In this document: piece after piece, positions 1 through 59,394 of the stretch
Layout of the letters: the number at the start of each line of letters is the position of its first letter
How positions within the stretch are numbered: the stretch's first letter is position 1
Assembly: GCA_017398585.1 (NCBI GenBank)
Contig: JAFQFS010000087.1
Coordinates: 1 to 59,394 of the forward strand
Source of the DNA: Clostridia bacterium
Lineage (GTDB): Bacteria > Bacillota > Clostridia > Oscillospirales > CAG-272
Direction of reading: 5' to 3'
Length of the DNA: 59,394 nt
The notes under the pieces: generated by a model
What the model was told of the DNA's origin: nothing
Seen by the model: only the letters and a program-made list of their open reading frames with translations
The model's database searches: none
Position numbers and translations under genes: made by a program

Positions 1-79
1 AAAACCTTTTTGCAAAAAGGTTTTCCCGAACCCTTTCCAAAAAACTTCAGACTGGATGGGACTACGAAGAAAGTGCAGA
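1..79 (+). repeat. Dispersed palindromic repeat unit 1 (left end truncated by window edge)
   Basis: AAAACCTTTTT-GC-AAAAAGGTTTTCCC, tail CCCTTTCCAAAAAACTTC, GTGCAGA at 73-79 after a 24 bp spacer. Confidence 0.85.
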
Positions 80-107
80 TTTTCATTGAAAATCCCCTCA
101 AATCCTC

Positions 108-136
108 TTGACGGATGTGGGGCGATGTGATATAAT
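108..136 (+). promoter_or_regulatory. Sigma-A promoter of the leuS T-box leader
   Basis: TTGACG-17 bp-TATAAT with extended -10 TG. Confidence 0.75.
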
Positions 137-157
137 AACTTTATCCGAAATATTTTA

Positions 158-413
158 AATGCAGTGATGGGGAAAAACGGACCGGAATCCGTGCAGAGAG
201 CTGTCGTCTGGTGCAAGACAGCAGGAGGAACGTTTGATACTCACCCCGAAGCAGCCGTTTGAACGTGCGGGAGACCGCGCCAGTAGATGCGGACGGAACC
301 CTCCGTTACAGGGGCAGGGCATCATGTGTGTCCGGGAGAGGGTAGTTTCTACCGAAAAAGAGTGGTAACACGAGGTTTTTCGCCGCGTCTCTTTGCAGAG
401 ATGGGCGTTTTTT
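158..413 (+). promoter_or_regulatory. Leu T-box riboswitch
   Basis: Stem I with AGAGAG and GGTGCAA motifs, specifier CTC (Leu) at 240-242, T-box AAGAGTGGTAACACG at about 358-372, terminator hairpin plus T-run at 381-413, upstream of leuS. Confidence 0.9.
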
Positions 414-457
414 GTTTCTATCCTCCGAAATCTTATAATTATTACAAGGAAGGCATC

Positions 458-2860
458 ATGAAATACGATTTTAGTGCGATTGAAAAGAAATGGCAGGATA
501 AATGGGAAGAAGCCGGTATTTTCCACGCTTCCGAAGATCACAGCAAGCCGAAGTTCTACGGTCTTGTTGAATTCCCCTATCCGAGCGGTGCCGGCATGCA
601 TGTCGGTCACATCAAGGCGTACTCCGGTCTGGAAGTCATCTCCCGCAAGAGACGTATGCAGGGCTACAATGTTCTGTTCCCGATGGGCTTTGACGCATAC
701 GGTCTGCCCACCGAAAACTATGCGATCAAGACCGGTATTCACCCCCGTCAGGTAACCGACCAGAACATCGCGAAGTTCACCTCTCAGCTCAAGAGAGTAG
801 GCTTCTCCTTCGACTGGACACGCGTTGTCGATACTACTGAAGAAGGCTACTACAAGTGGACCCAGTGGATCTTCCGCAAGATGTTCGATGCGGGACTCGT
901 TTTCCGTGCGACCACGCTCGTCAACTACTGCCCGTTCTGCAAGGTCGTTCTCTCCAACGAAGACTCCCAGGGCGGCAAGTGCGATATCTGCCACAACGAT
1001 ATTATCCAGAAGTCCAAGGACGTATGGTATCTCCGCATTACCGAATACGCGGACAAGCTCCTCGAAGGTCTCGAAAAGGTTGACTACCTGCCGAACGTAA
1101 AGCTCCAGCAGGAAAACTGGATCGGCCGTTCCGAAGGCGCATTCGTCAACTTCGCTCTCACGAACTGCGACGAAACCCTCCGCATCTACACCACCCGCTG
1201 TGACACCATGTTCGGAGCGACCTTCATGGTCATCGCTCCCGAACATCCGATCATTGAAAAGTACGCGGACCGTATCTCCAACATCGACGCGCTGAACGCG
1301 TATAAGGAAGAATGCGCAAAGAAGACCGAATTCGAACGTACCCAGCTCGTCAAGGACAAGACCGGCGTGCGCATCGAAGGCATTGCTGCGATCAACCCCG
1401 CAACGGGCAAGGAAATCCCGATCTACATCTCCGACTACGTTATGATGGGCTATGGTACCGGCGCGATCATGGCAGTACCGGCACACGACGAACGTGACTA
1501 CGACTTTGCAAAGAAGTTCGGCATCGAGATCATCGAAGTCATCAAGGGCGGCGACATTTCCAAGGAAGCCTACACCGGCGACGGCGAAATGGTCAACTCC
1601 GGATTCCTGAACGGCATCGAAACCAAGAAGGAAGCCATCGCAAAGATGCTCGAGTACCTCGGTGAAAAAGGTCTCGGCGAAAAGGGCGTACAGTACAAGA
1701 TGAAGGACTGGGCGTTCAACCGTCAGCGTTACTGGGGCGAACCGATTCCGATCGTACACTGCCCGAAGTGCGGTATGGTCGGCGTTCCCTACGAAGAACT
1801 CCCGCTCAAGCTCCCGAACATGGAAAACTTCGCACCCGGTGAAGGCGGCGAAAGCCCGCTCGCAAAGGTCGAAGAATTCGTCAACTGCTCCTGCCCGAAA
1901 TGCGGCGGCGCGGCAAAGCGTGAAACCGACACCATGCCCCAGTGGGCAGGTTCCTCCTGGTACTTCCTCCGTTACGCGGACGCGCACAACGAAGACGCAT
2001 TCGCGGATCCGGAAAAGCTGAAGTACTGGCTCCCCGTTGACTGGTACAACGGCGGTATGGAACACGTTACCCGTCACATGATCTACTCCCGCTTCTGGCA
2101 CCGCTTCCTTTACGACATCGGCGCAGTTCCGGTGGACGAACCCTACGCAAAGCGTACCGCACAGGGTCTGATCCTCGGTCCGGACGGCGACAAGATGAGT
2201 AAGTCCAAGGGCAACGTTGTTGACCCGAACGATGTCGTCAACGAATACGGCGCAGACGTTCTCCGTGTGTACATCCTCTTCATGGGCGACTATGCGTCCG
2301 CGGCTCCGTGGAACGACAGCAGCGTCAAGGGATGCAAGCGCTTCCTCGACCGCGTTGCAGCTCTCACCGACCTCGTAAAGGGTACCGGCGTGACTGCAAA
2401 GCTCGAATCCGCATTCCACAAGACCGTCAAGAAAGTGACTGAAGACATCGAAGACATGAAGTTCAACACCGCCATCGCGGCGATGATGACCCTCATCAAC
2501 ACCATCTACGAAGTCGGCAGCCTCACCGCAGACGAACTGAAGACGCTTCTCAAGCTCCTCTGCCCGTTTGCACCGCATCTCTGTGAAGAAATGTGGGAAA
2601 CCCTCGGCGAAAAGAACTTCCTCTCCATGACCGCATGGCCGGAATGGGACGAAGCGAAGACCGTTGACGCGGAAATCGAAATCGCCGTACAGGTCAGCGG
2701 CAAGCTCCGTGCGACCATCACCATCGCGGCAGACGCTTCCAAGGAAGACGCCATCGCAGCCGCTCTCGCAGACGAACGCATTCAGGCAGCCATCGCCGGC
2801 AAGAACGTCGTCAAGGAAATCTACATCCCCGGCAAGATCGTCAACATCGTGGCTAAGTAA
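458..2860 (+). CDS. leuS: Leucine--tRNA ligase
   Basis: FPYPSGAGMHVGH (HIGH), KMSKS, editing-domain GYGTGAIMAVPAHD; start moved to ATG 458 after RBS AAGGAAGG. Confidence 0.97.
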   Translation: MKYDFSAIEKKWQDKWEEAGIFHASEDHSKPKFYGLVEFPYPSGAGMHVGHIKAYSGLEVISRKRRMQGYNVLFPMGFDAYGLPTENYAIKTGIHPRQVTDQNIAKFTSQLKRVGFSFDWTRVVDTTEEGYYKWTQWIFRKMFDAGLVFRATTLVNYCPFCKVVLSNEDSQGGKCDICHNDIIQKSKDVWYLRITEYADKLLEGLEKVDYLPNVKLQQENWIGRSEGAFVNFALTNCDETLRIYTTRCDTMFGATFMVIAPEHPIIEKYADRISNIDALNAYKEECAKKTEFERTQLVKDKTGVRIEGIAAINPATGKEIPIYISDYVMMGYGTGAIMAVPAHDERDYDFAKKFGIEIIEVIKGGDISKEAYTGDGEMVNSGFLNGIETKKEAIAKMLEYLGEKGLGEKGVQYKMKDWAFNRQRYWGEPIPIVHCPKCGMVGVPYEELPLKLPNMENFAPGEGGESPLAKVEEFVNCSCPKCGGAAKRETDTMPQWAGSSWYFLRYADAHNEDAFADPEKLKYWLPVDWYNGGMEHVTRHMIYSRFWHRFLYDIGAVPVDEPYAKRTAQGLILGPDGDKMSKSKGNVVDPNDVVNEYGADVLRVYILFMGDYASAAPWNDSSVKGCKRFLDRVAALTDLVKGTGVTAKLESAFHKTVKKVTEDIEDMKFNTAIAAMMTLINTIYEVGSLTADELKTLLKLLCPFAPHLCEEMWETLGEKNFLSMTAWPEWDEAKTVDAEIEIAVQVSGKLRATITIAADASKEDAIAAALADERIQAAIAGKNVVKEIYIPGKIVNIVAK

Positions 2861-2882
2861 TTGAATACAGTGAGAAATGAAT

Positions 2883-2937
2883 CGGGGGAAACCTTTTTGA
2901 AAAAAGGTTTCCCCCGAACCCCTTTCCAAAAACGTTT
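2883..2937 (+). repeat. Dispersed palindromic repeat unit 2
   Basis: CGGGGGAAACCTTTTT-GA-AAAAAGGTTTCCCCCG then CCCCTTTCCAAAAACGTTT, starting about 23 bp after the leuS stop. Confidence 0.9.
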
Positions 2938-2973
2938 CATCCGGATGGATTGGATTAAGTTTGTAGAAAGTGC

Positions 2974-3003
2974 TTGACATATATAGTGTTGATGTGGTAT
3001 AAT
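2974..3003 (+). promoter_or_regulatory. Sigma-A promoter
   Basis: TTGACA-18 bp-TATAAT with TG extension. Confidence 0.7.
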
Positions 3004-3036
3004 GTCTACAAATACAGAATATGTGAGGTGCGGACA

Positions 3037-3819
3037 ATGAAACGATGGATTGCGGGAATATTCGTGATGGTTCTGCTGTGCTGCGGCGGCTGTGCGGAAA
3101 AACCGGTGGAAGAGAAGGTCAAAATGGACGATCTCATGAAGATCAGCACGTGGGTGATGGATCCGGCACTGGAAGGGAAAGGGTACTGGGCGTATGACAG
3201 GGATAGTTATGGCACCAAGGGGCACTGGGTTCCGAACAAAGGGGAGCCTGCCGTGAACGACGAAGACGTCTTCCGTGAGGAACGTCTTGCGGTGGGAGAG
3301 ACACGCATCATGGCACCGATCGGCTACAAAGGGGGGAATCTGAACTTTACCATTGATTTCGAAGGAATCGTCACGGTGGAAAAGACCGAACCGGCGGACC
3401 ACAGCATCCTGACTTCCTTTGAACCGAATCTGGCCGATCAGTGGATTGAGGAGACGCTCATCACCCGCAACGGTCCATGCAATCTGAACGTCTTTCCGGT
3501 AGGAAAAAATCTGGCCAGCGAAGGAAGAGGTCTTTTGATTCAGCATAATACCATCGCGGAGAAGGAATATTTACTGACCATCAAGGGATACGAACTGGAC
3601 GGTTCGCTGATGGTCACGGCAGAACTGAAGCTGACCACACTGGAAGACGAAGCGTTTCCGTATGAAGAGTATATTCAGGAAACATACAGAAGAACCGGCG
3701 GCTACGCAGGGTATGGGGAATTGTATGCGGTCGGAGAAAACCGTACCCGGTTCTGCTCGGTGGAACTGGTGTCCTACGAATACAGCGACCACTACAAAAT
3801 GATGGAAATCTTCGGATAA
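3037..3819 (+). CDS. Hypothetical lipoprotein
   Basis: ATG 3037 after GAGGTG; signal peptide MKRWIAGIFVMVLLCCGG|C; no recognised domain. Confidence 0.75.
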   Translation: MKRWIAGIFVMVLLCCGGCAEKPVEEKVKMDDLMKISTWVMDPALEGKGYWAYDRDSYGTKGHWVPNKGEPAVNDEDVFREERLAVGETRIMAPIGYKGGNLNFTIDFEGIVTVEKTEPADHSILTSFEPNLADQWIEETLITRNGPCNLNVFPVGKNLASEGRGLLIQHNTIAEKEYLLTIKGYELDGSLMVTAELKLTTLEDEAFPYEEYIQETYRRTGGYAGYGELYAVGENRTRFCSVELVSYEYSDHYKMMEIFG

Positions 3820-3821
3820 AC

Positions 3822-3861
3822 AAAACGTGCGTACAGACGTTACGGTCTGCACGCACGTTTT
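3822..3861. terminator. Bidirectional intrinsic terminator
   Basis: AAAACGTGCGTACAGAC..GTCTGCACGCACGTTTT between convergent genes. Confidence 0.7.
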
Positions 3862-3877
3862 CTCGTGCCGTTATTTT

Positions 3878-5251
3878 TCAGTTATCACGCCGGATCACGG
3901 CGAATTTTGTGGTTTCGTACCATTCCTCCACGGACGATTCCGTGAGGTCGGAGAAGATCAGCGTCCGCAGTCCGCCGAACAGGACGATGTCCCTCGTATC
4001 CATGACGCGGGAATCGGATGAAAAACACCGGGAATCCTGAGGATCTCCCTCGTTCAGTGTGACGGCGTATATTTTCCGTTCTTCCGGAAAACCGGGACGG
4101 GAAAACTCGATGCAGTAGATCTGCCGGAGATGTTCCTCCGTCAGTTCATGGGCATCGTTCAGCCCGAAGTACCCGCACACCGTCTCGCGAAGGACCGGAT
4201 TTGCGAGATCCACGCCGAGGTTGTCGAAATTCCGCACCTGTCCTGCCGACATCATGCCGAGATTCAGCAGCGCACCGAGAAGAAGCACCGGCACCGCCCG
4301 TGCAATGTTCCGGCGCCGATCGTGGCGTTCCTTCATATTGCGGTACCGCCGCAGGATCGCGTTTCCGCCCGGCGACAGATACGACAGAATTTCCGCACCC
4401 TGCCAGTCTTCGCGGAGGTTCCGCTCCGCCATGTTCAGGATCATTGCGATGTACTCCCCGCGCATCCGGTCGCCCGTCTTGTCGAGCACCGCCTCGTCGC
4501 AGAGGTATTCCAGATCCTCGCACACTGCGTTCCGGATGACCTTCGCCGTCGGAAGCAGAATGTGAAACGACGTTGTAAACAGCGTCAGCAGCTTGGTCAG
4601 CGTGTCCCAGTGCCGGATATGCGTCAGCTCATGCATGAAGATCAGTTCCAGCCAGAGGTCACTGTAATCGTCCGGACAGTCCCCGCCGATGTAGACGGAA
4701 GGGAAGAGGATCCCGCATGTGCACGGCGAAATCCGTACGTCCGGCTTCATGATACGGAGCGGGATGTTCCGCCGGATTCCGACCTTTTTCTTCGCGGAGG
4801 CGTAGATCCGATTCAGCCGTTCGTCCCGACAGACGGCGGAATGCCGGGTCAGGTACTGCATCCCGTCAAAATACGCCGCCAGTCCGAACGTGAACGACGC
4901 CGTTGCCGCCACGAACCAGAACAGAAGCAGCGTCAGACAGAAGCCGCGTGCCGCCCGCAGGACACCGTGCGGCAGGTACACGTCCGGCACATCCGCCGGA
5001 CGTTCCGCTTCTCCCGGATCGTGCAGTTCGACCCGCAGTCCGCCCGTGTAATCGGTGTACAGGGCAAATTCGACGGCATTTTTTCCGCTGTCCACGGGAA
5101 TCAGTGCAATGAGAAACAGCAGGCACCAGAAAACGGGCAGGATCCGCAGACTGTACTTCGACCGGAGCCGGAGTACCAGAACGGAAACGCCCGTAAAAAG
5201 AAAAGAAAGGGCGGCCAGCATAAAAAACAGTACGATGATCCTGTTTTCCAT
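3878..5251 (-). CDS. M56 family metallopeptidase (BlaR1/MecR1-like signal transducer)
   Basis: N-terminal TM helices, HELTH (HExxH), ExxCD motif; directly downstream of a BlaI-like gene. Confidence 0.88.
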   Translation of the reverse strand: MENRIIVLFFMLAALSFLFTGVSVLVLRLRSKYSLRILPVFWCLLFLIALIPVDSGKNAVEFALYTDYTGGLRVELHDPGEAERPADVPDVYLPHGVLRAARGFCLTLLLFWFVAATASFTFGLAAYFDGMQYLTRHSAVCRDERLNRIYASAKKKVGIRRNIPLRIMKPDVRISPCTCGILFPSVYIGGDCPDDYSDLWLELIFMHELTHIRHWDTLTKLLTLFTTSFHILLPTAKVIRNAVCEDLEYLCDEAVLDKTGDRMRGEYIAMILNMAERNLREDWQGAEILSYLSPGGNAILRRYRNMKERHDRRRNIARAVPVLLLGALLNLGMMSAGQVRNFDNLGVDLANPVLRETVCGYFGLNDAHELTEEHLRQIYCIEFSRPGFPEERKIYAVTLNEGDPQDSRCFSSDSRVMDTRDIVLFGGLRTLIFSDLTESSVEEWYETTKFAVIRRDN

Positions 5252-5278
5252 AGCGCCGCTCCTCTCCGTGGGTATGCC

Positions 5279-5677
5279 TTACTTCTTTTCGTTTTCGCTG
5301 ATAATCTTCTTGATTTCGTCAAGTTCTTCCGCAGTGAGGCTTTCATCGCTGACGAGCGCGGAGATCAGCCCCATTTTGTCGTTCATGTAAACCTTTTCGA
5401 CGAAATCGCCGGAAGCAAACTTTCTGTAGTCGGCGCTGTCAATGATGGGGGTATAGCAGTTGGAACGGCCGAGCTTTTCGGTTGTGATGAAGCCCTTGGT
5501 CTGCAGTCTGGTGATCAGCGTGAGGACCGTCGTGAGCTTGAGTCTGGTAAGAGCGGGGAAGCGCTTCATGATGAGGCCGGCGGAAACGAACTTTTCGCCT
5601 TCTTCGTTGAGCGCCCAGATGGCCTGCATAACTTCGAGCTCGCTTTCGGGGAGCTTGATCATCTTCTTGTCTGACAT
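5279..5677 (-). CDS. BlaI/MecI/CopY family transcriptional repressor
   Basis: LPESELEVMQAIW, TTVLTLITRLQTKGF, LTAEELDEIKKII; start moved to ATG 5677 (RBS AAGGAGA). Confidence 0.92.
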   Translation of the reverse strand: MSDKKMIKLPESELEVMQAIWALNEEGEKFVSAGLIMKRFPALTRLKLTTVLTLITRLQTKGFITTEKLGRSNCYTPIIDSADYRKFASGDFVEKVYMNDKMGLISALVSDESLTAEELDEIKKIISENEKK

Positions 5678-5903
5678 GGTATACGTGTCTCCTTTGTTTG
5701 CAAAAACTTTAATAAATTGAATGATAAAACTGATAAGGAATCGTTTATACATAAATTATAACCTTTTTTACTACACAAGTCAATGCTTTCTTGTAAGATA
5801 AATGAAATCTGTAAAAACGACAAAAAACGCCCGCCGTCCGACTGGATAAATTGAACAAAACGTGTAGTTGTGAAAACAAAAAGATACTTGACAAAAACTT
5901 CGC

Positions 5904-5932
5904 TTGACATATTTCACGTATAGTGTTAAAAT
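5904..5932 (+). promoter_or_regulatory. Sigma-A promoter for DUF3472 gene and asnA
   Basis: TTGACA-17 bp-TAAAAT with TG extension. Confidence 0.65.
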
Positions 5933-5977
5933 ATACAGGAATTCTTCTATTACGCATCCAGGCGGCAGGTACAAACA

Positions 5978-7210
5978 ATGGCAGAAAAACTCATACGAAT
6001 CCCCCTTGCGGGCAACGCATTCCGCGAAACGCCGGGCAGCGGCGGCAAAGTCACCCCAGGCGGCATCTCCGAGTGGTCCGATCCGGACGTAAAATTCGGC
6101 ATTTACGTCAGTTTCCGTGCAGGCGTGACGTTTCACGCCGCGCTGAAACTCCGGAACCAGACGGCAAACGCAAAAATCCGCTTCGCCGCTCTGCAGAATG
6201 ATTACGAAATCGCTCTCGAACCCGGGTATAACGAAGTCCCGCTCGGCACCTATACCACCGAAAAGGACGGTTACGTCCGTTTCGAACTGCAGGGCATTTC
6301 AACGGACGGCACCCATTTCGCTTCTCCGACGGAGCTTTTTCTGTACGTCGCGGACGAAACGGACGTTCTCTCCTGCATCACCCCGAAGGATAAGGAAAAT
6401 TACGGCTACTACTGGACCCGCCGCGGGCCGAGTGTTCACTGCAATTACTCCACGCACGAGATGGAACGCATCGAATGGTTCTACGACGAAGTTACCGTTC
6501 CGGCTGGCTTCGACCCCGTTGGCACCTACGCCATGGCGATCGGCTTCCGCGGAGGCTACTTCGGCATCCAGACCAATTCGAAAAACGAACGACGCATCCT
6601 GTTCTCCGTATGGAGTCCCCATGTGACCGACGATCCGTCCGAAATTCCGGAAGATCTGCGCATCGTCTGTCTGCGCAAACACGAACGCACGCATGTCGGT
6701 GAATTCGGCGGCGAAGGGTCCGGCGGGCAGAGTTACATGAAATACAACTGGAAAACCGGCGAAACCTACCGGTTCCTCATGCACGTACGTCCGCAGGGCG
6801 ACGGCAAAACCGTTTTCACGGCGTATTTCTTCTTCCCGGAAACCGGAAAATTCGAATGTATCGCCTCTTTCCTGCGTCCGAAAACCGATACCTGGATGAT
6901 CGGCGTCCATTCCTTCCTCGAAAATTTCAGCGATACCCGCGGCTATATCACCCGCATGGCGTACTACGGCAATCCGTGGGCACGTACCGCGGACGGTCAG
7001 TGGTTCTCCCCGAAGCGGATCCTGCTGACCGGCGACAATACCGCGCGTCAGAGCTGGCGTACCGACTACGACGGCGGAATGCTGGACGACGGACGTTTCT
7101 ACCTGAAAAACGGCGGTTTCTTCGACGAACACGCGCCGCTGGATAAAATTTTCTACCGGACGTTTGCCGATTCCGTCCGTCCCGACCTTGATTTAAATGA
7201 ACTTGAATAA
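5978..7210 (+). CDS. DUF3472 (DUF5077 N-terminal) domain protein
   Basis: Motifs RRGPSVH, GYFGIQTNS, RRILFSVWSP, FGGEGSGGQSY, SFLENF. Confidence 0.8.
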   Translation: MAEKLIRIPLAGNAFRETPGSGGKVTPGGISEWSDPDVKFGIYVSFRAGVTFHAALKLRNQTANAKIRFAALQNDYEIALEPGYNEVPLGTYTTEKDGYVRFELQGISTDGTHFASPTELFLYVADETDVLSCITPKDKENYGYYWTRRGPSVHCNYSTHEMERIEWFYDEVTVPAGFDPVGTYAMAIGFRGGYFGIQTNSKNERRILFSVWSPHVTDDPSEIPEDLRIVCLRKHERTHVGEFGGEGSGGQSYMKYNWKTGETYRFLMHVRPQGDGKTVFTAYFFFPETGKFECIASFLRPKTDTWMIGVHSFLENFSDTRGYITRMAYYGNPWARTADGQWFSPKRILLTGDNTARQSWRTDYDGGMLDDGRFYLKNGGFFDEHAPLDKIFYRTFADSVRPDLDLNELE

Positions 7211-7228
7211 GCAGAAGGAGTCCCTGCT

Positions 7229-8233
7229 ATGTTATACATTCCCGAAAACTACAAACCGCGCCTCGCCATGTACGATGTCCAGCGCGCGATCGACTACATC
7301 AAACGCACCTTCCAGATGAACCTTGCCATCGAACTGAACCTCCGCCGCGTTTCCGCGCCCCTGTTCGTCCGCGAAGACTCCGGTCTGAACGACAACCTCA
7401 GCGGGAAGGAACGTCCGGTCGGCTTTGACATCCCCGCGGTCGGCGAAACCGCGCAGGTCGTACAGTCTCTCGCAAAGTGGAAGCGTCTCGCCCTTAAGCG
7501 ATACGAATTCTACGTCGGCAAGGGCCTCTACACCGATATGAATGCCATCCGCCGCGACGAGGATGATCTCGACAATCTCCATTCCGTCTACGTCGACCAG
7601 TGGGACTGGGAAAAGGTCATCGACCGCAGCATGCGCACCACTGAATACCTCCACCAGACCGTCCGCAAGATCGTTGCGGCTATGGTTGCGACCAACAACG
7701 CTCTCCGCTACGAATTCTCCGCGCTCGAATGCCACATTTCCCCCGAAGTTTCCTTCATCACCACGCAGGAACTCGAAGACATGTATCCCGACAAGACCCC
7801 GAAGGAACGTGAAAACCTCTACGTAAAAGAGCATCCCACCACGTTCCTCGAAAAGATCGGCGGCAAGCTGAAGAGCGGCAAGCCGCACGATGGCCGCGCC
7901 CCCGACTACGACGACTGGGAACTCAACGGCGACATTCTCCTCTGGAACGACGTCCTGGGCTGTGCGTTTGAAATTTCCTCGATGGGTATCCGCGTCGACG
8001 CGGAATCCCTTGCAAAGCAGCTGAAGCTCGCCGGATGCGAAGACCGCGCGGAACTCCCGTTCCACAAAATGCTCCTGAACGACGAACTTCCGCTCACCAT
8101 CGGCGGCGGTATCGGTCAGTCCAGACTCTGCATGCTCATGATGCAGACCGCCCATATCGGCGAAGTACAGGCATCCGTATGGGACAAGCATACCATCGAA
8201 GCCTGCCGGAACGCGGGAATCACGCTGCTTTAA
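7229..8233 (+). CDS. asnA: Aspartate--ammonia ligase
   Basis: SLAKWKR, HSVYVDQWDWEK, HDGRAPDYDDW, TIGGGIGQSR. Confidence 0.97.
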   Translation: MLYIPENYKPRLAMYDVQRAIDYIKRTFQMNLAIELNLRRVSAPLFVREDSGLNDNLSGKERPVGFDIPAVGETAQVVQSLAKWKRLALKRYEFYVGKGLYTDMNAIRRDEDDLDNLHSVYVDQWDWEKVIDRSMRTTEYLHQTVRKIVAAMVATNNALRYEFSALECHISPEVSFITTQELEDMYPDKTPKERENLYVKEHPTTFLEKIGGKLKSGKPHDGRAPDYDDWELNGDILLWNDVLGCAFEISSMGIRVDAESLAKQLKLAGCEDRAELPFHKMLLNDELPLTIGGGIGQSRLCMLMMQTAHIGEVQASVWDKHTIEACRNAGITLL

Positions 8234-8401
8234 CTGAATAAATCATCCAAAAATCCCGTTTTTTTGCACGGGCAGGGAACTTTTCGGCGGCGGAAAACGT
8301 CTTATTACTGAAAAAACTCTGCGGACGTGCATCAAAACGGGATTTCTGTCCAAAAATTACCCGTAATCTTTCGGGACCGGCAAAGAATTCATATTTTAAT
8401 A

Positions 8402-8430
8402 TTGAAAAATTTCCCGTAATATCGTATAAT
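8402..8430 (+). promoter_or_regulatory. Sigma-A promoter of the surface-glycan operon
   Basis: TTGAAA-17 bp-TATAAT. Confidence 0.7.
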
Positions 8431-8477
8431 AATAAGAACGAAAAAACAAATTCCAAAAGAAAGCAAGGAGGAACGCT

Positions 8478-10589
8478 ATGGCATCCGCCCCCAGAGGTCA
8501 GGGCGATAACAGCGGAAACTTTTTTGTCCGTCTTGTTCGCGCCAGCATCATACTGACTGCCCTCGACCGGTTCTGCGCATACATTTATCACCTCATCAAG
8601 ACCGGGTTCTTCGGGTATATCTTCAGCGGCTACCGCGGTGAGCTGAACGCCCCGCTTTTTTCCGGTCTCCGGAGATCCAAGACGTCCCGCCACTTCGCGG
8701 AACTGCGGTACGGTCTGTGCCGGCGGATCGAATCCAGTGTGATTCTGAACGGCATCACGTATTTCGGAAAATACCTGCTCGGATGCCGCCTGCGCTGTTA
8801 CGGCGCATTCTTTGCCTCCTTCGGGTTCTATACCGCCTTTTCCGCCTATCTGTATTCCATGTTTTCGGGCGACCTCGCCTCGGTTGCGGATCATCCGTAC
8901 ATCCTTCCGGCGTTGGTCATGCTCCTTGCCTCCATCCCCCTCGTTATGTCCAAACGGACCCTTTCCCAGTCCCTGCGTGAGACCCTGTTCGGCCGCTTCG
9001 TCATGCTGGCCACCGGCTTCACCGCAGAAGACATCGCGGACACGCTCGGCGCGGGCGGACATCAGGGAATCCCCTTCCTCTTCGGCATTATCTGCGGCGC
9101 CATGACCTACTTTGTTTCGCCGGTTTATATCCTCCTCGGAATGGCGGCGCTGCTGTGGCTCTATCTGGTCATGATCCGTCCGGAACTCGGCGTACTGACG
9201 CTGTTCTTCGCGATGCCGTTGTTCCCGACCATGCTCCTCGGTGCAGTCACCGCCTACACGGTGTTCTGTACTTTTATCAAGTTCCTCCGCGGCAAGCGGA
9301 TCCTCCGGATCGAACCCATCGACATCACCGTGATGGCGTTTGCCGTTCTTCTGTTTTTCGGCGGGACCGTCTCTCTGTCCGAACAGTCGCTCAAGCCGGC
9401 GCTCCTGATGGTCTGCTTCATTTTCGGTTATTTCCTCACCGTCGGACTGATGACCACCCGTGCGTGGCTCGTCCGCTGCTCGACGGCGTGCGTGCTCTCC
9501 GCCACCCTCGTTTCACTCTACGGTATTTTCATGTACTTTACCGGCGGCGGCTATTCCTCCTCCGCATGGCTTGACAGCGAAATGTTCTCCGGTATCGGCG
9601 GACGTGCCGTAGCGACCCTTGAAAACCCCAACATGCTCGGTGAATACCTCATTCTCATCATTCCGATCGCGGTCGGCATGCTGATCGGACGCGGGGAAGG
9701 ACTCCGCCGCATCCCGGCATTTTTCTGCATCGGCATCATGGGTGTCTGCCTCATCCTCACGTGGAGCCGCGGCGCATGGCTCGGCCTGATCTTCGCCGCT
9801 CTCCTCTTCCTGTTCATGTGGCACCGCCGCTCCGTCTGGGTGATCCTCGCAGGCATCGCATCCATTCCTGTCCTGCCGATGATCCTGCCGGCATCCATCG
9901 TCTCGCGCTTCACCAGCATCGGCAACATGACCGACTCGTCCACGTCCTACCGTGTGTACATCTGGCGTGCGACCATCAATATGATCGAGGACAACCTTAC
10001 CACCGGCATCGGCATCGGAGAAGGTGCATGGGACCGTCTGTATCCCCTGTACGCCTACCTCGGTGTGGAAGCCGCACCTCACTCGCATAACCTCTATCTG
10101 CAGATCTGGCTGGAACTCGGTATCATCGGACTTCTCGTCTTTGTCGTCTTCCTGTTCCTGCTGTACCAGTCCGGGTTCACGCTCTTCTCCCGCCTTGCCG
10201 GAGACAGCGACCTTTCCACTCCGGACCTTTCCGGCAGTCTCCTCCGCCGGAACCTGAGCGAAGGTCTGGATCTCCGCAGGGAACTTGAACGCAGCAAGAC
10301 CCAGCTCCGTCTCTCCACTGCCGCTCCCCTCTGCGGGATCTTCGCCGTCCTCGTGCAGGGCATGACCGACTATGCGTGGTACAACTACCGCCTGTACCTC
10401 ATGTTCTGGCTCGTCTGCGGACTGGCCTCCGCGTATGCGAGAAACGGCAGCAGCCAGATCCGTACTTCCTATACCAATACCTCCGAACATTTCAGCGCGG
10501 ATTTTCCGCTCGATACCGGAACCAAGAAGAAAAAAGTCAACACGGAACCCGAACGTACGGGAGACACCGAAGAAAGGAAAGAGAAATGA
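8478..10589 (+). CDS. O-antigen ligase (Wzy_C/IctB-like) family membrane protein
   Basis: Many TM segments; ENPNMLGEYL, TWSRGAWLG, R-x-x-IW..GIG, HSHNLYLQ. Confidence 0.88.
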   Translation: MASAPRGQGDNSGNFFVRLVRASIILTALDRFCAYIYHLIKTGFFGYIFSGYRGELNAPLFSGLRRSKTSRHFAELRYGLCRRIESSVILNGITYFGKYLLGCRLRCYGAFFASFGFYTAFSAYLYSMFSGDLASVADHPYILPALVMLLASIPLVMSKRTLSQSLRETLFGRFVMLATGFTAEDIADTLGAGGHQGIPFLFGIICGAMTYFVSPVYILLGMAALLWLYLVMIRPELGVLTLFFAMPLFPTMLLGAVTAYTVFCTFIKFLRGKRILRIEPIDITVMAFAVLLFFGGTVSLSEQSLKPALLMVCFIFGYFLTVGLMTTRAWLVRCSTACVLSATLVSLYGIFMYFTGGGYSSSAWLDSEMFSGIGGRAVATLENPNMLGEYLILIIPIAVGMLIGRGEGLRRIPAFFCIGIMGVCLILTWSRGAWLGLIFAALLFLFMWHRRSVWVILAGIASIPVLPMILPASIVSRFTSIGNMTDSSTSYRVYIWRATINMIEDNLTTGIGIGEGAWDRLYPLYAYLGVEAAPHSHNLYLQIWLELGIIGLLVFVVFLFLLYQSGFTLFSRLAGDSDLSTPDLSGSLLRRNLSEGLDLRRELERSKTQLRLSTAAPLCGIFAVLVQGMTDYAWYNYRLYLMFWLVCGLASAYARNGSSQIRTSYTNTSEHFSADFPLDTGTKKKKVNTEPERTGDTEERKEK

Positions 10590-11071
10590 GCAAGAGAAAA
10601 TTGCGTTTCAATGCCATTGACGCACTGATCATCCTTGTGATCGCCGCTGCAGTTTTCGTCCTGCTGTATGTTTTTGTGTTCAGCGGACGCGGAACACAGA
10701 ATACAGCGGAAGTCAACTATACCACCATCAACTATGTTGTCGAGATCCAGAATCTCGACGAACACCTCGCAGAAGCCGTCAAAAAAGGGCAGCCGGTGGA
10801 AGATGCGGTAGAACGCAAGAAAATCGGTACGGTCAGCGGTGTCCAGCCGGTCAAGTATGAAAAGATCACATTCGACTCCCAGAACGGCGTGGAAATTGCC
10901 GCAGCCGTCGGGGGAAAGATCACGCTGAAGATCACCATCGAAGCACAGGCGATCGAGAGTGACCGTGCGTTCACCGTGGACGGATGCGAGATCCGCGTCG
11001 GCCAGCAGTACAGCCTGATCCTCCCCGACCTGTACGGGTTCGGTTACTGCACCGAAATAATCGCCAACTGA
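10586..11071 (+). CDS. DUF4330 family protein
   Basis: ATGA overlap with upstream stop; RFNAIDALIILVI N-terminal anchor, C-terminal EIRVGQ. Confidence 0.75.
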   Translation: MSKRKLRFNAIDALIILVIAAAVFVLLYVFVFSGRGTQNTAEVNYTTINYVVEIQNLDEHLAEAVKKGQPVEDAVERKKIGTVSGVQPVKYEKITFDSQNGVEIAAAVGGKITLKITIEAQAIESDRAFTVDGCEIRVGQQYSLILPDLYGFGYCTEIIAN

Positions 11072-11083
11072 CGGAGGTGCATC

Positions 11084-12310
11084 ATGACTCAGAATCAACT
11101 GTTGTACGGAATTGTCGCGCTCATCTGCGCCTCCCTTCTGGCATATGCCATGACGCCGATCGTACGTGTTCTTGCGTTCCGCATCGGTGCCGTGGACGTT
11201 CCGCTTGATAACCGGCGTATCCATAAAAAGCCCATGCCGCGTATCGGCGGTCTTGCCATCTACCTCAGTTTCACGCTGACCACCATAATTTTCTGCAAAC
11301 CGACTCCCGAGCTGACCACCATCTGGATCGGCGGCGGCGCACTTGTGATTCTCGGGATCCTCGACGACATTTACCGCCTCAACGCATGGCTGAAACTGAT
11401 CGTTCAGCTCGGCGTTGCGATTTTCGCTGTTGTGAACGGCTGTGTCATCGACCATATCAACCTCGGCGGTGTGTATGTTTCTCTCGGTGTGTTCAGCGCT
11501 CCGCTCACCGTCCTCTGGATCGCGGGTCTCACCAATGCCATCAACCTGATCGATGGTCTGGATGGTCTTGCGTGCGGCGTGTCGGCGATCTCGTCGATGT
11601 CCCTGCTCCTCGTTGTCATGCTGCAGGGTGACTTTGTCAGCGCAACCATCTGTGCGATTCTGCTCGGTTCCTGTCTCGGCTTCCTGCCGTTCAACTTTAA
11701 TCCTGCACGCATCTTCATGGGCGACACCGGCGCGCTGTTCCTCGGCTTTACACTTGCCGTGATCTCGGTCTTCGGTGTATTCAAGCTGCACGCAGTGCTG
11801 GCGTTCCTCGTCCCCTTCGCAATCTTTGCGCTGCCCCTGTTCGATACGCTGTTTGCGATCTGCCGCCGTATTCTCTCCGGCAAAAGTCCCTTTGCACCGG
11901 ACCGCGGACACATCCATCATAAGCTGATCGATATGGGGTTTACCCAGAAGGAATCCGTCAAGATTCTGTATGCCATCTGCGGCATTTTCGGGCTGGTGGC
12001 GGTTTTCTGTACCGAATCCATGTTCCATACCATGCGCGTAACCAAGTCCATTCTGATCGCGGTCATTGCGATGGGACTCTTCATTCTGAACTATATCATC
12101 CTCAAGGACCCCGACTGGCGGAAGCATTCCGGTCTGACCGAAGACGAGATGACCGTTTCGGAGTATATCAATGAACTTGATCCGGAAAAGGCAAGAAAAA
12201 TCGAAGCCCACAACGGCGGTCATGTGGAGAAAAAAGATGAATCCGCAAAAGAACCCGAACCCGCTCCGGAAGAAATGCGGGCGGACGTCGGGGACGAAGA
12301 ACAGAAATAA
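11084..12310 (+). CDS. Undecaprenyl-phosphate sugar-1-phosphate transferase (WecA/TagO, MraY-like family)
   Basis: PRIGG, GILDD, NAINLIDGLDGL, FMGDTG, DRGHIHH. Confidence 0.92.
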   Translation: MTQNQLLYGIVALICASLLAYAMTPIVRVLAFRIGAVDVPLDNRRIHKKPMPRIGGLAIYLSFTLTTIIFCKPTPELTTIWIGGGALVILGILDDIYRLNAWLKLIVQLGVAIFAVVNGCVIDHINLGGVYVSLGVFSAPLTVLWIAGLTNAINLIDGLDGLACGVSAISSMSLLLVVMLQGDFVSATICAILLGSCLGFLPFNFNPARIFMGDTGALFLGFTLAVISVFGVFKLHAVLAFLVPFAIFALPLFDTLFAICRRILSGKSPFAPDRGHIHHKLIDMGFTQKESVKILYAICGIFGLVAVFCTESMFHTMRVTKSILIAVIAMGLFILNYIILKDPDWRKHSGLTEDEMTVSEYINELDPEKARKIEAHNGGHVEKKDESAKEPEPAPEEMRADVGDEEQK

Positions 12311-12319
12311 GGAAATCAA

Positions 12320-13108
12320 ATGGATCCGAACGATATGCGTACTCCGGCAAAATACCGGGGTGTCAAGATCACATCCGGCGTTGTCCTTGCCGCTGTGACC
12401 GTCCTGATCGCGGTCCTGCTCATACTGCTTCTGAAGAAGACCGGCGTGATTCCGCCGTCTTTCCTGCAGTCTGTGTTCGGAAACGGTGAAACTGCGGAAC
12501 AGACCGAAGAGGTCGGAACAAGTGTACTCCCGGATTTTTCCGCAGACGCTGCTGCTGCCATCGAACATTACTACACCTTTTCGGTGGATCCCCGCGAAAC
12601 GCTGGCTGCGCTGACGGAACGGAATTCCTATGTCCGTGAGTTCCGCGTGATCAACTCTTACGGCGGGGAAGCGGACAGCCAGAAATATACCCTTACCGTA
12701 AGCGGAGACCGCTGCCGCCTCGAGTCCGACTTCAAAACCGTACTGTGCGACGGAACAACCACCTGTACCATCACGGACACTTACCGGACGAAACTGGACG
12801 GTACGGTATTCACTCCGGAAAATGAGATCGGCATCACCTCACTGGAGGACGTCAAAGCGATGGCGGAAAAGGGAAGCGTCACGTACCCCGGCCGCGGTAC
12901 GGACAACAAGACCCTGCTCATCGTATCGGAAAATGCGGAATCCGGCATCCTGTATGAATTTGCCGTCTCCATCGAGACCGGCATTGTGATGGCCGAGCGT
13001 TCCTACATCGGCGGTGAGCTGTACCGTGCGGTCATTACCGATTCGGTGGACATTTTCGCGGCAGATTCTCTTCCCGAAGATTATTTTGAAATTCCCATGG
13101 AACCATGA
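12320..13108 (+). CDS. Membrane-anchored hypothetical protein (possibly LolA-like fold)
   Basis: Single N-terminal TM then acidic beta-rich region; fold guess is inference. Confidence 0.65.
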   Translation: MDPNDMRTPAKYRGVKITSGVVLAAVTVLIAVLLILLLKKTGVIPPSFLQSVFGNGETAEQTEEVGTSVLPDFSADAAAAIEHYYTFSVDPRETLAALTERNSYVREFRVINSYGGEADSQKYTLTVSGDRCRLESDFKTVLCDGTTTCTITDTYRTKLDGTVFTPENEIGITSLEDVKAMAEKGSVTYPGRGTDNKTLLIVSENAESGILYEFAVSIETGIVMAERSYIGGELYRAVITDSVDIFAADSLPEDYFEIPMEP

Positions 13109-13123
13109 CGATTGGAGATCATT

Positions 13124-13636
13124 ATGAATAAAATAAAAAAACAGCGCATCGGCGCATTGGATGTATTCATCATCGTGGCTGTTCTGGTCTGTGCGGTCAG
13201 CGTTGGCCTCCGCATGTTCATGACGCGGAACTCCGACCTCGACAAGAATGTTCAGCTTGACAACTATATCGTTTCCTTTAAGGTCATGGGCATCCGTGAC
13301 TCCTCGGCGAAAAACTATCTCCGGCAGGGAACGAACTTCTATCTCGACGAAAACGATGCCTTCTTCGGCACCCTCCGCGAAGGCGTTGCCACCAACGATG
13401 CCGAGACGTATTACGACATGCCGGACGGTACCGTCGTCCTCGCGCCGAATACGGCTACGGGCGACCAGTACCGCGTCGATGCGGAATGCAGCCTTGACGT
13501 CACAGGAAAAATGGACGCAAACGGCTATTTTCTCCTCGGCGGCAACAAATACATCGGCATTAACAAGGAACTCCTGATCTACAGCAAATACCTTTCGATC
13601 ACCGTCATCGTAACGGACATTACGAAGGCACAATAA
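13124..13636 (+). CDS. DUF4330 family protein (second paralog)
   Basis: RIGALDVFIIVAV anchor and size similar to 10586-11071; ATG 13124 after GGAG. Confidence 0.72.
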   Translation: MNKIKKQRIGALDVFIIVAVLVCAVSVGLRMFMTRNSDLDKNVQLDNYIVSFKVMGIRDSSAKNYLRQGTNFYLDENDAFFGTLREGVATNDAETYYDMPDGTVVLAPNTATGDQYRVDAECSLDVTGKMDANGYFLLGGNKYIGINKELLIYSKYLSITVIVTDITKAQ

Positions 13637-13640
13637 AGCA

Positions 13641-13682
13641 AGATAAAAAGTGACTGCGGAATTCCGCAGTCACTTTTTATCT
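13641..13682. terminator. Bidirectional terminator (perfect 42 bp palindrome)
   Basis: AGATAAAAAGTGACTGCGGAA|TTCCGCAGTCACTTTTTATCT between convergent genes. Confidence 0.8.
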
Positions 13683-13694
13683 GTTATCAGGCAA

Positions 13695-14495
13695 TTAAAG
13701 TTCCAGAGCAGCGCCGACGGGGTAGTGGTCGGAAACGGTGATGCCGTTTACTTCGTCGTCCATCTTCATCGTACGTGCAGGTTCCGCGTACGGGAGGTTG
13801 GAGAAGACGTAGTCGATCTTGATCTGAACCTTTTCGGGATTGTTGTTGTGGAAGGTGAAGCCGGCGGGTTCGGTCATGTCGGCCAGCTTTTCGCCCGCAC
13901 CGGTGAACTTCAGGATGGTCTTGATGACAGGGCTGTCGGGCGTTGCGTTCATGTCGCCGGTCAGGATCACGGGCATCGGCCACTTCTTGTAGTCTTCCGC
14001 CATGCGGTTGAGGATCACGGTGATTCCCTGCGCCTGTGCGATCGGTCCTACGTGGTCGAGGTGGGTGTTGTAGTGGCGGAACAGCTTTCCGTTTTCCTTG
14101 CAGCGAAGGGTAGCGGCAACGCAGATTCTCGGGCAGTCGGACTGGTCGGTCACGAAACGGGTACCGGGGATGCCGGGCGTATCGGACAGCCAGAACATGT
14201 TCAGGTCGAGCAGGTCAAACTTGTCCTTCTTGAACATGATGACGTTGCTTTCGCCGAGCAGGTTCGCGTCACGTCCGAGACCGCATACCTGATAATCCGG
14301 AAAATTGTCGATCAGCCACTGACGCTGAGCGGGCATGGTTTCCTGGAACCCGATGATGTCCGCCTCGTATGCCGGAAGCTTTTCCTTGATGATCTCACGG
14401 CGTACCGCAAAGCATCTCGGATTTCCGGAGGAAGCACCGCCGTCCGCGCGTCCGTCCGTCCAGATGTTGAATGAAAATACACGAAGTTCGCTCAT
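13695..14495 (-). CDS. Endonuclease/exonuclease/phosphatase family protein
   Basis: SFNI, DIIGFQE, NTHLDH, GDMN, IDY, SDHYPV. Confidence 0.9.
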   Translation of the reverse strand: MSELRVFSFNIWTDGRADGGASSGNPRCFAVRREIIKEKLPAYEADIIGFQETMPAQRQWLIDNFPDYQVCGLGRDANLLGESNVIMFKKDKFDLLDLNMFWLSDTPGIPGTRFVTDQSDCPRICVAATLRCKENGKLFRHYNTHLDHVGPIAQAQGITVILNRMAEDYKKWPMPVILTGDMNATPDSPVIKTILKFTGAGEKLADMTEPAGFTFHNNNPEKVQIKIDYVFSNLPYAEPARTMKMDDEVNGITVSDHYPVGAALEL

Positions 14496-14525
14496 GATTT
14501 TCCTCCTTATTGGGAAGTGAAGTTA

Positions 14526-14611
14526 TTGGGGAGGAACTTTTTGAAAAAAGTTCCTCCCCAACCCCCTCTTCCAAAACTTTTGGACGAATAAGAAACAGGG
14601 TATGGTGCGGA
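14526..14611 (+). repeat. Dispersed palindromic repeat unit 3
   Basis: TTGGGGAGGAACTTTTT-GA-AAAAAGTTCCTCCCCAA, tail CCCCCTCTTCCAAAACTTT, GTGCGGA 24 bp later. Confidence 0.9.
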
Positions 14612-14653
14612 AATTTAGTTCAAAAAGGTTCTGTCCCGTTTGATGTTGAAAAT

Positions 14654-14682
14654 ATTATAGCACGAAATTCCCGCTGAAACAA
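14654..14682 (-). promoter_or_regulatory. Sigma-A promoter of the EEP gene
   Basis: Minus strand TTGTTT-17 bp-TATAAT with TG; overlaps hairpin AGCACGAAAT..ATTTCGTGCT. Confidence 0.6.
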
Positions 14683-14717
14683 GAGATTTCGTGCTGTTTT
14701 TTCATTATTATCTTATA

Positions 14718-15800
14718 TTATCTTATCCCGCGGACCGCAAATAAATTCAGGTCCCACATAGGAATGCAGGGGACACGCCGCAGGTACAGCCGGTGTTCCG
14801 GCAGAAGAGAATGAACTTCGTTCACGAGCGCGTACAGGTCGTCCGTGCGGTGGTACAGCGATACTGCCATGTTCGGACGGCACCGACGGATCGTCTTCTC
14901 CGCGCCCTTCAGTGCGCTTTCCTCCGCACCTTCCACGTCGAGCTTGATGAGATCGATGTCCGCACCGTCGCAGATTGTGTCGATCGTGCGCATGGGCACG
15001 GTCTTTCCGCTCGCGCGGTGATTCTGTCCGTCTTTTCCGGAACCACGGCTGCCGGACGAAACGTATTCCATCTCGCCGTCGCGGTCAAACAGTGCCGCGT
15101 TGACCGGAATCACTTCCGCACGGCTTTCCGCTTCCGCATATGCCGACAGCTTCACGAACGTTTTCGGATCCGCTTCCACTGCGAGAATCTTCTCCGGATG
15201 AATTCCTTCGATGAATTCCGCCGCACTGTCGCCTTTGAACGCACCACCGTCGAGCATCGTGCCGATGGTCTTCCCGCCGAACAGCTCCGCAAGACTGCGT
15301 ACCGCATCGCCGGTGTCGGTCAGATACGCCGTTTTTCCGGTCAGCCGGAAGTTGACGGCGTCATAAAACAGCTTCCGCGAAACATCATCCGCAAACAGCG
15401 CCGCCGTCTGTTCAAGAACGTCACGGTGTTCCGCAAAATACGCCATGTCGAACAGTTCACCGCCGTACAGCGGAACGTCGGGGATCCGCAGATCGTGCTT
15501 CCGGTCGAGGAAAAAAATAAATTCCTTCACCGAATCCAGTGTCGTGCCGAACGCGAGCAGAATGACGATGTCGTCCCCGTATTCCGCGGCGACATCCGAA
15601 TACGACCGCACGTGATACCCGTGAAAATACCGGTCGCGCACGAATCCGTCCGACGCGAACACGCCGGTCAGCGTCACATTGTATTTTTCAAGCGCCGCAA
15701 GGATTTTGTCGCCGCCGTTGCCCGTCCCGTACAGAAAGACCGGACGTGTTTCCGCGGCAAGCTCGTCCCACAGCGAAACATTCACAAACTCCATCGTCAT
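14718..15800 (-). CDS. FkbM family SAM-dependent methyltransferase
   Basis: LDGGAFKGD, AVEAD, IKLDVEGAE, SLYHRTDDL. Confidence 0.9.
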   Translation of the reverse strand: MTMEFVNVSLWDELAAETRPVFLYGTGNGGDKILAALEKYNVTLTGVFASDGFVRDRYFHGYHVRSYSDVAAEYGDDIVILLAFGTTLDSVKEFIFFLDRKHDLRIPDVPLYGGELFDMAYFAEHRDVLEQTAALFADDVSRKLFYDAVNFRLTGKTAYLTDTGDAVRSLAELFGGKTIGTMLDGGAFKGDSAAEFIEGIHPEKILAVEADPKTFVKLSAYAEAESRAEVIPVNAALFDRDGEMEYVSSGSRGSGKDGQNHRASGKTVPMRTIDTICDGADIDLIKLDVEGAEESALKGAEKTIRRCRPNMAVSLYHRTDDLYALVNEVHSLLPEHRLYLRRVPCIPMWDLNLFAVRGIR

Positions 15801-16624
15801 TTTCCGAACTCATCCGCGTAGGAGAGGAACCGCATCGCGTTGTTCCAGAGAATATCCTCGCGCTGCCTGTCCGTCAGGTCGATCCGGAAGAAGCGTTCCA
15901 GCTCTTCCGGCGTGTTCATGACCGGATAGTCCGTTCCGAACATGACCTGTTCATGCCCGAGCTTACCGATGATCTCCTTCGCCTTTTCCGGCGTCATTGC
16001 CCAGAGCGCGGACGAGGTATCGTACCATACGTTTTCGCGTCCGGCAAGCAGATCCACGGCGTTGTCCCACGCCTTGTAGCCGCCCAGATGCGCCGCAACG
16101 ACCACAAGGGAAGGGAACTTTTCAAGCACGTCCACGAGCTTTGCAGCCTCCGAGAAGCGGTACTGCGGGCGATCGTCGCCCATGTGCAGGTACAGCCGCA
16201 TTCCCTTCGCCTGCATGATCTCATACAGCGGGAGCATGCGCGGGTCGTTGATGTCGACCTCCTGAATGTCAGGATGGATCTTCACACCGCAGAGTCCGAG
16301 TCCGATGCAACGTTCGATCTCGCCTTCGAAATCCGGATAATCCTGATACATTCCCGCAAAACCGTAGGTTTTGAACCCGTGCGAACGGGAGAGCTTCACC
16401 AGTTCCGCGATGGAGGAGTTGACCTTAGGAACCTGGTGGGCATTGGTCGCGACGGAGAAGAGCAGATACCCGCCGACATTGTTTTCCGCTGCCTGCGATT
16501 CGAGGTGCGCGTAGGTGCCTTTGCCGTAAACGGTGAAGTTGTAGAACTTCCCGAGATTGACGCAGGCCTTCTCGGAGATGGCTTCCGGGTAGGTGTGCGT
16601 GTGAATATCAAATACTTTGAACAT
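15797..16624 (-). CDS. Amidohydrolase_2 family metal-dependent hydrolase
   Basis: DIHTH, GVKIHP, AAHLGG, FGTDYP. Confidence 0.9.
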   Translation of the reverse strand: MFKVFDIHTHTYPEAISEKACVNLGKFYNFTVYGKGTYAHLESQAAENNVGGYLLFSVATNAHQVPKVNSSIAELVKLSRSHGFKTYGFAGMYQDYPDFEGEIERCIGLGLCGVKIHPDIQEVDINDPRMLPLYEIMQAKGMRLYLHMGDDRPQYRFSEAAKLVDVLEKFPSLVVVAAHLGGYKAWDNAVDLLAGRENVWYDTSSALWAMTPEKAKEIIGKLGHEQVMFGTDYPVMNTPEELERFFRIDLTDRQREDILWNNAMRFLSYADEFGK

Positions 16625-16635
16625 AATGTTTACCC

Positions 16636-16664
16636 TTGATTTTTCCCTGCGTGTGTGGTAGAAT
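16636..16664 (+). promoter_or_regulatory. Sigma-A promoter of the HIT gene
   Basis: TTGATT-17 bp-TAGAAT with TG. Confidence 0.55.
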
Positions 16665-16696
16665 ATTGAAAAACAACTCGTTAAGGAGACTCAAAA

Positions 16697-17032
16697 ATGG
16701 ATTGCCTTTTCTGTAAGATCATCGCGGGAGACATCCCGTCGGCCAAAGTGTATGAAGACGACGATATGTACGCGTTCCGCGACATCAATCCCGAAGCACC
16801 GTGCCACGTTCTGGTGGTACCCAAGAAGCACATCGCATCCGCAGACGAAATAGGAGCGGACAACAGCGCGATCGTCGCAAAAATCTACGAAAAAATTCCG
16901 GAAATCGCCCGCCTCGGCGGCGTAAAGAACGGCTACCGCGTCGTCACCAACTGCGGTCCCGATGCCGGCCAGACCGTCTTCCACCTGCACTTCCACATCC
17001 TCGGCGGCGCAGTTCTCGGAAAAATGGCTTAA
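16697..17032 (+). CDS. Histidine triad (HINT) nucleotide-binding protein
   Basis: DCLFCKII, GQTVFHLHFHILGG. Confidence 0.95.
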   Translation: MDCLFCKIIAGDIPSAKVYEDDDMYAFRDINPEAPCHVLVVPKKHIASADEIGADNSAIVAKIYEKIPEIARLGGVKNGYRVVTNCGPDAGQTVFHLHFHILGGAVLGKMA

Positions 17033-17051
17033 TTGAAGAAATAGAGTTTGC

Positions 17052-17315
17052 GGGGAAAAACTTTTTGGAAAAAGTTTTTCCCCAAGTTAATTTATTAACT
17101 TGTCACCCCATTTTCAAAAACTTTTATACGAAAAGGAGAAACATAGTTGAGTGCAGATTTGAAGTACCTGAATTTTGTTAAGCTGACAAAATTACGTATA
17201 CGAACGCTCTGCACAAACTCAGTCTGTCTTTTCAGTTTAAAGTTTTTTGGAAGGGTGTCCGGTTCCGACTTGCAGAGCAAGTCGGGGAAAACTTTTTTCA
17301 AAAAAGTTTTCCCCG
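17052..17315. repeat. Inverted doublet of the palindromic repeat (units 4 and 5), REPIN/MITE-like
   Basis: Hairpins at 17052-17083 and 17283-17315 with tails facing inward; inner GTGCAGA 17151-17157 and TCTGCAC 17208-17214. Confidence 0.88.
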
Positions 17316-17322
17316 AAAAACT

Positions 17323-18657
17323 TTATTTCACAAACTCATTATAAATCGCGCCCATGGATTTTTCGAAGTCGGATTCATCGACACCGATGATGATGTTGAG
17401 TTCGGAGGAACCCTGGTCGATCATGCGGATGTTGATGCCGGCTTCGGCAGCGGCCTTGAAGACGCGGACTGCGGTACCTTTTGCCTTGACCATGCCGCGG
17501 CCGACGACAGCGACGAGTGCGAGGCCTTCTTCGATGGAGATGGCATCCGGTTCGACCGCGTTGCAGATGCGGTTCACGAGACGTTCACGGCAGCCTGCGA
17601 TTTCCGAACGGTTGAGGACGACGCTCATCGTGTCGATACCGGAGGGAAGGTGTTCGAAGGAGATGTTTTCGTGTTCGATCGCTTCGAGAACCTTGCGTCC
17701 GAAGCCCTTTTCCGCGTTCATCATCGCCTTTTCGATGGTGATGACGCAGAAGCCCTTCTTGCCGGCGATACCGGTGATAATGCTTTCGCTGTCGTAAACG
17801 TCCGTGTTGGATACGATCATGGTACCCGGGTCGGACGGATCGTTGGTGTTGCGGATGTTGATCGGAATTCCCGCGAAACGGACGGGGAAGATCGCGTCTT
17901 CGTGAAGAACGCCGGCGCCCATGTAGGACAGTTCGCGCAGTTCACGGTAGGTGATGAATTCGATGCCCTTCGGGTTGTCGACGATGCGCGGGTCCGCCAT
18001 GAGGAAGCCGTTGACGTCGGTCCAGTTTTCGTAGAGGTCCGCTTCGACCGCACGGGACACGATGGAACCGGTGATGTCGGAACCGCCGCGGGAGAAGGTG
18101 CGGATAGTGCCGTTCGGCATGGAGCCGTAGAAGCCGGGGATCACGCCGGTTTCGTGCTTCTTCAGTTCTTCCGCGAGAAGGCTGTTCGTGATTTCCGCGT
18201 TGAATACGCCGTCGTCGCGGAACCGGATGTACGGAGCAGGGTCGATGAAATCAAAGCCGAGATACTTTGCGAGGATCATACCGTTGAGGTATTCGCCGCG
18301 GCTTGCCGCGTAGTCGCGTCCGGCGTGATGCAGAATCGCCCACTTGATGTGCTGATATTCGTCGGTCAGATCGAAGTCGATACCGAGACCGGAGATGATG
18401 AGATTGTAGCGTTCACAGACCTTGTCGAAGATTTCGTCAATGTTCCCGCCTGCCGCCGATACGTTGTAGCATTCGTACAGCATATCTGTGACTTTGGTGT
18501 CACCGGAAAAACGCTTGCCGGGAGCGGAAGGAACGACAAACTTTCTTGCGGAGTCCGCCTTGATGATGTTGGCGACCTTTACGAACTGCTCCGCGCTGGC
18601 GAGGGAGCTGCCGCCGAATTTTACCACCTTTATATTATATGCTTCCTTATTGTTCAC
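17323..18657 (-). CDS. Aspartate kinase
   Basis: VVKFGGSS, VPSAPGK, RGGSDITG, WTDV, two C-terminal ACT domains. Confidence 0.95.
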   Translation of the reverse strand: MNNKEAYNIKVVKFGGSSLASAEQFVKVANIIKADSARKFVVPSAPGKRFSGDTKVTDMLYECYNVSAAGGNIDEIFDKVCERYNLIISGLGIDFDLTDEYQHIKWAILHHAGRDYAASRGEYLNGMILAKYLGFDFIDPAPYIRFRDDGVFNAEITNSLLAEELKKHETGVIPGFYGSMPNGTIRTFSRGGSDITGSIVSRAVEADLYENWTDVNGFLMADPRIVDNPKGIEFITYRELRELSYMGAGVLHEDAIFPVRFAGIPINIRNTNDPSDPGTMIVSNTDVYDSESIITGIAGKKGFCVITIEKAMMNAEKGFGRKVLEAIEHENISFEHLPSGIDTMSVVLNRSEIAGCRERLVNRICNAVEPDAISIEEGLALVAVVGRGMVKAKGTAVRVFKAAAEAGINIRMIDQGSSELNIIIGVDESDFEKSMGAIYNEFVK

Positions 18658-18693
18658 GTCAAAAACCTCAATGTTCGAAATAAGTTGGGGGTA

Positions 18694-18720
18694 TGATACA
18701 TACCATGATACTATGTATCA
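18694..18720. promoter_or_regulatory. Inverted repeat at the aspartokinase transcription start (candidate operator)
   Basis: TGATACATA-N9-TATGTATCA immediately downstream of the -10. Confidence 0.45.
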
Positions 18721-18726
18721 CATTAT

Positions 18727-18755
18727 ATTATATGAAATCTGCTGTTTTTTGTCAA
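18727..18755 (-). promoter_or_regulatory. Consensus sigma-A promoter of the aspartate kinase gene
   Basis: Minus strand TTGACA-17 bp-TATAAT. Confidence 0.8.
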
Positions 18756-18893
18756 TGTGTTATTTTTACAGAATAGAACGGATATTAATTCAAAAATACG
18801 GCGTATTTTATAATATTGCAGCAATATGTACATTTTGACTGCAAAAAAGCACCGGATTTCACCTTCCAGGTGCGCAATGCCGCAAAAATACGG

Positions 18894-18922
18894 TTGACAT
18901 CGCCGTCCGGAAACGGTATAAT
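18894..18922 (+). promoter_or_regulatory. Consensus sigma-A promoter of the DUF1015 gene
   Basis: TTGACA-17 bp-TATAAT. Confidence 0.8.
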
Positions 18923-18966
18923 AATACATACATTCCGCAGCGGAAAACAGAAAGTGACACAAGCAG

Positions 18967-20205
18967 ATGCCTCAGTATACCACCATTTTTCAGCCGGCGG
19001 AGATTCTTCTCCCCGCATATTCCGGCGACGCCGCACGCATGTCCCGCTGGGCGGTCATCGCCTGCGACCAGTACACCTCCGAACCGTCCTACTGGAACTC
19101 CTGTGTAAATTATATCGGCGGTGCGCCGTCCGCGTACGACTACATCCTGCCCGAGGCCTATCTCGGAACCGAACTTGAAACGACCCACGGCGACGCGATC
19201 GCCGCAAATATGAAATCCTTCGACGCATCCTCCATGCGCACGGTGAACGGTCTGATTTACCTCGAACGCATGCTCCCCGACGGAACCGTCCGTCACGGCA
19301 TCGTCGGAAAGATCGACCTGGAAGCCTACGATTATTCCGCAGGCTCCGCCTCCGCCGTCCGCGCGACCGAAGCGACCATCCTGTCCCGCATCCCGCCGCG
19401 ATGCAAAGTCCGTGCGTCCGCCGCGATCGAGCTGCCGCATATCCTCGTCCTTGTCGATGACATGAGTTTTATCCGTGACGCAGCCGAACATAAAGCGGAC
19501 CTCAACACTGCATACGATTTCGACCTCATGGGAAACGGCGGGCACGTCACCGCCTGGGAAGTCACCGGGGAAGCGCTCGATTCCCTCATGAACGGCATCG
19601 CCGCCTATGAAACCGCTCACAACGGTCTTGTCTACGCGATGGGGGACGGCAACCACTCTCTCGCCGCCGCAAAGGCGCACTGGGAAAACGTCAAGGCGGA
19701 AACGGGTGACATGACCCACCCCGCGCGTTACGCGCTCTGCGAGATCACCGCCCTTTCGGACGAATCGCTCGTCTTCCACCCGATCTACCGCATCCTCAAG
19801 AACTGCGATCCCGCAGACGTTCTGCACGCGCTCTCCGCCGCCGCGGCGGAAACGTCCGACGAACACGCCGCGCAGACCGTCACCGTTCTTGACGGGGCAG
19901 AAAAGCACGTCCTCACGTTCACGGACCCCGACCATGCCCTCACCGTCGGTACCCTCCAGAACTTCCTCGACCGCTATCTCGCCGGCCATCCCGAAGCAGA
20001 ATGCGACTACATTCACGGCGAAGATTCCGTCCTTGCTCTCGCACAGACCGAAAACTGTGTCGGATTCTTCATGGACGGCATGGACAAGAGCGAGCTGTTC
20101 CCGTACGTCGAAGCGCATGGCACTCTCCCGAGAAAAACCTTCTCCATGGGCGAAGCGGACAGCAAGCGCTACTACCTCGAAGCAAGAAAAATCACCAAAG
20201 ACTGA
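18967..20205 (+). CDS. DUF1015 family protein
   Basis: WAVIACDQYTS, RATEAT, MGDGNHSLA, LPRKTFSMG; adjacent to serA/serC. Confidence 0.85.
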   Translation: MPQYTTIFQPAEILLPAYSGDAARMSRWAVIACDQYTSEPSYWNSCVNYIGGAPSAYDYILPEAYLGTELETTHGDAIAANMKSFDASSMRTVNGLIYLERMLPDGTVRHGIVGKIDLEAYDYSAGSASAVRATEATILSRIPPRCKVRASAAIELPHILVLVDDMSFIRDAAEHKADLNTAYDFDLMGNGGHVTAWEVTGEALDSLMNGIAAYETAHNGLVYAMGDGNHSLAAAKAHWENVKAETGDMTHPARYALCEITALSDESLVFHPIYRILKNCDPADVLHALSAAAAETSDEHAAQTVTVLDGAEKHVLTFTDPDHALTVGTLQNFLDRYLAGHPEAECDYIHGEDSVLALAQTENCVGFFMDGMDKSELFPYVEAHGTLPRKTFSMGEADSKRYYLEARKITKD

Positions 20206-20206
20206 A

Positions 20207-20243
20207 AAAACATCCGGAATCTGATACAGATTCCGGATGTTTT
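20207..20243. terminator. Bidirectional intrinsic terminator
   Basis: AAAACATCCGGAATCTG-ATA-CAGATTCCGGATGTTTT. Confidence 0.8.
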
Positions 20244-20270
20244 GTATGGAGGAGAAAAAATGAAGAAAAA

Positions 20271-21452
20271 TTAACCGATCTTGATTACGCGGATGATACC
20301 GTCCATGTTCTGGATGGTGTCGATCATGTCGGGCGTGATGTTCGCGATGGTGTCGACCAGCGTGACGGCGTAGTCACCCTTGGAGCGGTTCGCGAGGTTT
20401 TCGATGTTGATGTTCTGAGCCGCAAGGGAAGAGGAGATGTGGGAGATCATGTTCGGGATGTTGCGGTGGAGGATGACCAGACGGATGCCGTCGTGGTGCG
20501 GCATTTCAACGGACGGATAGTTGACGCTGTTCTTGATGTTGCCGGTTTCGAGGTAGTTCACGAGTTCTTCGGCTGCCATGACCGCGCAGTTGTCTTCGCT
20601 TTCTTCCGTGGATGCGCCGAGGTGGGGGATCGCGATGACGCCGTCCATGCCTGCGGTACGTGCGTTCGGGAAGTCGGTGACGTAACGGCGGACCTTGCCG
20701 GACTTCAGCGCTTCTTCGATATCGTCATCGTTGACGAGAGCGTCACGCGCGAAGTTGAGGATGATCACACCGTCCTTCATCATCGCGATGGTGTCCTTGT
20801 TGATCATGTACTTGGTGTTGATCTTCGGGTCCGCGTTGTCGATGAGGGGAGTGTGGATGGAGATGAAATCCGCCTGAGCGAAGATTTCCTCACGGGTGTC
20901 CACCTTCTTGACGGAGCGGGAGATCTTCCATGCTGCGTCAACGGACATATACGGGTCGCAGCCGATTACATTCATGCCCATGGAAACGGCAACGTTTGCG
21001 AGAGGACCGCCGATCGCGCCGAGACCGATGATGCCGAGGGTCTTGCCCGCAACTTCGGTACCTGCGAACTTGGACTTTTCCTTTTCAACGAGCTTTGCAA
21101 CGCCCGCGTCGTCCTTTACGGACTTTACCCAGTTAATGCCGCCGACCACGTCACGGCAGGCGAGAAGCATACCGCAGACAACGAGTTCCTTAACGCCGTT
21201 TGCATTGGCACCGGGGGTGTTGAATACGACAATACCCTGTTCCGCGCACTTGTCGAGCGGGATGTTGTTGACGCCCGCACCGGCTCTGGCAATCGCCTTG
21301 AGATTATCGCCGAATTCCATATCGTGCATCACAGCGGAACGCACCATGATCGCGTCCGGATTTTCGGTTTCGGCTGCAACATTGTAAAGGTCCTTGTCAA
21401 AAATATCGGTACCGCACGTTGCGATTTTATTTAAAAGCTGAATGTTTTTCAT
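20271..21452 (-). CDS. serA: D-3-phosphoglycerate dehydrogenase with C-terminal ACT domain
   Basis: RAGAGVNNI, GLGAIG, PHLGAST, ACT domain; downstream of serC. Confidence 0.93.
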   Translation of the reverse strand: MKNIQLLNKIATCGTDIFDKDLYNVAAETENPDAIMVRSAVMHDMEFGDNLKAIARAGAGVNNIPLDKCAEQGIVVFNTPGANANGVKELVVCGMLLACRDVVGGINWVKSVKDDAGVAKLVEKEKSKFAGTEVAGKTLGIIGLGAIGGPLANVAVSMGMNVIGCDPYMSVDAAWKISRSVKKVDTREEIFAQADFISIHTPLIDNADPKINTKYMINKDTIAMMKDGVIILNFARDALVNDDDIEEALKSGKVRRYVTDFPNARTAGMDGVIAIPHLGASTEESEDNCAVMAAEELVNYLETGNIKNSVNYPSVEMPHHDGIRLVILHRNIPNMISHISSSLAAQNINIENLANRSKGDYAVTLVDTIANITPDMIDTIQNMDGIIRVIKIG

Positions 21453-21499
21453 TTTATTAACTCCAGATCAATCAGATTTTTGTTATTCCCCTTTCCCGA

Positions 21500-21571
21500 A
21501 AAGGTTTTGGAAATGGGGCAACAAGCTGCATAAGCAACTTGGGGAAACCTTTTTCTCAAAATGGTTTCCCC
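21500..21571 (-). repeat. Dispersed palindromic repeat unit 6 (between serC and serA)
   Basis: Plus strand AAGGTTTTGGAAATGGGG, linker hairpin CAAGCTGC-ATAA-GCAACTTG, GGGGAAACC..GGTTTCCCC. Confidence 0.85.
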
Positions 21572-21587
21572 GCGAAAACTTTATTTC

Positions 21588-22670
21588 TTACTTAGGATTC
21601 TTTTCAGCGAAGTCCTTCATGAATGCCACGAGAGCTTCGACACCTTCGTAGGGCATTGCATTGTAGATGGACGCTCTCATGCCGCCGACGGAACGGTGAC
21701 CCTTGAGGTTCATGAGACCTGCCTTTTCGGCTTCCTTGGGGAATTTCTTGTCGAGTTCTTCCACGCCGGTAACGAAGGTCACGTTCATCATGGAACGGGA
21801 ATCCTTTTCCACGGGCGCGATGTAGTAATCCTGGGAATCGAGGTAATCGTACAGAAGAGCTGCCTTCTTTTCGTTCAGCTTCTTCATTTCTTCGAGACCG
21901 CCGAGACCGAGGATCCATTCGTAAACGAGACCTGCCACGTAGATCGCGTAGCACGGGGGAGTGTTGTACATGGAATCGTTGTCCGCCATGAGCTGCCAGT
22001 CGAGCATGGACGGAGTTTCCGGACGTGCGTTTCCGAGAAGGTCTTCGCGGACGATCGCAACGGTCAGACCGGCGGGAGCCATGTTCTTCTGTGCACCGGC
22101 GTAGATCACGCCGAATTTGGTAACGTCAACGGGTTCGGAGATGATGCAGGAGGACATGTCGGCTACGAGCGGGATATCGCCGGTATCGGGAATATAGTTG
22201 AACTTTGTACCGTAAATGGTGTTGTTGTAGCAGATGTGAACATAATCGGCGTCCGGACGGAAGGATTCGCGGGTGGTCGCGGGGATCTTCGCGAAGTTGT
22301 CGTCCTTCGAGGATGCAACGGCCTTGGCGTCGCCGTACTTCTGCGCTTCCTTGTACGCCTTGGTGGAGAACTGACCGGAGAGAATGTAGTCGGCCTTGCC
22401 GGTCTTCATCAGGTTCAGCGGAACCGCCGCAAACTGGGTAGAGGCACCGCCCTGGAGGAAGAGTACTTTGTAATTGTCCGGAATGTTCATTACGGCACGG
22501 AGATCCGCTTCGGCCTTCTTGATGATCGCATCGTACGCGGGAGATCGGTGGCTCATTTCCATAACGGACATGCCTGCGTCACCGTAACATACGAGTTCGG
22601 CTGCGGCTTTTTCCAGTACGGGGAGCGGAAGCATCGACGGACCTGCGGAGAAATTGTAAACTCTGTTCAT
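21588..22670 (-). CDS. serC: Phosphoserine aminotransferase
   Basis: NFSAGP, EMSHR, GAQKN, NTPP, GHRSVGGMRASIYNA. Confidence 0.97.
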   Translation of the reverse strand: MNRVYNFSAGPSMLPLPVLEKAAAELVCYGDAGMSVMEMSHRSPAYDAIIKKAEADLRAVMNIPDNYKVLFLQGGASTQFAAVPLNLMKTGKADYILSGQFSTKAYKEAQKYGDAKAVASSKDDNFAKIPATTRESFRPDADYVHICYNNTIYGTKFNYIPDTGDIPLVADMSSCIISEPVDVTKFGVIYAGAQKNMAPAGLTVAIVREDLLGNARPETPSMLDWQLMADNDSMYNTPPCYAIYVAGLVYEWILGLGGLEEMKKLNEKKAALLYDYLDSQDYYIAPVEKDSRSMMNVTFVTGVEELDKKFPKEAEKAGLMNLKGHRSVGGMRASIYNAMPYEGVEALVAFMKDFAEKNPK

Positions 22671-22804
22671 GGCTAACCTCTTTGTGTGAAATTGGAATGG
22701 ATATGCGTTGTATTTGCAGGATTTTTCGGACTCTGTTTCATAATTGTTCGAAAAAAGCTATAACACGCTATAATTAATGCCTTACTTAAAAGGGATTTTC
22801 ACAT

Positions 22805-22833
22805 ATTATACATCACTCCGCGTATATTGTCAA
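22805..22833 (-). promoter_or_regulatory. Consensus sigma-A promoter of serC-serA
   Basis: Minus strand TTGACA-17 bp-TATAAT. Confidence 0.8.
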
Positions 22834-23036
22834 TCCCTGAAACTAAATCAATTGGTGTTAAAATTGACAAAAAAATACTGCTGAATATGGTTAAATTGGC
22901 GAAGCGTCCCAAAAATCACATGAAAAATATGTGAAATCACAATGCAAGTCACGCGTCCGGAACTTGCAAAATGAAAACAAAATGAAAATGGTTCAAAAAA
23001 TACCGCAAAAAAAAACGAAAAATTTTCGGAAAACAC

Positions 23037-23064
23037 GGAACAAAACCGCACGTCCGGACGTCTA
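23037..23064 (+). promoter_or_regulatory. Candidate ECF-sigma promoter
   Basis: GGAAC-17 bp-CGTCTA about 50 bp upstream of the DUF4349 start. Confidence 0.5.
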
Positions 23065-23113
23065 TAGACTATAGAAAAAAACGAACGCTGAAAAAAACGA
23101 CCGGGAGGTATTT

Positions 23114-24196
23114 ATGAAAAAGGGAAGAATCGTCCGAAGCCTGCTTGCACTGGTCATGATATTCCAGATCACGTCCTGCGGTGCCGCCATGGAATCCGCC
23201 GACGCCATGGTGATGAACAAAACGGCTCCGGCAGAAGCGGTCCGCACGACCGCAGCGACGGCATATTACGACGGTAAACTCGCAGACGACGCCGAGTTCG
23301 GAACGGCAGCAGGATCCGTCACCTACAGCTATACGGCAGACAGCGCATCCGGATCTTCCGCGCCGTCGGGGACAGCCGGTGTCAACGATCTGGCCGAACG
23401 CAAGATTATCAAGAATGCGACCGTCCGTTACGAAACCAAAACTTACGATGAATTTTTCACCGGACTGACGGAGTGCATTCGGAAATACGGTGCCTACGTC
23501 GAATCCGAGGAAAGCTACGGCGGCAGCCTGTACGATTATTATTCCACCCGCCGTGCGTACCTGACCGTTCGTGTCCCTCTCGCAACATATGATGCCTTCA
23601 TGAGCGAAGCATGCAGCATCGGGACGGTCACCTATAAATCCGAGAATTCCACCGATGTCACGATGGCATACGTCGATACCGAAAGCCGGATCACCTCGCT
23701 CGAGACCGAATACGACGCCCTCCTGGCTATTCTCGGGAAGGCAAGCAAGCTCGAGGACGTCATCTCCCTCCAGTCCCGTATCTCCGAAGTTACCTACGAA
23801 CTGGAAACTTACAAAGCCCAGCTCCGTAAATACGACGACCTGATCTCCTACTGCACGGTCAGCATCGACGTGACCGAAGTCGAAAAGGTCACGCAGAACA
23901 TCAGCGAAATGACCTTCGGCGAAAAGATCCGCACCGGTCTTACCGAAACGTTTGAGAACATCGGCTCCGATGCCTCTGATTTTGCGGTCTGGTTCGTGAC
24001 CTCGCTCCCGTATTTCCTGATCTGGGGTGTCTTCCTCGCAGCCGTGATTGCGGTCCTGTATCTTCTGATCGTGCGCTGCAGAAAGAGACGGATTTTACGG
24101 ACTCCCGAACCGCCGGATGATTCCGCACAGCAGGAACAGGCAGAATTATTTGATAGAGAATATGAAAATAACAAACCGGATCAGACGAATCTTTAA
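23114..24196 (+). CDS. DUF4349 domain lipoprotein with C-terminal TM
   Basis: Lipobox ITSC, RKIIKNA, DVTxxYVD, coiled coil, TM helix. Confidence 0.85.
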   Translation: MKKGRIVRSLLALVMIFQITSCGAAMESADAMVMNKTAPAEAVRTTAATAYYDGKLADDAEFGTAAGSVTYSYTADSASGSSAPSGTAGVNDLAERKIIKNATVRYETKTYDEFFTGLTECIRKYGAYVESEESYGGSLYDYYSTRRAYLTVRVPLATYDAFMSEACSIGTVTYKSENSTDVTMAYVDTESRITSLETEYDALLAILGKASKLEDVISLQSRISEVTYELETYKAQLRKYDDLISYCTVSIDVTEVEKVTQNISEMTFGEKIRTGLTETFENIGSDASDFAVWFVTSLPYFLIWGVFLAAVIAVLYLLIVRCRKRRILRTPEPPDDSAQQEQAELFDREYENNKPDQTNL

Positions 24197-24836
24197 AACC
24201 ATAGTTGTTCTCACGCTGACCGCCGTCGCGGCGGTCGGAGGAATCAACCTTTATATGTGCTATGCCGTCCGTGACCGTATTGTCCCGCCGGAGACAGCGT
24301 ATTATACCGCCGCGGACTGCATCCTCATTCTCGGTGCGGGCGTCCGTGACGACGGTTCGCCCAGCCATATGCTCGAGGACCGCCTTCTCACCGGCATCGA
24401 CCTCTTCGAAAACGGCATCACACAGCCCCTTCTCATGAGCGGCGACCACGGGCAGAAGGAGTACGACGAAGTCAACTGCATGAAGAACTACGCCGCGGAG
24501 AAGGGCATCGCGGCCGAAGATATTTTCATGGATCACGCCGGATTTTCGACGTACGAATCTCTGTACCGTGCAAAGGAAGTGTTCGGGGCGGAGAAGATCA
24601 TCATCGTTACACAGGAATACCACCTGTACCGCGCCCTGTATGTCGCACAGGCGCTTGGACTGGATGCCGTCGGGGTCTCCGCCGACCTGCGTACCTACTA
24701 CGGACAGAGCCTGCGCGAGACAAGGGAACTGGCGGCGAGAGTGAAGGATTTCGGTTATACAATCTTCAAGCCTCTTCCGACCTACCTCGGCGATCCGATC
24801 GACCTGACCGGCGACGGCAATGTGACAAACGGATAA
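24162..24836 (+). CDS. SanA/YdcF (DUF218) family protein
   Basis: ILGAGV, MLEDRL, MSGDHG, DHAGFSTYES, TQEYHLYRA; start ATG 24162. Confidence 0.9.
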   Translation: MKITNRIRRIFKTIVVLTLTAVAAVGGINLYMCYAVRDRIVPPETAYYTAADCILILGAGVRDDGSPSHMLEDRLLTGIDLFENGITQPLLMSGDHGQKEYDEVNCMKNYAAEKGIAAEDIFMDHAGFSTYESLYRAKEVFGAEKIIIVTQEYHLYRALYVAQALGLDAVGVSADLRTYYGQSLRETRELAARVKDFGYTIFKPLPTYLGDPIDLTGDGNVTNG

Positions 24837-24838
24837 AA

Positions 24839-24874
24839 AGCAGCCATCGGGACCGTACGGTTCCGATGGCTGCT
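24839..24874. terminator. Hairpin terminator between convergent genes
   Basis: AGCAGCCATCGGGACCG-TA-CGGTTCCGATGGCTGCT. Confidence 0.7.
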
Positions 24875-24894
24875 GTACTCTTTAAACAAAATAT

Positions 24895-25458
24895 TTATTT
24901 GGTATAAATCCAGTAATCTCCGTATTCCGTTCCGTCGTGACCGATCACCTTTTCTGCAGAGGGAACAAACCCCGTCGAGGCAAGTGCGCGGCGTCGTTCC
25001 GCCGCTGCCGGAACAGCCTTCGTCGCAATCATGGAACAGCCGAACCATACAAACGTTTCCGGAACGATCCGCTCCAGAATACCTTCGATCGCGTCTGATG
25101 TTTCGTAATCGCTCCGCAGGTCAAGCCGGAGAAGTCCGCAGTCCGTGAAGAAATCCGCCGCTTTCCGCCGGAACAGTTCGATGGTCCCGATGACCTTACC
25201 GGTCCCCCTGTCCTCGATTGACCAGCGCACGAATCCGCGCCGACCGTATTCCCATAACCAGTAATCAATCGCCTGCCTCATCCGTTCTTCGGTGGTGTAG
25301 TAAAAATCGTCTCCATTGCAGTTGTCGCTGTTGAAGAAGGGAACCGCCGCCGGATCGGAATAAACCTTCAGCAGGTCTGTACAATCGTCCATGGAAAGGG
25401 GACGGATGAGAAAGCGGTCATTCTCAAACGAGGGACATGCGGTATATACATCGTGCAT
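24895..25458 (-). CDS. GNAT (RimJ/RimL-like) N-acetyltransferase family protein
   Basis: FENDRFLIRP, RWSIED..IGTIELF; start moved to ATG 25458 after GGGAGA. Confidence 0.75.
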   Translation of the reverse strand: MHDVYTACPSFENDRFLIRPLSMDDCTDLLKVYSDPAAVPFFNSDNCNGDDFYYTTEERMRQAIDYWLWEYGRRGFVRWSIEDRGTGKVIGTIELFRRKAADFFTDCGLLRLDLRSDYETSDAIEGILERIVPETFVWFGCSMIATKAVPAAAERRRALASTGFVPSAEKVIGHDGTEYGDYWIYTK

Positions 25459-25597
25459 AATATGTTCTCCCATAAGATATATTGTCGATTGAATTATACA
25501 CGATATTTCGTTGAAAGTCAATTGTGTGCGAAAAATAATTCGTTAAAAATACAGAAAAGCTCTCCGGAAAAGGAAACCTTCTTCGGAGAGCCGCTGT

Positions 25598-26371
25598 TTA
25601 TTCCCGGTTCTGCCGCATGACTTCGTACCCGAGGATCGACGCCGCAGACGCTGCCGACAGTGATCCGCCGAACTCCCGCCCGTAGTCAATCCGCACGATC
25701 ATGTCCGCCGCATCGAGCAGGGCGCGCGAGATCCCGCGCTTTTCTCCGCCGACAACCAGCAGCAGAGGCTTTTTCAGATCCGCGTCAAACGACGATACCG
25801 AATCCCGGATCCCCGCACAGGCAACCCTGTACCCGCGTGACTTGAAAATTTCCGCCGGATTGCCCGATTCGCTTACCAATAACGGCAGCATCTCCGATGC
25901 GCCCGCCGATGAACGGCAGACAACCCCGGCCGCACTCATCCAGTTCCGCGGTGACAGGATCACCCCGTCCACACCGCACGAATACAGCGACCGCAGGGCA
26001 TACCCGAAATTGTACGGGTCCTCGATTCCTTCGATCATCACCCAGAATCCGCCGTCCGTTGTGTCCGTTTCCTCCAGAGAGGGAATCGTCCGCGCGGTGC
26101 ATTCGAAAATAATGCCCCCGTGCGAGCTGCCGACCGTTACGGATTCGATGTATTCTTCACGTTCGTAAACGATCTCAAACCCGAATTCCTTCGCCTTGTA
26201 TCCGAGCCACGCAAGTTCTTTCGCACGGCTCTTCCGCTTGGCCTGATCCACGATTACCCGCAGAATCCTCCGGTCGGAGATCCCGTTTTCCATCGCATGG
26301 ATCACCGCCCGCAGAGACGTCATTCCTTCGAAAAGATTCGCTTCCGCAAATCTCGATTCTTCTTTTTTCAT
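25598..26371 (-). CDS. TrmH/SpoU family RNA methyltransferase
   Basis: IEDPYNFG..RS, GGEKRGIS, SLSAASA; start ATG 26371 (the longer ORF reads through a repeat unit). Confidence 0.88.
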   Translation of the reverse strand: MKKEESRFAEANLFEGMTSLRAVIHAMENGISDRRILRVIVDQAKRKSRAKELAWLGYKAKEFGFEIVYEREEYIESVTVGSSHGGIIFECTARTIPSLEETDTTDGGFWVMIEGIEDPYNFGYALRSLYSCGVDGVILSPRNWMSAAGVVCRSSAGASEMLPLLVSESGNPAEIFKSRGYRVACAGIRDSVSSFDADLKKPLLLVVGGEKRGISRALLDAADMIVRIDYGREFGGSLSAASAASILGYEVMRQNRE

Positions 26372-26391
26372 AATTTCCTTTTCCCAGATTG

Positions 26392-26447
26392 AAAGTTTTT
26401 GAAAAGGGGTGTGGGGAAAAACTTTTTTCAAAAAGTTTTTCCCCACA
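26392..26447 (-). repeat. Dispersed palindromic repeat unit 7
   Basis: Plus strand AAAGTTTTTGAAAAGGGG-TGT-GGGGAAAAACTTTTT-TC-AAAAAGTTTTTCCCCACA, about 14 bp after the prfB stop. Confidence 0.9.
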
Positions 26448-26460
26448 AAACCTCATTTCA

Positions 26461-27573
26461 TTATTCTCTTGCGGCGTTCATCTTGAGGTAGGCGTTGATG
26501 AAGCCGTCGATTTCGCCGTCCATGACCGCCTGAATGTTGCCGTCTTCGAAGCCGGTACGGGTGTCCTTGGCGAGGGTGTAGGGCATGAAGACATAGGAAC
26601 GGATCTGTGCGCCCCATTCGATGTTGGTCTTGTTGCCCTTAATGTCTTCGATCTTGTCGAGCTTTTCGCGCTGCTTGATTTCCATGAGCTTGGACTTCAG
26701 CATCTTGAGCGCGGTTTCCTTGTTCTGGAGCTGGCTGCGTTCGGTCTGGCATCCGACAACGATTCCGGTCGGGATGTGGACGATACGGATCGCGGAGTCG
26801 GTCTTGTTGATGTGCTGCCCGCCGGCACCGCTGGAACGGTGTGCCGTGATTTCGAGTTCTTCTTCCTTCAGCTCGATGGTGTTGTCGTCTTCGAATTCGG
26901 GCATGACTTCGACGGACGCGAACGAGGTGTGACGGCGTCCGGAGGAGTCGAACGGGGAAACGCGGACGAGACGGTGTACACCGTTTTCACTCTTCAGATA
27001 ACCGTAGGCGTTCACGCCTTCGATCATGATGGTTGCGGACTTCAGACCCGCTTCTTCGCCGTCCAGCCAGTCAATCAGCTTGACGTTGTAGCCGTGGCGT
27101 TCGCCCCATCTGGTGTACATGCGGTAGAGCATCTGCGCCCAGTCCTGCGCTTCGGTGCCGCCGGCACCCGGATGGAAGCTGATGATCGCGTTGTTTGCGT
27201 CGTATTCGCCGGAGAGAAGAATTTCGATGCGCATGCGTTCTTCTTCTTCTTCGATCGCCTTGATTTCGGATTCAACTTCCGGAACCATGGTTTCATCGTT
27301 TGCTTCAATCGCGAGTTCCGCGAGCGCGATGGTGTCTTCGAGTCTGCCTTCGATCGCGTGATATTCCGCGATCTTGTCCTTCATCTGCTTGATCTGACGG
27401 AGAACCTTGCTGGAGTTTTCCTGATCGTTCCAGAAGTTTTCCGCGGTCGTGGTTTCTTCAAGCGCCGCGACCTTTTCGGTCAGTTCGTCAATACGGAGCG
27501 CGCTGCCGAGTTCGGTAATGTTTGCTCTGAAATTTTCCAGTCTGTATTTTGCTTCTTCAAGTGCGAGTATCAA
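26461..27573 (-). CDS. prfB: Peptide chain release factor 2 (single uninterrupted frame)
   Basis: SPF anticodon motif, GGQ, HTSFASV; TTG start at 27573 after RBS GGAGGA. Confidence 0.96.
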   Translation of the reverse strand: MILALEEAKYRLENFRANITELGSALRIDELTEKVAALEETTTAENFWNDQENSSKVLRQIKQMKDKIAEYHAIEGRLEDTIALAELAIEANDETMVPEVESEIKAIEEEEERMRIEILLSGEYDANNAIISFHPGAGGTEAQDWAQMLYRMYTRWGERHGYNVKLIDWLDGEEAGLKSATIMIEGVNAYGYLKSENGVHRLVRVSPFDSSGRRHTSFASVEVMPEFEDDNTIELKEEELEITAHRSSGAGGQHINKTDSAIRIVHIPTGIVVGCQTERSQLQNKETALKMLKSKLMEIKQREKLDKIEDIKGNKTNIEWGAQIRSYVFMPYTLAKDTRTGFEDGNIQAVMDGEIDGFINAYLKMNAARE

Positions 27574-27636
27574 GTGTATATCCTCCAATATTTTTATTTA
27601 ACGATGGGAAACGGAATGTATCGTATCATATGCCCG

Positions 27637-27840
27637 TCAGATTTCAATGTATTCAAGTTTCAGCTCCCGTACCGTCCGGTTCGGCGTGCGCTTGAGCGGA
27701 TCGTACCGGAACCGGCGGCAGCAGTGACCTGCTGGAACAACGCCGCGCTTGGCACACAGCATGGTATCCGGATCGGACAGGGTCTTTGCCCGTTCGCAGT
27801 ATTTGCAGAATTTTTCTTCGCAGATGTCCGCCTTTTTCAC
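27637..27840 (-). CDS. Small Cys-rich hypothetical protein (67 aa)
   Basis: GTG start after GGAGG; CKYC..C..CC..YDPLKR; first gene after a sigma-A promoter. Confidence 0.6.
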   Translation of the reverse strand: MKKADICEEKFCKYCERAKTLSDPDTMLCAKRGVVPAGHCCRRFRYDPLKRTPNRTVRELKLEYIEI

Positions 27841-27894
27841 CGTTCCGCACCTCCGTTCGTTCTTCCGTTCAACAGACATACTTATTCATATACT

Positions 27895-27923
27895 ATTATA
27901 TAAAAAAACACGCAAAAAATCAA
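27895..27923 (-). promoter_or_regulatory. Sigma-A promoter for small Cys-rich gene and prfB
   Basis: Minus strand TTGATT-17 bp-TATAAT. Confidence 0.65.
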
Positions 27924-27937
27924 GATAAAAATGCAAA

Positions 27938-28975
27938 CTAAATCACGTGCTTTGATATCTTGTGAATTTTTGACAGAACAAACATCACGGAAAGCACCGC
28001 AGTCACCGCATTCCACGAAAAAGTTTCCGTGAAGACCGCCGCCGTACCGACGGATTCCAGCGGAGAAATCAGATAAAACAGCACCGAAGCCGTCCCGCAG
28101 ACAAGCCCCTGCAGCCCTTTGGTCAGCCACAGCACCTTCACCGGAATCCCGTACCGCCCGATGAAATTATAATTCTGCATCATCACGGACACCCCCGCCG
28201 ATCCGACCGCAGCCCCCGTCATGAAGATCCCGCGCACTCCTCCGGCCGCCGCACCGTCCGCGCATCCGGAAGAAAACTCAAACAGAATTCCGAACAACGG
28301 GGCAAACGCCGGGATCAGCCGTGACATCACGACTGCCATGACCCGGAAAAAGACGATGTACGCACATACGGAAAGACATGCCGACGCGCTTTCCGACACC
28401 GCACGGCAGACTTCTTCCGGAAACGTTCGCGCCGGAGCATCGGAGCAGGGGAAGGACGATCCGGTTTCCTCTGCTGACGCACGTGCCGTAAAGAACGCGA
28501 TGACCAGTGCGGATACCGTCTGAACCGCGAACAGGAACACACCGTATGCCTTCGAATTCCAGAGGGCGGCGACGGTGCCGAGCAGAAACGCCGGACCGGC
28601 GTTCGACGACAGCGCCGCGAGACGTCCCGCGTCCTCCTTTGAGATCCCGCCGGATTCGTATAACGTGCACGTTCCCGCCGCACCGACCGGGAATCCGCAC
28701 AGCAGTCCCGTGAACACAACGGCGGACGCCCTCTCCGGCAGCCGGAACAGACGTCCGAGCTGCAGAAAACGGCTGAGAGGAGCAAGAAGGTCAAATGTCA
28801 CCATCACCTTCGACAGCACCATATACGGGAACAGCGGCGGCAGAACCCGATGGACGAACAGGGCAAGCGTACTCCGGATTGCCTCACTGGTGTACGGTTC
28901 GTACAGGAGAAGCAGTACCGTCAGCAGACAGACGGCGAGCGTGGCGGCAGCGAATGTGATTTTATTGCGTATCAT
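27938..28975 (-). CDS. ylbJ: Sporulation integral membrane protein YlbJ-like
   Basis: VLPPLFPY, GLLCGFPVGA, SNAGPAFL, multi-TM; ATG 28975 after GGGGGAGG. Confidence 0.78.
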   Translation of the reverse strand: MIRNKITFAAATLAVCLLTVLLLLYEPYTSEAIRSTLALFVHRVLPPLFPYMVLSKVMVTFDLLAPLSRFLQLGRLFRLPERASAVVFTGLLCGFPVGAAGTCTLYESGGISKEDAGRLAALSSNAGPAFLLGTVAALWNSKAYGVFLFAVQTVSALVIAFFTARASAEETGSSFPCSDAPARTFPEEVCRAVSESASACLSVCAYIVFFRVMAVVMSRLIPAFAPLFGILFEFSSGCADGAAAGGVRGIFMTGAAVGSAGVSVMMQNYNFIGRYGIPVKVLWLTKGLQGLVCGTASVLFYLISPLESVGTAAVFTETFSWNAVTAVLSVMFVLSKIHKISKHVI

Positions 28976-29012
28976 GGAACCTCCCCCTGCGGAATGACGC
29001 ACCGACCTGCGG

Positions 29013-29040
29013 CATAGAATAACATCAGTCAATTTCTATG
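29013..29040. promoter_or_regulatory. Candidate overlapping, oppositely directed sigma-E -10 elements
   Basis: CATAGAAT on plus (29013-29020) and CATAGAAA on minus (29040-29033) between ylbJ and yqfC. Confidence 0.45.
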
Positions 29041-29057
29041 CGGCGGAGGTCAGTACC

Positions 29058-29375
29058 TTGCAGCGAAAAAACGAGCGTCAGAAAAAACTCTACGAAATTC
29101 TTGCGGCATTCTGCGAATTCCCGCAGGATGTCATCACAGATCTGCCCGTCTTCACCATCCGCGGAACCCATGAGATCGAAATCTCCGGATGCACCGGCAT
29201 CCTGACCTACGACAGCGAACGGATCCTCCTGTCCGTCGGAAAAGGGAACGAACGCTTCTGTGTCCGCGGGGATGCGCTTATGCTGTCCGATTTCCGCGAC
29301 CGGATCCTGTATGTGCGCGGCAACATCCGCTCCGCGTCGTTCGGAACGGAAACGGAGGAGGACTGCGATGCTTAA
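29058..29375 (+). CDS. yqfC: YabP/YqfC family sporulation protein
   Basis: TTG after GGAGGT; GILTYD, VRG..L..GNI; upstream of yqfD. Confidence 0.8.
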   Translation: MQRKNERQKKLYEILAAFCEFPQDVITDLPVFTIRGTHEIEISGCTGILTYDSERILLSVGKGNERFCVRGDALMLSDFRDRILYVRGNIRSASFGTETEEDCDA

Positions 29376-30603
29376 CCGGATTTCCGATTTTCTACGGGGC
29401 TGGAGACGGCTGTCCGTTCCTCCGGAGGAACGAAGCCGTACCTTTGACCTGATGTACAAAAACGATATCTCTTTCACGGATGAACACCGTCTCCCGGACG
29501 GCACGGTCACCGTCCGGCTGAGAGGGAAAAACAGCACGGTTTTCTGTCATTGCGCGGACGCGGAAGCCATTGCGTACAAACTCGGAAGACCGCACGGTCT
29601 GCCTGTGGTGTGTTCGTTTCTCCTGCACCGTCCAGCGCTTGTGCTCGGCGCACTCCTGTTTGCGGCGTGGATGTTTTATTCCACCCGTATCATCTGGGAT
29701 GTCCGGATCGAAGGGGCGGACAAAACGGATCCGGCGGAGATCGCCGCACTGCTCGACGAACTCGGCTGCGGCATCGGGGACTATTATCCCGCCATCGACT
29801 TCAACGCTCTTCACTCACGGTATGCCGCCGCCCAGCAGGACATCGCGTGGCTGTCCGTCTATATGAACGGTACGGTGGCGGAAGTACAGGTGCGCGAACT
29901 TTATGCGGACGAACGGATCCGTACAGCGGAACATACGTACGCCAATGTCCTCGCCGACGCGGACGGAATCGTGGAGGAAGTCAACGTAAGAGAGGGGCAG
30001 GCGTGCGTGAAGCCGGGGGATCTCGTGCGCAGAGGACAGGTTCTGATCTCCGGCGTCATCGAACAGAAGGACGGCAGCATCCGGTACGAATATGCCGCCG
30101 GAGAGGTCATCTGCCGCACCGCGCACCCGATCCGCACGGAAATCCGGACGAAACGGGAGACAAAAGCGTACACAGGACGCGAAACGTCAAAAAAAAGCAT
30201 AAAATTTTTCAAAAAAACGATAAATCTTTTCGTAAACAGTGGAACTTTGTACACGAATTATGATAAAATAGATACAATAGAACAGTTATGCCCACTCGGA
30301 CTGTGCGAACTCCCGGTCTGGTATGAAACAACCACATACCGCGAATACGAAACCGTAAGCCAGGACATCCCCGCCGATGATGCTGCGGAGGAGGCGATGA
30401 CCGGACTCACGGAACAGATCAGAGCGGCGACGCAGAACGCGGAACTTCTGTCAAAGCGGATCGACACCGCTTTCACGGACGGCACGTATCGGATCGACTG
30501 CCTGCTGTACCTGCGCCGCGACATTGGCCGGACCGGAGAATTCCCGGTATCGGACGCCTGTGTTCCCGATACCGGCGAACTGCCGGAGAATAATTCCAGA
30601 TGA
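29368..30603 (+). CDS. yqfD: Stage IV sporulation protein YqfD
   Basis: IWDVRIEG, IAWLSV, ADGIV..G..VKPGDLV..GQVLISG; ATG 29368 after GGAGGAGG. Confidence 0.88.
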   Translation: MLNRISDFLRGWRRLSVPPEERSRTFDLMYKNDISFTDEHRLPDGTVTVRLRGKNSTVFCHCADAEAIAYKLGRPHGLPVVCSFLLHRPALVLGALLFAAWMFYSTRIIWDVRIEGADKTDPAEIAALLDELGCGIGDYYPAIDFNALHSRYAAAQQDIAWLSVYMNGTVAEVQVRELYADERIRTAEHTYANVLADADGIVEEVNVREGQACVKPGDLVRRGQVLISGVIEQKDGSIRYEYAAGEVICRTAHPIRTEIRTKRETKAYTGRETSKKSIKFFKKTINLFVNSGTLYTNYDKIDTIEQLCPLGLCELPVWYETTTYREYETVSQDIPADDAAEEAMTGLTEQIRAATQNAELLSKRIDTAFTDGTYRIDCLLYLRRDIGRTGEFPVSDACVPDTGELPENNSR

Positions 30604-30635
30604 ATTACAGAATCATAACGGAGTAAACAGAATCT

Positions 30636-31688
30636 ATGTTCCAGAAGAAAATCACGACATCCTCATCCGATGTAACTTCCCGCATCTTCGGAAGCTACGA
30701 CAAAAACATCTCGCGGCTTGAGAGCGAATTCTCCGTCCGCATTTATAATATTCAGAACGAAGCCTCCGACGGCGATACCATCGTGACCGAAGGTGAGTCC
30801 GCGGAAAACGTCACCATGACGGCGGACGTTCTCTCCTACCTGAAGCGCATCGTTTCCTTCGGCGAGGAACCGACCGACCAGAGCGTCGACTATGTCATCG
30901 GCTTGGTAAAGGAAGGACGCCTTGCGGAACTCGCGGAATTCGATGACAGCAGTTTTTTCGTCACCGCGAAGGGAAAACCGATCAAGTCAAAGACCGTCGG
31001 ACAGAAGAAATACATTGACGCCATCCAGAAGAACACCGTCATCCTCGGCGTAGGTCCTGCCGGTACCGGCAAGACCTACCTCGCGGTCGCATCTGCCGTC
31101 AAGGCTCTGCGTGCGCACGAAGTCAGCCGCATTATCCTGACCAGACCCGCCGTTGAAGCAGGCGAACGTCTCGGTTTCCTTCCGGGCGACCTCCAGAGCA
31201 AGATCGACCCCTATCTCCGCCCCCTCTACGACGCGCTGTACGAAATGCTCGGTCCCGAATCCTGCGCCCGTATGCTGGAGAAAATGACCATCGAGATTGC
31301 GCCTCTCGCCTACATGCGCGGACGTACCCTTGACGACGCATTCATCATCCTCGACGAAGCTCAGAACACCACGCCGGAGCAGATGAAAATGTTCCTGACC
31401 CGTCTCGGCAACGGTTCGAAAGCGGTCGTTACCGGCGACCCGACCCAGACCGACCTGCCGTACGGACAGAAGAGCGGTCTTGCGGTTGCCATGCACATCC
31501 TGAAGGGAATCGAAGGCATCGCCGTCCACGAATTCACCGACCGCGACGTCGTCCGTCACCGTCTGGTACAGAAGATCATCCTCGCTTACGATAAATATGA
31601 CAGAGAAAGAAAAGTAAAGGAAGCGGAACGGCACGAAAAGGAGCGCTACCGTCCCGCAAACAGAGAGAGAAGATATGAAAAAGATTAA
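30636..31688 (+). CDS. phoH: PhoH-like ATPase (YbeZ)
   Basis: GPAGTGKT, RPAVEAGE, LAYMRGRT, DEAQN, DVVRH. Confidence 0.95.
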   Translation: MFQKKITTSSSDVTSRIFGSYDKNISRLESEFSVRIYNIQNEASDGDTIVTEGESAENVTMTADVLSYLKRIVSFGEEPTDQSVDYVIGLVKEGRLAELAEFDDSSFFVTAKGKPIKSKTVGQKKYIDAIQKNTVILGVGPAGTGKTYLAVASAVKALRAHEVSRIILTRPAVEAGERLGFLPGDLQSKIDPYLRPLYDALYEMLGPESCARMLEKMTIEIAPLAYMRGRTLDDAFIILDEAQNTTPEQMKMFLTRLGNGSKAVVTGDPTQTDLPYGQKSGLAVAMHILKGIEGIAVHEFTDRDVVRHRLVQKIILAYDKYDRERKVKEAERHEKERYRPANRERRYEKD

Positions 31689-32181
31689 GATAAAGATCAC
31701 CCGCCGTCCGCGCATCAGAGTTTACTGGGCGAACGAACAGGACAAATACGATGCCGGACGAAAGATGAAATCCCTCATCGAAAAGGCAATCCGCGGTACG
31801 CTCGAATGCGAACATTTCGACCGCGACGTGATCGTGTCCGTCACCTTTACGGACAACGAAGGCATCCGCGTGAAGAACAGCGAATTCCGTGACATCGACC
31901 GCGCGACGGACGTCCTGTCCTTCCCGATGTACGATATGGCAAACGGCGATATGCCGGAGGAAGGCATGGCATGCGAACTCGGTGACATCGTCCTGTCGCT
32001 CGAACGTGCGGCGGAACAGGCGGAGGAATTCGGTCACAGCTACGAGAGGGAATGTGCGTTCCTCACCGTACATTCCATGCTGCACCTGCTCGGCTACGAC
32101 CATGTGAATTCCGAAGAGGAAGACGAAGAAATGCGCGCACATCAGCGCGTCATCATGACTCACATCGGACTTGAACGATAA
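31675..32181 (+). CDS. ybeY: rRNA maturation endoribonuclease YbeY
   Basis: TDVLSFP, HSMLHLLGYDH. Confidence 0.96.
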   Translation: MKKIKIKITRRPRIRVYWANEQDKYDAGRKMKSLIEKAIRGTLECEHFDRDVIVSVTFTDNEGIRVKNSEFRDIDRATDVLSFPMYDMANGDMPEEGMACELGDIVLSLERAAEQAEEFGHSYERECAFLTVHSMLHLLGYDHVNSEEEDEEMRAHQRVIMTHIGLER

Positions 32182-32207
32182 AGACAAAGAAACGGAGTAT
32201 AAATATC

Positions 32208-33101
32208 ATGACAAGAACCGCTTTTATCGCCATTGTAGGCAGACCGAACGTCGGCAAAAGCACCCTGATGAACCATCTTCTCGGTGAAAAGGTAGCGATC
32301 GTCTCCTCGAAACCGCAGACTACCCGCAACCGCATTGCCGGTATTCTCACCAAAGGCGAAGACCAGTTTGTCTTCATCGACACCCCCGGTGTCCACAAGG
32401 CAAAGAACAAGCTCGGCGAATATATGATGAAATCCGTCCGCTCCACGGTCGGCTCCGCCGACGCGGTGATTCTGATTGCGGAAGCCGGACATCCCGCAGG
32501 CGACATTGAAAAGAACCTCATCGGTCAGATCAAGAAATCCGAACTCCCGGCGATCCTCGTCCTCAACAAGATCGACCTCATCAACCGCGAAAAGCTCGCG
32601 GAAACCATCGCCGGCTATGCCGCGCTCCACGACTTCGACGCCGTTGTCCCGACCTGCGCGGAAACCGGAAAGAACGTCGAAGATGTTCTCGAAGAAGCAT
32701 CGCAGTTCCTCTACGAAAGCGACTGGATGTTCGACGAAGACAGCCTGACCGACCAGCCGGAACGTCAGATCGCGGCGGAGATCATCCGCGAAAAGATCCT
32801 GCGTACCCTGTCCGATGAAATCCCGCACGGCACCGCCGTTGTCATCGAGGAATTCACGGAAGACGAACGCATGATCCGCATCCGCGCAGAAATTTACTGC
32901 GAAAAGCAGTCCCATAAGGGCATCATCGTCGGCAAGAACGGCGAGACCCTCAAGAAGATCGGCTCCTACGCGCGCGAAGATATGGAAGCGTTCTTCGATA
33001 CCAAGGTCTATCTCAATCTCTGGGTCAAAGTCAAGGAAAAGTGGCGCGACGATACGTTCAGCCTGAACAACTTCGGATTCAAGCCCGAAGACCTCACCTG
33101 A
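32208..33101 (+). CDS. era: GTPase Era
   Basis: GRPNVGKS, QTTR, DTPG, NKID, KH domain. Confidence 0.97.
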   Translation: MTRTAFIAIVGRPNVGKSTLMNHLLGEKVAIVSSKPQTTRNRIAGILTKGEDQFVFIDTPGVHKAKNKLGEYMMKSVRSTVGSADAVILIAEAGHPAGDIEKNLIGQIKKSELPAILVLNKIDLINREKLAETIAGYAALHDFDAVVPTCAETGKNVEDVLEEASQFLYESDWMFDEDSLTDQPERQIAAEIIREKILRTLSDEIPHGTAVVIEEFTEDERMIRIRAEIYCEKQSHKGIIVGKNGETLKKIGSYAREDMEAFFDTKVYLNLWVKVKEKWRDDTFSLNNFGFKPEDLT

Positions 33102-33102
33102 T

Positions 33103-33897
33103 ATGGCACAGACGGAAGACCTCGAAGTCGACGGTCTGGTGATCCGCGAGGTCACGACCGGCGAATCGGACAAAGTCATCACGCTGCTGACCGCGAAGCA
33201 CGGACGCATCACCATCACCGGCAAGGGAGTCAGCAGCATGAAGAACCGCCACGCGGCGTCCGCGCAGCTGTTTTCCTACAGCACGTTCCAGCTCCATAAG
33301 AGAGGGAACTTCTGGTACATCCGCGACACGTTCTTCATCGAATGCTTCATGAACATCCGCTACGATGTGGAGAAGCTTGCCCTTGCGAATTACGTCTGTG
33401 ATGTGGCGAGCGATTTCGCACTGGAAAACGTCGAGGATCCGGAGCTTCTCTCCCTGACGCTCAATACCCTCTATGCCATCGCAAATCTCGATAAGATTCC
33501 GCTCGAACAGATCAAGGGCGCGTTTGAATTCCGTGCGGCGGTGCAGGGCGGCTTCATGCCCGACCTGTACGGCTGTGCCGTCTGCGGCTGCGAAGACGAA
33601 GCGGAGTACAGCCTCGACGTCATGAACGGGCGCATCCTATGCAAAAAATGCCGTACGCTGGTGGAGAATGATCCGTCGTTTATCGAAGACCCGTCCGCGA
33701 AGATCTTTATCCGGATCACTCAGCCGGTTCTGCAGGCACTCCGGTACATCGAAGCTGCCGGAACGAAAAAGTTCCTGTCGTTCACACTCGATAAGGTGGA
33801 ACTGTCCCTGTTTGCCGTAATCTGCGAGCGGTACCTGCTCAATCACCTCGAACACGGCTTCACGTCCCTGGAATATTACAAAAACATCAAAATATAA
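33103..33897 (+). CDS. recO: DNA repair protein RecO
   Basis: GESDKVITLLT, CxxC..CxxC Zn finger, position after era. Confidence 0.92.
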   Translation: MAQTEDLEVDGLVIREVTTGESDKVITLLTAKHGRITITGKGVSSMKNRHAASAQLFSYSTFQLHKRGNFWYIRDTFFIECFMNIRYDVEKLALANYVCDVASDFALENVEDPELLSLTLNTLYAIANLDKIPLEQIKGAFEFRAAVQGGFMPDLYGCAVCGCEDEAEYSLDVMNGRILCKKCRTLVENDPSFIEDPSAKIFIRITQPVLQALRYIEAAGTKKFLSFTLDKVELSLFAVICERYLLNHLEHGFTSLEYYKNIKI

Positions 33898-33921
33898 AAG
33901 ACCTGCTGCACGGCAGGTCTT
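33898..33921. terminator. Hairpin terminator between convergent genes
   Basis: AAGACCTGCTG-CA-CGGCAGGTCTT. Confidence 0.6.
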
Positions 33922-33934
33922 CGGAAGTGTTTTG

Positions 33935-35068
33935 TTACGGAGTCCAGTATTGATAGTCGATGCTTCTGATACGTTCGAAACAGGATTTGAACCGCCCGTC
34001 CTCCCGGTAAGGATCGAACCACGCCCACTGACGGTCGCTTCCGTCAAGCGCATCGTATATGTTTGCGTAATCGCTGTCCTGATGTGCCGGTGAGCGTTCC
34101 TCGTTCGGACAGAACCAGTTCATGCGGCAGGCGGAAATCAGGTCGAGCAGGGGACTACTGCAGGTCAGTTCCTTATCCGGCGGAAGATTCAGGATGATTT
34201 CGTACAGTTCCACGGATTTTTCAAGTGCATCGAACGCATGGTCTGCTTCACCGAGCCGGAAATACCCCTTGGCAAGATACAGATACGTCCACGCGCGTTT
34301 CTGAATCCACAGATCAACTTCCTCTGCGGGATCGCGGAACAGGTCGAACAGCCGGAGCGTAAAGTGACAGCCGTCCACGATAGAACGTGCGGTGTCTTCC
34401 TCGTTTTCGAACGTCCGGTGCGCACCGAGAGGGAACCGCCGGTTCAGGCTTTCGAACAGATTCGCCTGACGCTGATAATCCAGGCGTTCGATATCATCGG
34501 TATTCATATACCGGAATTCCAGCAGTTCCGCACGGCTCCACTCCGGCAGGTATTTCTGCCAGTCGGCAAGACGGTCTTCATCTTCGTAACCGTACATCCA
34601 CCGGAGTGCGACCGTGCGTCCGAACGCATGTGTGTTCTGATTCAGCAGGATGGTACACAGTTCACGTGCGAGAGGAAGCCCCTCATCCCGCGGTTTTGCA
34701 TCGCTGGTGAGTTCCCGCAGCGCGTCGACAGCAAATCCGTAATCGTCCGGGAATTCCCGGAACGCACGGAGCGCAAGATCGCATTTTTTTGAAGGATCGG
34801 TTTCGCTCCATATAGAGATGTGGTATTCACTGCGTTTTTTAGCCAGTTCCTCCTTACGGAGGCTTTCGTCCTTCTCGACGAGCAGTTCGTCCGTCGTTAC
34901 GCCGAAGTACGCGGCGATTTTCGGGATCAGTTCAATGTCCGGATAGGTCTGACTGTTTTCCCAGCGGCTGACCGACTGGAACGAGACGCAGAGCGCGGCG
35001 GCAAGTTCGTCCTGCGTGATCCCGCGTTCTTTGCGGAGTGTGCGGATTTTTTCGGCAATCGGAAGCAT
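33935..35068 (-). CDS. XRE-family HTH transcriptional regulator with helical/TPR-like C-terminus
   Basis: IRTLRKERGITQDELA..VSFQSVSRWEN..YPD; TPR-like YLYLAKGYFRLGEADHAFDALEKS. Confidence 0.85.
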   Translation of the reverse strand: MLPIAEKIRTLRKERGITQDELAAALCVSFQSVSRWENSQTYPDIELIPKIAAYFGVTTDELLVEKDESLRKEELAKKRSEYHISIWSETDPSKKCDLALRAFREFPDDYGFAVDALRELTSDAKPRDEGLPLARELCTILLNQNTHAFGRTVALRWMYGYEDEDRLADWQKYLPEWSRAELLEFRYMNTDDIERLDYQRQANLFESLNRRFPLGAHRTFENEEDTARSIVDGCHFTLRLFDLFRDPAEEVDLWIQKRAWTYLYLAKGYFRLGEADHAFDALEKSVELYEIILNLPPDKELTCSSPLLDLISACRMNWFCPNEERSPAHQDSDYANIYDALDGSDRQWAWFDPYREDGRFKSCFERIRSIDYQYWTP

Positions 35069-35252
35069 AATATTCTCCTTTTTAATTTTAAATGAAAAAT
35101 TTCAATCCGGAAAGGGTACCTCTTTCTGCTGTCAGAATAACACATATCCGTCCGGAAGTCAATCAGCCGCTCAGAGAGCGGAATTTCTCACTCTGCGTGA
35201 ATTTACATCTTAATATAGTATATCAGGAATTATCGTAAAACAGAGGTTCAAC

Positions 35253-37625
35253 ATGAACAGCAAAGCATTATATACCCTCGAATTCAATAAAATTCTCGAG
35301 CAGCTTGCCGAACTTGCGGAAACCGAAGGCGCTGCCGAGATGGCGCTGCGCCTGACGCCGTCCTCGGACATCGAAAAAGTCCGGAAGATGCAGCAGAGAA
35401 CCACCGACGCGAAAACGCTGGTCGGCATGAAGGGAACGCCTTCCTTCGGACGCGTCAAGGACATCCGTCCGACGATCGAACGTGCGGAGAAGGACGCGAT
35501 CCTCTCCCTGCGCGAACTTCTCGACTGTGCCGCCGTCCTCCGCACCGCGCGCAGCCTGGTGGACTATGTCAAGGGCGAACGCACCCCTGAAACCACCCTC
35601 GCCGAAATTTTCGACCGTCTTCAGCCCAACCGTCACCTTGAAGAAAAGATCAGCCGTTCCATCATCGCGGACGACTTTGTGGCGGATGAAGCAAGCCCGG
35701 AACTCGGTGAGATCCGCCGCAAGATCCGCCAGACCAACAGCAAAATCAAGGACATGCTCCAGAAGTACGTTTCCGGACAGTCCAAATATCTGCAGGAAAA
35801 CATCGTCACCACCCGCGGCGGACGTTTCGTTATCCCCGTCAAGGCGGAATACCGCAGTGAGGTCAAGGGTCTGATCCACGACACCTCCCAGTCCGGCGCG
35901 ACTCTCTTCATCGAACCGATGAACGTCGTCGAAGCGAACAACGAACTCCGCGAACTTGAAAGCAAGGAAACCCACGAGATCGAACGCATCCTCCGCGACC
36001 TCTCCGCAGGCGTTGCCGTTTCCGGAAACGCGATCATCCTCAACTACCTCAACATCACGGAACTCGCGTTCATTTTTGCGTGTGCGTCGCTGTCCTACAA
36101 GATGGACGCCTCCCCCGCTCAGATTTCCGAGAAAAAGAAAATCGAGCTGTACCGCGCCCGCCATCCTCTCCTTGACCCGAAAACGGTCGTTCCGATCACG
36201 GTTTCCCTCGGACGTGATTATCAGATGCTCGTTATCACCGGCCCGAACACCGGCGGTAAAACCGTTACCCTGAAGACCCTCGGTCTGCTGACGCTCATGA
36301 CGCAGGCGGGGCTTCATATCCCCGCGGAAGATACCTCCTCCGTCGGCGTGTTCGACGAAGTGTTCTCCGACATCGGCGACGAACAGAGCATCGAGCAGTC
36401 CCTCTCCACGTTCTCGTCCCACATGAAGGGCATCGTTTCCATCATTGATAATATGACCGAGGATTCCCTCGTCCTCTTCGATGAACTCGGTTCCGGTACC
36501 GACCCGGTCGAAGGTGCCGCAATTGCGATGGCGATCCTCGAAGAGACCCGCATCACCGGAACTCTCTGCGCGGCGACCACCCACTACGCCGAACTCAAAG
36601 CCTACGCTCTCGAGACCGAAAAGGTCACCAACGCATCCTGCGAATTCGACGTCGCGACTCTCCGTCCGACCTACCGTCTGATCGTCGGTACTCCAGGTAA
36701 GTCCAACGCGTTCGCCATTGCGGAAAAGCTCGGATTGTCCCCGGTCATCGTCAAGCGTGCCGGACAGTTCGTCGACACCGGCTCCCGCAATTTTGAAGCA
36801 GTCCTCGAAAAGCTCGAACGTACGAGAAGTGAACTGGAAGCCGAAAAAGCCGCCGCCGAAAAGGCGTCCCGCGAATTCGAAGAATACCGCAAAAAGGCAG
36901 AAGCGGAACTCGCAAAGAAGCTCGCCGGAGCGGAAAAGGAAGCCGAGAACATGCGCAAGAAAGCGGAAGAACTCCTTTCCGGTGCACGTGCAACAAGCGA
37001 TTACGTCTTCTCCCAGCTTGAAGAAGTCAAGAAGCAGCGCGAATCCGAACGCCTCGGCGAAAAGCTCGCGGAAGCGAAGAAGTCCGTCCGTCAGAAAGTA
37101 CGCGATTACGAAAATACCAGCAATCCCGTGACGAGTGCTCCCGTGGACGAAGACTATGTCCTCCCGCGCGATCTGGTCAAGGGCGACCGCGTTGTCCACC
37201 GTACCCTCGGCACGCAGGGAACCCTTCTTGACAATCCCGACAAGAGCGGAAACGTCAATGTGAGCATGGGTGCGATCAAGATGCGTATCTCCGTCAAGGA
37301 TCTGAAGCTCATCGAAGGCGCGGAAAGCGAAGCAAAGGCGGCAGCTCGCCGTCAGTCCAACATCCGTACCGCCGTCACGAGAAACTTCAAGCCCGAATGC
37401 GACGTCCGCGGCATGATCGGCGACGAAGCATGGTTTGTGGTCGACCGCTATCTCGACGACGCCATCGTTGCCGGAATCAAGAGCGTGACCATCATCCACG
37501 GCAAGGGAACCGGTGCGCTCCGCAATGCTCTCTGGAACAGATTCAAGAGCGACAGCCGCGTGAAATCCTACCGCCCCGGTCAGTACGGCGAAGGCGATTA
37601 CGGTGTTACAGTGGTAGAAATGTAA
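35253..37625 (+). CDS. mutS2: Endonuclease MutS2
   Basis: TGPNTGGKT, IGDEQSIEQSLSTFS, DELGSGTDP, coiled coil, Smr domain IIHGKGTGALR. Confidence 0.96.
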   Translation: MNSKALYTLEFNKILEQLAELAETEGAAEMALRLTPSSDIEKVRKMQQRTTDAKTLVGMKGTPSFGRVKDIRPTIERAEKDAILSLRELLDCAAVLRTARSLVDYVKGERTPETTLAEIFDRLQPNRHLEEKISRSIIADDFVADEASPELGEIRRKIRQTNSKIKDMLQKYVSGQSKYLQENIVTTRGGRFVIPVKAEYRSEVKGLIHDTSQSGATLFIEPMNVVEANNELRELESKETHEIERILRDLSAGVAVSGNAIILNYLNITELAFIFACASLSYKMDASPAQISEKKKIELYRARHPLLDPKTVVPITVSLGRDYQMLVITGPNTGGKTVTLKTLGLLTLMTQAGLHIPAEDTSSVGVFDEVFSDIGDEQSIEQSLSTFSSHMKGIVSIIDNMTEDSLVLFDELGSGTDPVEGAAIAMAILEETRITGTLCAATTHYAELKAYALETEKVTNASCEFDVATLRPTYRLIVGTPGKSNAFAIAEKLGLSPVIVKRAGQFVDTGSRNFEAVLEKLERTRSELEAEKAAAEKASREFEEYRKKAEAELAKKLAGAEKEAENMRKKAEELLSGARATSDYVFSQLEEVKKQRESERLGEKLAEAKKSVRQKVRDYENTSNPVTSAPVDEDYVLPRDLVKGDRVVHRTLGTQGTLLDNPDKSGNVNVSMGAIKMRISVKDLKLIEGAESEAKAAARRQSNIRTAVTRNFKPECDVRGMIGDEAWFVVDRYLDDAIVAGIKSVTIIHGKGTGALRNALWNRFKSDSRVKSYRPGQYGEGDYGVTVVEM

Positions 37626-37718
37626 GGCGTTTCCCGGAATACGGAGAAAAAAAGCGCGCTTTTTGATAAATTTTGCTTGCGAAATTTTTAAAAGTAAATA
37701 AAATTCATTCGTATTCCA

Positions 37719-37747
37719 TTGAAAAAAGCACAGGGAAATGTTATAAT
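37719..37747 (+). promoter_or_regulatory. Sigma-A promoter
   Basis: TTGAAA-17 bp-TATAAT with TG. Confidence 0.7.
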
Positions 37748-37790
37748 AATACAGAAAATTTTTATATCCGTGAAACCATTGGAGGCAACT

Positions 37791-38648
37791 ATGGTAAAAT
37801 ACAGATTCAGCGCATTTGCCGATGAATATTCTTCGGTGTTCGATGAACAGATCGAAGGGCTGATCGCAAACAAAGTGAGAATGATCGAACTTCGCGGTGT
37901 CGACGGAATCAACGTATCCGATCTCACCCCGATTCAGGCGGCGGACGTTCACAAGAAGCTTGAATCGGCAGGCATCGCCGTATCCGCAGTCGGTTCTCCG
38001 CTCGGTAAGATCAAGATCACCGATTCCATGGAAGAACACATCGAAAAGGTCAAGAATACCTGTGAAATCGCCGGTATTCTCCAGACTCCCAGAATCCGTA
38101 TGTTCTCCTTCTACATTCCGGACGGAAAGTACGACGAATACCGCAATGAAGTGATCGAACGTCTCGGCATCATGCTTGATATCGCAGACGAATACGGTGT
38201 CAAGATGTGCCACGAAAACGAACGAGGCATCTACGGTGATAACGCGGACCGCTGCCTCGAACTCCTGAAGGAATTCGACGGTCGTCTCGGCTGCGTGTTC
38301 GATCCCGCCAACTTCATCATCTGCGGCGTCGAACCCTTCCCGTACGCATATGAACTTCTGAAGACCCATATCACCTACATGCACATCAAGGATGCACTCC
38401 GCAACGGTACGATCGTTCCGGCAGGCCAGGGCATCGGCGGCATTCCGGAAATCCTTGCGGTCATCAATAGAGTACACACCGGCGATTTCATCCTCACCGT
38501 TGAACCGCATCTCCGCGTATTCGCAGGCCTTGACAAGCTCGGCAATGACACCAAGGTCGCAAACACGTACGCAACTTCGGCAGAGGCATTCGCCGCAGCA
38601 ATCACAAACCTTCGTTACTGCATCCCGAGAACCGCAGAACAGGGTTAA
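37791..38648 (+). CDS. Sugar phosphate isomerase/epimerase (xylose isomerase-like TIM barrel)
   Basis: SAFADE, HENE, FDPANF, HIKD, EPH; ATG 37791 after GGAGG. Confidence 0.88.
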   Translation: MVKYRFSAFADEYSSVFDEQIEGLIANKVRMIELRGVDGINVSDLTPIQAADVHKKLESAGIAVSAVGSPLGKIKITDSMEEHIEKVKNTCEIAGILQTPRIRMFSFYIPDGKYDEYRNEVIERLGIMLDIADEYGVKMCHENERGIYGDNADRCLELLKEFDGRLGCVFDPANFIICGVEPFPYAYELLKTHITYMHIKDALRNGTIVPAGQGIGGIPEILAVINRVHTGDFILTVEPHLRVFAGLDKLGNDTKVANTYATSAEAFAAAITNLRYCIPRTAEQG

Positions 38649-38665
38649 TTGTTGTGTTTTTTTAC

Positions 38666-38929
38666 GGGGGAGAAACTTTTTGAAAAAATGTTCCCCTGAG
38701 ACTTGCCTTGCAAGTCTCGATCGAACCCCTTCTCAAAAACTTTTCAACGAATGGACAGACAAAGCCGGGTGCAGATTCAGAATACCAAACCGGCTGCACT
38801 GCCAACAGAATTTTGTGACTTCAATTCTGCACATATCTTGTCCATCTGTTCAGTATAAAGTTTTTTGAAATGGGGTTACAAGTTGCCGAGACAACTTGGG
38901 GAAAACTTTTTTTCAAAAAAGTTTTCCCC
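38666..38929. repeat. Inverted doublet of the palindromic repeat (units 8 and 9), REPIN/MITE-like
   Basis: Hairpins at 38666-38696 (imperfect) and 38898-38929; both with linker hairpins; inner GTGCAGA 38769-38775 and TCTGCAC 38826-38832. Confidence 0.85.
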
Positions 38930-38965
38930 GAGAACTCCACCTATTCAAGAAAGGACTTGATACTT

Positions 38966-40447
38966 ATGGCTCACAAGAAAATGCTCGCCATCGACCTCGG
39001 TGCCTCCAGCGGACGCGGCATCATCGGTAAGTTCGACGGCGAAAAGATCACTCTGGAAGAAATCCACCGCTTCTCCAACGACCCCGTTATGCTCCCCACC
39101 GGTTTCTACTGGGATACCCTCCGTATCCTGTTTGAAATCAAGACGGCCATCCTGAACGCATCGCACGCAGGCGGCGTGGATACGATCGGTATCGACACCT
39201 GGGGCGTTGACTACGGCTACCTCGACAAGAACGGCGCGCTTCTCTCCAACCCCTACAACTACCGCGATGTCCGTACCGAAGGCATCCAGGACTACGTCTT
39301 TGAAAAGTATGCTCCTCTCAGCGAAATCTACGGCGTAACCGGCATCCAGTCCCTCAACCTCAACTCCATCTACCAGATCGCGGCAGACCTCCGCGACCAT
39401 CCGTGGGTTGTCGAAAATGCGGAAACCATGCTGTTCATGCCCGACCTTCTCGGCTACATGCTGACCGGCGAAAAGAAGACCGAATATACCATCGCCTCCA
39501 CCGGCGCGGTTCTCGACGCGGAAAAGAGAGACTATGCGAAGGATCTCCTTGCAAAGTTCGGCTTCCCGGAAAAGCTCCTCTGCGAAGTGGTTGAACCCGG
39601 CACCGAACTCGGCGCGCTTCTCCCCGCAATCGAAGAAGAAACCGGCAATACCGGCGCAAAGGTGATCAAGGTCGCTTCCCACGATACCGCAAGTGCAGTT
39701 CTTGCAGTACCGGCAGAAGACGAAGACTTCCTCTACATCTCCAGCGGTACATGGTCGCTGATGGGCATCGAATCCAAGACTCCCGTCATCAACGAACTCT
39801 CCGCAAAGTACAACTTCACCAACGAAGGCGGCGTATTCGGTACCATCCGCATCCTCAAGAACATCATGGGTCTCTGGATCGAACAGGAATCCAGACGTCA
39901 GTGGACCCGTGAAGGCACCAAGTACAGCTTCGACGAACTGTCCGAAATGGCACTCGCGTCCAAGCCGTTCCAGTGCTTCATCGACCCGGACGATCAGCTT
40001 TTCGCAACCGCAGGCAACATGCCCAGACGTATCCGCGAATACTGCGAAAAGACCGGTCAGTACGTTCCCCAGACCGTGGGCGAAATCGTACGCTGCATCT
40101 TCGAATCTCTCTCCCTCCGCTACCGCTGGACGGCAGAAAAGCTTGAAGAACTCACCGGCAGAAAATACCCCGTCATCAACATCGTAGGCGGCGGTACCAA
40201 GGAAGAAATGCTGTCCCAGTTCACCGCGGACGCATCTCACCGCAAGGTATGCGCAGGTCCCGTGGAAGCAACCGCGCTCGGCAACATCGCAATGCAGTGC
40301 ATCGCATCCGGCGAGATCAAGGATATGTGGGAAGCACGCCGCATTATCCGCAATTCCACCGACATCAAGGAATACGAACCCGATATGGAAAGCGCAGCCG
40401 CATGGGACGAAGCATACGCGCGTTTCCTCAAGATCATCGGCGAATAA
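38966..40447 (+). CDS. rhaB: Rhamnulokinase
   Basis: AIDLGASSGR, IDTWGVDY, HDTASA, SSGTWSL, TNEGG; ATG 38966; adjacent to rhaA. Confidence 0.9.
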   Translation: MAHKKMLAIDLGASSGRGIIGKFDGEKITLEEIHRFSNDPVMLPTGFYWDTLRILFEIKTAILNASHAGGVDTIGIDTWGVDYGYLDKNGALLSNPYNYRDVRTEGIQDYVFEKYAPLSEIYGVTGIQSLNLNSIYQIAADLRDHPWVVENAETMLFMPDLLGYMLTGEKKTEYTIASTGAVLDAEKRDYAKDLLAKFGFPEKLLCEVVEPGTELGALLPAIEEETGNTGAKVIKVASHDTASAVLAVPAEDEDFLYISSGTWSLMGIESKTPVINELSAKYNFTNEGGVFGTIRILKNIMGLWIEQESRRQWTREGTKYSFDELSEMALASKPFQCFIDPDDQLFATAGNMPRRIREYCEKTGQYVPQTVGEIVRCIFESLSLRYRWTAEKLEELTGRKYPVINIVGGGTKEEMLSQFTADASHRKVCAGPVEATALGNIAMQCIASGEIKDMWEARRIIRNSTDIKEYEPDMESAAAWDEAYARFLKIIGE

Positions 40448-40491
40448 GACGTTTCAAAACCATCTGATATACATAAAAGGAGAACAGAATT

Positions 40492-41745
40492 ATGAGCACT
40501 CAGAAGGCACTCGAATGTGCAAGAGAAATTTACGCAAAGTACGGCGTAGACGTAGATGCTGCAATGAAGTCCGTTGCGGAAACTCCCGTATCCATCCACT
40601 GCTGGCAGGGTGACGACGTTGCCGGTTTCGAGAATCCGGACGGCGACCTCACCGGCGGTATCCAGTCCACCGGTAACTACCCGGGCAAGGCACGTACCCT
40701 CGACGAACTCCGTGCAGACTTTGAATTTGCCGCAAAGTTCATCCCCGGCAAGAAGAAGCTCGCTCTTCACGCGATCTATCTCGATGCAGCAGGCAAGAAG
40801 GTAGAAAGAAACGAAATCGGTCCGGAACACTTCACTTCCTGGGTACAGTGGGCGAAGGAAAAGGGCTTCGGTCTCGACTATAACCCCACCTTCTTCTCCC
40901 ATCCGCTGTCCGCAGACGGTCTCACCCTGTCCCACAGCGACCCCGCGATCCGTAAGTACTGGATCGAACACGGTATCAACTCCCGTCACGTTGCCGAATA
41001 CTTCGGCCGTGAACTCGGTCAGACCGCGATGAACAACTTCTGGGTTCCGGACGGATTCAAGGATACTCCCGTAAACCGTGCGCTCACCAGATCCTACCTC
41101 GCTGACTCCTACGATCAGATCTTCGCAGAAAAGCTCAACGAAGAATATACCCAGGAAGCGGTTGAAAGCAAGGTATTCGGTATCGGCGCCGAAAGCTGCA
41201 CCATCGGTTCTCACGAATTCTACATGGGCTGCGCAATGAAGCACGATAAGCTCCTCACCCTCGATACCGGTCACTATCATCCGACCGAACTCGTTTCCGA
41301 CAAGATCTCCGGCGTTCTCACCTACCTCAAGGCCGTTATGCTCCATGTGTCCCGCCCCGTTCGCTGGGACAGTGACCACGTAGTCATCTTCGACGACGAA
41401 CTCCGTGCAATCGCTACCGAAATCAAGCGCGGCGGCTTCGAAAAGAGAGTCAACATCGGTCTCGACTTCTTCGATGGCTCCATCAACCGTATCGCATGCT
41501 GGGCAATCGGCTCCAGAAACATGCAGAAGGCTCTTCTCTGGGCAGCTCTCGAACCGGTTGCAATGCTCCAGAAGTTCGAAGCGGAAGGCGACTACACCTC
41601 CCGTCTCGCATATCTTGAAGAAATCAAGACCCTCCCGTTCGGCGCAGTCTGGAACGCATACTGCGAAGCTCAGAACGTATCCGTTGGTGACAGCTGGATC
41701 GCTGAAATGAAGAAGTACGAAAGAGAAGTATTATCTGCTCGATAA
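40492..41745 (+). CDS. rhaA: L-rhamnose isomerase
   Basis: SIHCWQGDDV, ESKVFGIG, DTGHYHPTE, HVSRPVRWDSDHV. Confidence 0.96.
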   Translation: MSTQKALECAREIYAKYGVDVDAAMKSVAETPVSIHCWQGDDVAGFENPDGDLTGGIQSTGNYPGKARTLDELRADFEFAAKFIPGKKKLALHAIYLDAAGKKVERNEIGPEHFTSWVQWAKEKGFGLDYNPTFFSHPLSADGLTLSHSDPAIRKYWIEHGINSRHVAEYFGRELGQTAMNNFWVPDGFKDTPVNRALTRSYLADSYDQIFAEKLNEEYTQEAVESKVFGIGAESCTIGSHEFYMGCAMKHDKLLTLDTGHYHPTELVSDKISGVLTYLKAVMLHVSRPVRWDSDHVVIFDDELRAIATEIKRGGFEKRVNIGLDFFDGSINRIACWAIGSRNMQKALLWAALEPVAMLQKFEAEGDYTSRLAYLEEIKTLPFGAVWNAYCEAQNVSVGDSWIAEMKKYEREVLSAR

Positions 41746-41752
41746 GAGGAAT

Positions 41753-42925
41753 ATGATTAATAATTATCGCAATTATTTTTCTAAATGTGCGGCGGCAGGG
41801 CTGTGTCTGTCCATGCTTTCCCTCACTTCCTGCGGCGTCATCGAAATGCGTGACGCCGCGGAGGAAGTGACCAGAGGGGAAGCCGATACGACCATGATGC
41901 TCGCTCCTGCCGAACGTGCAAACAATGTCGAAATCCGAACAGAAGAACAGCACCAGTTTGAAATCATAAAAAAAGAAGAAGCACCGAAAACCGTGGTCTC
42001 TCTTGCCGCAACCGGAGATGTCCGGATCGACGAAGCAATCATCGCCGATGCCGCCAACCGTGCGGCAGAGGGAAGTACATACAGTTTTCTCAAGATCTAT
42101 TCCGGCGTCTACCGTACAATCCATGATGCGGACATTGCCGTAGGGAACTACTCTGCGGCAGCCGCTCCGTACACTCCGGACGGCAGCACGGACAGAAATC
42201 AGACGACCCCGATCGAATCCCTCGCCGCTCTTGCGGAACTCGGATTTGAGGTTCTGGATACCACCGGAGCCGACCGTTCCGCGGACTATCCGCAGGATAT
42301 GTCAGAATACGGAATCGCCGACATCCATTCCGAAAAACGGACGGAAGACGGTGTGTATTTCGTTGAGAGGGAAGGAATCACGATCGCTTTTCTTGCCGCC
42401 GACGGAAGCGTCAAGAATAAGATGGTCAGCAATATTGAGTATGCGGATTCCGCTGCCGATGTTGTTGTCGTTTCTGCGGACTGGAAGTCCGGTACTTCGG
42501 ACAAGCAGAAAAAGAATCTTGCCGGAACGATGGCGAAAGCCGGAGCGGATATCATCCTCGGTTCCGGCGAAACGCTCGGCGGTGCGGAATGGCTCGATAC
42601 CGGAGACGGCAGCCCCGCACTGGCGGTATATTCCCTCGGAAATTTTGTTGCAACTGCCGAAACGGCGGAAAATCTTTGCGGCGGGATCCTGTCTCTTGAC
42701 ATTACTCTCTGCGAAGGCGAGATAACCCTCGAAAACGTATGCATTGACCCGATTATTATGCATTATAATGAAGGCAACCGGAATTATCAGATCTTCGGAC
42801 TGAACAGCTATACAGACGATATTTCCGCGATGCATGCAGTCGGAGGGCTGGATGTTGCTGTCCTTACCGATAAGGTGAGCAATCTCCTGAACGGCGGCTT
42901 CTTGCCGGCCGATTTCCTAAACTGA
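41753..42925 (+). CDS. CapA/PGA_cap-like lipoprotein with degenerate metal-binding motifs
   Basis: Lipobox LTSC; LAATGD, GADIILG, YSLGNF retained. Confidence 0.72.
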   Translation: MINNYRNYFSKCAAAGLCLSMLSLTSCGVIEMRDAAEEVTRGEADTTMMLAPAERANNVEIRTEEQHQFEIIKKEEAPKTVVSLAATGDVRIDEAIIADAANRAAEGSTYSFLKIYSGVYRTIHDADIAVGNYSAAAAPYTPDGSTDRNQTTPIESLAALAELGFEVLDTTGADRSADYPQDMSEYGIADIHSEKRTEDGVYFVEREGITIAFLAADGSVKNKMVSNIEYADSAADVVVVSADWKSGTSDKQKKNLAGTMAKAGADIILGSGETLGGAEWLDTGDGSPALAVYSLGNFVATAETAENLCGGILSLDITLCEGEITLENVCIDPIIMHYNEGNRNYQIFGLNSYTDDISAMHAVGGLDVAVLTDKVSNLLNGGFLPADFLN

Positions 42926-42940
42926 CAGGAAGACAGCGGA

Positions 42941-43759
42941 ATGATAACAATAAGAAAACGTCTTTCGCGTCTTGTGATGATGGCTCTGGTACCGCTTCTG
43001 CTGTGCCAGGCCACATCATGCGGCGTAGACGAAAAGAAAGAAGAAAACAACCCGGAAGATCAGCCGGCGGCTGCGGTTACGATTGTTCCCGCGAAGCCCG
43101 GCGTCGGTGTCGGACGAGTGATGCCGGCTGCCGAAGAACCGAATGGTATTATCATCTACATCGACCCCGGTCATGGCTTTATGGACGGCGGTACGGGAGA
43201 TGGAATTCTTGCAGACGGACTTCTGGAAAAAGATGTGAATATGGCCATTGCTCTGAAGCTCAGCGAAGATCTGGCCATGCTTGGTTATACGGCGAAGCTT
43301 ACGCATGATGGAGAAAATCTTCCTCCGGCGGCCGTGAACGATCACATTTTCAATGCGTACGAACGTGCGGATTATGCAAACAGTCTCACCATGGATTATT
43401 TTATTTCGATCCATGTGAACTCCGCCCAGAATCCCGATGCGGAAGGCTCCCGGATCTACTACTATGACAGTTCCAACAAAGTGAAAAAAGTCGGAGGAAC
43501 GGTTGCGGAGCTGATGGGCAAAGCGATTGAAAAGACTCTGCCGGACGATCCCGATCCGGTGATCGTTGACCAGTCACTTGATCCGTACAATGCCTTTATT
43601 CTGTGCAATCAGGTAAATGCCCCGTCCGCGCTGGTGGAGGTAGGCTTCTGTACCAATAAAAACGATGCGCAGAAGATGGTCAGCGAAAACTGGCAGGAAA
43701 AATTCGCCCAGTCTCTGGCGAACGGGATCGACGAATACTTTACGGAGTATGCGGAATAG
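42941..43759 (+). CDS. N-acetylmuramoyl-L-alanine amidase (Amidase_3) lipoprotein
   Basis: IDPGHG, EKDVN, SIHVNS, LVEVGF; lipobox ATSC. Confidence 0.9.
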   Translation: MITIRKRLSRLVMMALVPLLLCQATSCGVDEKKEENNPEDQPAAAVTIVPAKPGVGVGRVMPAAEEPNGIIIYIDPGHGFMDGGTGDGILADGLLEKDVNMAIALKLSEDLAMLGYTAKLTHDGENLPPAAVNDHIFNAYERADYANSLTMDYFISIHVNSAQNPDAEGSRIYYYDSSNKVKKVGGTVAELMGKAIEKTLPDDPDPVIVDQSLDPYNAFILCNQVNAPSALVEVGFCTNKNDAQKMVSENWQEKFAQSLANGIDEYFTEYAE

Positions 43760-43779
43760 AAAGGAAGCGACCATATAAC

Positions 43780-44739
43780 ATGCTTTCGAATTTGTCCTAC
43801 AGCATAAACGCGGTTCTGCCGATTTTCCTTCTTGTGGTAGTCGGAGCCGTTCTGAATAAATGGGACAAGGTGAACGCGTCGTTCACCGAGATCGCGGACT
43901 GGCTGGTGTTCAAAGTCGGTCTGCCGATCATGCTGTTTCTGGAAGTGGCGAAAAGCAGGATTTCCGACGGTCTGGATTTCCGGCTGATCGTATTTCTTGT
44001 CATCTCCGTTACCTGCTGTTTCCTGCTTGTGTCGGTTCTGGCCGCACTGCTGATGCGTGACCGGACCAAGCGGGGGGCATTCGTGCAGGGAATGTGCCGG
44101 TCGAACTTTGCGATCCTCGGCGTACCGCTGGCGGAAAACATGTTCGGAACGGCGGGGACACAGGCGATCGCGATTGTCATGCCGTTTGTCATCCTGATGT
44201 TCAATACCTATTCGGTCATTCTTCTGTCGGTCTTTTCGAACAGTGCTGCGCATAAGCTGGATAAGAAGGCGGTGCGCGGTATTCTGAAAAACATTGTGAC
44301 CAATCCGCTGATCATCGGGGTACTGCTCGGACTGCCGTTTATGCTGTTCGAGATCCCGCTCGGAACGGCGTTGAACAAGACCCTGCAGTATCTTTCCAAC
44401 CTGACCACTCCGCTGGCACTCATCAGCCTCGGTGCGAACTTCCGGATGGAAAGCCTGCGCGGACGTCTCGGATATGCGGTTACGGCGGCGGCAGGGAAGA
44501 CCATACTGCTTCCTGTACTGACCGTTACGGCTGCCGCACTGATCGGACTCCGCGGTCCTTCGCTCGGTGTTGTCCTGATCTGCTTCGGCGCACCCACAGC
44601 GGTATCCAGCTACATCATGTCGAAAAAAATGGACAATGACCATGAACTTTCGGCGCAGATTCTGCTTCTGACCACGATGATGTGCATCGTGACCATCTTT
44701 ATCGGAATCTTTATCCTGAAAACTCTGGGATTAATTTAA
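43780..44739 (+). CDS. AEC (auxin efflux carrier) family transporter
   Basis: About 10 TM; RSNFAILGVPL, NPLIIG, PLALISLG, PTAVSSY. Confidence 0.88.
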   Translation: MLSNLSYSINAVLPIFLLVVVGAVLNKWDKVNASFTEIADWLVFKVGLPIMLFLEVAKSRISDGLDFRLIVFLVISVTCCFLLVSVLAALLMRDRTKRGAFVQGMCRSNFAILGVPLAENMFGTAGTQAIAIVMPFVILMFNTYSVILLSVFSNSAAHKLDKKAVRGILKNIVTNPLIIGVLLGLPFMLFEIPLGTALNKTLQYLSNLTTPLALISLGANFRMESLRGRLGYAVTAAAGKTILLPVLTVTAAALIGLRGPSLGVVLICFGAPTAVSSYIMSKKMDNDHELSAQILLLTTMMCIVTIFIGIFILKTLGLI

Positions 44740-44753
44740 CAAATGTGGTTTCT

Positions 44754-44810
44754 CGGGGAAAACCTTTTTAAGGAAAAGGTTTTCCCCGAACCCCTTTCCA
44801 AAACCTTTTT
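44754..44810 (+). repeat. Dispersed palindromic repeat unit 10
   Basis: CGGGGAAAACCTTTT..AAAAGGTTTTCCCCG, tail CCCCTTTCCAAAACCTTT, about 15 bp after the AEC stop. Confidence 0.9.
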
Positions 44811-44841
44811 GGACTGGAACAAAAATGTGGAGGAATCTTTC

Positions 44842-45474
44842 ATGAAAAAGTACGTGAGCTTGTTTCTGATGCTGACCTGTATTTTGGGATTGATTGGCTG
44901 TGAACAGATAGAAGATATACGGCAGGGTGACAATAAAATGCAATACTTTTTCTCTGCAAAAGTGCTTGAAGTTCATGAAGAATATCTGTTGCTTGAAGTG
45001 TTTGACGTAGGAAACAGTAATCTTTCCGATGGAGCGAAAATTGAGGTTTCAACAGAGGTTGTAGCTGCAACCGGATGTTCGGCGTTTGTAGCAGGGGAAT
45101 ATGCCAGAGTGCTTATGGCATGGAATACAGGAGATAATTCGTCCGGTCGTTTAGAGGCGCTGGCAATTTACAAAATTGATGAAACGGGAATGAATATTAC
45201 CGAGTATACCGAAGAAACAGAAACCGTGCATATGCAGGGTTTGATGGTGGATGGTGTGTTTTATGAAATATTCTATGAACCGATGCCCGGAGAAGTTGAT
45301 GAAAGTGCAATCATTGGATATGTTCAATCATATACAAATACTTTTCCCGATGAAAACGGAGAAACGAATATCAGCCGTGAATTAATTGATGCTCCTTATG
45401 CCAAGGTACAGGGGGGGATTGCCGTATTATATCAAAGTGAATGGCATTTATGTACACCGGAAACTATGGATTAA
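44842..45474 (+). CDS. Hypothetical lipoprotein (AT-rich gene)
   Basis: ATG 44842 after GGAGG; lipobox LIGC; visibly more A/T-ending codons than neighbours. Confidence 0.75.
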   Translation: MKKYVSLFLMLTCILGLIGCEQIEDIRQGDNKMQYFFSAKVLEVHEEYLLLEVFDVGNSNLSDGAKIEVSTEVVAATGCSAFVAGEYARVLMAWNTGDNSSGRLEALAIYKIDETGMNITEYTEETETVHMQGLMVDGVFYEIFYEPMPGEVDESAIIGYVQSYTNTFPDENGETNISRELIDAPYAKVQGGIAVLYQSEWHLCTPETMD

Positions 45475-45493
45475 AGGGATTTATAAATATCGG

Positions 45494-45544
45494 AATAAAA
45501 CAGAAAAAACGTGGAGTGCGGATTCCACGTTTTTTTGTTTTATT
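45494..45544. terminator. Bidirectional intrinsic terminator
   Basis: AAAAAACGTGGA..TCCACGTTTTTTT between convergent genes. Confidence 0.75.
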
Positions 45545-48299
45545 TTGTTCTGCAGGCAATCTTACCCGCACATTTCCGGATGGTATCCACAGGGATCACA
45601 GTAAACGCGAACAGTGCACACAGCAGAAGCTCATGACCGTCCAGCGGGACGCAGCGGAACACCTCTCCGCCGAAGTAGATGATCAGCAGCTGAACCGCGG
45701 CGACGACCGGCATAATCAGCAGAAACGCCGCGTTCCGTCGGATGTTTGCGAACAGGTTGATCCGTCCGGTGCGGGTACACATCGCAATTCCGATTCCCAT
45801 GAAAATAAACAGGGCAAAGAACAGCGTGAGGTGATATTCCGCCGATCCGCCGAACATATGCCGCACGGACGGCGAGACGAGGAAAAACATGGAGAGCAGC
45901 ACGGCATAGCTTCCGTTCAGTACGATCTGCCGCACCATCGCACGGTTCAGAATGGGTTCGTCCCGCTTCACCGGAGGACGCAGCATGTATTCGGCAAGCG
46001 CAGGTTCACCGGAGAAGGCAAGGGAACCGAGAGTGTCCATGATGATGTTGACCCACAGCATCTGGATCACCGTCACCGGACGTTCGATCCCGAGCATCGG
46101 TCCGATCACGGAAACTCCGACGGCGGACAGATTCATCGTCAGCTGGAACGTGATAAATTTCCGGATGCTCTCGAAGATCGTCCGTCCGAACAGAACCGCT
46201 TTGGTGATGGAAACAAAATTGTCGTCCGTGATTACGATGTCCCCGGCTTCACGGGCAACGTCGGTGCCGCTTCCCATCGCGAATCCGACATCCGCTGCCT
46301 TGATCGCCGGCGCGTCGTTGATCCCGTCGCCGGTCATGCCGGTCACATGTCCCGCCGCTTTCGCAATCCGCACGAGACGGCTTTTGTCCGTCGGTGTTAC
46401 CCGGGCAATAACACAGATGCACGGCAGAAGTTCGGTCAGTTCCGCGTCGCTCAGCTCTTTCAGAGATTGACCGTCGATCACCACGGATGCACGGTCGCTG
46501 ATATAGCGTGCAATTCCGTGGTTTTTGTCGAAGATCCGGTAATTTTCTGGAAGAATCCCACATTCGCGCGCGATTCCGGCGGCGGTGCGATCGTTGTCAC
46601 CGGTGAGCATGACGACTTTGATCCCGGCACTGCGGCATTCCAGCACTGCGGGAAGCGCTTCCTTCCGCACTTCGTCGCGGAGTACAAACAGGGCGGTAAA
46701 CGTCAGCGGTACCGTTCCGGTAAGACCGCTGTTCTTTATGCTGCCGAACAGTTCTTCCTTTCCTTCCGCCTGAAGCAGGATGCGGCAGGATTGTTCGGAG
46801 TACGACTGAATTTTCTGCACAATCCGCCGCCGTTCTTCTTCGTCAAAGGGACGGGTTTTCCCGTCCGGCGTAAGATAGGACGTGCAGAAGGGTAGAATAT
46901 ACTCGGCGGCTCCGCGAATATAAGCCTTCCCGTTGTATTTTGCGGCGGCATACTTCCGGGCAGAATCAAACGGGATCCGGTCGGAATCCGGCAAAGCCGC
47001 CCGGCGGCTGTTCAGCCCGATGTACGAATGAATGGCGCGTTCCGTCGGATTGAAGACGGTCGAGCAGGCGAGCGCCCCTTCACGGATCCGATCCGCAATA
47101 CCGGAAGGGATGGAAGCATACGAGTTGTATTCGCCGGTTCCTGCGATGATTTTCGAAACGGTCAGTTTGCCCGTTGTTAGTGTTCCTGTTTTGTCTGTGA
47201 AGAGAATATCCACGCTTCCCGCCGTCTCGATTCCAACCAGACGCCGTACCAATACCCCGGATTTCAGCATTTTCTTCATGTTGGAGGACAGTACGACCGT
47301 GATCATCATCGGCAGTCCCTCAGGAACCGCAACGACCACAACGGAGATCGCCATTGTCAGTGCCTGTACCAGTTCACCGGCGGCGAAACGGATGTCCCGC
47401 AGACGTTCCAGTGCAATCGCCGGATTCTGTCCTGCATCGAACCAGAACGCGTCGGCAAGATGAACAGCCGCGACAATTCCGGCGGAGATGTACCCGATTT
47501 TTGAAATCGTCCGTGCCAGTCCGGACAGTCTCATTTTCAGCGGACTGACTTCGGCGTCATCCGCCAGTTCGGTCGCGATGGAGCCGTACATGGTGCTGTC
47601 CCCGACCGCCGTCACCAGCATCACCCCGTCCCCGGATACCACATGGCTTCCGCGGAATACGGCATAACCCGTTCCGGCTTTCATCGGTTCCGTAAGGCCG
47701 CCGTTCCTGCGGAGTTCCGCCAGAATGCCGTCATCCGCCCATTTGCTCACTTCATGGCTTTCGCCGGTCAGCGGCGATTCATCACAGGTGACCGATCCGC
47801 GCAGAAGAATGCCGTCCGCCGGAACCATGTCCCCGGGGAACAGCTGCACAATGTCGTATTTCACGATTTTCGACATCATGCACTCCGCTACCGTCCCGTC
47901 CCGCAGAACGTGACAGGAGGTGTCTCCGAGGGTGGAGTACAGTTTCTCGAATGCAGAACCGGAGGAATGTTCCGATAAAGTTGTGACAAATGCGGAAATA
48001 AACACGGTCAGCGCGATTCCGGCGGATTCCGCCCAGTTCATGTCGGAAAACATAAACGCTGTGTTGACGATGAGCGCGCAGATGAGGATTTTGATGATCG
48101 GATCGTTCAGATTCCGCAGAAACTGTCGGAAAAATCCCGCCTGTTTCTTTACGGTAAGCGTGTTTTCACCGAATTCCTCCCGTGATTTTCGGACCTCTTC
48201 CGCCGTCAGTCCGCAGGAGGCAGAGGGGATTTTCAGCCGCTCCGCCTGTTTTTCCGCGCGTAAATTTCTTCCGGACGTATATTTTAACGTATCGTTCAT
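45540..48299 (-). CDS. Cation (probably Ca2+)-translocating P-type ATPase, type II
   Basis: LTGES, VPEGL, DKTGTLT, TGDN, GDGINDAPA, QMLWVNIIMD. Confidence 0.93.
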   Translation of the reverse strand: MNDTLKYTSGRNLRAEKQAERLKIPSASCGLTAEEVRKSREEFGENTLTVKKQAGFFRQFLRNLNDPIIKILICALIVNTAFMFSDMNWAESAGIALTVFISAFVTTLSEHSSGSAFEKLYSTLGDTSCHVLRDGTVAECMMSKIVKYDIVQLFPGDMVPADGILLRGSVTCDESPLTGESHEVSKWADDGILAELRRNGGLTEPMKAGTGYAVFRGSHVVSGDGVMLVTAVGDSTMYGSIATELADDAEVSPLKMRLSGLARTISKIGYISAGIVAAVHLADAFWFDAGQNPAIALERLRDIRFAAGELVQALTMAISVVVVAVPEGLPMMITVVLSSNMKKMLKSGVLVRRLVGIETAGSVDILFTDKTGTLTTGKLTVSKIIAGTGEYNSYASIPSGIADRIREGALACSTVFNPTERAIHSYIGLNSRRAALPDSDRIPFDSARKYAAAKYNGKAYIRGAAEYILPFCTSYLTPDGKTRPFDEEERRRIVQKIQSYSEQSCRILLQAEGKEELFGSIKNSGLTGTVPLTFTALFVLRDEVRKEALPAVLECRSAGIKVVMLTGDNDRTAAGIARECGILPENYRIFDKNHGIARYISDRASVVIDGQSLKELSDAELTELLPCICVIARVTPTDKSRLVRIAKAAGHVTGMTGDGINDAPAIKAADVGFAMGSGTDVAREAGDIVITDDNFVSITKAVLFGRTIFESIRKFITFQLTMNLSAVGVSVIGPMLGIERPVTVIQMLWVNIIMDTLGSLAFSGEPALAEYMLRPPVKRDEPILNRAMVRQIVLNGSYAVLLSMFFLVSPSVRHMFGGSAEYHLTLFFALFIFMGIGIAMCTRTGRINLFANIRRNAAFLLIMPVVAAVQLLIIYFGGEVFRCVPLDGHELLLCALFAFTVIPVDTIRKCAGKIACRTK

Positions 48300-48354
48300 T
48301 GTCTTCGTACACCTTCCGAATCATAAATATGCTCCATTATATTCGCGCGGACGC

Positions 48355-48396
48355 AAAAAAAGCACCCGACTTGCAGTAGAAGCCGGGTGCCGTTTT
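48355..48396 (-). terminator. Intrinsic terminator after pepD
   Basis: GCACCCG..CGGGTGC stem followed by T7 on the minus strand. Confidence 0.6.
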
Positions 48397-48404
48397 ACAG
48401 GGAT

Positions 48405-49847
48405 TCAGGCGTTTTTCAGCATTTCGCAGACCAGCTTCCAGACGCGTGCCATCGAAGAAACCGAGAGGCTTTCGTCGGGGGAATGCAGGTCGCGGATGTT
48501 CGGGGCGATGGAGATCATATCCATGTCCGGAACCTTGTTCTTCAGCAGACCGCATTCCAGACCGGCATGGATGCCGAGAATCTGCGCTCTTCTGCCGAAG
48601 AGATTGTAATACGTATCAAGGAACAGCTGCTGAAGGGATGAGCCAACCGTGAAATCCCATCCGGGGTACCGGTTGATGTGTTCAAACGTACCGCCCGCGA
48701 GCAGTGCCGCGCATTCGACGCGGTGTTCCAGATCGTCGATCTTCGACTCAACGGAGGAGCGGGACAGAACCACGATCTCATACGTGTTTTCCGCTTCCGC
48801 CGGACGGATCACGCCGAGGTTGGAGGAGGTTTCCACCAGGCCGGGGATCAGACGGTCCATTTCGTGAACGCCGTTCGGGAGGATCCGCAGCAGTTCGACG
48901 AGTTTCGCGGAGGATTCCGCCGTCAGGAACGCATCGGCAGCAGCAGGGGACAGCGTGACGCAGAACTTTTCGTCATCCGCCGCAAGCTTCGCGCGGATTT
49001 TGGCTTCCTCCGCACGTACCGCCGTTTCAAACGCTGCATAGTCGGATACCGCCGCATCCGCGGAACATTCGCGCGGGATCGCGTTGTCGCGGCTGCCGCC
49101 GGTTATATTGGTCAGACGGATGTCACAGACCTTCTGCGCCGCATAGAGCAGACGTGCAAACGCCGAAATCGCACCGGTGCGTCCGAGATGGATGTCCTCA
49201 CCGGAGTGACCGCCGAACAGTCCGCCGACGGACAGCGTGCAGACGGTGTAATTTTCCGGAACCGGTACGGTTTCGTACGGGAAGTACACATGCGAACGGA
49301 CGCCGCCCGCACAGGAGACGATCGCTTCTCCCTCCGTCGCCGAGTCGAGGTTGATCATCCGGCGGGATTTGACACAGGACGGATCAAACGCACGCATTCC
49401 GGTCAGACCGGTTTCTTCGTCGGTGGTGAACAGGCATTCGAGTTCCGGGCGGGGAAGTTCCGGCGAATCAAGAATTGCCAGCATGACCGCAACGGCAACG
49501 CCGTCGTCCGCACCGAGGGTCGTTCCGTCCGCATGGAGACGGTCACCGTCGAGAAGAAGGCGGATCGGATCGGTCAGAAAATCGTGCTTCGTCGAACGGT
49601 TCGCTTCACATACCATGTCAAGATGTCCCTGCATCATGATCGGCGTACGGTCTTCATAACCGGGAGCCGCCTTCGCACGGACGAACACATTGTTCGCTTC
49701 GTCCATCACGGCTTTGTGACCAAGCGCGGTGACGGTATCGAAAACATACTTCGCGACGGCTTCTTCGTTTCCGGAACCGCGCGGAATGTCGGATATATTT
49801 TTGAAGTAGGCAAATACTTTTTTGGGTTCAAGCTGATTGTAATCCAT
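48405..49847 (-). CDS. pepD: Aminoacyl-histidine dipeptidase (M20C)
   Basis: QGHLDMV, GTTLGADDG, DEETG, GGHSG, HAGLECG, HSPDE. Confidence 0.93.
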   Translation of the reverse strand: MDYNQLEPKKVFAYFKNISDIPRGSGNEEAVAKYVFDTVTALGHKAVMDEANNVFVRAKAAPGYEDRTPIMMQGHLDMVCEANRSTKHDFLTDPIRLLLDGDRLHADGTTLGADDGVAVAVMLAILDSPELPRPELECLFTTDEETGLTGMRAFDPSCVKSRRMINLDSATEGEAIVSCAGGVRSHVYFPYETVPVPENYTVCTLSVGGLFGGHSGEDIHLGRTGAISAFARLLYAAQKVCDIRLTNITGGSRDNAIPRECSADAAVSDYAAFETAVRAEEAKIRAKLAADDEKFCVTLSPAAADAFLTAESSAKLVELLRILPNGVHEMDRLIPGLVETSSNLGVIRPAEAENTYEIVVLSRSSVESKIDDLEHRVECAALLAGGTFEHINRYPGWDFTVGSSLQQLFLDTYYNLFGRRAQILGIHAGLECGLLKNKVPDMDMISIAPNIRDLHSPDESLSVSSMARVWKLVCEMLKNA

Positions 49848-49868
49848 AAATACCTCCGTTTTTTCTCT

Positions 49869-49897
49869 ATTATACCATACAGAATCCCGAAAATCAA
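49869..49897 (-). promoter_or_regulatory. Sigma-A promoter of pepD
   Basis: Minus strand TTGATT-17 bp-TATAAT with TG. Confidence 0.65.
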
Positions 49898-49994
49898 TGC
49901 CGGTGCGGCGATGAAATTTTTACAATATATTATATAAAATTACCTGATTCTGTGGTATAATAAATGCAAAGATATTATGGAAAATGAGGTTACT

Positions 49995-50753
49995 ATGGGA
50001 AAACTGTCTTCACTGATCCGTGCTGCCGGCGGAAAAAAACGATTCAACTCCGCCGTTCTTCTGGCAGCCGGAAACGGATCGCGGATGAACGATGACCGTG
50101 CCAAACAGTTTATCGAAATCCGCGGACTTCCTGTCATGGTGCGGAGCGCGATGGCGTTTGAACAGTCGCCGGAGATCCACGAGATCGTCGTTGTGACGCG
50201 TGCCGCCGACATCGAGGGCTGTACAAAAATTCTCCGCGACCACGGGATCACCAAGCTGACCAGAGTAGTTGCAGGCGGATCGACCCGCCAGGAATCTGCA
50301 AAGCTGGGGTTCGATGCGGTCAATCCCGCGTGTGATTTTGTCGCTATCCACGACGCTGCGCGCTGCCTGATTACCCCGGACAACATCGAAGCTGTGATGG
50401 AAGCGGCGTATGTCAGCGGTGCCGCAGCATGTGCGGGACGGGTCGTCGACACGATTAAAAAGACCAACGGCGCGAACACCATCACCGAAACGATCGACCG
50501 GGAAAACACCTGGCTCGTACAGACCCCGCAGGTCTTCATGGCGGACATGTACCGTGCCGCCGCTTACATGGCAGTCAAGGATCACGTCATGGCAACGGAC
50601 GACTGCATGCTTTGCGAACGTCTTGGCTTCGCGGTGAAACTCGTCGATACCGGACGGTTCAACATCAAGGTGACCTATCCGGATGACATCCTGATGGCGG
50701 AAATGATCCTTGATATCCGCGAAAAAACAGCGAAAGGGAAGGTGGAAGCATGA
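49995..50753 (+). CDS. ispD: 2-C-methyl-D-erythritol 4-phosphate cytidylyltransferase
   Basis: LAAGNGSRM..KQF, GGSTRQES, IHDAAR, QTPQ, NIKVTYPDD; start 49995 (GAGGT RBS) or 49977. Confidence 0.94.
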   Translation: MGKLSSLIRAAGGKKRFNSAVLLAAGNGSRMNDDRAKQFIEIRGLPVMVRSAMAFEQSPEIHEIVVVTRAADIEGCTKILRDHGITKLTRVVAGGSTRQESAKLGFDAVNPACDFVAIHDAARCLITPDNIEAVMEAAYVSGAAACAGRVVDTIKKTNGANTITETIDRENTWLVQTPQVFMADMYRAAAYMAVKDHVMATDDCMLCERLGFAVKLVDTGRFNIKVTYPDDILMAEMILDIREKTAKGKVEA

Positions 50754-51220
50754 GGATCGGACATGGATATGACGCACATCGGTTCTGTACCGATAAACCA
50801 CTGGTTCTCGGCGGTGTGACGGTCGAATCGGACGAAGGTCTTCTCGCACATTCCGACGGCGATGTCCTTCTTCATGCTCTGATGGATGCACTTCTCGGCG
50901 CCGCAGGCGAACGCGACATCGGTTATCAGTTCCCGCCGAGCGACAATGCTTACAAAAACATCGACAGCCGCATCCTCCTGCGCGAGGTAGCTGCGATTCT
51001 CGAACGTAAGAACCTGACCGTCGAGTACGCCGATATGACCATCGTCGCACAGAAACCGAAGCTGTCCCCCTACATCGAAGATATCCGCACGTCCGTTGCG
51101 GATGTGCTGGACATCCCGCGCGAACGGGTCAACGTAAAGGCAACAACCGAAGAAAAAATGGGCTTCACCGGCCGCGGAGAAGGAATCTCCGCACACGCCG
51201 TCTGTCTTCTCGCCGAATAA
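50750..51220 (+). CDS. ispF: 2-C-methyl-D-erythritol 2,4-cyclodiphosphate synthase
   Basis: RIGHGYDAH, HSDGDV, KATTEE. Confidence 0.97.
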   Translation: MRIGHGYDAHRFCTDKPLVLGGVTVESDEGLLAHSDGDVLLHALMDALLGAAGERDIGYQFPPSDNAYKNIDSRILLREVAAILERKNLTVEYADMTIVAQKPKLSPYIEDIRTSVADVLDIPRERVNVKATTEEKMGFTGRGEGISAHAVCLLAE

Positions 51221-51439
51221 AAATGCGCCGGAGTCCGGACATCCGACGCATTTCAGGCAAACGACCGGAAACCGTCCCGATTTCCAACATCCTATATTCT
51301 GAACTTCCGTGGGAAGCCTCCGATCGGAATACTGGGTCAGACGGGTATCCCGTCAGAAACAGTGTATGCATCCGGAACGATTCCGGTCACCGGAGGTTCC
51401 GCAGATCATCTATTTTAAAGAACAGAGCAGGTATCAATT

Positions 51440-52117
51440 ATGGAAATGAAAATCGCCCCCTCTCTCCTCGCCGCAGACTTCCTCCACTTGGAAGATGAAC
51501 TCCGCCGTGCCGAAGCATCCGGTGCCGTTATGCTGCACTGCGACGTCATGGACGGTGTGTATGTGCCCAACATCAGCTTCGGCTTCGACATTATCAAACA
51601 GATTCATGCCGTTACCGATCTCCCGCTCGACGTACATATGATGACTGTGCGCGCGTGTGATTACATTGATACGCTGAAAAAGGCGGGTGCTTCCTCGATC
51701 ACGCTCCATTCCGACACACTGGAACCGAACGAAATGATCGAAACCCTCAAATACATCAAATCTCTCGGCATGAACGCCGCCGTTTCTCTGAAGCCGAAGT
51801 ATCCGGCGTCGGACGTGTTCCCGTTTGTGCCCTACATTGATATGGTTCTTGTCATGACGGTCGAACCCGGTTTCGGCGGTCAGAAATTTATGGCGGACAT
51901 GATGCCGAAGGTCCGCGAGATCCGCGATTATCTCGACGCCAATAAGCCGGAATGTGAAATTCAGGTGGACGGCGGCGTAGCACCCGCGACCATTGCGGAA
52001 TGTACCAGAGCCGGAGCGAACGTGTTTGTCGTCGGAACTGCCGCATTCAAGGCGGACGATATGACGGAAGCCGTCACAAAACTCATTCAGACCGCCGAAG
52101 AAGCTGCGGCGGAATAA
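51440..52117 (+). CDS. rpe: Ribulose-phosphate 3-epimerase
   Basis: APSLLAADF, HCDVMDG, MTVEPGFGGQKF, VDGG. Confidence 0.96.
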   Translation: MEMKIAPSLLAADFLHLEDELRRAEASGAVMLHCDVMDGVYVPNISFGFDIIKQIHAVTDLPLDVHMMTVRACDYIDTLKKAGASSITLHSDTLEPNEMIETLKYIKSLGMNAAVSLKPKYPASDVFPFVPYIDMVLVMTVEPGFGGQKFMADMMPKVREIRDYLDANKPECEIQVDGGVAPATIAECTRAGANVFVVGTAAFKADDMTEAVTKLIQTAEEAAAE

Positions 52118-52151
52118 TCTACGTACCCAAAACAGCAAGGAGGAGCGTAAT

Positions 52152-53513
52152 ATGATGGATGAAATCCAGGAAGAACTGGTTACCAAAATTCAGGAACTGC
52201 TGACCAATAAGGATTATATGGCGCTCCGAAGTACGATGATGGAACTGCAGGCGGCCGACATTGCCGTCCTTCTCGGGGAATTTCCGGAAGACGATATTCC
52301 GATCCTGTTCCGTCTGCTTCCGAAGGAGACGGCGGCGGAATGCTTCGCCTATTTCGAAACGGAGGTACAGGAGACCCTGATCAACGAATTCAGCGACCGC
52401 GAACTCTGGAACGTCATCGAAGGTCTGTTCGTGGACGATATGGTTGACATCATCGAGGAAATGCCCGCGAACGTGGTCAAGCGTATCATCAAGAATACGC
52501 CGTACGAAAAGCGGGAAGAGGTCAACATGATCCTGCGCTATCCGAAAAACAGTGCGGGTACCATCATGACCACCGAGTTTGTAGAACTCAAAGCGTGGAT
52601 GACCAGGGAACAGGTTTACCGGAACATCCGGGAATCCGGCGTCGAAAAGGAAACGGTGTACGACTGCTACGTCACCGACGCCAGCCGTCATCTGATCGGC
52701 GTTATTTCCGTCAAGGACCTCATTATGAGTGACGACGAGGACGCAGTGGTCGACGATCTCATGGAAACCGAAGTGATCGCGGCAAACGTTCTGGAAGACC
52801 GGGAATCCGTTGTCGCGACCATGAAAAAATACGGCTTCGTTGCACTTCCGGTCACCGACGGCGAAAACCGCCTCGTCGGGATCGTTACCAGTGACGACGC
52901 ACTGACTGTTATTGAAGACGAAAGCACCGAGGACATCGAGATCATGGCGGCGATCACGCCGTCCGAAAAGACCTACTTCAAAACGACAGTCTTCGAAACT
53001 TGGAAAATGCGCATCCCGTGGCTGCTGTTCCTTATGATCTCGTCGGTGTTCACCAGCAAGATCCTCCAGTATTTTGAAGGACAGCTCACCGCCAACGGCG
53101 CGCTGATCGCCTTCATGCCGATGCTGATGGGTACCGCCGGGAATGCGGGCGGACAGGTATCCGTCACCATTATCCGAAGCCTCTCCATCGGCGAAGTCCG
53201 GATGAGCGATATTCTGAAGATCGTCTGGAAGGAATTCCGCGTCTCCATCCTCTGCGGCATCACCCTTGCGGTCGTCAATTTCCTGAAAATGCTGGCGGTC
53301 GACAACGTGACCATCGGCGTGGCGCTGACGGTATCGCTCACGATCAGCCTGACCGTCGTCGTCGCGAAATTCATCGGCGGCATTCTTCCCGTGATCGCAA
53401 AGCGCATCGGATTTGACCCCGCTGTCATGGCGAGCCCGTTCATCACCACGATCTGCGACGCGGTATCGCTTCTTCTGTATTTCCGAGTTGCTTCCATTAT
53501 TCTTGGAATCTGA
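52152..53513 (+). CDS. mgtE: Magnesium transporter MgtE
   Basis: MgtE N-domain, CBS pair, GNAGGQ, DPAVMASPFITT. Confidence 0.95.
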   Translation: MMDEIQEELVTKIQELLTNKDYMALRSTMMELQAADIAVLLGEFPEDDIPILFRLLPKETAAECFAYFETEVQETLINEFSDRELWNVIEGLFVDDMVDIIEEMPANVVKRIIKNTPYEKREEVNMILRYPKNSAGTIMTTEFVELKAWMTREQVYRNIRESGVEKETVYDCYVTDASRHLIGVISVKDLIMSDDEDAVVDDLMETEVIAANVLEDRESVVATMKKYGFVALPVTDGENRLVGIVTSDDALTVIEDESTEDIEIMAAITPSEKTYFKTTVFETWKMRIPWLLFLMISSVFTSKILQYFEGQLTANGALIAFMPMLMGTAGNAGGQVSVTIIRSLSIGEVRMSDILKIVWKEFRVSILCGITLAVVNFLKMLAVDNVTIGVALTVSLTISLTVVVAKFIGGILPVIAKRIGFDPAVMASPFITTICDAVSLLLYFRVASIILGI

Positions 53514-53723
53514 CCGGAGGAACGGCGGAAAATTGTCCGTTGTTGTCAAATTTCATATAAAATTTACGGGAATCCGGACGGATTTCTATGGATATAGCTA
53601 CCGAAAATTTTTATTAAAATGTTCAAAATTACGTAAATATATGTTATAATAATAATAAAGTTATACTGCCGTCTTTTTCGATGGGCGGAAACAAAAAAAT
53701 AATTAAAAATAAAGGGGTATTTT

Positions 53724-54845
53724 ATGAGTGACAGCTTATACGGAGAACTCTCCGTCATCGGTATGCGAGGATGCGAAAAATTCGTTGACCAGGTGGACTA
53801 CTATCTCCGTGAATGGCGCAGCCACGACGAAGACATCACTTTTATCAATATGGCGGACTGCCCGAGATTCGGCTCCGGTGAAGCCAAGGGCCTTATCCAT
53901 ACTTCCATGAGAGGCCACGACGTTTATATCATCTCCGACTGTTTCAACCACGGCGTCACCTACCGTATGTACGGTCAGAACGTTCCCATGAGTCCCGACG
54001 ATCATTTCCAGGATCTGAAGAGAACCATCGCTGCGATCGGTGGTAAGGCAAGCCGTATCACCGTGATCATGCCCATGCTGTACGAAGGCAGACAGCACAA
54101 GCGTACCACCCGTGAATCCCTTGACTGCGCACTTGCTCTTCAGGAACTCGTGAATATGGGTGTCTCCAATATCCTTACGTTCGACGCACATGACCCGCGC
54201 GTCAGCAATGCGATCCCGCTGACCGGCTTTGACAATGTACGTCCTACATACCAGATGATCAAGGCTCTGGTAAGGAATGTTCCCGATATCTCCCTCTCTC
54301 ATGATGATATCATGATCATTTCTCCCGACGAAGGTGCGATCTCCCGTACGATGTACTACGCATCCGTTATGGGCATCGAACTCGGTATGTTCTATAAGAG
54401 ACGCAACTATTCCGTTATCATCGACGGCAAGAACCCGATCGAAGCGCATGAATATCTCGGTAAGGATGTCCGCGGCAAGGACGTGATCGTTGTCGACGAC
54501 ATGATCTCCTCCGGTGACTCCATCATCGACGTTGCACGTCAGCTCAAGGAAAAGGGCGCGAAGCGCATCTTCTTCTTTGTGACCTTCGGTCTGTTCACCA
54601 ACGGTTTCGGCGTGATGGACAAGGCATACGAAGAAGGCCTCTTCACCAAGTGCTTTACTACCAACCTGATCTACCAGCCGGAAGGCCTTCTTGACAGAGA
54701 ATGGTACGGCGAAGTCAATATGTGCAAGTACGTTGCGCTCATGATCGACACCCTCAATCAGGACCGCTCCATCAGCACTCTCCTGAACCCCGTGAAGAAG
54801 ATCCACAGCGTTCTGGACGCTCATAAAAACTCCACTCAGAAATAA
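53724..54845 (+). CDS. prs: Ribose-phosphate pyrophosphokinase
   Basis: FGSGE, YEGRQ, FDAH, SPDEGA, VVDDMISSGDS. Confidence 0.92.
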   Translation: MSDSLYGELSVIGMRGCEKFVDQVDYYLREWRSHDEDITFINMADCPRFGSGEAKGLIHTSMRGHDVYIISDCFNHGVTYRMYGQNVPMSPDDHFQDLKRTIAAIGGKASRITVIMPMLYEGRQHKRTTRESLDCALALQELVNMGVSNILTFDAHDPRVSNAIPLTGFDNVRPTYQMIKALVRNVPDISLSHDDIMIISPDEGAISRTMYYASVMGIELGMFYKRRNYSVIIDGKNPIEAHEYLGKDVRGKDVIVVDDMISSGDSIIDVARQLKEKGAKRIFFFVTFGLFTNGFGVMDKAYEEGLFTKCFTTNLIYQPEGLLDREWYGEVNMCKYVALMIDTLNQDRSISTLLNPVKKIHSVLDAHKNSTQK

Positions 54846-54877
54846 TTTATAACCAATCACTCGGAGCAAAAGCAAAT

Positions 54878-56590
54878 ATGCAGAATTTCAAATATATCAC
54901 CGCAAAAAAAATCAGTGAAGCCATCGGTGCGCTCGTTCCGGACGCCGGATTCACCGTGGAAGACATCGTGACTATGCTCGAATATCCCCCGGATACGTCG
55001 ATGGGTGACGTTGCGTTCCCGTGCTTCCGTCTCTCGAAGCTCATGCGTATGGCTCCTCCGAAAATTGCGTCGGCACTGGCGGAAAAAACCGCAGACTTTG
55101 AAGCCGGCACGTCCCAGGCAGTCGGCGGCTATCTGAACTTCAAGATTTCCGACGGTTACCTCGCCGGACATGTTCTCACCGAAATCGAAGAAAAGGGTGA
55201 GAAATTCGGTTCCAGCAACATCGGGGAAGGCAAGACCGTCGTTCTTGACTACTGTTCTCCGAATCTGATGAAGCCCTTCCATATCGGTCATCTCGGTACG
55301 ACCGTCATCGGTCATTCCCTCAAGCTGCTTCACCAGTTCGTGGGCTATAACTGTGTCGGGATCAACTACCTCGGCGACTGGGGTACCCAGTTCGGCAAGC
55401 AGATCGCCGCATACAAGAAGTGGGGCGACCGCGAAACCATCGAAAAGGGCGGCGTTGACGAACTCGTAAAGCTGTACGTCCGCTACAACAACGAATGCGA
55501 AGACAACGACGCACTCAAGGACGAAGCAAGAGCCGAATTCCATAAGCTCGAAGAGGGCGACGAAGAAAACCTCGCTCTCTGGAAATGGTTCGTGGAAGTT
55601 TCTTTTGAGGAATGTAAGAAGACCTGCGACCTTCTCGGCGTTACCTTCGACTCCTTCAAGGGCGAATCCTTCTATACTGACAAAATGCCCGCACAGGTCG
55701 AAAAGCTCCGCGAAACCGGTCTTCTGAAGATGGATGAAGGTGCTTCCATTGTCGATCTGTCGGACTACAATATGCCGCCGTGCCTCATCCTCAAGAAGGA
55801 CGGATCCACTCTGTATCCCACCCGTGACATTGCCGCTGCCGTATATCGCAAGAATACCTACGATTTCGACAAGTGCATCTACGTCACCTCTTCCGCACAG
55901 AGCCTCCACTTTGCACAGTGGTTCAAGGTTGTGGAACTGATGGGCTACGACTGGAGCGACAAGCTGGTTCACGTACCTTACGGTACCGTATCCATCGACG
56001 GCGCAAAGCTCGCAACCCGTACCGGTAACGTGGTTCTTCTCCGTGACCTGTTCCGCCTGTCCATCGAAAAGGTCAGCGAAATCATGAATGAAAAGAGCCC
56101 CGATCTCGAAAACCGCGAAGCGGTAGCGGAAGCAGTCGGGATTGGCGCAATCGTATTCAATTATCTGTATAACAGCCGTATCAAGGACATCAACTTCACG
56201 CTCGAACAGGCGCTCAGCTTTGACGGAAGCACAGGTCCCTACGCGCAGTATACCTACGCGAGAACCTGCAGCATCCTCGAAAAGGCAGCGGGCGTGGTCA
56301 GTGAAGGTGAAGGAAAGCTGACGAGCGAAAGTGAAGCAGCTCTCCTCAAGACGCTGTCCCGTTTCCCGGAAATCGTTGCTAACGCAATCGAAGAATACGA
56401 ACCTTCCAACATCACCCGCTACGTCATCGACGTATGTACCGCGTTCAACCGTTTCTATCGCGACTGCCCGATCCTCACGGCAGAGGAAGAAGAACAGCGC
56501 CAGTTCCGTGTCCGCCTCACCAAGGCAGCCAAGACGGTCCTCGGCACCGCACTTCACCTCATCTGCATGAAGACGCCGGAGAAGATTTAA
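54878..56590 (+). CDS. argS: Arginine--tRNA ligase
   Basis: SPNLMKPFHIGH, NYLGDWGTQFG, GSTGPYAQYTYAR, C-terminal PEKI. Confidence 0.96.
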   Translation: MQNFKYITAKKISEAIGALVPDAGFTVEDIVTMLEYPPDTSMGDVAFPCFRLSKLMRMAPPKIASALAEKTADFEAGTSQAVGGYLNFKISDGYLAGHVLTEIEEKGEKFGSSNIGEGKTVVLDYCSPNLMKPFHIGHLGTTVIGHSLKLLHQFVGYNCVGINYLGDWGTQFGKQIAAYKKWGDRETIEKGGVDELVKLYVRYNNECEDNDALKDEARAEFHKLEEGDEENLALWKWFVEVSFEECKKTCDLLGVTFDSFKGESFYTDKMPAQVEKLRETGLLKMDEGASIVDLSDYNMPPCLILKKDGSTLYPTRDIAAAVYRKNTYDFDKCIYVTSSAQSLHFAQWFKVVELMGYDWSDKLVHVPYGTVSIDGAKLATRTGNVVLLRDLFRLSIEKVSEIMNEKSPDLENREAVAEAVGIGAIVFNYLYNSRIKDINFTLEQALSFDGSTGPYAQYTYARTCSILEKAAGVVSEGEGKLTSESEAALLKTLSRFPEIVANAIEEYEPSNITRYVIDVCTAFNRFYRDCPILTAEEEEQRQFRVRLTKAAKTVLGTALHLICMKTPEKI

Positions 56591-56604
56591 ACTATAAAAA
56601 ATTC

Positions 56605-56790
56605 GGGGAAAACTTTTTTGGAAAAAAGTTTTCCCCAAGCCCCTTTCAAAAAACTTTATACGGGTATAGATACAAAGAACAGTGCAGATTTCTCGTTAGA
56701 TCTGCACAAAACTTTGTCCTTATATTTGTATAAAAGTTTTTGAAGGTGGGGTTTGGGGAGGGGACTTTTTCCAAAAAGTCCCCTCCCCAA
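56605..56790. repeat. Inverted doublet of the palindromic repeat (units 11 and 12), REPIN/MITE-like
   Basis: Hairpins at 56605-56636 and 56753-56790; inner GTGCAGA 56682-56688 and TCTGCAC 56701-56707. Confidence 0.9.
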
Positions 56791-56825
56791 TGAACCATAT
56801 TTTATTAGAATAAAGAGGTCTGAAA

Positions 56826-57563
56826 ATGTCTGGACACAGCAAATGGAATAATATCAAGAATAAGAAGGCAAAGACTGACGCGGCGAAGGGTAAGATCTTC
56901 ACCAGAATCGGTAAGGAAATCGCAATCTGCGTACGCGACGGCGGCGGCGATCCCAGCACCAACGGCAAGCTCCGTGACCTGATCGCAAAGGCAAAGTCGA
57001 ACAATGTTCCGAACGATAACATCGAACGTGCCATCAAGAAGGCGCTCGGTGCAGACTCTGTTCAGTACGAAGAAATCCGTTACGAAGGTTATGGCCCGGC
57101 AGGCGTTGCTGTTATCGTTGAAACCGCAACCGACAGCAAGAACCGTACCGCGTCCAACGTACGTCACTACTTCGACAAGTACGGCGGAAACCTCGGCGCA
57201 ACCGGCTGCGTATCCTATATGTTTGAAGATAAAGGCGTAATCATCCTTCTCCGTGAAGACAACGAAAACGCGGACGAAGATGAACTTATGGAAGCAGCTC
57301 TCGAAGCAGGCGCGGAAGACTTCTCCTCCGACGAAGACAGCTTCGAAATCACCACCGAACCGGGCGATGTCTACGCGATCCGCGAAGAACTCGAAAAGCT
57401 CGGCTACAAGGTTGAATCCGCAGAAGAAGACAAGATTCCGCAGAACTACATCACTCTCGACGATGAAGATGCGATCAAGAATATGAATCTTCTTCTTGAA
57501 CATCTGGACGACGACGACGACGTTCAGAACGTTTACCACAACTGGGAAAACTGCGAAGAATAA
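56826..57563 (+). CDS. yebC: YebC/PmpR family protein
   Basis: MSGHSKWNNIK, YEGYGPAG, DDVQNVYHN. Confidence 0.96.
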   Translation: MSGHSKWNNIKNKKAKTDAAKGKIFTRIGKEIAICVRDGGGDPSTNGKLRDLIAKAKSNNVPNDNIERAIKKALGADSVQYEEIRYEGYGPAGVAVIVETATDSKNRTASNVRHYFDKYGGNLGATGCVSYMFEDKGVIILLREDNENADEDELMEAALEAGAEDFSSDEDSFEITTEPGDVYAIREELEKLGYKVESAEEDKIPQNYITLDDEDAIKNMNLLLEHLDDDDDVQNVYHNWENCEE

Positions 57564-57577
57564 TTCAGGAAAACAGA

Positions 57578-57613
57578 AAAACTGCAGTTCCGCTGAAACG
57601 GAGCTGCAGTTTT
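57578..57613 (+). terminator. Intrinsic terminator after yebC
   Basis: AAAACTGCAGTTCCG..CGGAGCTGCAGTTTT. Confidence 0.75.
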
Positions 57614-57722
57614 ATCATTTTCATCGTTTCAAAATATTGCAACACATAATATTTTCACGATCGAGCAAATTATATAACACGTGCCTGTGTTATGACGCGA
57701 GCGAAAATCGGGAGAATATAAA

Positions 57723-58745
57723 ATGAAAAATAGATACAGAAAAACAGCAGCCCTGCTGGTCTCGCTGTGTGTGGTCTTTACGGCAGCACCGCCTGCCGCG
57801 GCGGAAGGAAAGATACCGGAGAGCGTGTGTGTCGGCGGTATGCCGTTCGGGGTCAAATTTTACTCACAGGGGATCCTGATTGTAGGATTTACAGAAATTG
57901 AAACGGAAAACGGCATCGAAACACCGGCTCAGGATGCTGGGCTGCAGATCAACGATATTATTACACATGTTAACGGAAACAACGTGGAGACGGCGGGAGA
58001 TTTTATCGGAATAGTGGAAAATGCGGCTGACACAATTGATGTGACCTACCTGCGCGGCGGCGATGAAAATACGGTTTCGTTTGTACCTTCCGTTGCGAAA
58101 GAAGACGGAAAACGAAAAACCGGTATGTGGATCCGCGATACAACGGCCGGAATCGGTACCGTGACGTACATTCTGCCCGACACCGGAGAGTTTGCCGGTC
58201 TCGGACACGGAATCTGTGATATGGAGAGCGGGGAACTGTTGGAGATGAAGCGCGGAACGGTGGTGGATGTCATGATATCGGGCGTAAACAAAGGAATATC
58301 CGGAACCCCGGGGGAACTGAAGGGATATTTTACTTCAGATAAATCCGGCGCTCTGCTCGGGAATACACCGTGCGGGGTGTACGGAGTTCTGTCGAATGTG
58401 CCGTGGGATAAAATCCCGGAAACGGCAGAGGTTGCAGAACAGAGAGAGATCCGTTCCGGCGAGGCGTATATCTGGTGTACCCTCGACGGCAACAGTCCGC
58501 AGAAATACTCGATCAATATTACCGATATCCGTCATGCGGTATCGGAAACCGACAACCGCTGTTTTTCGATCGAAGTAACGGATCAGGAGTTGCTGGAGAA
58601 AACCGGCGGGATTGTTCAGGGGATGTCGGGGTCACCGATCATCCAGGACGGTAAGCTCGTCGGTGCGGTTACCCATGTGCTTATCAATGACCCGACGAAG
58701 GGGTATGGGATTTTTATCGAAAATATGCTGGATGCGGCAGGGTAA
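57723..58745 (+). CDS. spoIVB: SpoIVB peptidase (S55) with PDZ domain
   Basis: GGMPFGVK, WIRDTTAGIGT, LGHGICD, GIVQGMSGSPIIQ, AVTHV. Confidence 0.94.
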   Translation: MKNRYRKTAALLVSLCVVFTAAPPAAAEGKIPESVCVGGMPFGVKFYSQGILIVGFTEIETENGIETPAQDAGLQINDIITHVNGNNVETAGDFIGIVENAADTIDVTYLRGGDENTVSFVPSVAKEDGKRKTGMWIRDTTAGIGTVTYILPDTGEFAGLGHGICDMESGELLEMKRGTVVDVMISGVNKGISGTPGELKGYFTSDKSGALLGNTPCGVYGVLSNVPWDKIPETAEVAEQREIRSGEAYIWCTLDGNSPQKYSINITDIRHAVSETDNRCFSIEVTDQELLEKTGGIVQGMSGSPIIQDGKLVGAVTHVLINDPTKGYGIFIENMLDAAG

Positions 58746-58749
58746 ACGT

Positions 58750-58777
58750 AAGCCGAGGTTTGTGAACCTCGGCTTTT
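58750..58777. terminator. Intrinsic terminator
   Basis: AAGCCGAGGTT-TGTG-AACCTCGGCTTTT. Confidence 0.75.
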
Positions 58778-58794
58778 GTATGTTATTTGACTGT

Positions 58795-59394
58795 CTACCA
58801 TGCACGGTGTCCCACAATGTATCCGCATCCGAATGCGAAAGATTCCATGCTCCATCGTTTCAGAACGTTGAATATGACAGCGGTTTCAATTCCTTTGGTG
58901 ATATTGAAATGATATTTTATTTGATTGTTTTCAGAAGAGACATCAATGAGGTGAATTGCATTCAGTTTTTCTATTGCATTTAATGTTTCGTCTTCCGTTA
59001 AATTGCAGGAAGTACAAATTTCCTCAAGTAAAAAATCATCACCATGCATATCAAAAGAACTATGCTGATGTTCCAGACCACCGATTGCTTTTTGACAGGC
59101 TTGGGAATACATGAAGGTAAGGACAATGCGTACATTGGGATCGCACAATTTTTTTATTGATGAAATTGTTTCCGCGCGATTGAATAATTCGGTTCCCTTT
59201 TGAATTTCAAAATCGGAAGCAACGAGGGACAGAGACTCAGAAATGAACGATGCACCGCCGGAAATATACGGAACAACACCGATTGTGTACGGGGCTTTCA
59301 TGGATGTTATATTTTCAGCAGTGTTTTCCAGCTTGACAAAATCGTTTAAATTTGGTGAATCAGAAAATAGGCGCTTGTATAAGTGCGTTTTTAT
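58795..59394 (-). CDS. Partial hypothetical protein (5' end outside window), possible C-terminal winged-helix
   Basis: Frame is open from ATG 59301 to the window edge (IKTHLYKRLFSD...); LEEICTSCNLTEDETLNAIEKL resembles an HTH; AT-rich. Confidence 0.55.
   Translation of the reverse strand: MKTHLYKRLFSDSPNLNDFVKLENTAENITSMKAPYTIGVVPYISGGASFISESLSLVASDFEIQKGTELFNRAETISSIKKLCDPNVRIVLTFMYSQACQKAIGGLEHQHSSFDMHGDDFLLEEICTSCNLTEDETLNAIEKLNAIHLIDVSSENNQIKYHFNITKGIETAVIFNVLKRWSMESFAFGCGYIVGHRAW

Follow-up and report, generated by a model that had tools for sequence, protein, structure and literature searches.

The palindromic units dispersed over the analyzed stretch (the window, one whole contig, positions 1 to 59,394) are the inverted ends of composites of ∼220 to 260 bp, and each carries beside its hairpin a tail that is the parallel (same-direction) complement of the hairpin's 5' arm. 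On balance, we favor the view that they are the ends of a lineage-specific, high-copy-number, noncoding mobile element of the MITE/REPIN type, which sits at terminator sites and whose ends would be capable of folding into triplexes. The covariation of arm and tail, the units' place at the ends of composites and their terminator positions go beyond the initial annotation, which had described 12 palindromic units with compensatory stem changes.

Unit anatomy and copy number

A covariance model built from 11 of the 12 units (R1) gave exactly 12 strong hits in the window (46 to 82 bits) and no further copies, while the opposite strand of the same hairpins scored only 22 to 37 bits. All 12 units described initially were recovered within 3 nt of their coordinates and in the orientations given, although the first is incomplete, its 5' end being cut off by the contig start, and the one placed at 38666 has imperfect stem pairing. 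The hairpin pattern produced 19 overlapping matches at 10 sites of the window and none in 100 shuffles, and every one of the 12 window tail motifs adjoins a hairpin. By our own gene calls, 0 of 10 classifiable window units lie inside genes, as the initial annotation had stated. The units and their parts are as follows.

1..53, plus strand: unit cut by the contig start, R1 45.9 bits; 3' half of the hairpin and tail CCCTTTCCAAAAAACTT
∼70-85: inner-arm motif GAAAGTGCAGATTT beyond the first unit
2878..2942, plus strand: solo unit, R1 77.6 bits; leuS stop codon 23 nt before
2884-2915: hairpin GGGGGAAACC...GGTTTCCCCC of the leuS unit; stem including closing pairs, 2882-2917
From 2919: tail CCCCTTTCCAAAAAC of the leuS unit
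14522..14586, plus strand: solo unit, R1 77.1 bits; arm GGGGAGGAAC, tail CCCCCTCTTCC
17046..17320, unstranded: composite between a convergent HIT-family gene and aspartokinase gene
17046-17130, plus strand: its left unit, R1 78.5 bits
17234-17320, minus strand: its right unit, R1 62.3 bits; the tails face each other
21494..21578, minus strand: solo unit, R1 60.2 bits; arm GGGGAAACC, tail CCCCATTTCC; linker hairpin inserted
26386..26450, minus strand: solo unit, R1 82 bits; arm GGGGAAAAAC, tail CCCCTTTTC
38661..38935, unstranded: composite between two codirectional genes
38661-38749, plus strand: its left unit, R1 62.5 bits; stem imperfect
38851-38935, minus strand: its right unit, R1 75 bits; adjoins the start of an FGGY kinase gene
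44749..44814, plus strand: solo unit of the AAGG-loop subfamily, R1 71.6 bits; stop codon 15 nt before
56599..56794, unstranded: short composite, 118 nt separating the hairpins
56599-56663, plus strand: its left unit, R1 75.6 bits; arm GGGGAAAAC, tail CCCCTTTC
56727-56794, minus strand: its right unit, R1 65.1 bits; arm GGGGAGGGGAC, tail CCCCACCTTC

The predicted RNA fold of the leuS unit reaches −28.9 kcal/mol (z of −3.6) and that of unit 14522..14586, whose hairpin side is turned toward the start of the minus-strand gene 13695-14495, −32.9 kcal/mol. Units 21494..21578 and 26386..26450 each lie 16 nt past the stop codon of a minus-strand gene, encoding a class V aminotransferase (21588-22670) and a peptide chain release factor (26461-27588), respectively. 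The tail of unit 44749..44814, CCCCTTTCCAAAACCTTTTTGG, is able to fold as a small second hairpin. Both units of composite 17046..17320 have a small linker hairpin, and the inverted pair GTGCAGATTTG ... (A)CGCTCTGCAC lies in the composite's interior. The two ends of composite 56599..56794 differ in arm type, each with its own matching tail.

Each unit consists, in this order, of a weak outer motif, a perfect palindrome of 15 to 17 bp with a G/C foot and a T-run/A-run top, a linker of 1 to 3 nt, and the tail. The short linker of the initial annotation holds in part only: it pairs partly with the 2 nt preceding the hairpin, so that the stem is 2 bp longer than first given. In 5 of the 12 window units, an extra small hairpin of ∼20 to 28 nt stands between main hairpin and tail; since 48 of 56 long linkers are small hairpins themselves, the start of the tail stays at the foot of the stem.

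As had been expected from their local density, the genome (3.18 Mb) holds many more copies, with 583 family hairpins and 644 tail motifs; a shuffled genome contained 6 of the latter. In the 45 nt before the tail motif, 555 of the 644 have a stem of 11 bp or more (390 perfect, 140 with one mismatch and 25 with two). The host is a gut bacterium, and the elements number ∼600 copies. No Rfam family matched the unit, whether gathering thresholds or permissive settings were applied. Compensatory stem changes were confirmed by double changes at 5 of 14 predicted pairs in the window, and the notion that structure rather than sequence is maintained agrees with the 58 distinct arm strings found genome-wide, each stem position being 97 to 100% Watson-Crick. 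The unit is strand specific: once oriented, the loop letter is G in 214 units versus C in 13, CGAG occurs 34 times versus 2 for CTCG, and AAGG 30 times versus 2 for CCTT. The non-Watson-Crick stem pairs listed, out of ∼7,500 pairs, comprise 22 G·T and 19 A·C pairs; that G·T is no commoner than A·C suggests selection at the DNA rather than the RNA level.

Covariation of arm and tail

The initial annotation had treated the sequence after the hairpin (CCCC-Y-run-CAAAAAC-TTT) as a constant box. Instead, it varies in concert with the hairpin arm, and does so in parallel register: the tail complements the 5' arm in the same direction and hence mirrors the 3' arm, a geometry that, judged from sequence, corresponds to that of an intrastrand triplex. 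The excess information between arm and tail is 1.78 bits, compared with 0.94 for loop and post-tail, 0.34 for arm and loop, 0.30 for T-run and tail A-run, 0.24 for G-run and tail C-run, and 0.13 for arm and linker. The coupling is thus colinear and skips the intervening, nearly uncoupled linker. Arm GGGG-AAAAC is accompanied by tail CCCC-TTTC in 88 of 116 units, AAAAAC by TTTTC in 44 of 54, GGG-AAAACC by CCC-TTTCC in 20 of 22, AAGAAAC by ATCTTC in 16 of 19, and AGGACC by TCTCC in all 6. Among the 95 units with an asymmetric purine run, the parallel complement fits better in 44 and the antiparallel one in 2 (49 ties); counted by distinct run types, the result is 11 to 1 with 4 ties. Measured against the rule, a unit's own tail has an edit distance of 1.41; the value rises to 2.22 when tails are taken from units with different arms and to 4.93 when the expectation is reversed. 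In 350 of 515 units, the distance does not exceed 1. Composites often have ends of differing arm type, yet at each end the tail matches its own hairpin.

In a second species, 59 units likewise follow the rule, which fits loosely in 11 further genomes from other genera of the family, several of whose tails fit poorly. At 17 orthologous units of genomes G000 and G009, read by eye from printed alignments, the arm differs in 12, and in ∼11 of those the tail differs to match. Several orthologous loci show loop and post-tail changing together with arm and tail, and loops AAGG, GAGG and CAGAGG are Watson-Crick complementary to CCTT or CCTCT after the tail A-run. The rule is imperfect: tails systematically fall short of the arm by 1 nt; the arm C beside the T-run usually has C as its counterpart, whereas a strict mirror predicts G; and the C expected for internal arm G's appears in only some cases (AGAAAC goes with TTTTC in 11 of 26 units).

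Composite elements and their distribution

Tail-to-tail pairs number 92, compared with 2 tandem and no head-to-head pairs, which bears out the REPIN-like inverted pairs suggested initially. The hairpin-to-hairpin gaps cluster at 140 to 179 nt (60 pairs) and 100 to 139 nt (24 pairs), and the interior contains a conserved inverted pair, GTGCAGATTT/AAATCTGCAC. Paired units (184) are outnumbered by solo units (353). In G009, elements of ∼700 to 770 bp are bounded by the same ends.

Unit presence differs between species of 84% DNA identity: in 105 colinear gaps of G000 and G009, units occur in 20 gaps of G000 only, in 10 of G009 only and in 4 of both. Strict-pattern counts within the genus reach 281, 166, 137 and 65, with zero in 14 of 24 congeners, and many contig breaks fall within the element. 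At orthologous loci, the insertions resemble replacements rather than clean insertions, and a search for target-site duplications found none; neither a transposase for the units nor an autonomous copy was found. We infer that the elements were mobilized by an enzyme.

Units at terminator positions

The outer side was scored in 522 units: it is turned toward a gene end in 358, the median distance from the stop codon being 13 nt, and toward a gene start, in antisense orientation, in the remaining 164. Gene ends followed by a gap of 40 nt or more number 1,556; at 365 of them, a unit lies no farther than 45 nt away, and 328 of these units are in sense orientation, which places the transcription of the tail after that of the hairpin. 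A canonical terminator is present as well at only 9 of these 365 gene ends, compared with 302 of the 1,191 without a unit. Units occupy 39% of convergent, 27% of tandem and 6% of divergent gaps. At orthologous sites, an ordinary terminator in one species can stand opposite the element in the other, at 8 of 30 one-sided loci under a strict terminator definition. Such an exchange is seen at the window pair 17046-17320, whose orthologous site has only an ordinary terminator in G009 and a terminator plus the right unit only in G048 and G006. The units thus hold the place of canonical hairpin-plus-T-tract terminators and exclude them.

This suggests that the unit supplies the 3'-end hairpin of the upstream transcript and may act as a terminator or stabilizer. 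No U-tract follows the unit hairpin, the T-run sitting within the stem. A search for σ70-like promoters inside composites between a gene end and a gene start matched 9 of 108 reads, compared with 21 of 108 shuffled ones, so that transcription must often read through these composites, which argues against efficient termination.

Proposed explanation and alternatives

In the explanation that we favor, full composites of ∼220 to 260 bp exist next to half elements that stand alone. In single-stranded or extruded DNA, each end would form its hairpin, and the tail would fold back to run beside the stem as a third strand. In the top strand, the lower stem would have tail C and T placed above its G-C and A-T pairs (pyrimidine motif), and the T-A pairs higher up would be covered by the tail A-run (purine motif); the complementary strand would form the mirror equivalent from G·G-C and A·A-T triples. 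Since the stem switches from purines to pyrimidines, a full-length third strand would change motif midway, an arrangement known from the oligonucleotide literature as an alternate-strand triplex. The hairpin with its third strand would be what a mobilizing or copy-correcting machinery needs. Elements would settle at gene boundaries, mostly 7 to 22 nt past stop codons, and would there have replaced canonical terminators, giving the upstream transcript its 3'-end hairpin. An objection to the triplex is its four consecutive C+·G-C triples, which are disfavored at neutral pH; the pKa of cytosine is ∼4.6 according to the portion of an RNA triple-helix review consulted (PMC7583470), and in vivo footprinting of the E. 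coli triplex repeat did not reveal a stable triplex (PMC4666352).

The coupling could also be a matter of inheritance, without any third strand: a few low-complexity masters (G4 A3-5 C T5-6 against C4 T3-4 C A5-6) would have spread with whole-unit gene conversion, the tail being the remnant 5' arm of a second hairpin. We consider this possible but doubtful. The copies are all kin, and gene conversion could move a matched arm and tail jointly; few arm/tail combinations dominate (88 copies of AAAAC/TTTC), the joint changes of arm, loop, tail and post-tail at orthologous loci look like copy replacement, the rule has many exceptions, and in some copies, including ones from other genera, the tail does pair with a GGAAAGGGG or GGAGGGG segment located downstream. 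However, ∼27 arm types (at least 3 copies each) with mirror-order tails are left unexplained, as is the contrast between strong arm-tail coupling and the nearly uncoupled linker and closing pairs (0.23 bits for the latter); a mirror sequence, i.e., a nonreversed complement, is not made by any copying process, and the consensus of 462 units contains no second hairpin with the tail as its 5' arm. A REP/REPIN family moved by a RAYT (Y1 HUH transposase), with the hairpin as the RAYT site and the tail as conserved flank, appears quite improbable. Hundreds of intergenic palindromes of 30 to 36 nt, often in inverted pairs of fixed spacing, lacking a detected target-site duplication and patchy among close species, would fit it, as would the RAYT-like open reading frames in two unit-rich relatives, G048 and G009. 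The link to a RAYT expected initially did not materialize, however: in the unit-bearing assembly, which is 73.6% complete, PF01797 gave no hit, and neither did a tblastn search with the RAYT-like protein of G048. Nor are the relatives' Y1 genes flanked by units, no unit hairpin occurring in the 1.8 to 3.4 kb fetched around them; they are either ordinary IS200 type or RAYT-like and flanked by a different, GTAGGG-type palindrome. The RAYT-like gene of G048 is followed by an inverted pair of a different palindrome, GTAGGGGCGATTCACGAATCGCCC, while the G006 gene is an ordinary IS200-type gene, a family that the G018 genes match as strongly. The unit consensus has no conserved GTAG-type flanking tetranucleotide, and parallel arm-tail coupling would be left without account.

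If the element acted at the RNA level, hairpin and 3' tail, transcribed past the stop codon, would fold into a pyrimidine-motif triple helix or a pseudoknot. The fold would terminate transcription or protect the mRNA 3' end from exonucleases, as a bacterial analogue of triple-helical 3'-end stabilizers. The sense orientation of gene-end units, their tight spacing past stop codons, the exclusion of canonical terminators and the loops that complement the post-tail point this way, and a purine-pyrimidine-pyrimidine order in which the third strand runs parallel with the purine arm characterizes triplexes of the pyrimidine motif, which can form in RNA according to the consulted parts of PMC4666352 and PMC7583470. 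We nevertheless regard it as unlikely. RNA from the 164 units that face gene starts would be the purine version, and the purine motif reportedly does not form in RNA (PMC4666352, in the sections consulted); G·U-type pairs are not enriched over A·C in the stems, the hairpin has no following U-tract, the fold would require four C+ triples side by side at neutral pH, and read-through into downstream genes seems required at many composites. It is very improbable that the units are native, nonmobile terminators or intercistronic stabilizers of the lineage, alike through convergent selection. That they lie past stop codons, exclude canonical terminators and are enriched in convergent and tandem gaps would suit such a role, but conservation extends over ∼65 to 110 nt, tail and inner motifs included, composites have fixed sizes, and 164 units face gene starts; presence or absence at loci between species at 84% identity, copy number bursts in single species and the many contig breaks inside the element also count against it.

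Comparison with known systems

Like intrinsic (Rho-independent) terminators, the units place a G/C-footed hairpin within ∼20 nt of a stop codon, and the two are mutually exclusive in the genome and interchangeable at orthologous sites. They differ in that the unit has its T-run inside the stem instead of a U-tract, has conserved flanks and repeat-like copies, and also occurs antisense before gene starts. REP, BIME and REPIN elements with RAYT transposases are best characterized in Proteobacteria. As generally described and as covered by the consulted part of PMC4666352, these are extragenic palindromes of 20 to 40 nt, present in hundreds, single or in inverted pairs of fixed spacing, without target-site duplication, lineage specific, and often cotranscribed just past stop codons, all of which recalls the present units. 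Our units differ in lacking an associated RAYT and a GTAG-like flanking tetranucleotide and in having a perfect, longer stem with an A/T core and a covarying mirror tail.

Bacterial MITEs include the Correia elements of Neisseria, ERIC, and RUP and BOX of pneumococci. They share with our composites a noncoding nature, a length of 100 to 300 bp, terminal inverted repeats, an intergenic position, cotranscription with neighbors, presence that varies by strain or species, and cargo of varied size between the same ends. In our case, however, we found no target-site duplication and no parent insertion sequence sharing the ends, the terminal repeats each consist of a perfect hairpin and a tail, internal promoter-like sequences are absent, and half elements outnumber full ones. 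The ends of IS200/IS605 elements are subterminal hairpins read on one strand, where a guide sequence beside the hairpin recognizes cleavage sites by intrastrand base interactions. With these and their nonautonomous derivatives, our units would share hairpin ends acting as single-stranded DNA, the lack of target-site duplication, and a short stretch adjoining the hairpin that interacts with another on the same strand; they differ in that the ends are inverted copies, the coupled stretch is 8 to 20 nt rather than 4, and the relatives' IS200-type genes are not flanked by units.

Of the known systems, the BoxC/PIT (for potential intrastrand triplex)/TM_ECO repeats, found in E. coli and further Proteobacteria, come closest to our units, and we compare the two as far as the consulted sections of Holder et al. 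(2015; PMC4666352, citing Hoyne et al. 2000) describe these repeats. Both are dispersed, intergenic, highly similar repeats of three blocks, two forming a Watson-Crick hairpin and the third mirroring one of them. Each strand fits one triplex class; here the top strand, with its purine block, pyrimidine block and third, Hoogsteen pyrimidine block, would belong to class III, and the bottom strand to class I. A second loop of 3 nt, closely spaced inverted pairs, numbers that vary strongly among close relatives and unusually variable loci are also common to both. For TM_ECO, a triplex formed in vitro, whereas ours is predicted from sequence alone. The sequences are unrelated, the host here belongs to a Clostridia lineage, and our stem of 15 to 17 bp changes from a run of purines to one of pyrimidines. 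TM_ECO has 23 copies in E. coli K-12, with a maximum of 143 elsewhere, compared with ∼580 to 640 per 3.2 Mb here, and it has no preferred distance to open reading frames and lies more often upstream of them, whereas our units lie 7 to 22 nt past stop codons with the hairpin side toward the gene. Finally, the unit described here is the end of a 220- to 260-bp composite and occurs in many arm variants with matching tails.

A strand-specific repeat unit is abundant in the genome

The initial annotation had listed 12 palindromic units in the window, and a covariance model built from 11 of them returned 12 strong matches at just these places and strands (46 to 82 bits) and no further match in the window, while the opposite strands of the hairpins scored only 22 to 37 bits. 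On reading, the same architecture was seen at each place: a weak outer motif, a perfect palindrome of 15 to 17 bp, a linker of 1 to 3 nucleotides (nt) and a tail, with the unit at position 1 truncated by the contig start. A hairpin pattern gave 19 overlapping matches at 10 sites in the window and none in 100 shuffles, and the tail motif occurred 12 times, every time beside a hairpin. In 5 of the 12 units, a small extra hairpin of varying sequence (AAGTTG..CAACTT, GACTTGC..GCAAGTC, GAGACTT..AAGTCTC) lies exactly between the main hairpin and the tail:

17084-17105, small variable inserted hairpin
17262-17283, small variable inserted hairpin
21519-21540, small variable inserted hairpin
38698-38725, small variable inserted hairpin
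38876-38897, small variable inserted hairpin

The family had been put forward as unexplained. An Rfam scan of the whole window, covering Clostridiales-type motifs too, gave no match at or above gathering scores; permissive Rfam scans added only chance hairpin-like matches far below the thresholds. Predicted RNA folds of six window units had energies of -22 to -33 kcal/mol (z-scores of -2.8 to -4.7) and left the tail mostly unpaired, except that in the subfamily with an AAGG loop the tail forms a small second hairpin.

The expectation of many more copies genome-wide was borne out. In the assembly to which the window belongs as one entire contig, C79 (3.18 Mb, 178 contigs, 54% G+C, rated 73.6% complete), a permissive palindrome finder identified 583 family hairpins. 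There were 537 oriented units with a tail on one side only, at most 5 nt away in 481 and following an insertion of 6 to 45 nt in the remaining 56. Searching with the tail alone yielded 644 motifs in the genome compared with 6 in a shuffled genome, and 555 of the 644 had a stem of at least 11 Watson-Crick pairs within 45 nt upstream (390 perfect, 140 with one mismatch and 25 with two). All 150 candidates that were scored with the covariance model were significant, so that the genome holds at least 150 significant units by this measure. The consensus is tttaa.aAAt.aagTTTcTC, a 32-nt hairpin and GAACCCCTTTcaAAAAACTTTaaac, then weak A-rich sequence. With units oriented by their tail, the single loop letter was G in 214 and C in 13, and longer loops showed the same strand bias (CGAG in 34 versus CTCG in 2; AAGG in 30 versus CCTT in 2). 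The repeat is real, very abundant and strand-specific.

The two bases 5′ of the G-run pair with the first two bases of the linker (the first pair in 431 of 452 units, both in 386, using five pair combinations), so that the stem is 15 to 17 bp long and the true linker about 1 nt. Among 516 units ascertained by their tail there were 58 distinct arm strings, and each stem position was 97 to 100% Watson-Crick, with two to four pair types at nine positions. A helix enclosing the unit, in which 24 nt upstream of the hairpin would pair with 24 nt downstream of the tail's A-run, was rejected, its mutual information not being above noise; pairing covariation outside the stem was limited to the two closing pairs adjoining it. 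The variability of the arms also led us to reject a DNA-uptake sequence. At 12 loci of the same genome (e.g., C157:3839, C135:9681 and C173:42216, as contig:position) stands a sister family of hairpins, GGGG(G)A(A)CCTTTTCAGAGGAAAGG(T)TCCCC, with its own corresponding tail, CCCCCTCCAAACCTCTTT, in which CCTCT is the Watson-Crick complement of the loop AGAGG.

The tail mirrors the 3′ arm of its own hairpin

Read in the same 5′-to-3′ direction, the tail's pyrimidine run corresponds to the 5′-arm purine run, with C in place of G and T in place of A. Arm GGGG-AAAAC goes with tail CCCC-TTTC in 88 of 116 units, AAAAAC with TTTTC in 44 of 54, GGG-AAAACC with CCC-TTTCC in 20 of 22, AGGACC with TCTCC in 6 of 6, AAGAAAC with ATCTTC in 16 of 19, and AGGGAC with TCTTC in 17 of 21. 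The T-run of the arm is answered by the A-run of the tail, and the loop by the letters after that A-run (G by C in 222 of 237, CGAG by GCTT in 36 of 37, AAGG or GAGG by CCTTT in 54 of 58). The tail is therefore the parallel complement of the 5′ arm, that is, the mirror of the 3′ arm. In the 95 units whose purine runs are asymmetric, the parallel rule fitted better in 44 and the antiparallel rule in 2, with 49 ties; counted as distinct run types, the figures were 11, 1 and 4. Under an edit-distance rule that complements purines in register and keeps C, the distance from expectation was 1.41 edits for own tails, 2.22 for the tails of units with other arms and 4.93 for the reversed expectation. 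For 350 of 515 units, the own tail departed from the rule by no more than one edit, which is a systematic shortening by 1 nt.

The coupling is modular and colinear. Excess mutual information was 1.78 bits between arm and tail run, 1.54 between closing pairs and linker, 0.94 between loop and post-tail letters, 0.24 between G-run and tail C-run and 0.30 between T-run and tail A-run, but only 0.13 between arm and linker and 0.34 between arm and loop. The link between arm and tail thus spans a linker that is hardly coupled to either. Genome-wide, 48 of the 56 long linkers are hairpins themselves (stem of at least 5 pairs), so that the start of the tail stays at the foot of the main stem.

Since no copying process yields a mirror sequence, a structural constraint is the natural reading of this match; a serious rival is that arm and tail match by descent combined with gene conversion of whole units. 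Other observations agree with the match of arm and tail. A composite element (see below) often has two ends with unlike arms, each of them with a tail that suits its own hairpin. Between this genome and its congener G009, we read by eye the alignments of 17 orthologous units: arm and tail are both shared in 5, whereas the arm differs in 12, of which about 11 have a tail change in the matching direction. The rule also holds in 59 units of G009 and, more loosely, in 11 further genomes from other genera of the family.

Paired units form inverted composites, and unit presence differs between species

Unit pairs within 400 nt of each other were almost exclusively tail-to-tail (92, versus none head-to-head and 2 in tandem), so that 184 of the 537 units are paired. 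The gap between hairpins was 100 to 139 nt in 24 pairs and 140 to 179 nt in 60. With 87 pairs at gaps of 100 to 200 nt, inverted ends and an inverted interior motif, these noncoding composites of ∼220 to 260 bp have the form of a miniature inverted-repeat transposable element (MITE). Their interiors carry the inverted motif pair ..GACAAAGT..GTGCAGATTTG.. / ..CAAATCTGCAC..CTTTGTC.. around a variable center, and solo units are half elements that retain part of this interior.

Units differ in presence between close relatives. G009 (368 kb compared, 64 units, 84% mean identity) shared 105 colinear gaps with the genome under study, in which a unit was present only in the latter in 20, only in G009 in 10 and in both in 4. 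Compared with orthologous empty sites, the element appears to replace local sequence and not to interrupt it cleanly; in three clean cases, the inserted DNA takes in the outer motif of 13 to 22 nt. No direct repeat of 2 to 8 nt was found beyond chance at symmetric offsets of 81 pairs, as would mark a target-site duplication. In the fragmented 178-contig assembly, in which the transposase profile searched was PF01797, candidate sites for an autonomous insertion sequence with the same ends are 39 tail-to-tail unit pairs that lie 400 to 6,000 nt apart and enclose gene calls. Of 356 contig ends, 29 have a full hairpin no more than 120 nt away, and 26 open with a 3′ arm and tail.

In G009, the same ends bound elements of ∼700 to 770 bp. 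Noncoding elements of ∼600 to 770 bp with inverted unit ends of the GAGG-loop type (G009 C46:24120-24892, C74:27654-28378, C76:37000-37767 and C46:7449-8044) have a conserved, highly structured interior, to which the interior of C153:21771-22563 in the genome under study is homologous, with different ends. Rfam gave only chance matches on the one such element scanned. A further occurrence of the inner motif, TCTGCAC, is at ∼24.9 to 25.1 kb of contig C15, where its copies adjoin several TTATCCACA-like DnaA boxes (CTTTTCCACAGGAT, AGTTATCCACAGGAT, TTTTCCACACG); a similar sequence, TCTGCACTTTTCCACAG, stands at the orthologous site of G009 without a unit. A replication origin may lie in this region, and the inner motif might exist independently of the element.

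Counts of a strict pattern in the genus were 281 (own genome), 166, 137, 65 and at most 15 in the rest, with none in 14 of 24 congeners; it was absent from 16 genomes of other families of the order. In a family-wide draw of 201 genomes from 97 genera, 30 genomes and 22 genera had at least one match, mostly 1 to 20 per genome, with 72 in one. The nearest named records are metagenome-assembled genomes (MAGs) of uncultured Clostridia from ruminant and other animal guts, labeled Ruminococcus sp., Oscillospiraceae or Eubacteriales, one of which has a unit after the same aspartokinase gene as in the window. A blastn search of plasmid and phage collections with a composite found no match, and among viral contigs there were no exact matches to a 30-nt stretch of the unit, the degenerate pattern occurring in only 5.

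Units occupy the position of terminators

To place the units relative to genes, we used 2,403 gene calls from our own codon-bias method. Almost all oriented units (534 of 537) are intergenic. Of the 522 with a neighboring call on the hairpin side, this side faces a gene end in 358 and a gene start in 164. For the 358, the distance from stop codon to unit has a median of 13 nt (10 to 90% range, 7 to 22 nt), and stop-to-hairpin distances peak at 7 to 8, 12 to 13 and 15 to 16 nt, so that stop codons fall inside the A-rich outer motif; this motif is also present at units facing gene starts. By gap type, units were present in 106 of the 273 gaps between convergent genes, in 252 of 929 between tandem genes and in 16 of 283 between divergent genes. 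There are 1,556 gene ends whose downstream gap measures 40 nt or more. A unit lies within 45 nt at 365 of these, in sense orientation at 328, and a canonical hairpin-plus-T-tract terminator is found at only 9 of the 365, compared with 302 of the 1,191 without a unit. By this placement after stop codons and the scarcity of canonical terminators alongside, the units occupy the terminator position, where they might terminate transcription, stabilize transcripts or do neither. The element has displaced canonical terminators at about one-quarter of gene ends with a downstream gap.

The swap is visible at single loci. At the orthologous site of the pair at 17046-17320, G009 has an ordinary bidirectional terminator only, while the relatives G048 and G006 have both this terminator and the unit on the right. 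Terminator and element are exchanged at several other loci, and under a strict terminator definition at 8 of 30 one-sided loci. The unit itself does not look like an intrinsic terminator, in that (G)AACCCCTTTC follows the stem where 7 to 9 U-rich nucleotides would be expected. A simple terminator and promoter scan of the window was not discriminating (29 terminator-like sites versus 22.2 expected); the individual signals read from it are:

108-136, near-consensus sigma-70 promoter (TTGACG-17-TATAAT, extended -10 TG), directly after the half element at 1-100
2974-3003, near-consensus sigma-70 promoter (TTGACA-18-TATAAT, extended -10 TG), directly after the half element at 2878-2970
13641-13682, canonical bidirectional terminator (19-bp stem, A- and T-run flanks), between the convergent genes 13112-13636 and 13695-14495

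The terminator at 13641-13682 shows that ordinary terminators coexist with the element in this genome. A half element followed by a promoter stands ahead of leuS and of the next gene. The genes neighboring units in the window are housekeeping genes: leuS and those for a HIT-family protein, aspartokinase, a 2-hydroxyacid dehydrogenase, an aminotransferase, a release factor and a sugar kinase. Promoters inside composites were rejected, with sigma-70-like sequences in 9 of 108 strand reads versus 21 of 108 shuffled ones. Transcription probably runs on through composites that lie between the end of one gene and the start of another.

Four metatranscriptome runs of one study (X1 to X4) contain parts of the window as assembled contigs only, which are uninformative about transcript ends, strand and read-through because they break at repeats and copies pile up. 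Summed contig depth was 28 to 222 over the composite at 16979-17309 and 0 to 40 elsewhere in the stretch compared, as expected if genome-wide copies pile up there. One X2 contig joins 21457 to 21588, with 19 other letters in place of the unit at 21541, and may come from a strain without this unit.

Nature of the element and a possible triplex fold

The initial annotation had likened the family to REP/REPIN repeats mobilized by RAYT transposases. The likeness stands as far as extragenic palindromes (583 hairpins, 534 of 537 oriented units extragenic) and inverted pairs (92) go, but neither a RAYT gene flanked by units nor the GTAG-type tetranucleotide at the foot of the hairpin was seen, the consensus there being aAAt.aagTTTcTC, hairpin and GAACCCC. 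The profile PF01797 had no match in the own genome (73.6% complete), and neither did tblastn with the RAYT-like protein of G048. In five relatives, PF01797 matched two kinds of gene, ordinary IS200-type genes and RAYT-like open reading frames, and no unit lay within the 1.8 to 3.4 kb fetched around these Y1 genes. The REP/RAYT reading is not supported, as no RAYT or other Y1 partner was found in the incomplete own assembly, and none stood near units in the sequence fetched from relatives. Downstream of the RAYT-like gene of G048 (stretch L045, 1462-1959, reverse strand) lies an inverted pair of an unrelated GTAGGG-type palindrome, e.g., GTAGGGGCGATTCACGAATCGCCC, and intergenic gaps of G009 hold GTAGGG-like repeats, CGTAGGGACACGGCGTGCCGTGTCC; together with the RAYT-like gene, these resemble a REP/RAYT system of the classical kind within the genus. 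The description that suits the unit best is a hairpin and mirror tail forming the end of a mobile composite that took over terminator positions.

A mirror tail yields third-strand triples at every pair of the stem (C/G-C, T/A-T, A/T-A and G/C-G). Hoogsteen triples (C, T) run parallel to the purine strand and reverse-Hoogsteen triples (A, G) antiparallel (PMC4666352, PMC7583470), so that with the tail parallel to the 5′ arm these triples are canonical and of correct polarity. In the nomenclature of PMC4666352, the top and bottom strands are intrastrand triplex motifs of class III and class I, respectively. The blocks defined there for PIT/ITxF repeats are present (GGGG and A-run, T-run and CCCC, then CCCC and T-run, in parallel register), while of the limits set there (stems of 6 to 15 nt with at most one mismatch, loops of 1 to 6 nt) the one on loops is exceeded. 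The second loop of 1 to 3 nt fits; it is 6 to 45 nt in 56 of 537 units, and the stem goes on beyond the purine block as a T-run/A-run helix, which makes the first loop, from purine block to partner, ∼15 to 20 nt long.

Several observations bear on the level at which such a fold might act. Of ∼7,500 stem pairs, G.T (22) was no commoner than A.C (19) among the non-Watson-Crick pairs listed, units occur in both orientations relative to transcription, the triplet rules are satisfied on both strands, and an RNA triplex would need four adjacent protonated cytosines. We therefore favor a constraint at the DNA level, and the fold, its level, a mobilizing enzyme and any terminator function are our inferences. 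In an alternate-strand triplex, as worked out with oligonucleotides, the third strand switches motif where the purines switch strand. It is possible, if rather doubtful, that hairpin and mirror tail form an intramolecular triplex of this type in single-stranded DNA. The triplex could form on both strands, the pyrimidine motif preceding the purine motif on one strand and following it on the other, and its fold would be the structure that a putative enzyme recognizes to copy or move the element. If so, this would be the first natural nucleic-acid triplex with base triples backed by three-way covariation, and ∼600 copies plus relatives in at least 22 genera would define a new recognition of transposon ends.

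Comparison with known repeats

To our knowledge, natural intrastrand triplex repeats have so far come essentially from one proteobacterial family (BoxC/TM_ECO), whose few sequence variants offer no covariation with which to argue that the third block matters. The ∼60 arm variants with matching tails in one genome, together with the related copies across a bacterial family, make the importance of the third strand directly testable. The displaced terminators, in turn, bear on how transcription units end in genomes of uncultured ruminant-gut Clostridia, and terminator prediction, gene annotation and MAG assembly are all affected, as many contig breaks fall in the element.

Neither this element nor a triplex-type repeat in Clostridia was described in the literature found, as far as its available text extends; the supplementary ITxF tables of PMC4666352, the sole close paper found on such repeats, might list Firmicutes motifs, and the available part of PMC12306157 (RepRanger) makes no mention of Clostridia or triplexes. 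The BoxC/PIT/TM_ECO intrastrand-triplex repeats are the closest known in kind to the units described here, which are set apart by phylum, length, mixed-motif design, copy number, placement and composite architecture.

Follow-up and report, generated by a model that had tools for sequence, protein, structure and literature searches.

Clostridia bacterium (CAG-272; assembly GCA_017398585.1) carries a high-copy interspersed repeat in which a short tail spells out, level by level, which type of base pair its stem has, and no Watson-Crick partner accounts for this pattern. We read the repeat as a new family of putatively triplex-capable interspersed repeats. A whole-genome pattern search counted 503 perfect hairpins of the mirror-tail type, and 12 units, including one truncated at the contig start, lie in the window, by which we mean the whole 59,394-nt stretch of contig JAFQFS010000087.1 that was analyzed, read on the forward strand (Table 1).

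Table 1. Repeat units and pair spacers in the window
Feature	Position	Strand	Parts
Unit truncated by contig start	1..47	+	hairpin remainder 1-27, linker GAA, tail 31-47
Unit	2882..2936	+	stem-loop 2882-2917 (arm GGGGGAAACC), tail 2919-2936 (CCCCTTTCCAAAAAC..)
Unit	14526..14580	+	stem-loop 14526-14561 (arm GGGGAGGAAC), tail 14562-14580
Left unit of pair	17052..17124	+	stem-loop 17052-17083, inserted second hairpin 17084-17101, tail 17106-17124 (CCCCATTTTCAAAAAC)
Pair spacer with central palindrome	17125..17238	.	..GTGCAGAT..ATCTGCAC-like
Right unit of pair	17239..17316	-	tail 17239-17255, second hairpin 17267-17283, stem-loop 17282-17316
Unit	21501..21571	-	tail 21501-21518, inserted 22-nt segment 21519-21540, stem-loop 21541-21571
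Unit quoted in the sequence-only reading	26392..26447	-	tail 26392-26409, linker TGT, stem-loop 26410-26447
Left unit of pair	38666..38743	+	decayed stem-loop 38666-38696, second hairpin 38698-38718, tail 38726-38743
Right unit of pair	38857..38932	-	tail 38857-38875, inserted hairpin 38876-38897, stem-loop 38895-38932
Unit	44753..44807	+	stem-loop 44753-44789 (arm GGGGAAAACC, loop AAGG), tail 44791-44807
Left unit of pair	56605..56657	+	stem-loop 56605-56636, tail 56640-56657
Pair spacer, central palindrome	56658..56732	.	ACAAAG..GTGCAGAT..ATCTGCAC..CTTTGT
Right unit of pair	56733..56790	-	tail 56733-56751 (G-strand GAAGGTGGGG), stem-loop 56753-56790 (arm GGGGAGGGGAC)

Each unit is a module of a 14- to 17-bp hairpin, a 3-nt turn, and a 13- to 15-nt tail. 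The 3' arm, linker, and tail together form a mirror repeat (TTTTCCCC-gaa-CCCCTTT), and the linker with the start of the tail reads GAA, AAA, or GGA and then CCCC in 298 of 401 units. An initial reading made from the letters of the window (here, the sequence-only reading) had placed the linker outside the stem; its first two bases in fact pair with the 5' flank (consensus AAAtgaagTTTcTC) in 339/401 units, so that the stem is 2 to 3 bp longer than described there. The hairpin loop is GA in 209 units versus TC in 12, and the most frequent tail, TTTCAAAAA, complements the most frequent apex, TTTTTGAAA. There are 26 arm classes in the source genome, and hairpin energies are −17.9 kcal/mol as DNA and −17.5 to −25.8 kcal/mol as RNA. 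A second hairpin may intervene between stem and tail, and the link between arm and tail then stays intact.

Going up the stem from its base, each G.C pair is matched by a C of the tail, the lower A.T pairs by T, and the upper T.A pairs by A, with one level usually skipped; for scoring, this rule was restated as C over every G.C pair and otherwise the base of the 3' arm. The tails of 343 of 392 units lie within two edits of the rule, a strict mirror fits 153/392, and a Watson-Crick reading of the tail is at least 10 edits away in 392/392. The mean distance to the rule is 1.74 for own tails versus 2.62 (SD 0.036) for shuffled ones. The tail aligns solely to the complement of the 5' arm taken in parallel, a sequence identical to the mirrored 3' arm, with a score of 4.49 against the own arm versus 3.76 for shuffled tails (z = 17), and the Watson-Crick, direct, and reverse readings all score negatively in the same alignment test, which bears out the earlier proposal that the tail is the mirror and not the complement of the purine arm. 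When copies were collapsed to 69 distinct arm/tail haplotypes, the observed score was reached by 0/2000 shuffles, and likewise when shuffling was confined to equal tail length, although all such tests overstate independence because copies share descent. The reversed pattern matches 0 to 11 times per genome, versus up to 430 for the true one.

The first G position in the arm equals the first C position in the tail in 359/392 units. A purine block of n levels goes with a tail block of n−1 (310/392 units), the number of junction C residues in the tail matches the arm (273/286 and 88/98 units), and the tail A-run tracks upper-stem length (rho = 0.70; with four, five, and six upper T.A pairs, an A-run of the same length is found in 37/49, 205/258, and 66/75 units). 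As the purine block, the junction C count, and the A-run are three separate lengths that co-vary, we count them in favor of a third strand; further, they show a tail that tracks the whole stem and not a mirror limited to 6 to 8 levels, as had been supposed.

The sequences quoted in the sequence-only reading were all found in place: positions 26401 to 26420 read GAAAAGGGG-tgt-GGGGAAAA, and on the G-rich strand unit 14526 has tail GAGGGGG with arm GGGGAGG and unit 56753 has tail GGTGGGG with arm GGGGAGGGG. Its statement that the tail follows changes in the arm withstands the haplotype shuffles and fails at two points: the junction base of the tail is C and not the mirrored G, and in the source genome the tail ignores the second and third G of the arm, such that AGAAAC, AGGAAC, and AGGGAC arms occur mostly with TCTTC. 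The latter counts against a triplex, as does the absence of strand bias among stem mismatches in the source genome (22 of A.C type versus 20 of G.T type). Across 29 AGAYRC-subfamily units from 11 genomes, a 5'-arm A stands opposite a 3'-arm C in 23 units and the tail has C in 29/29, indicating that it is the 3' arm (on the G strand, the purine arm) that the tail follows; this one subfamily has a G.T wobble on that strand, and its tail goes with the purine arm in 26/29 units.

At a probability of roughly 0.4, we favor a reading in which the units are end modules of a high-copy repeat, their tails serve as a third strand, and selection preserves the resulting fold. The modules stand alone or tail to tail around a central palindrome, are gained and lost between species of the genus, and also occur in other phyla. 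In unwound or supercoiled DNA, the G-rich strand would fold into the hairpin and the tail would then fold back into the major groove, antiparallel to the lower purine arm, forming G*GC, A*AT, or T*AT triplets; it would skip one level at the purine-to-pyrimidine junction and from there contact the purines of the opposite arm as T*AT and G*GC. The product would be an alternate-strand intrastrand triplex, or its H-DNA equivalent in a duplex, which selection might keep during copying or retention of copies or by way of a polymerase block at gene ends. Antiparallel R*R-Y triplexes accept G*GC, A*AT, and T*AT. Hence, the T-opposite-A deviation seen earlier at 17052, 21541, 38898, and 56753, which we recovered at all four places and in 71/392 parsed units genome-wide, is legal in the purine motif, as had been argued.

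The geometry suggested for these units also holds up as far as base order can indicate: 2837 of 3269 lower-stem levels (86.8%) would be canonical purine-motif triplets, skipping accounts for 376 (about one per unit), and 56 have a noncanonical base. On the G strand, the order of tail, TTC, purine arm, and pyrimidine arm corresponds to class I of PMC4666352, and the C strand corresponds to class III. The three-block order of PIT/TM elements is present, and these counts agree with the definition of such elements, which asks for canonical triplets along a stem of 6 to 15 levels with at most one mismatch. The second loop is 3 nt; however, the blocks are joined by a self-paired 12 to 16 nt, beyond the 1 to 6 nt that the ITxF rule allows for both loops, and an ITxF-type search would therefore miss these units because upper stem and loop join the purine and pyrimidine blocks. 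In addition, the closing 2 to 3 bp of the stem would need to open for the turn; with the first two linker bases paired, 1 nt is left unless they do, which argues against the triplex. This competition between closing pairs and the 3-nt turn lies beyond the sequence-only reading.

Units lie a median of 13 nt past a stop codon (quartiles, 8 to 16; measured to GGGG), and in the tail-3' orientation the neighbor on the 5' side is the end of a gene 257 times and the beginning of one 82 times. Given this orientation with genes, the sense RNA is the C-rich strand, which suits a role of the RNA more than folding of G-rich DNA. In other phyla, 12/22 units lie 8 to 49 nt after a same-strand open reading frame (ORF) of >150 codons; in the window, unit 2882 starts 22 nt past the stop of ORF 287-2860 and has orthologous units in two relatives (G006 and G040). 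Solo units occur alongside 75 cases of tail-to-tail neighbors within 400 nt, and many units form such pairs around a central palindrome. Among 60 pairs, the own arm is a better fit to the tail than the partner arm in 93/120 cases, an equal fit in 16/120, and a worse one in 11/120; the tails of a pair are mutually complementary where they face each other, and are identical in 0/60 pairs. The pair at 17052/17284 occupies the place of a hairpin plus T-run terminator kept by three related species, and one pair lies between co-oriented genes that are 19 to 22 nt apart in relatives. At 56605/56748, ATAAA is a possible target-site duplication, the element boundaries being ambiguous. Metatranscriptome contigs break inside the palindromes, which leaves transcript ends unreadable in them.

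Copy number ranges from 0 to 430 within the genus, and units come and go at orthologous sites by clean indels. Sites 14528, 21541, 38666/38898, and 56605/56748 are empty in some relatives; unit 14526 lies within a segment of ~120 nt that is absent from the same site in G009 and G040, and the 22-nt insert at 21519 to 21540 is found in the source genome only. Hairpins remain perfect between species with flanks that are 83 to 90% identical, and the closing stem pairs change compensatorily. Among orthologues, the arm has changed with the tail unchanged at site 21541, and the arms are identical with differing tails at site 14528, so these sites do not display in situ three-way compensation. At site 26406, G040 holds a unit of a different subfamily. 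Downstream homology is common to 252 units and upstream homology to only 8. Elsewhere, the rule holds within two edits in 27/35 units of the same genus, 102/116 units of named Clostridia MAGs, and 29/30 units of other phyla, with 0/300 shuffles as good in each set. New arm classes found there obey it (AGGGAC with TCCCC, AACCC with TCCC, AGGCAC with TCCAC, and AAAAAAC with TTTTTC), and a second family has a 3-bp upper stem with a 3-nt A-run.

Several other explanations can be set against these observations. Triple-helix 3' ends exist in some eukaryotic and viral RNAs, and a sense transcript ending in the hairpin could by analogy fold its C/U-rich tail back into the major groove as a pyrimidine-motif triple helix (C+*GC, U*AU) that stabilizes or defines the mRNA 3' end. 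The placement of units after genes here and in other phyla, the terminator replaced by the pair at 17052/17284, the perfect hairpins with compensatory closing pairs, and the 84.7% of lower-stem levels that are canonical for the pyrimidine motif are all consistent with such a fold, and, according to PMC4666352, RNA hosts pyrimidine-type and not purine-type intrastrand triplexes. We nevertheless consider it rather unlikely, as four consecutive C+*GC triplets require protonation, the A after CCCC (71/392 tails) is noncanonical in the pyrimidine motif, an AGAYRC RNA stem would hold an A.C mismatch (23/29 units), the tail A-run over U.A pairs is without a standard pyrimidine-motif reading, no U-tract lies 3' of the hairpin, and the pair between closely spaced co-oriented genes would be awkward for a strong terminator. 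That the tail forms Watson-Crick pairs, whether with the 5' flank, with a partner unit's tail, or with the loop or apex, is far less probable. It would explain the complementarity of commonest tail and apex and the excess of GA loops, the segment past the A-run that follows the loop (AAGG, GAGG, and CAGG loops with CCTT; loop AGAGG with CCTCT in 13/15 family 2 units), the mutually complementary tails of paired units, and a deltaproteobacterial family with a 5' flank able to pair with the tail end. Yet loop GG with arm C has tail C in 14/14 units and loop GC with arm CC has CC in 23/25, the 5' flank is constant across tail classes, and paired tails are never identical. Own and shuffled energies are −3.20 versus −3.23 kcal/mol for 5' flank with tail, −2.54 versus −2.32 for apex with tail end, and −9.05 versus −8.93 for hairpin with tail. 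The tail-loop switch once offered as an alternative is without covariation: with any loop, the number of junction C residues goes with the arm, and own and shuffled energies differ by ≤0.2 kcal/mol.

It is also conceivable, and in our view unlikely, that no triple helix forms and that the strong/weak pattern and run lengths of the tail are read by, for example, a copying enzyme or nucleoid protein whose requirements impose the mirror. The clean gain and loss at orthologous sites, the uneven copy number within one genus, the pairing of units as inverted ends about a shared core, the homology that is largely downstream, and the recurrence of the same module in several phyla would all fit such a reader. 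To our knowledge, however, known proteins recognize direct or inverted and not mirror repeats; a fixed binding site would forbid 26 arm classes with a tail following each, no Y1 transposase is found in the source genome and within the genus its distribution does not follow that of the carriers, and a quick look found no IS-like unit with such ends. That the mirror is a by-product of low-complexity runs and of subfamily descent from a few founders, with the tail unconstrained, seems to us very improbable. Copies do share descent, the different-subfamily unit in G040 at site 26406 suggests block inheritance, and in situ three-way compensation is not seen at orthologous sites; but the rule spans the 26 arm classes here and new ones elsewhere, survives haplotype-level and length-matched shuffles, and holds within pairs for own versus partner arm, and the backward pattern is rare in every genome searched.

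The closest precedent for the triplex reading is the E. coli BoxC/PIT/TM_ECO element, which formed a triplex in vitro by circular dichroism and nuclear magnetic resonance with a Tm of 70 to 82°C and was not detected as such by in vivo DMS footprinting (Holder et al. 2015, PMC4666352, which cites Hoyne et al. 2000). As described there, TM_ECO shares with our units an intergenic interspersed habit, a hairpin, a 3-nt second loop, a block mirroring the purine arm, a motif class that differs by strand (purine on one, pyrimidine on its complement), copies of two different types that sometimes stand as inverted pairs, local indels at sites, and a very uneven copy number among close relatives. Its consensus (CCCTCNCCC N3-6 GGGNGAGGG N3 GGGNGAGGG) is unmatched by and unrelated in sequence to that of our units, and its block order is class II whereas ours is class I (third strand 5'). 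In addition, our units alone have an upper T.A stem, likewise tracked by the tail, strong orientation and fixed spacing to gene ends, a central palindrome common to pairs, and hosts among Firmicutes and several other phyla. TM_ECO copies as reported there are nearly identical, whereas the ~500 copies here include many co-varying arm variants, and selection on the third strand is not demonstrable from copies so alike. This precedent, the gene-end position, the paired composite element, and the presence/absence between species are additions to the sequence-only reading.

Like REP/BIME elements, the units are high-copy extragenic palindromes at gene 3' ends in alternating orientation. Roles in termination and mRNA stability have been proposed for REP/BIME, and we know of no REP with a mirror tail. 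The GTAG/CGTC tetranucleotide that is reported to tag the palindrome 5' end of REPs (PMC3733652) was not found in the 5' flank consensus of the units, the Y1/RAYT transposase family PF01797 has 0 matches in the source genome (73.6% complete), and across 53 genomes Y1 presence does not match the repeat carriers, full-length matches being mostly in noncarriers; on both counts the units differ from REP/RAYT elements. Miniature inverted-repeat elements (MITEs) are similarly small and noncoding, and our repeat shares with them inverted ends (the 75 tail-to-tail neighbors), presence or absence at orthologous sites, and stop codons that it sometimes supplies. A quick list showed no IS-like pair that could be a parent IS, and, unlike transposase-bound ends, the ends here vary yet keep their internal pairing. 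The repeat resembles H-DNA as a mirror repeat in which the tail follows the 3' arm even at 5'-arm mismatches, but the tract is short (7 to 10 bp per half), lies inside an inverted repeat, and switches purine strand halfway. With intrinsic terminators it shares a stable hairpin directly past stop codons and, at one site, the place of a canonical terminator, whereas GAACCCC and not a U-tract follows the hairpin. Canonical terminator-like sites are not enriched in positions 1 to 20000 of the window (29 versus 22.2 ± 5.5).

The role of intramolecular triplexes in bacteria is a long-standing question, and this repeat family is a natural mutagenesis series, in which tails match their arm variants, the skipped level is fixed, and a strand switch occurs; it opens the question to direct bench tests with ready-made compensatory controls. 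It is a doubtful but consequential proposition that natural three-way covariation, extending over hundreds of copies, dozens of arm variants, and several phyla, would show a full-length alternate-strand triple helix over a 14- to 17-bp hairpin to be selected in living bacteria. If true, this would be the first triplex element supported by evolution, beyond oligonucleotide chemistry alone, and would point to a new class of gene-end signal or structure-dependent copying signal common to several phyla. The repeat marks the ends of genes in a little-known group of gut bacteria and is also present in distant phyla, so that it may be a widespread genome feature now missed by annotation.

The repeat unit, a hairpin followed by a 3-nt linker and a tail of 13 to 15 nt, occurs 12 times in the window, including one copy truncated by the contig start, and the sequences cited in the sequence-only reading were all present at their positions. 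Across the draft genome that holds the window (as contig C79; 3.18 Mb, 178 contigs, 54% G+C), we identified 503 non-nested perfect hairpins of at least 10 bp, of which 401 have a simple one-sided tail and 45 are candidates for a small additional hairpin that separates the stem from the tail. With up to two stem mismatches allowed, the genome has 518 tailed units, 452 of them perfect. Linker bases 1 and 2 pair with the two bases preceding GGGG in 339/401 units, which makes the stem longer than in the sequence-only reading, and the hairpin was intact in the minimum-energy folds of 385/385 units. In a subfamily with CC in the tail, the tail CCAAAA pairs with the following TTTTGG to form a small hairpin directly after the unit (window 44791-44815). 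Another family, family 2, has the hairpin GGGGAACCTTT-TCAGAGG-AAAGGTTCCCC and a mirror tail of its own, CCCCTCCAAA, after which comes CCTCT (e.g., contig C157, position 3839, and contig C135, position 9680).

Layout of the repeat unit, and window coordinates of small hairpins inserted in it
Feature	Location	Strand	Description
5' flank	before 5' arm	C-rich	weakly conserved, AAAtgaagTTTcTC
5' arm		C-rich	GGGG, purine block (A-rich, G at times), C or CC, T5-6
Loop	between arms	C-rich	asymmetric: GA in 209 units versus TC in 12
3' arm		C-rich	complements 5' arm; CCCC at end
Linker	3 nt after 3' arm	C-rich	GAA (n = 166), AAA (n = 85), GGA (n = 47)
Tail	after linker	C-rich	CCCC, T-rich block, C or CC, A5-6, C, TTT
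Inserted small hairpins	17084-17101, 17267-17283, 21519-21540, 38698-38718, 38876-38897

Of four possible relations, only one allows the tail to be aligned: it is complementary to the 5' arm in parallel orientation (equivalent to the mirror of the 3' arm), and the mirror, not complement, relation proposed earlier is thus upheld. Particular arms go with particular tails: AAAAC with TTTC (55/67 units), AAAAAC with TTTTC (41/54), AAAACC with TTTCC (13/15), AAGAAAC with ATCTTC (17/19), and AGGACC with TCTCC (5/5). The first arm G and the first tail C share the same position in 359/392 units, the tail block equals the purine block minus one in 310/392, the junction C count of the tail equals that of the arm in 273/286 units with one C and 88/98 with two, and the length of the tail A-run follows the count of upper T.A pairs (rho = 0.70). 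A single rule, placing C over every G.C pair and the 3'-arm base elsewhere, comes within two edits of the tail in 343/392 units; the mean edit distance to the rule is 1.74 for own tails versus 2.62 (SD, 0.036) for shuffled tails. None of 2000 shuffles matched the observed score after collapse to 69 haplotypes, and the same held when shuffling was limited to tails of equal length, although these tests overstate independence because they ignore the relatedness of the copies. In this genome, most units with AGAAAC, AGGAAC, or AGGGAC arms share the tail TCTTC, the second and third G being ignored. CC-bearing tails are confined to GG arms (13/67 versus 0/49).

On a crude gene map self-trained on the genome, 257 units in the tail-3' orientation have a gene end as their 5' neighbor, against 82 with a gene start, and the distance from stop codon to GGGG is 7 to 8, 11 to 13, or 15 to 17 nt (median, 13 nt). 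Tail-to-tail neighbors at most 400 nt apart number 75, with spacing peaks at 100 to 120 nt (17 pairs) and 140 to 160 nt (39 pairs); no neighbors in any other orientation were found within 400 nt. The pairs have in common a palindrome between the tails, GACAAAG..GTGCAGAT..ATCTGCAC..CTTTGTC, and homology of the downstream flank was found for 252 units versus only 8 for the upstream flank. The two units of a pair differ in arm class in 59/60 cases (e.g., window 56605-56790), which may reflect avoidance of long perfect palindromes. Among unit pairs 400 to 3500 nt apart on the same crude map, no autonomous insertion sequence with these ends was seen. In a search of the window against Rfam, no family reached the gathering score, and 56560-56830 gave only subthreshold miRNA-like long-hairpin matches. 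Unrelated to the repeat, a perfect palindrome of 42 nt, with two directly adjoining halves of 21 nt each, lies in the window at 13641-13682, between convergent ORFs at 13112-13636 and 13695-14495.

Comparison with orthologous sites in five species, whose flanks are 66 to 95% identical, revealed that occupancy varies. Unit 14528, together with about 75 nt, is present in genomes G000 and G006 and lacking in G009 and G040; the pair 56605/56748 is lacking in both G010 and G017, with 19 to 22 nt between the genes there; and the pair 38666/38898 is lacking in three species. The pair 17052/17284 occupies the place of a hairpin plus T-run terminator in the relatives, and the last codons of the gene differ. 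Beside the unit insertion site, at about 14640-14695, four species keep a terminator-like hairpin of the canonical two-way form (AGCACGAAAT..ATTTCGTGCT plus T-run). The small perfect hairpins at the stem/tail boundary measure 17 to 26 nt and are of the types GAGACTTCC.., GACTTGC.., and AAGTTGC..; at two orthologous sites, only this genome has such an insert. Because these species-specific hairpins sit exactly at the linker, the linker appears to be an insertion hotspot. In the G009 orthologue of unit 38898, a hairpin of about 40 nt lies within the loop of the main hairpin, with arms and tail retained.

How the tail comes to follow the arm may be explained in several ways. We put the probability of some form of triple helix at about 0.65, the remainder going to a reader of the unit that involves no triplex, to Watson-Crick pairing, and to descent of the arm-tail link from related copies. 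At the orthologous sites compared between species, hairpins remain perfect and closing pairs change in a compensatory manner (TC/GA versus GT/AC, TGT/ACA versus TTC/GAG), and three-way compensation was not seen: arms AAACC, AAAACC, and AAACC go with tails ATTTCC, TTTCC, and TTTCC in three species at site 21541, and identical arms have differing tails in two species at site 14528. Other observations are harder to ascribe to descent. Within tail-to-tail pairs, the tail fits its own arm better in 93 of 120 comparisons, equally well in 16, and worse in 11; family 2, in which the upper stem is just three pairs long, carries an A-run of 3 nt (15 units); and new arm classes in other genomes still follow the rule (AGGGAC with TCCCC, AACCC with TCCC, AGGCAC with TCCAC, and AAAAAAC with TTTTTC). 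In three sets of units from outside this genome, in which the presence of the C-run is a product of the search pattern and the internal tail pattern is not, 27/35, 102/116, and 29/30 units lie within two edits of the rule, and 0/300 shuffles did as well in each set. As for Watson-Crick partners, no own-versus-shuffled signal was found in the 5' flank, apex, whole hairpin, or partner tail; duplex energies of the tail with the first three barely differed between own and shuffled combinations, the 5' flank stays the same across tail classes, and no pair has two identical tails. The tail-loop switch offered earlier as an alternative lacks covariation, with similar tail-apex energies for own and shuffled tails and a junction C count independent of the loop. 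Loop dependence is confined to the segment past the A-run, where AAGG, GAGG, and CAGG loops correspond to CCTT, the CGAG loop corresponds to GCTT, and the family 2 CCTCT is complementary to the AGAGG of its loop; judging from this complementarity, some of these segments would contact the loop above the stem in the manner of a pseudoknot.

Among simple physical models, only a triple helix accounts for a tail that runs parallel and follows the stem level by level, and the precedent for it is direct; we infer it from the pattern of the units, and both the pairing of the linker and the absence of in situ compensation weigh against it. If such a helix forms, a fold on the G-rich DNA strand, or in duplex form as H-DNA, is a possibility that we favor only tentatively. 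The A that follows CCCC in 71/392 tails corresponds to T*AT on the G strand, which is permitted in the purine motif, as the sequence-only reading had argued for its T-opposite-A deviation. The G-strand layout also removes the junction exception, with a third-strand G over every G.C pair on either arm, and its upper T-run lies in parallel orientation along the A-run on the opposite arm, which we take to be an alternate-strand triplex. In the AGAYRC subfamily (29 units from 11 genomes, hand-counted from a listing), A stands opposite the 3'-arm C in 23 of 29 units and the tail has C in 29/29; this mismatch is a G.T wobble on the G strand, and the tail is the exact mirror of the purine arm. However, stem mismatches in this genome exhibit no strand bias in the wobble test (22 versus 20), and the gene-linked orientation of the units points instead to a fold in the C-rich sense RNA, which we nevertheless consider unlikely.

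The precedent is the Escherichia coli repeat BoxC/PIT/TM_ECO, described in the text of PMC4666352 as made up of a hairpin, a loop of 3 nt, and a third block rich in G. According to that text, it is interspersed and intergenic, forms inverted pairs of two types at times, is spread very unevenly among relatives, forms a stable triplex in vitro that was undetected in vivo, lacks promoter or terminator activity, and is tied to local instability (PMC4666352). On this description, our repeat is the same kind of object, with differing arm classes within pairs resembling the type A plus B pairs, and yet it differs in sequence, block order, and tracked upper stem, in its rich covarying diversity, and in its strong gene-end orientation, of which TM_ECO has none; the ITxF search, with its loop limit of 1 to 6 nt, would overlook it (PMC4666352). 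Apart from this precedent, the openly accessible literature had nothing on this repeat or on Oscillospiraceae repeats; related motifs could be listed in paywalled papers or in supplementary material such as the ITxF tables of PMC4666352. An identity with REP/RAYT elements was rejected, as no RAYT/Y1 transposase was found in this genome, and the presence of such genes in the genus does not match the carriers. Identity with canonical terminators was likewise rejected, as no U-tract follows the hairpin.

In this assembly as well as in public runs, contigs start or stop in palindromes (window 1-27 and many contig ends), and two metatranscriptome and two DNA runs over 13000-32999 consisted entirely of contigs, broken inside palindromes. 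The repeat therefore fragments short-read assemblies, and it is probably undercounted in them. A generic pattern was found in 23/53 genomes of the genus, with 430, 246, 194, 122, and 73 matches in heavy carriers versus 0 to 11 for the reversed pattern, and the commonest hairpin was found in 0/12 other families of the order sampled. Named records with the repeat include Oscillospiraceae, Eubacteriales, and Clostridia MAGs from animal-gut sources. Among the matches listed, the same module, including the tail, occurs in Desulfomonilaceae, Desulfovibrionaceae, Syntrophaceae, Verrucomicrobiota, Planctomycetaceae, Victivallales, Hydrogenedentota, and Auribacterota MAGs, and a long same-strand ORF precedes 12/22 units of other phyla, a raw count without a baseline. 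In MAGs labeled delta proteobacterium, Desulfomonile, and Desulfomonilaceae (L122-L190), a longer related family has outer inverted repeats, GGTCGCAA..TTGCGACC and TAAGAGTTTT..AAAACTCT, around the unit. In the present genome, the 5' flank and the tail end could form an outer helix at the consensus level, without covariation; such a helix seems more credible in the deltaproteobacterial family, where the tail appears to have a degenerate partner in the purine-rich 5' flank, GGAAGAG.
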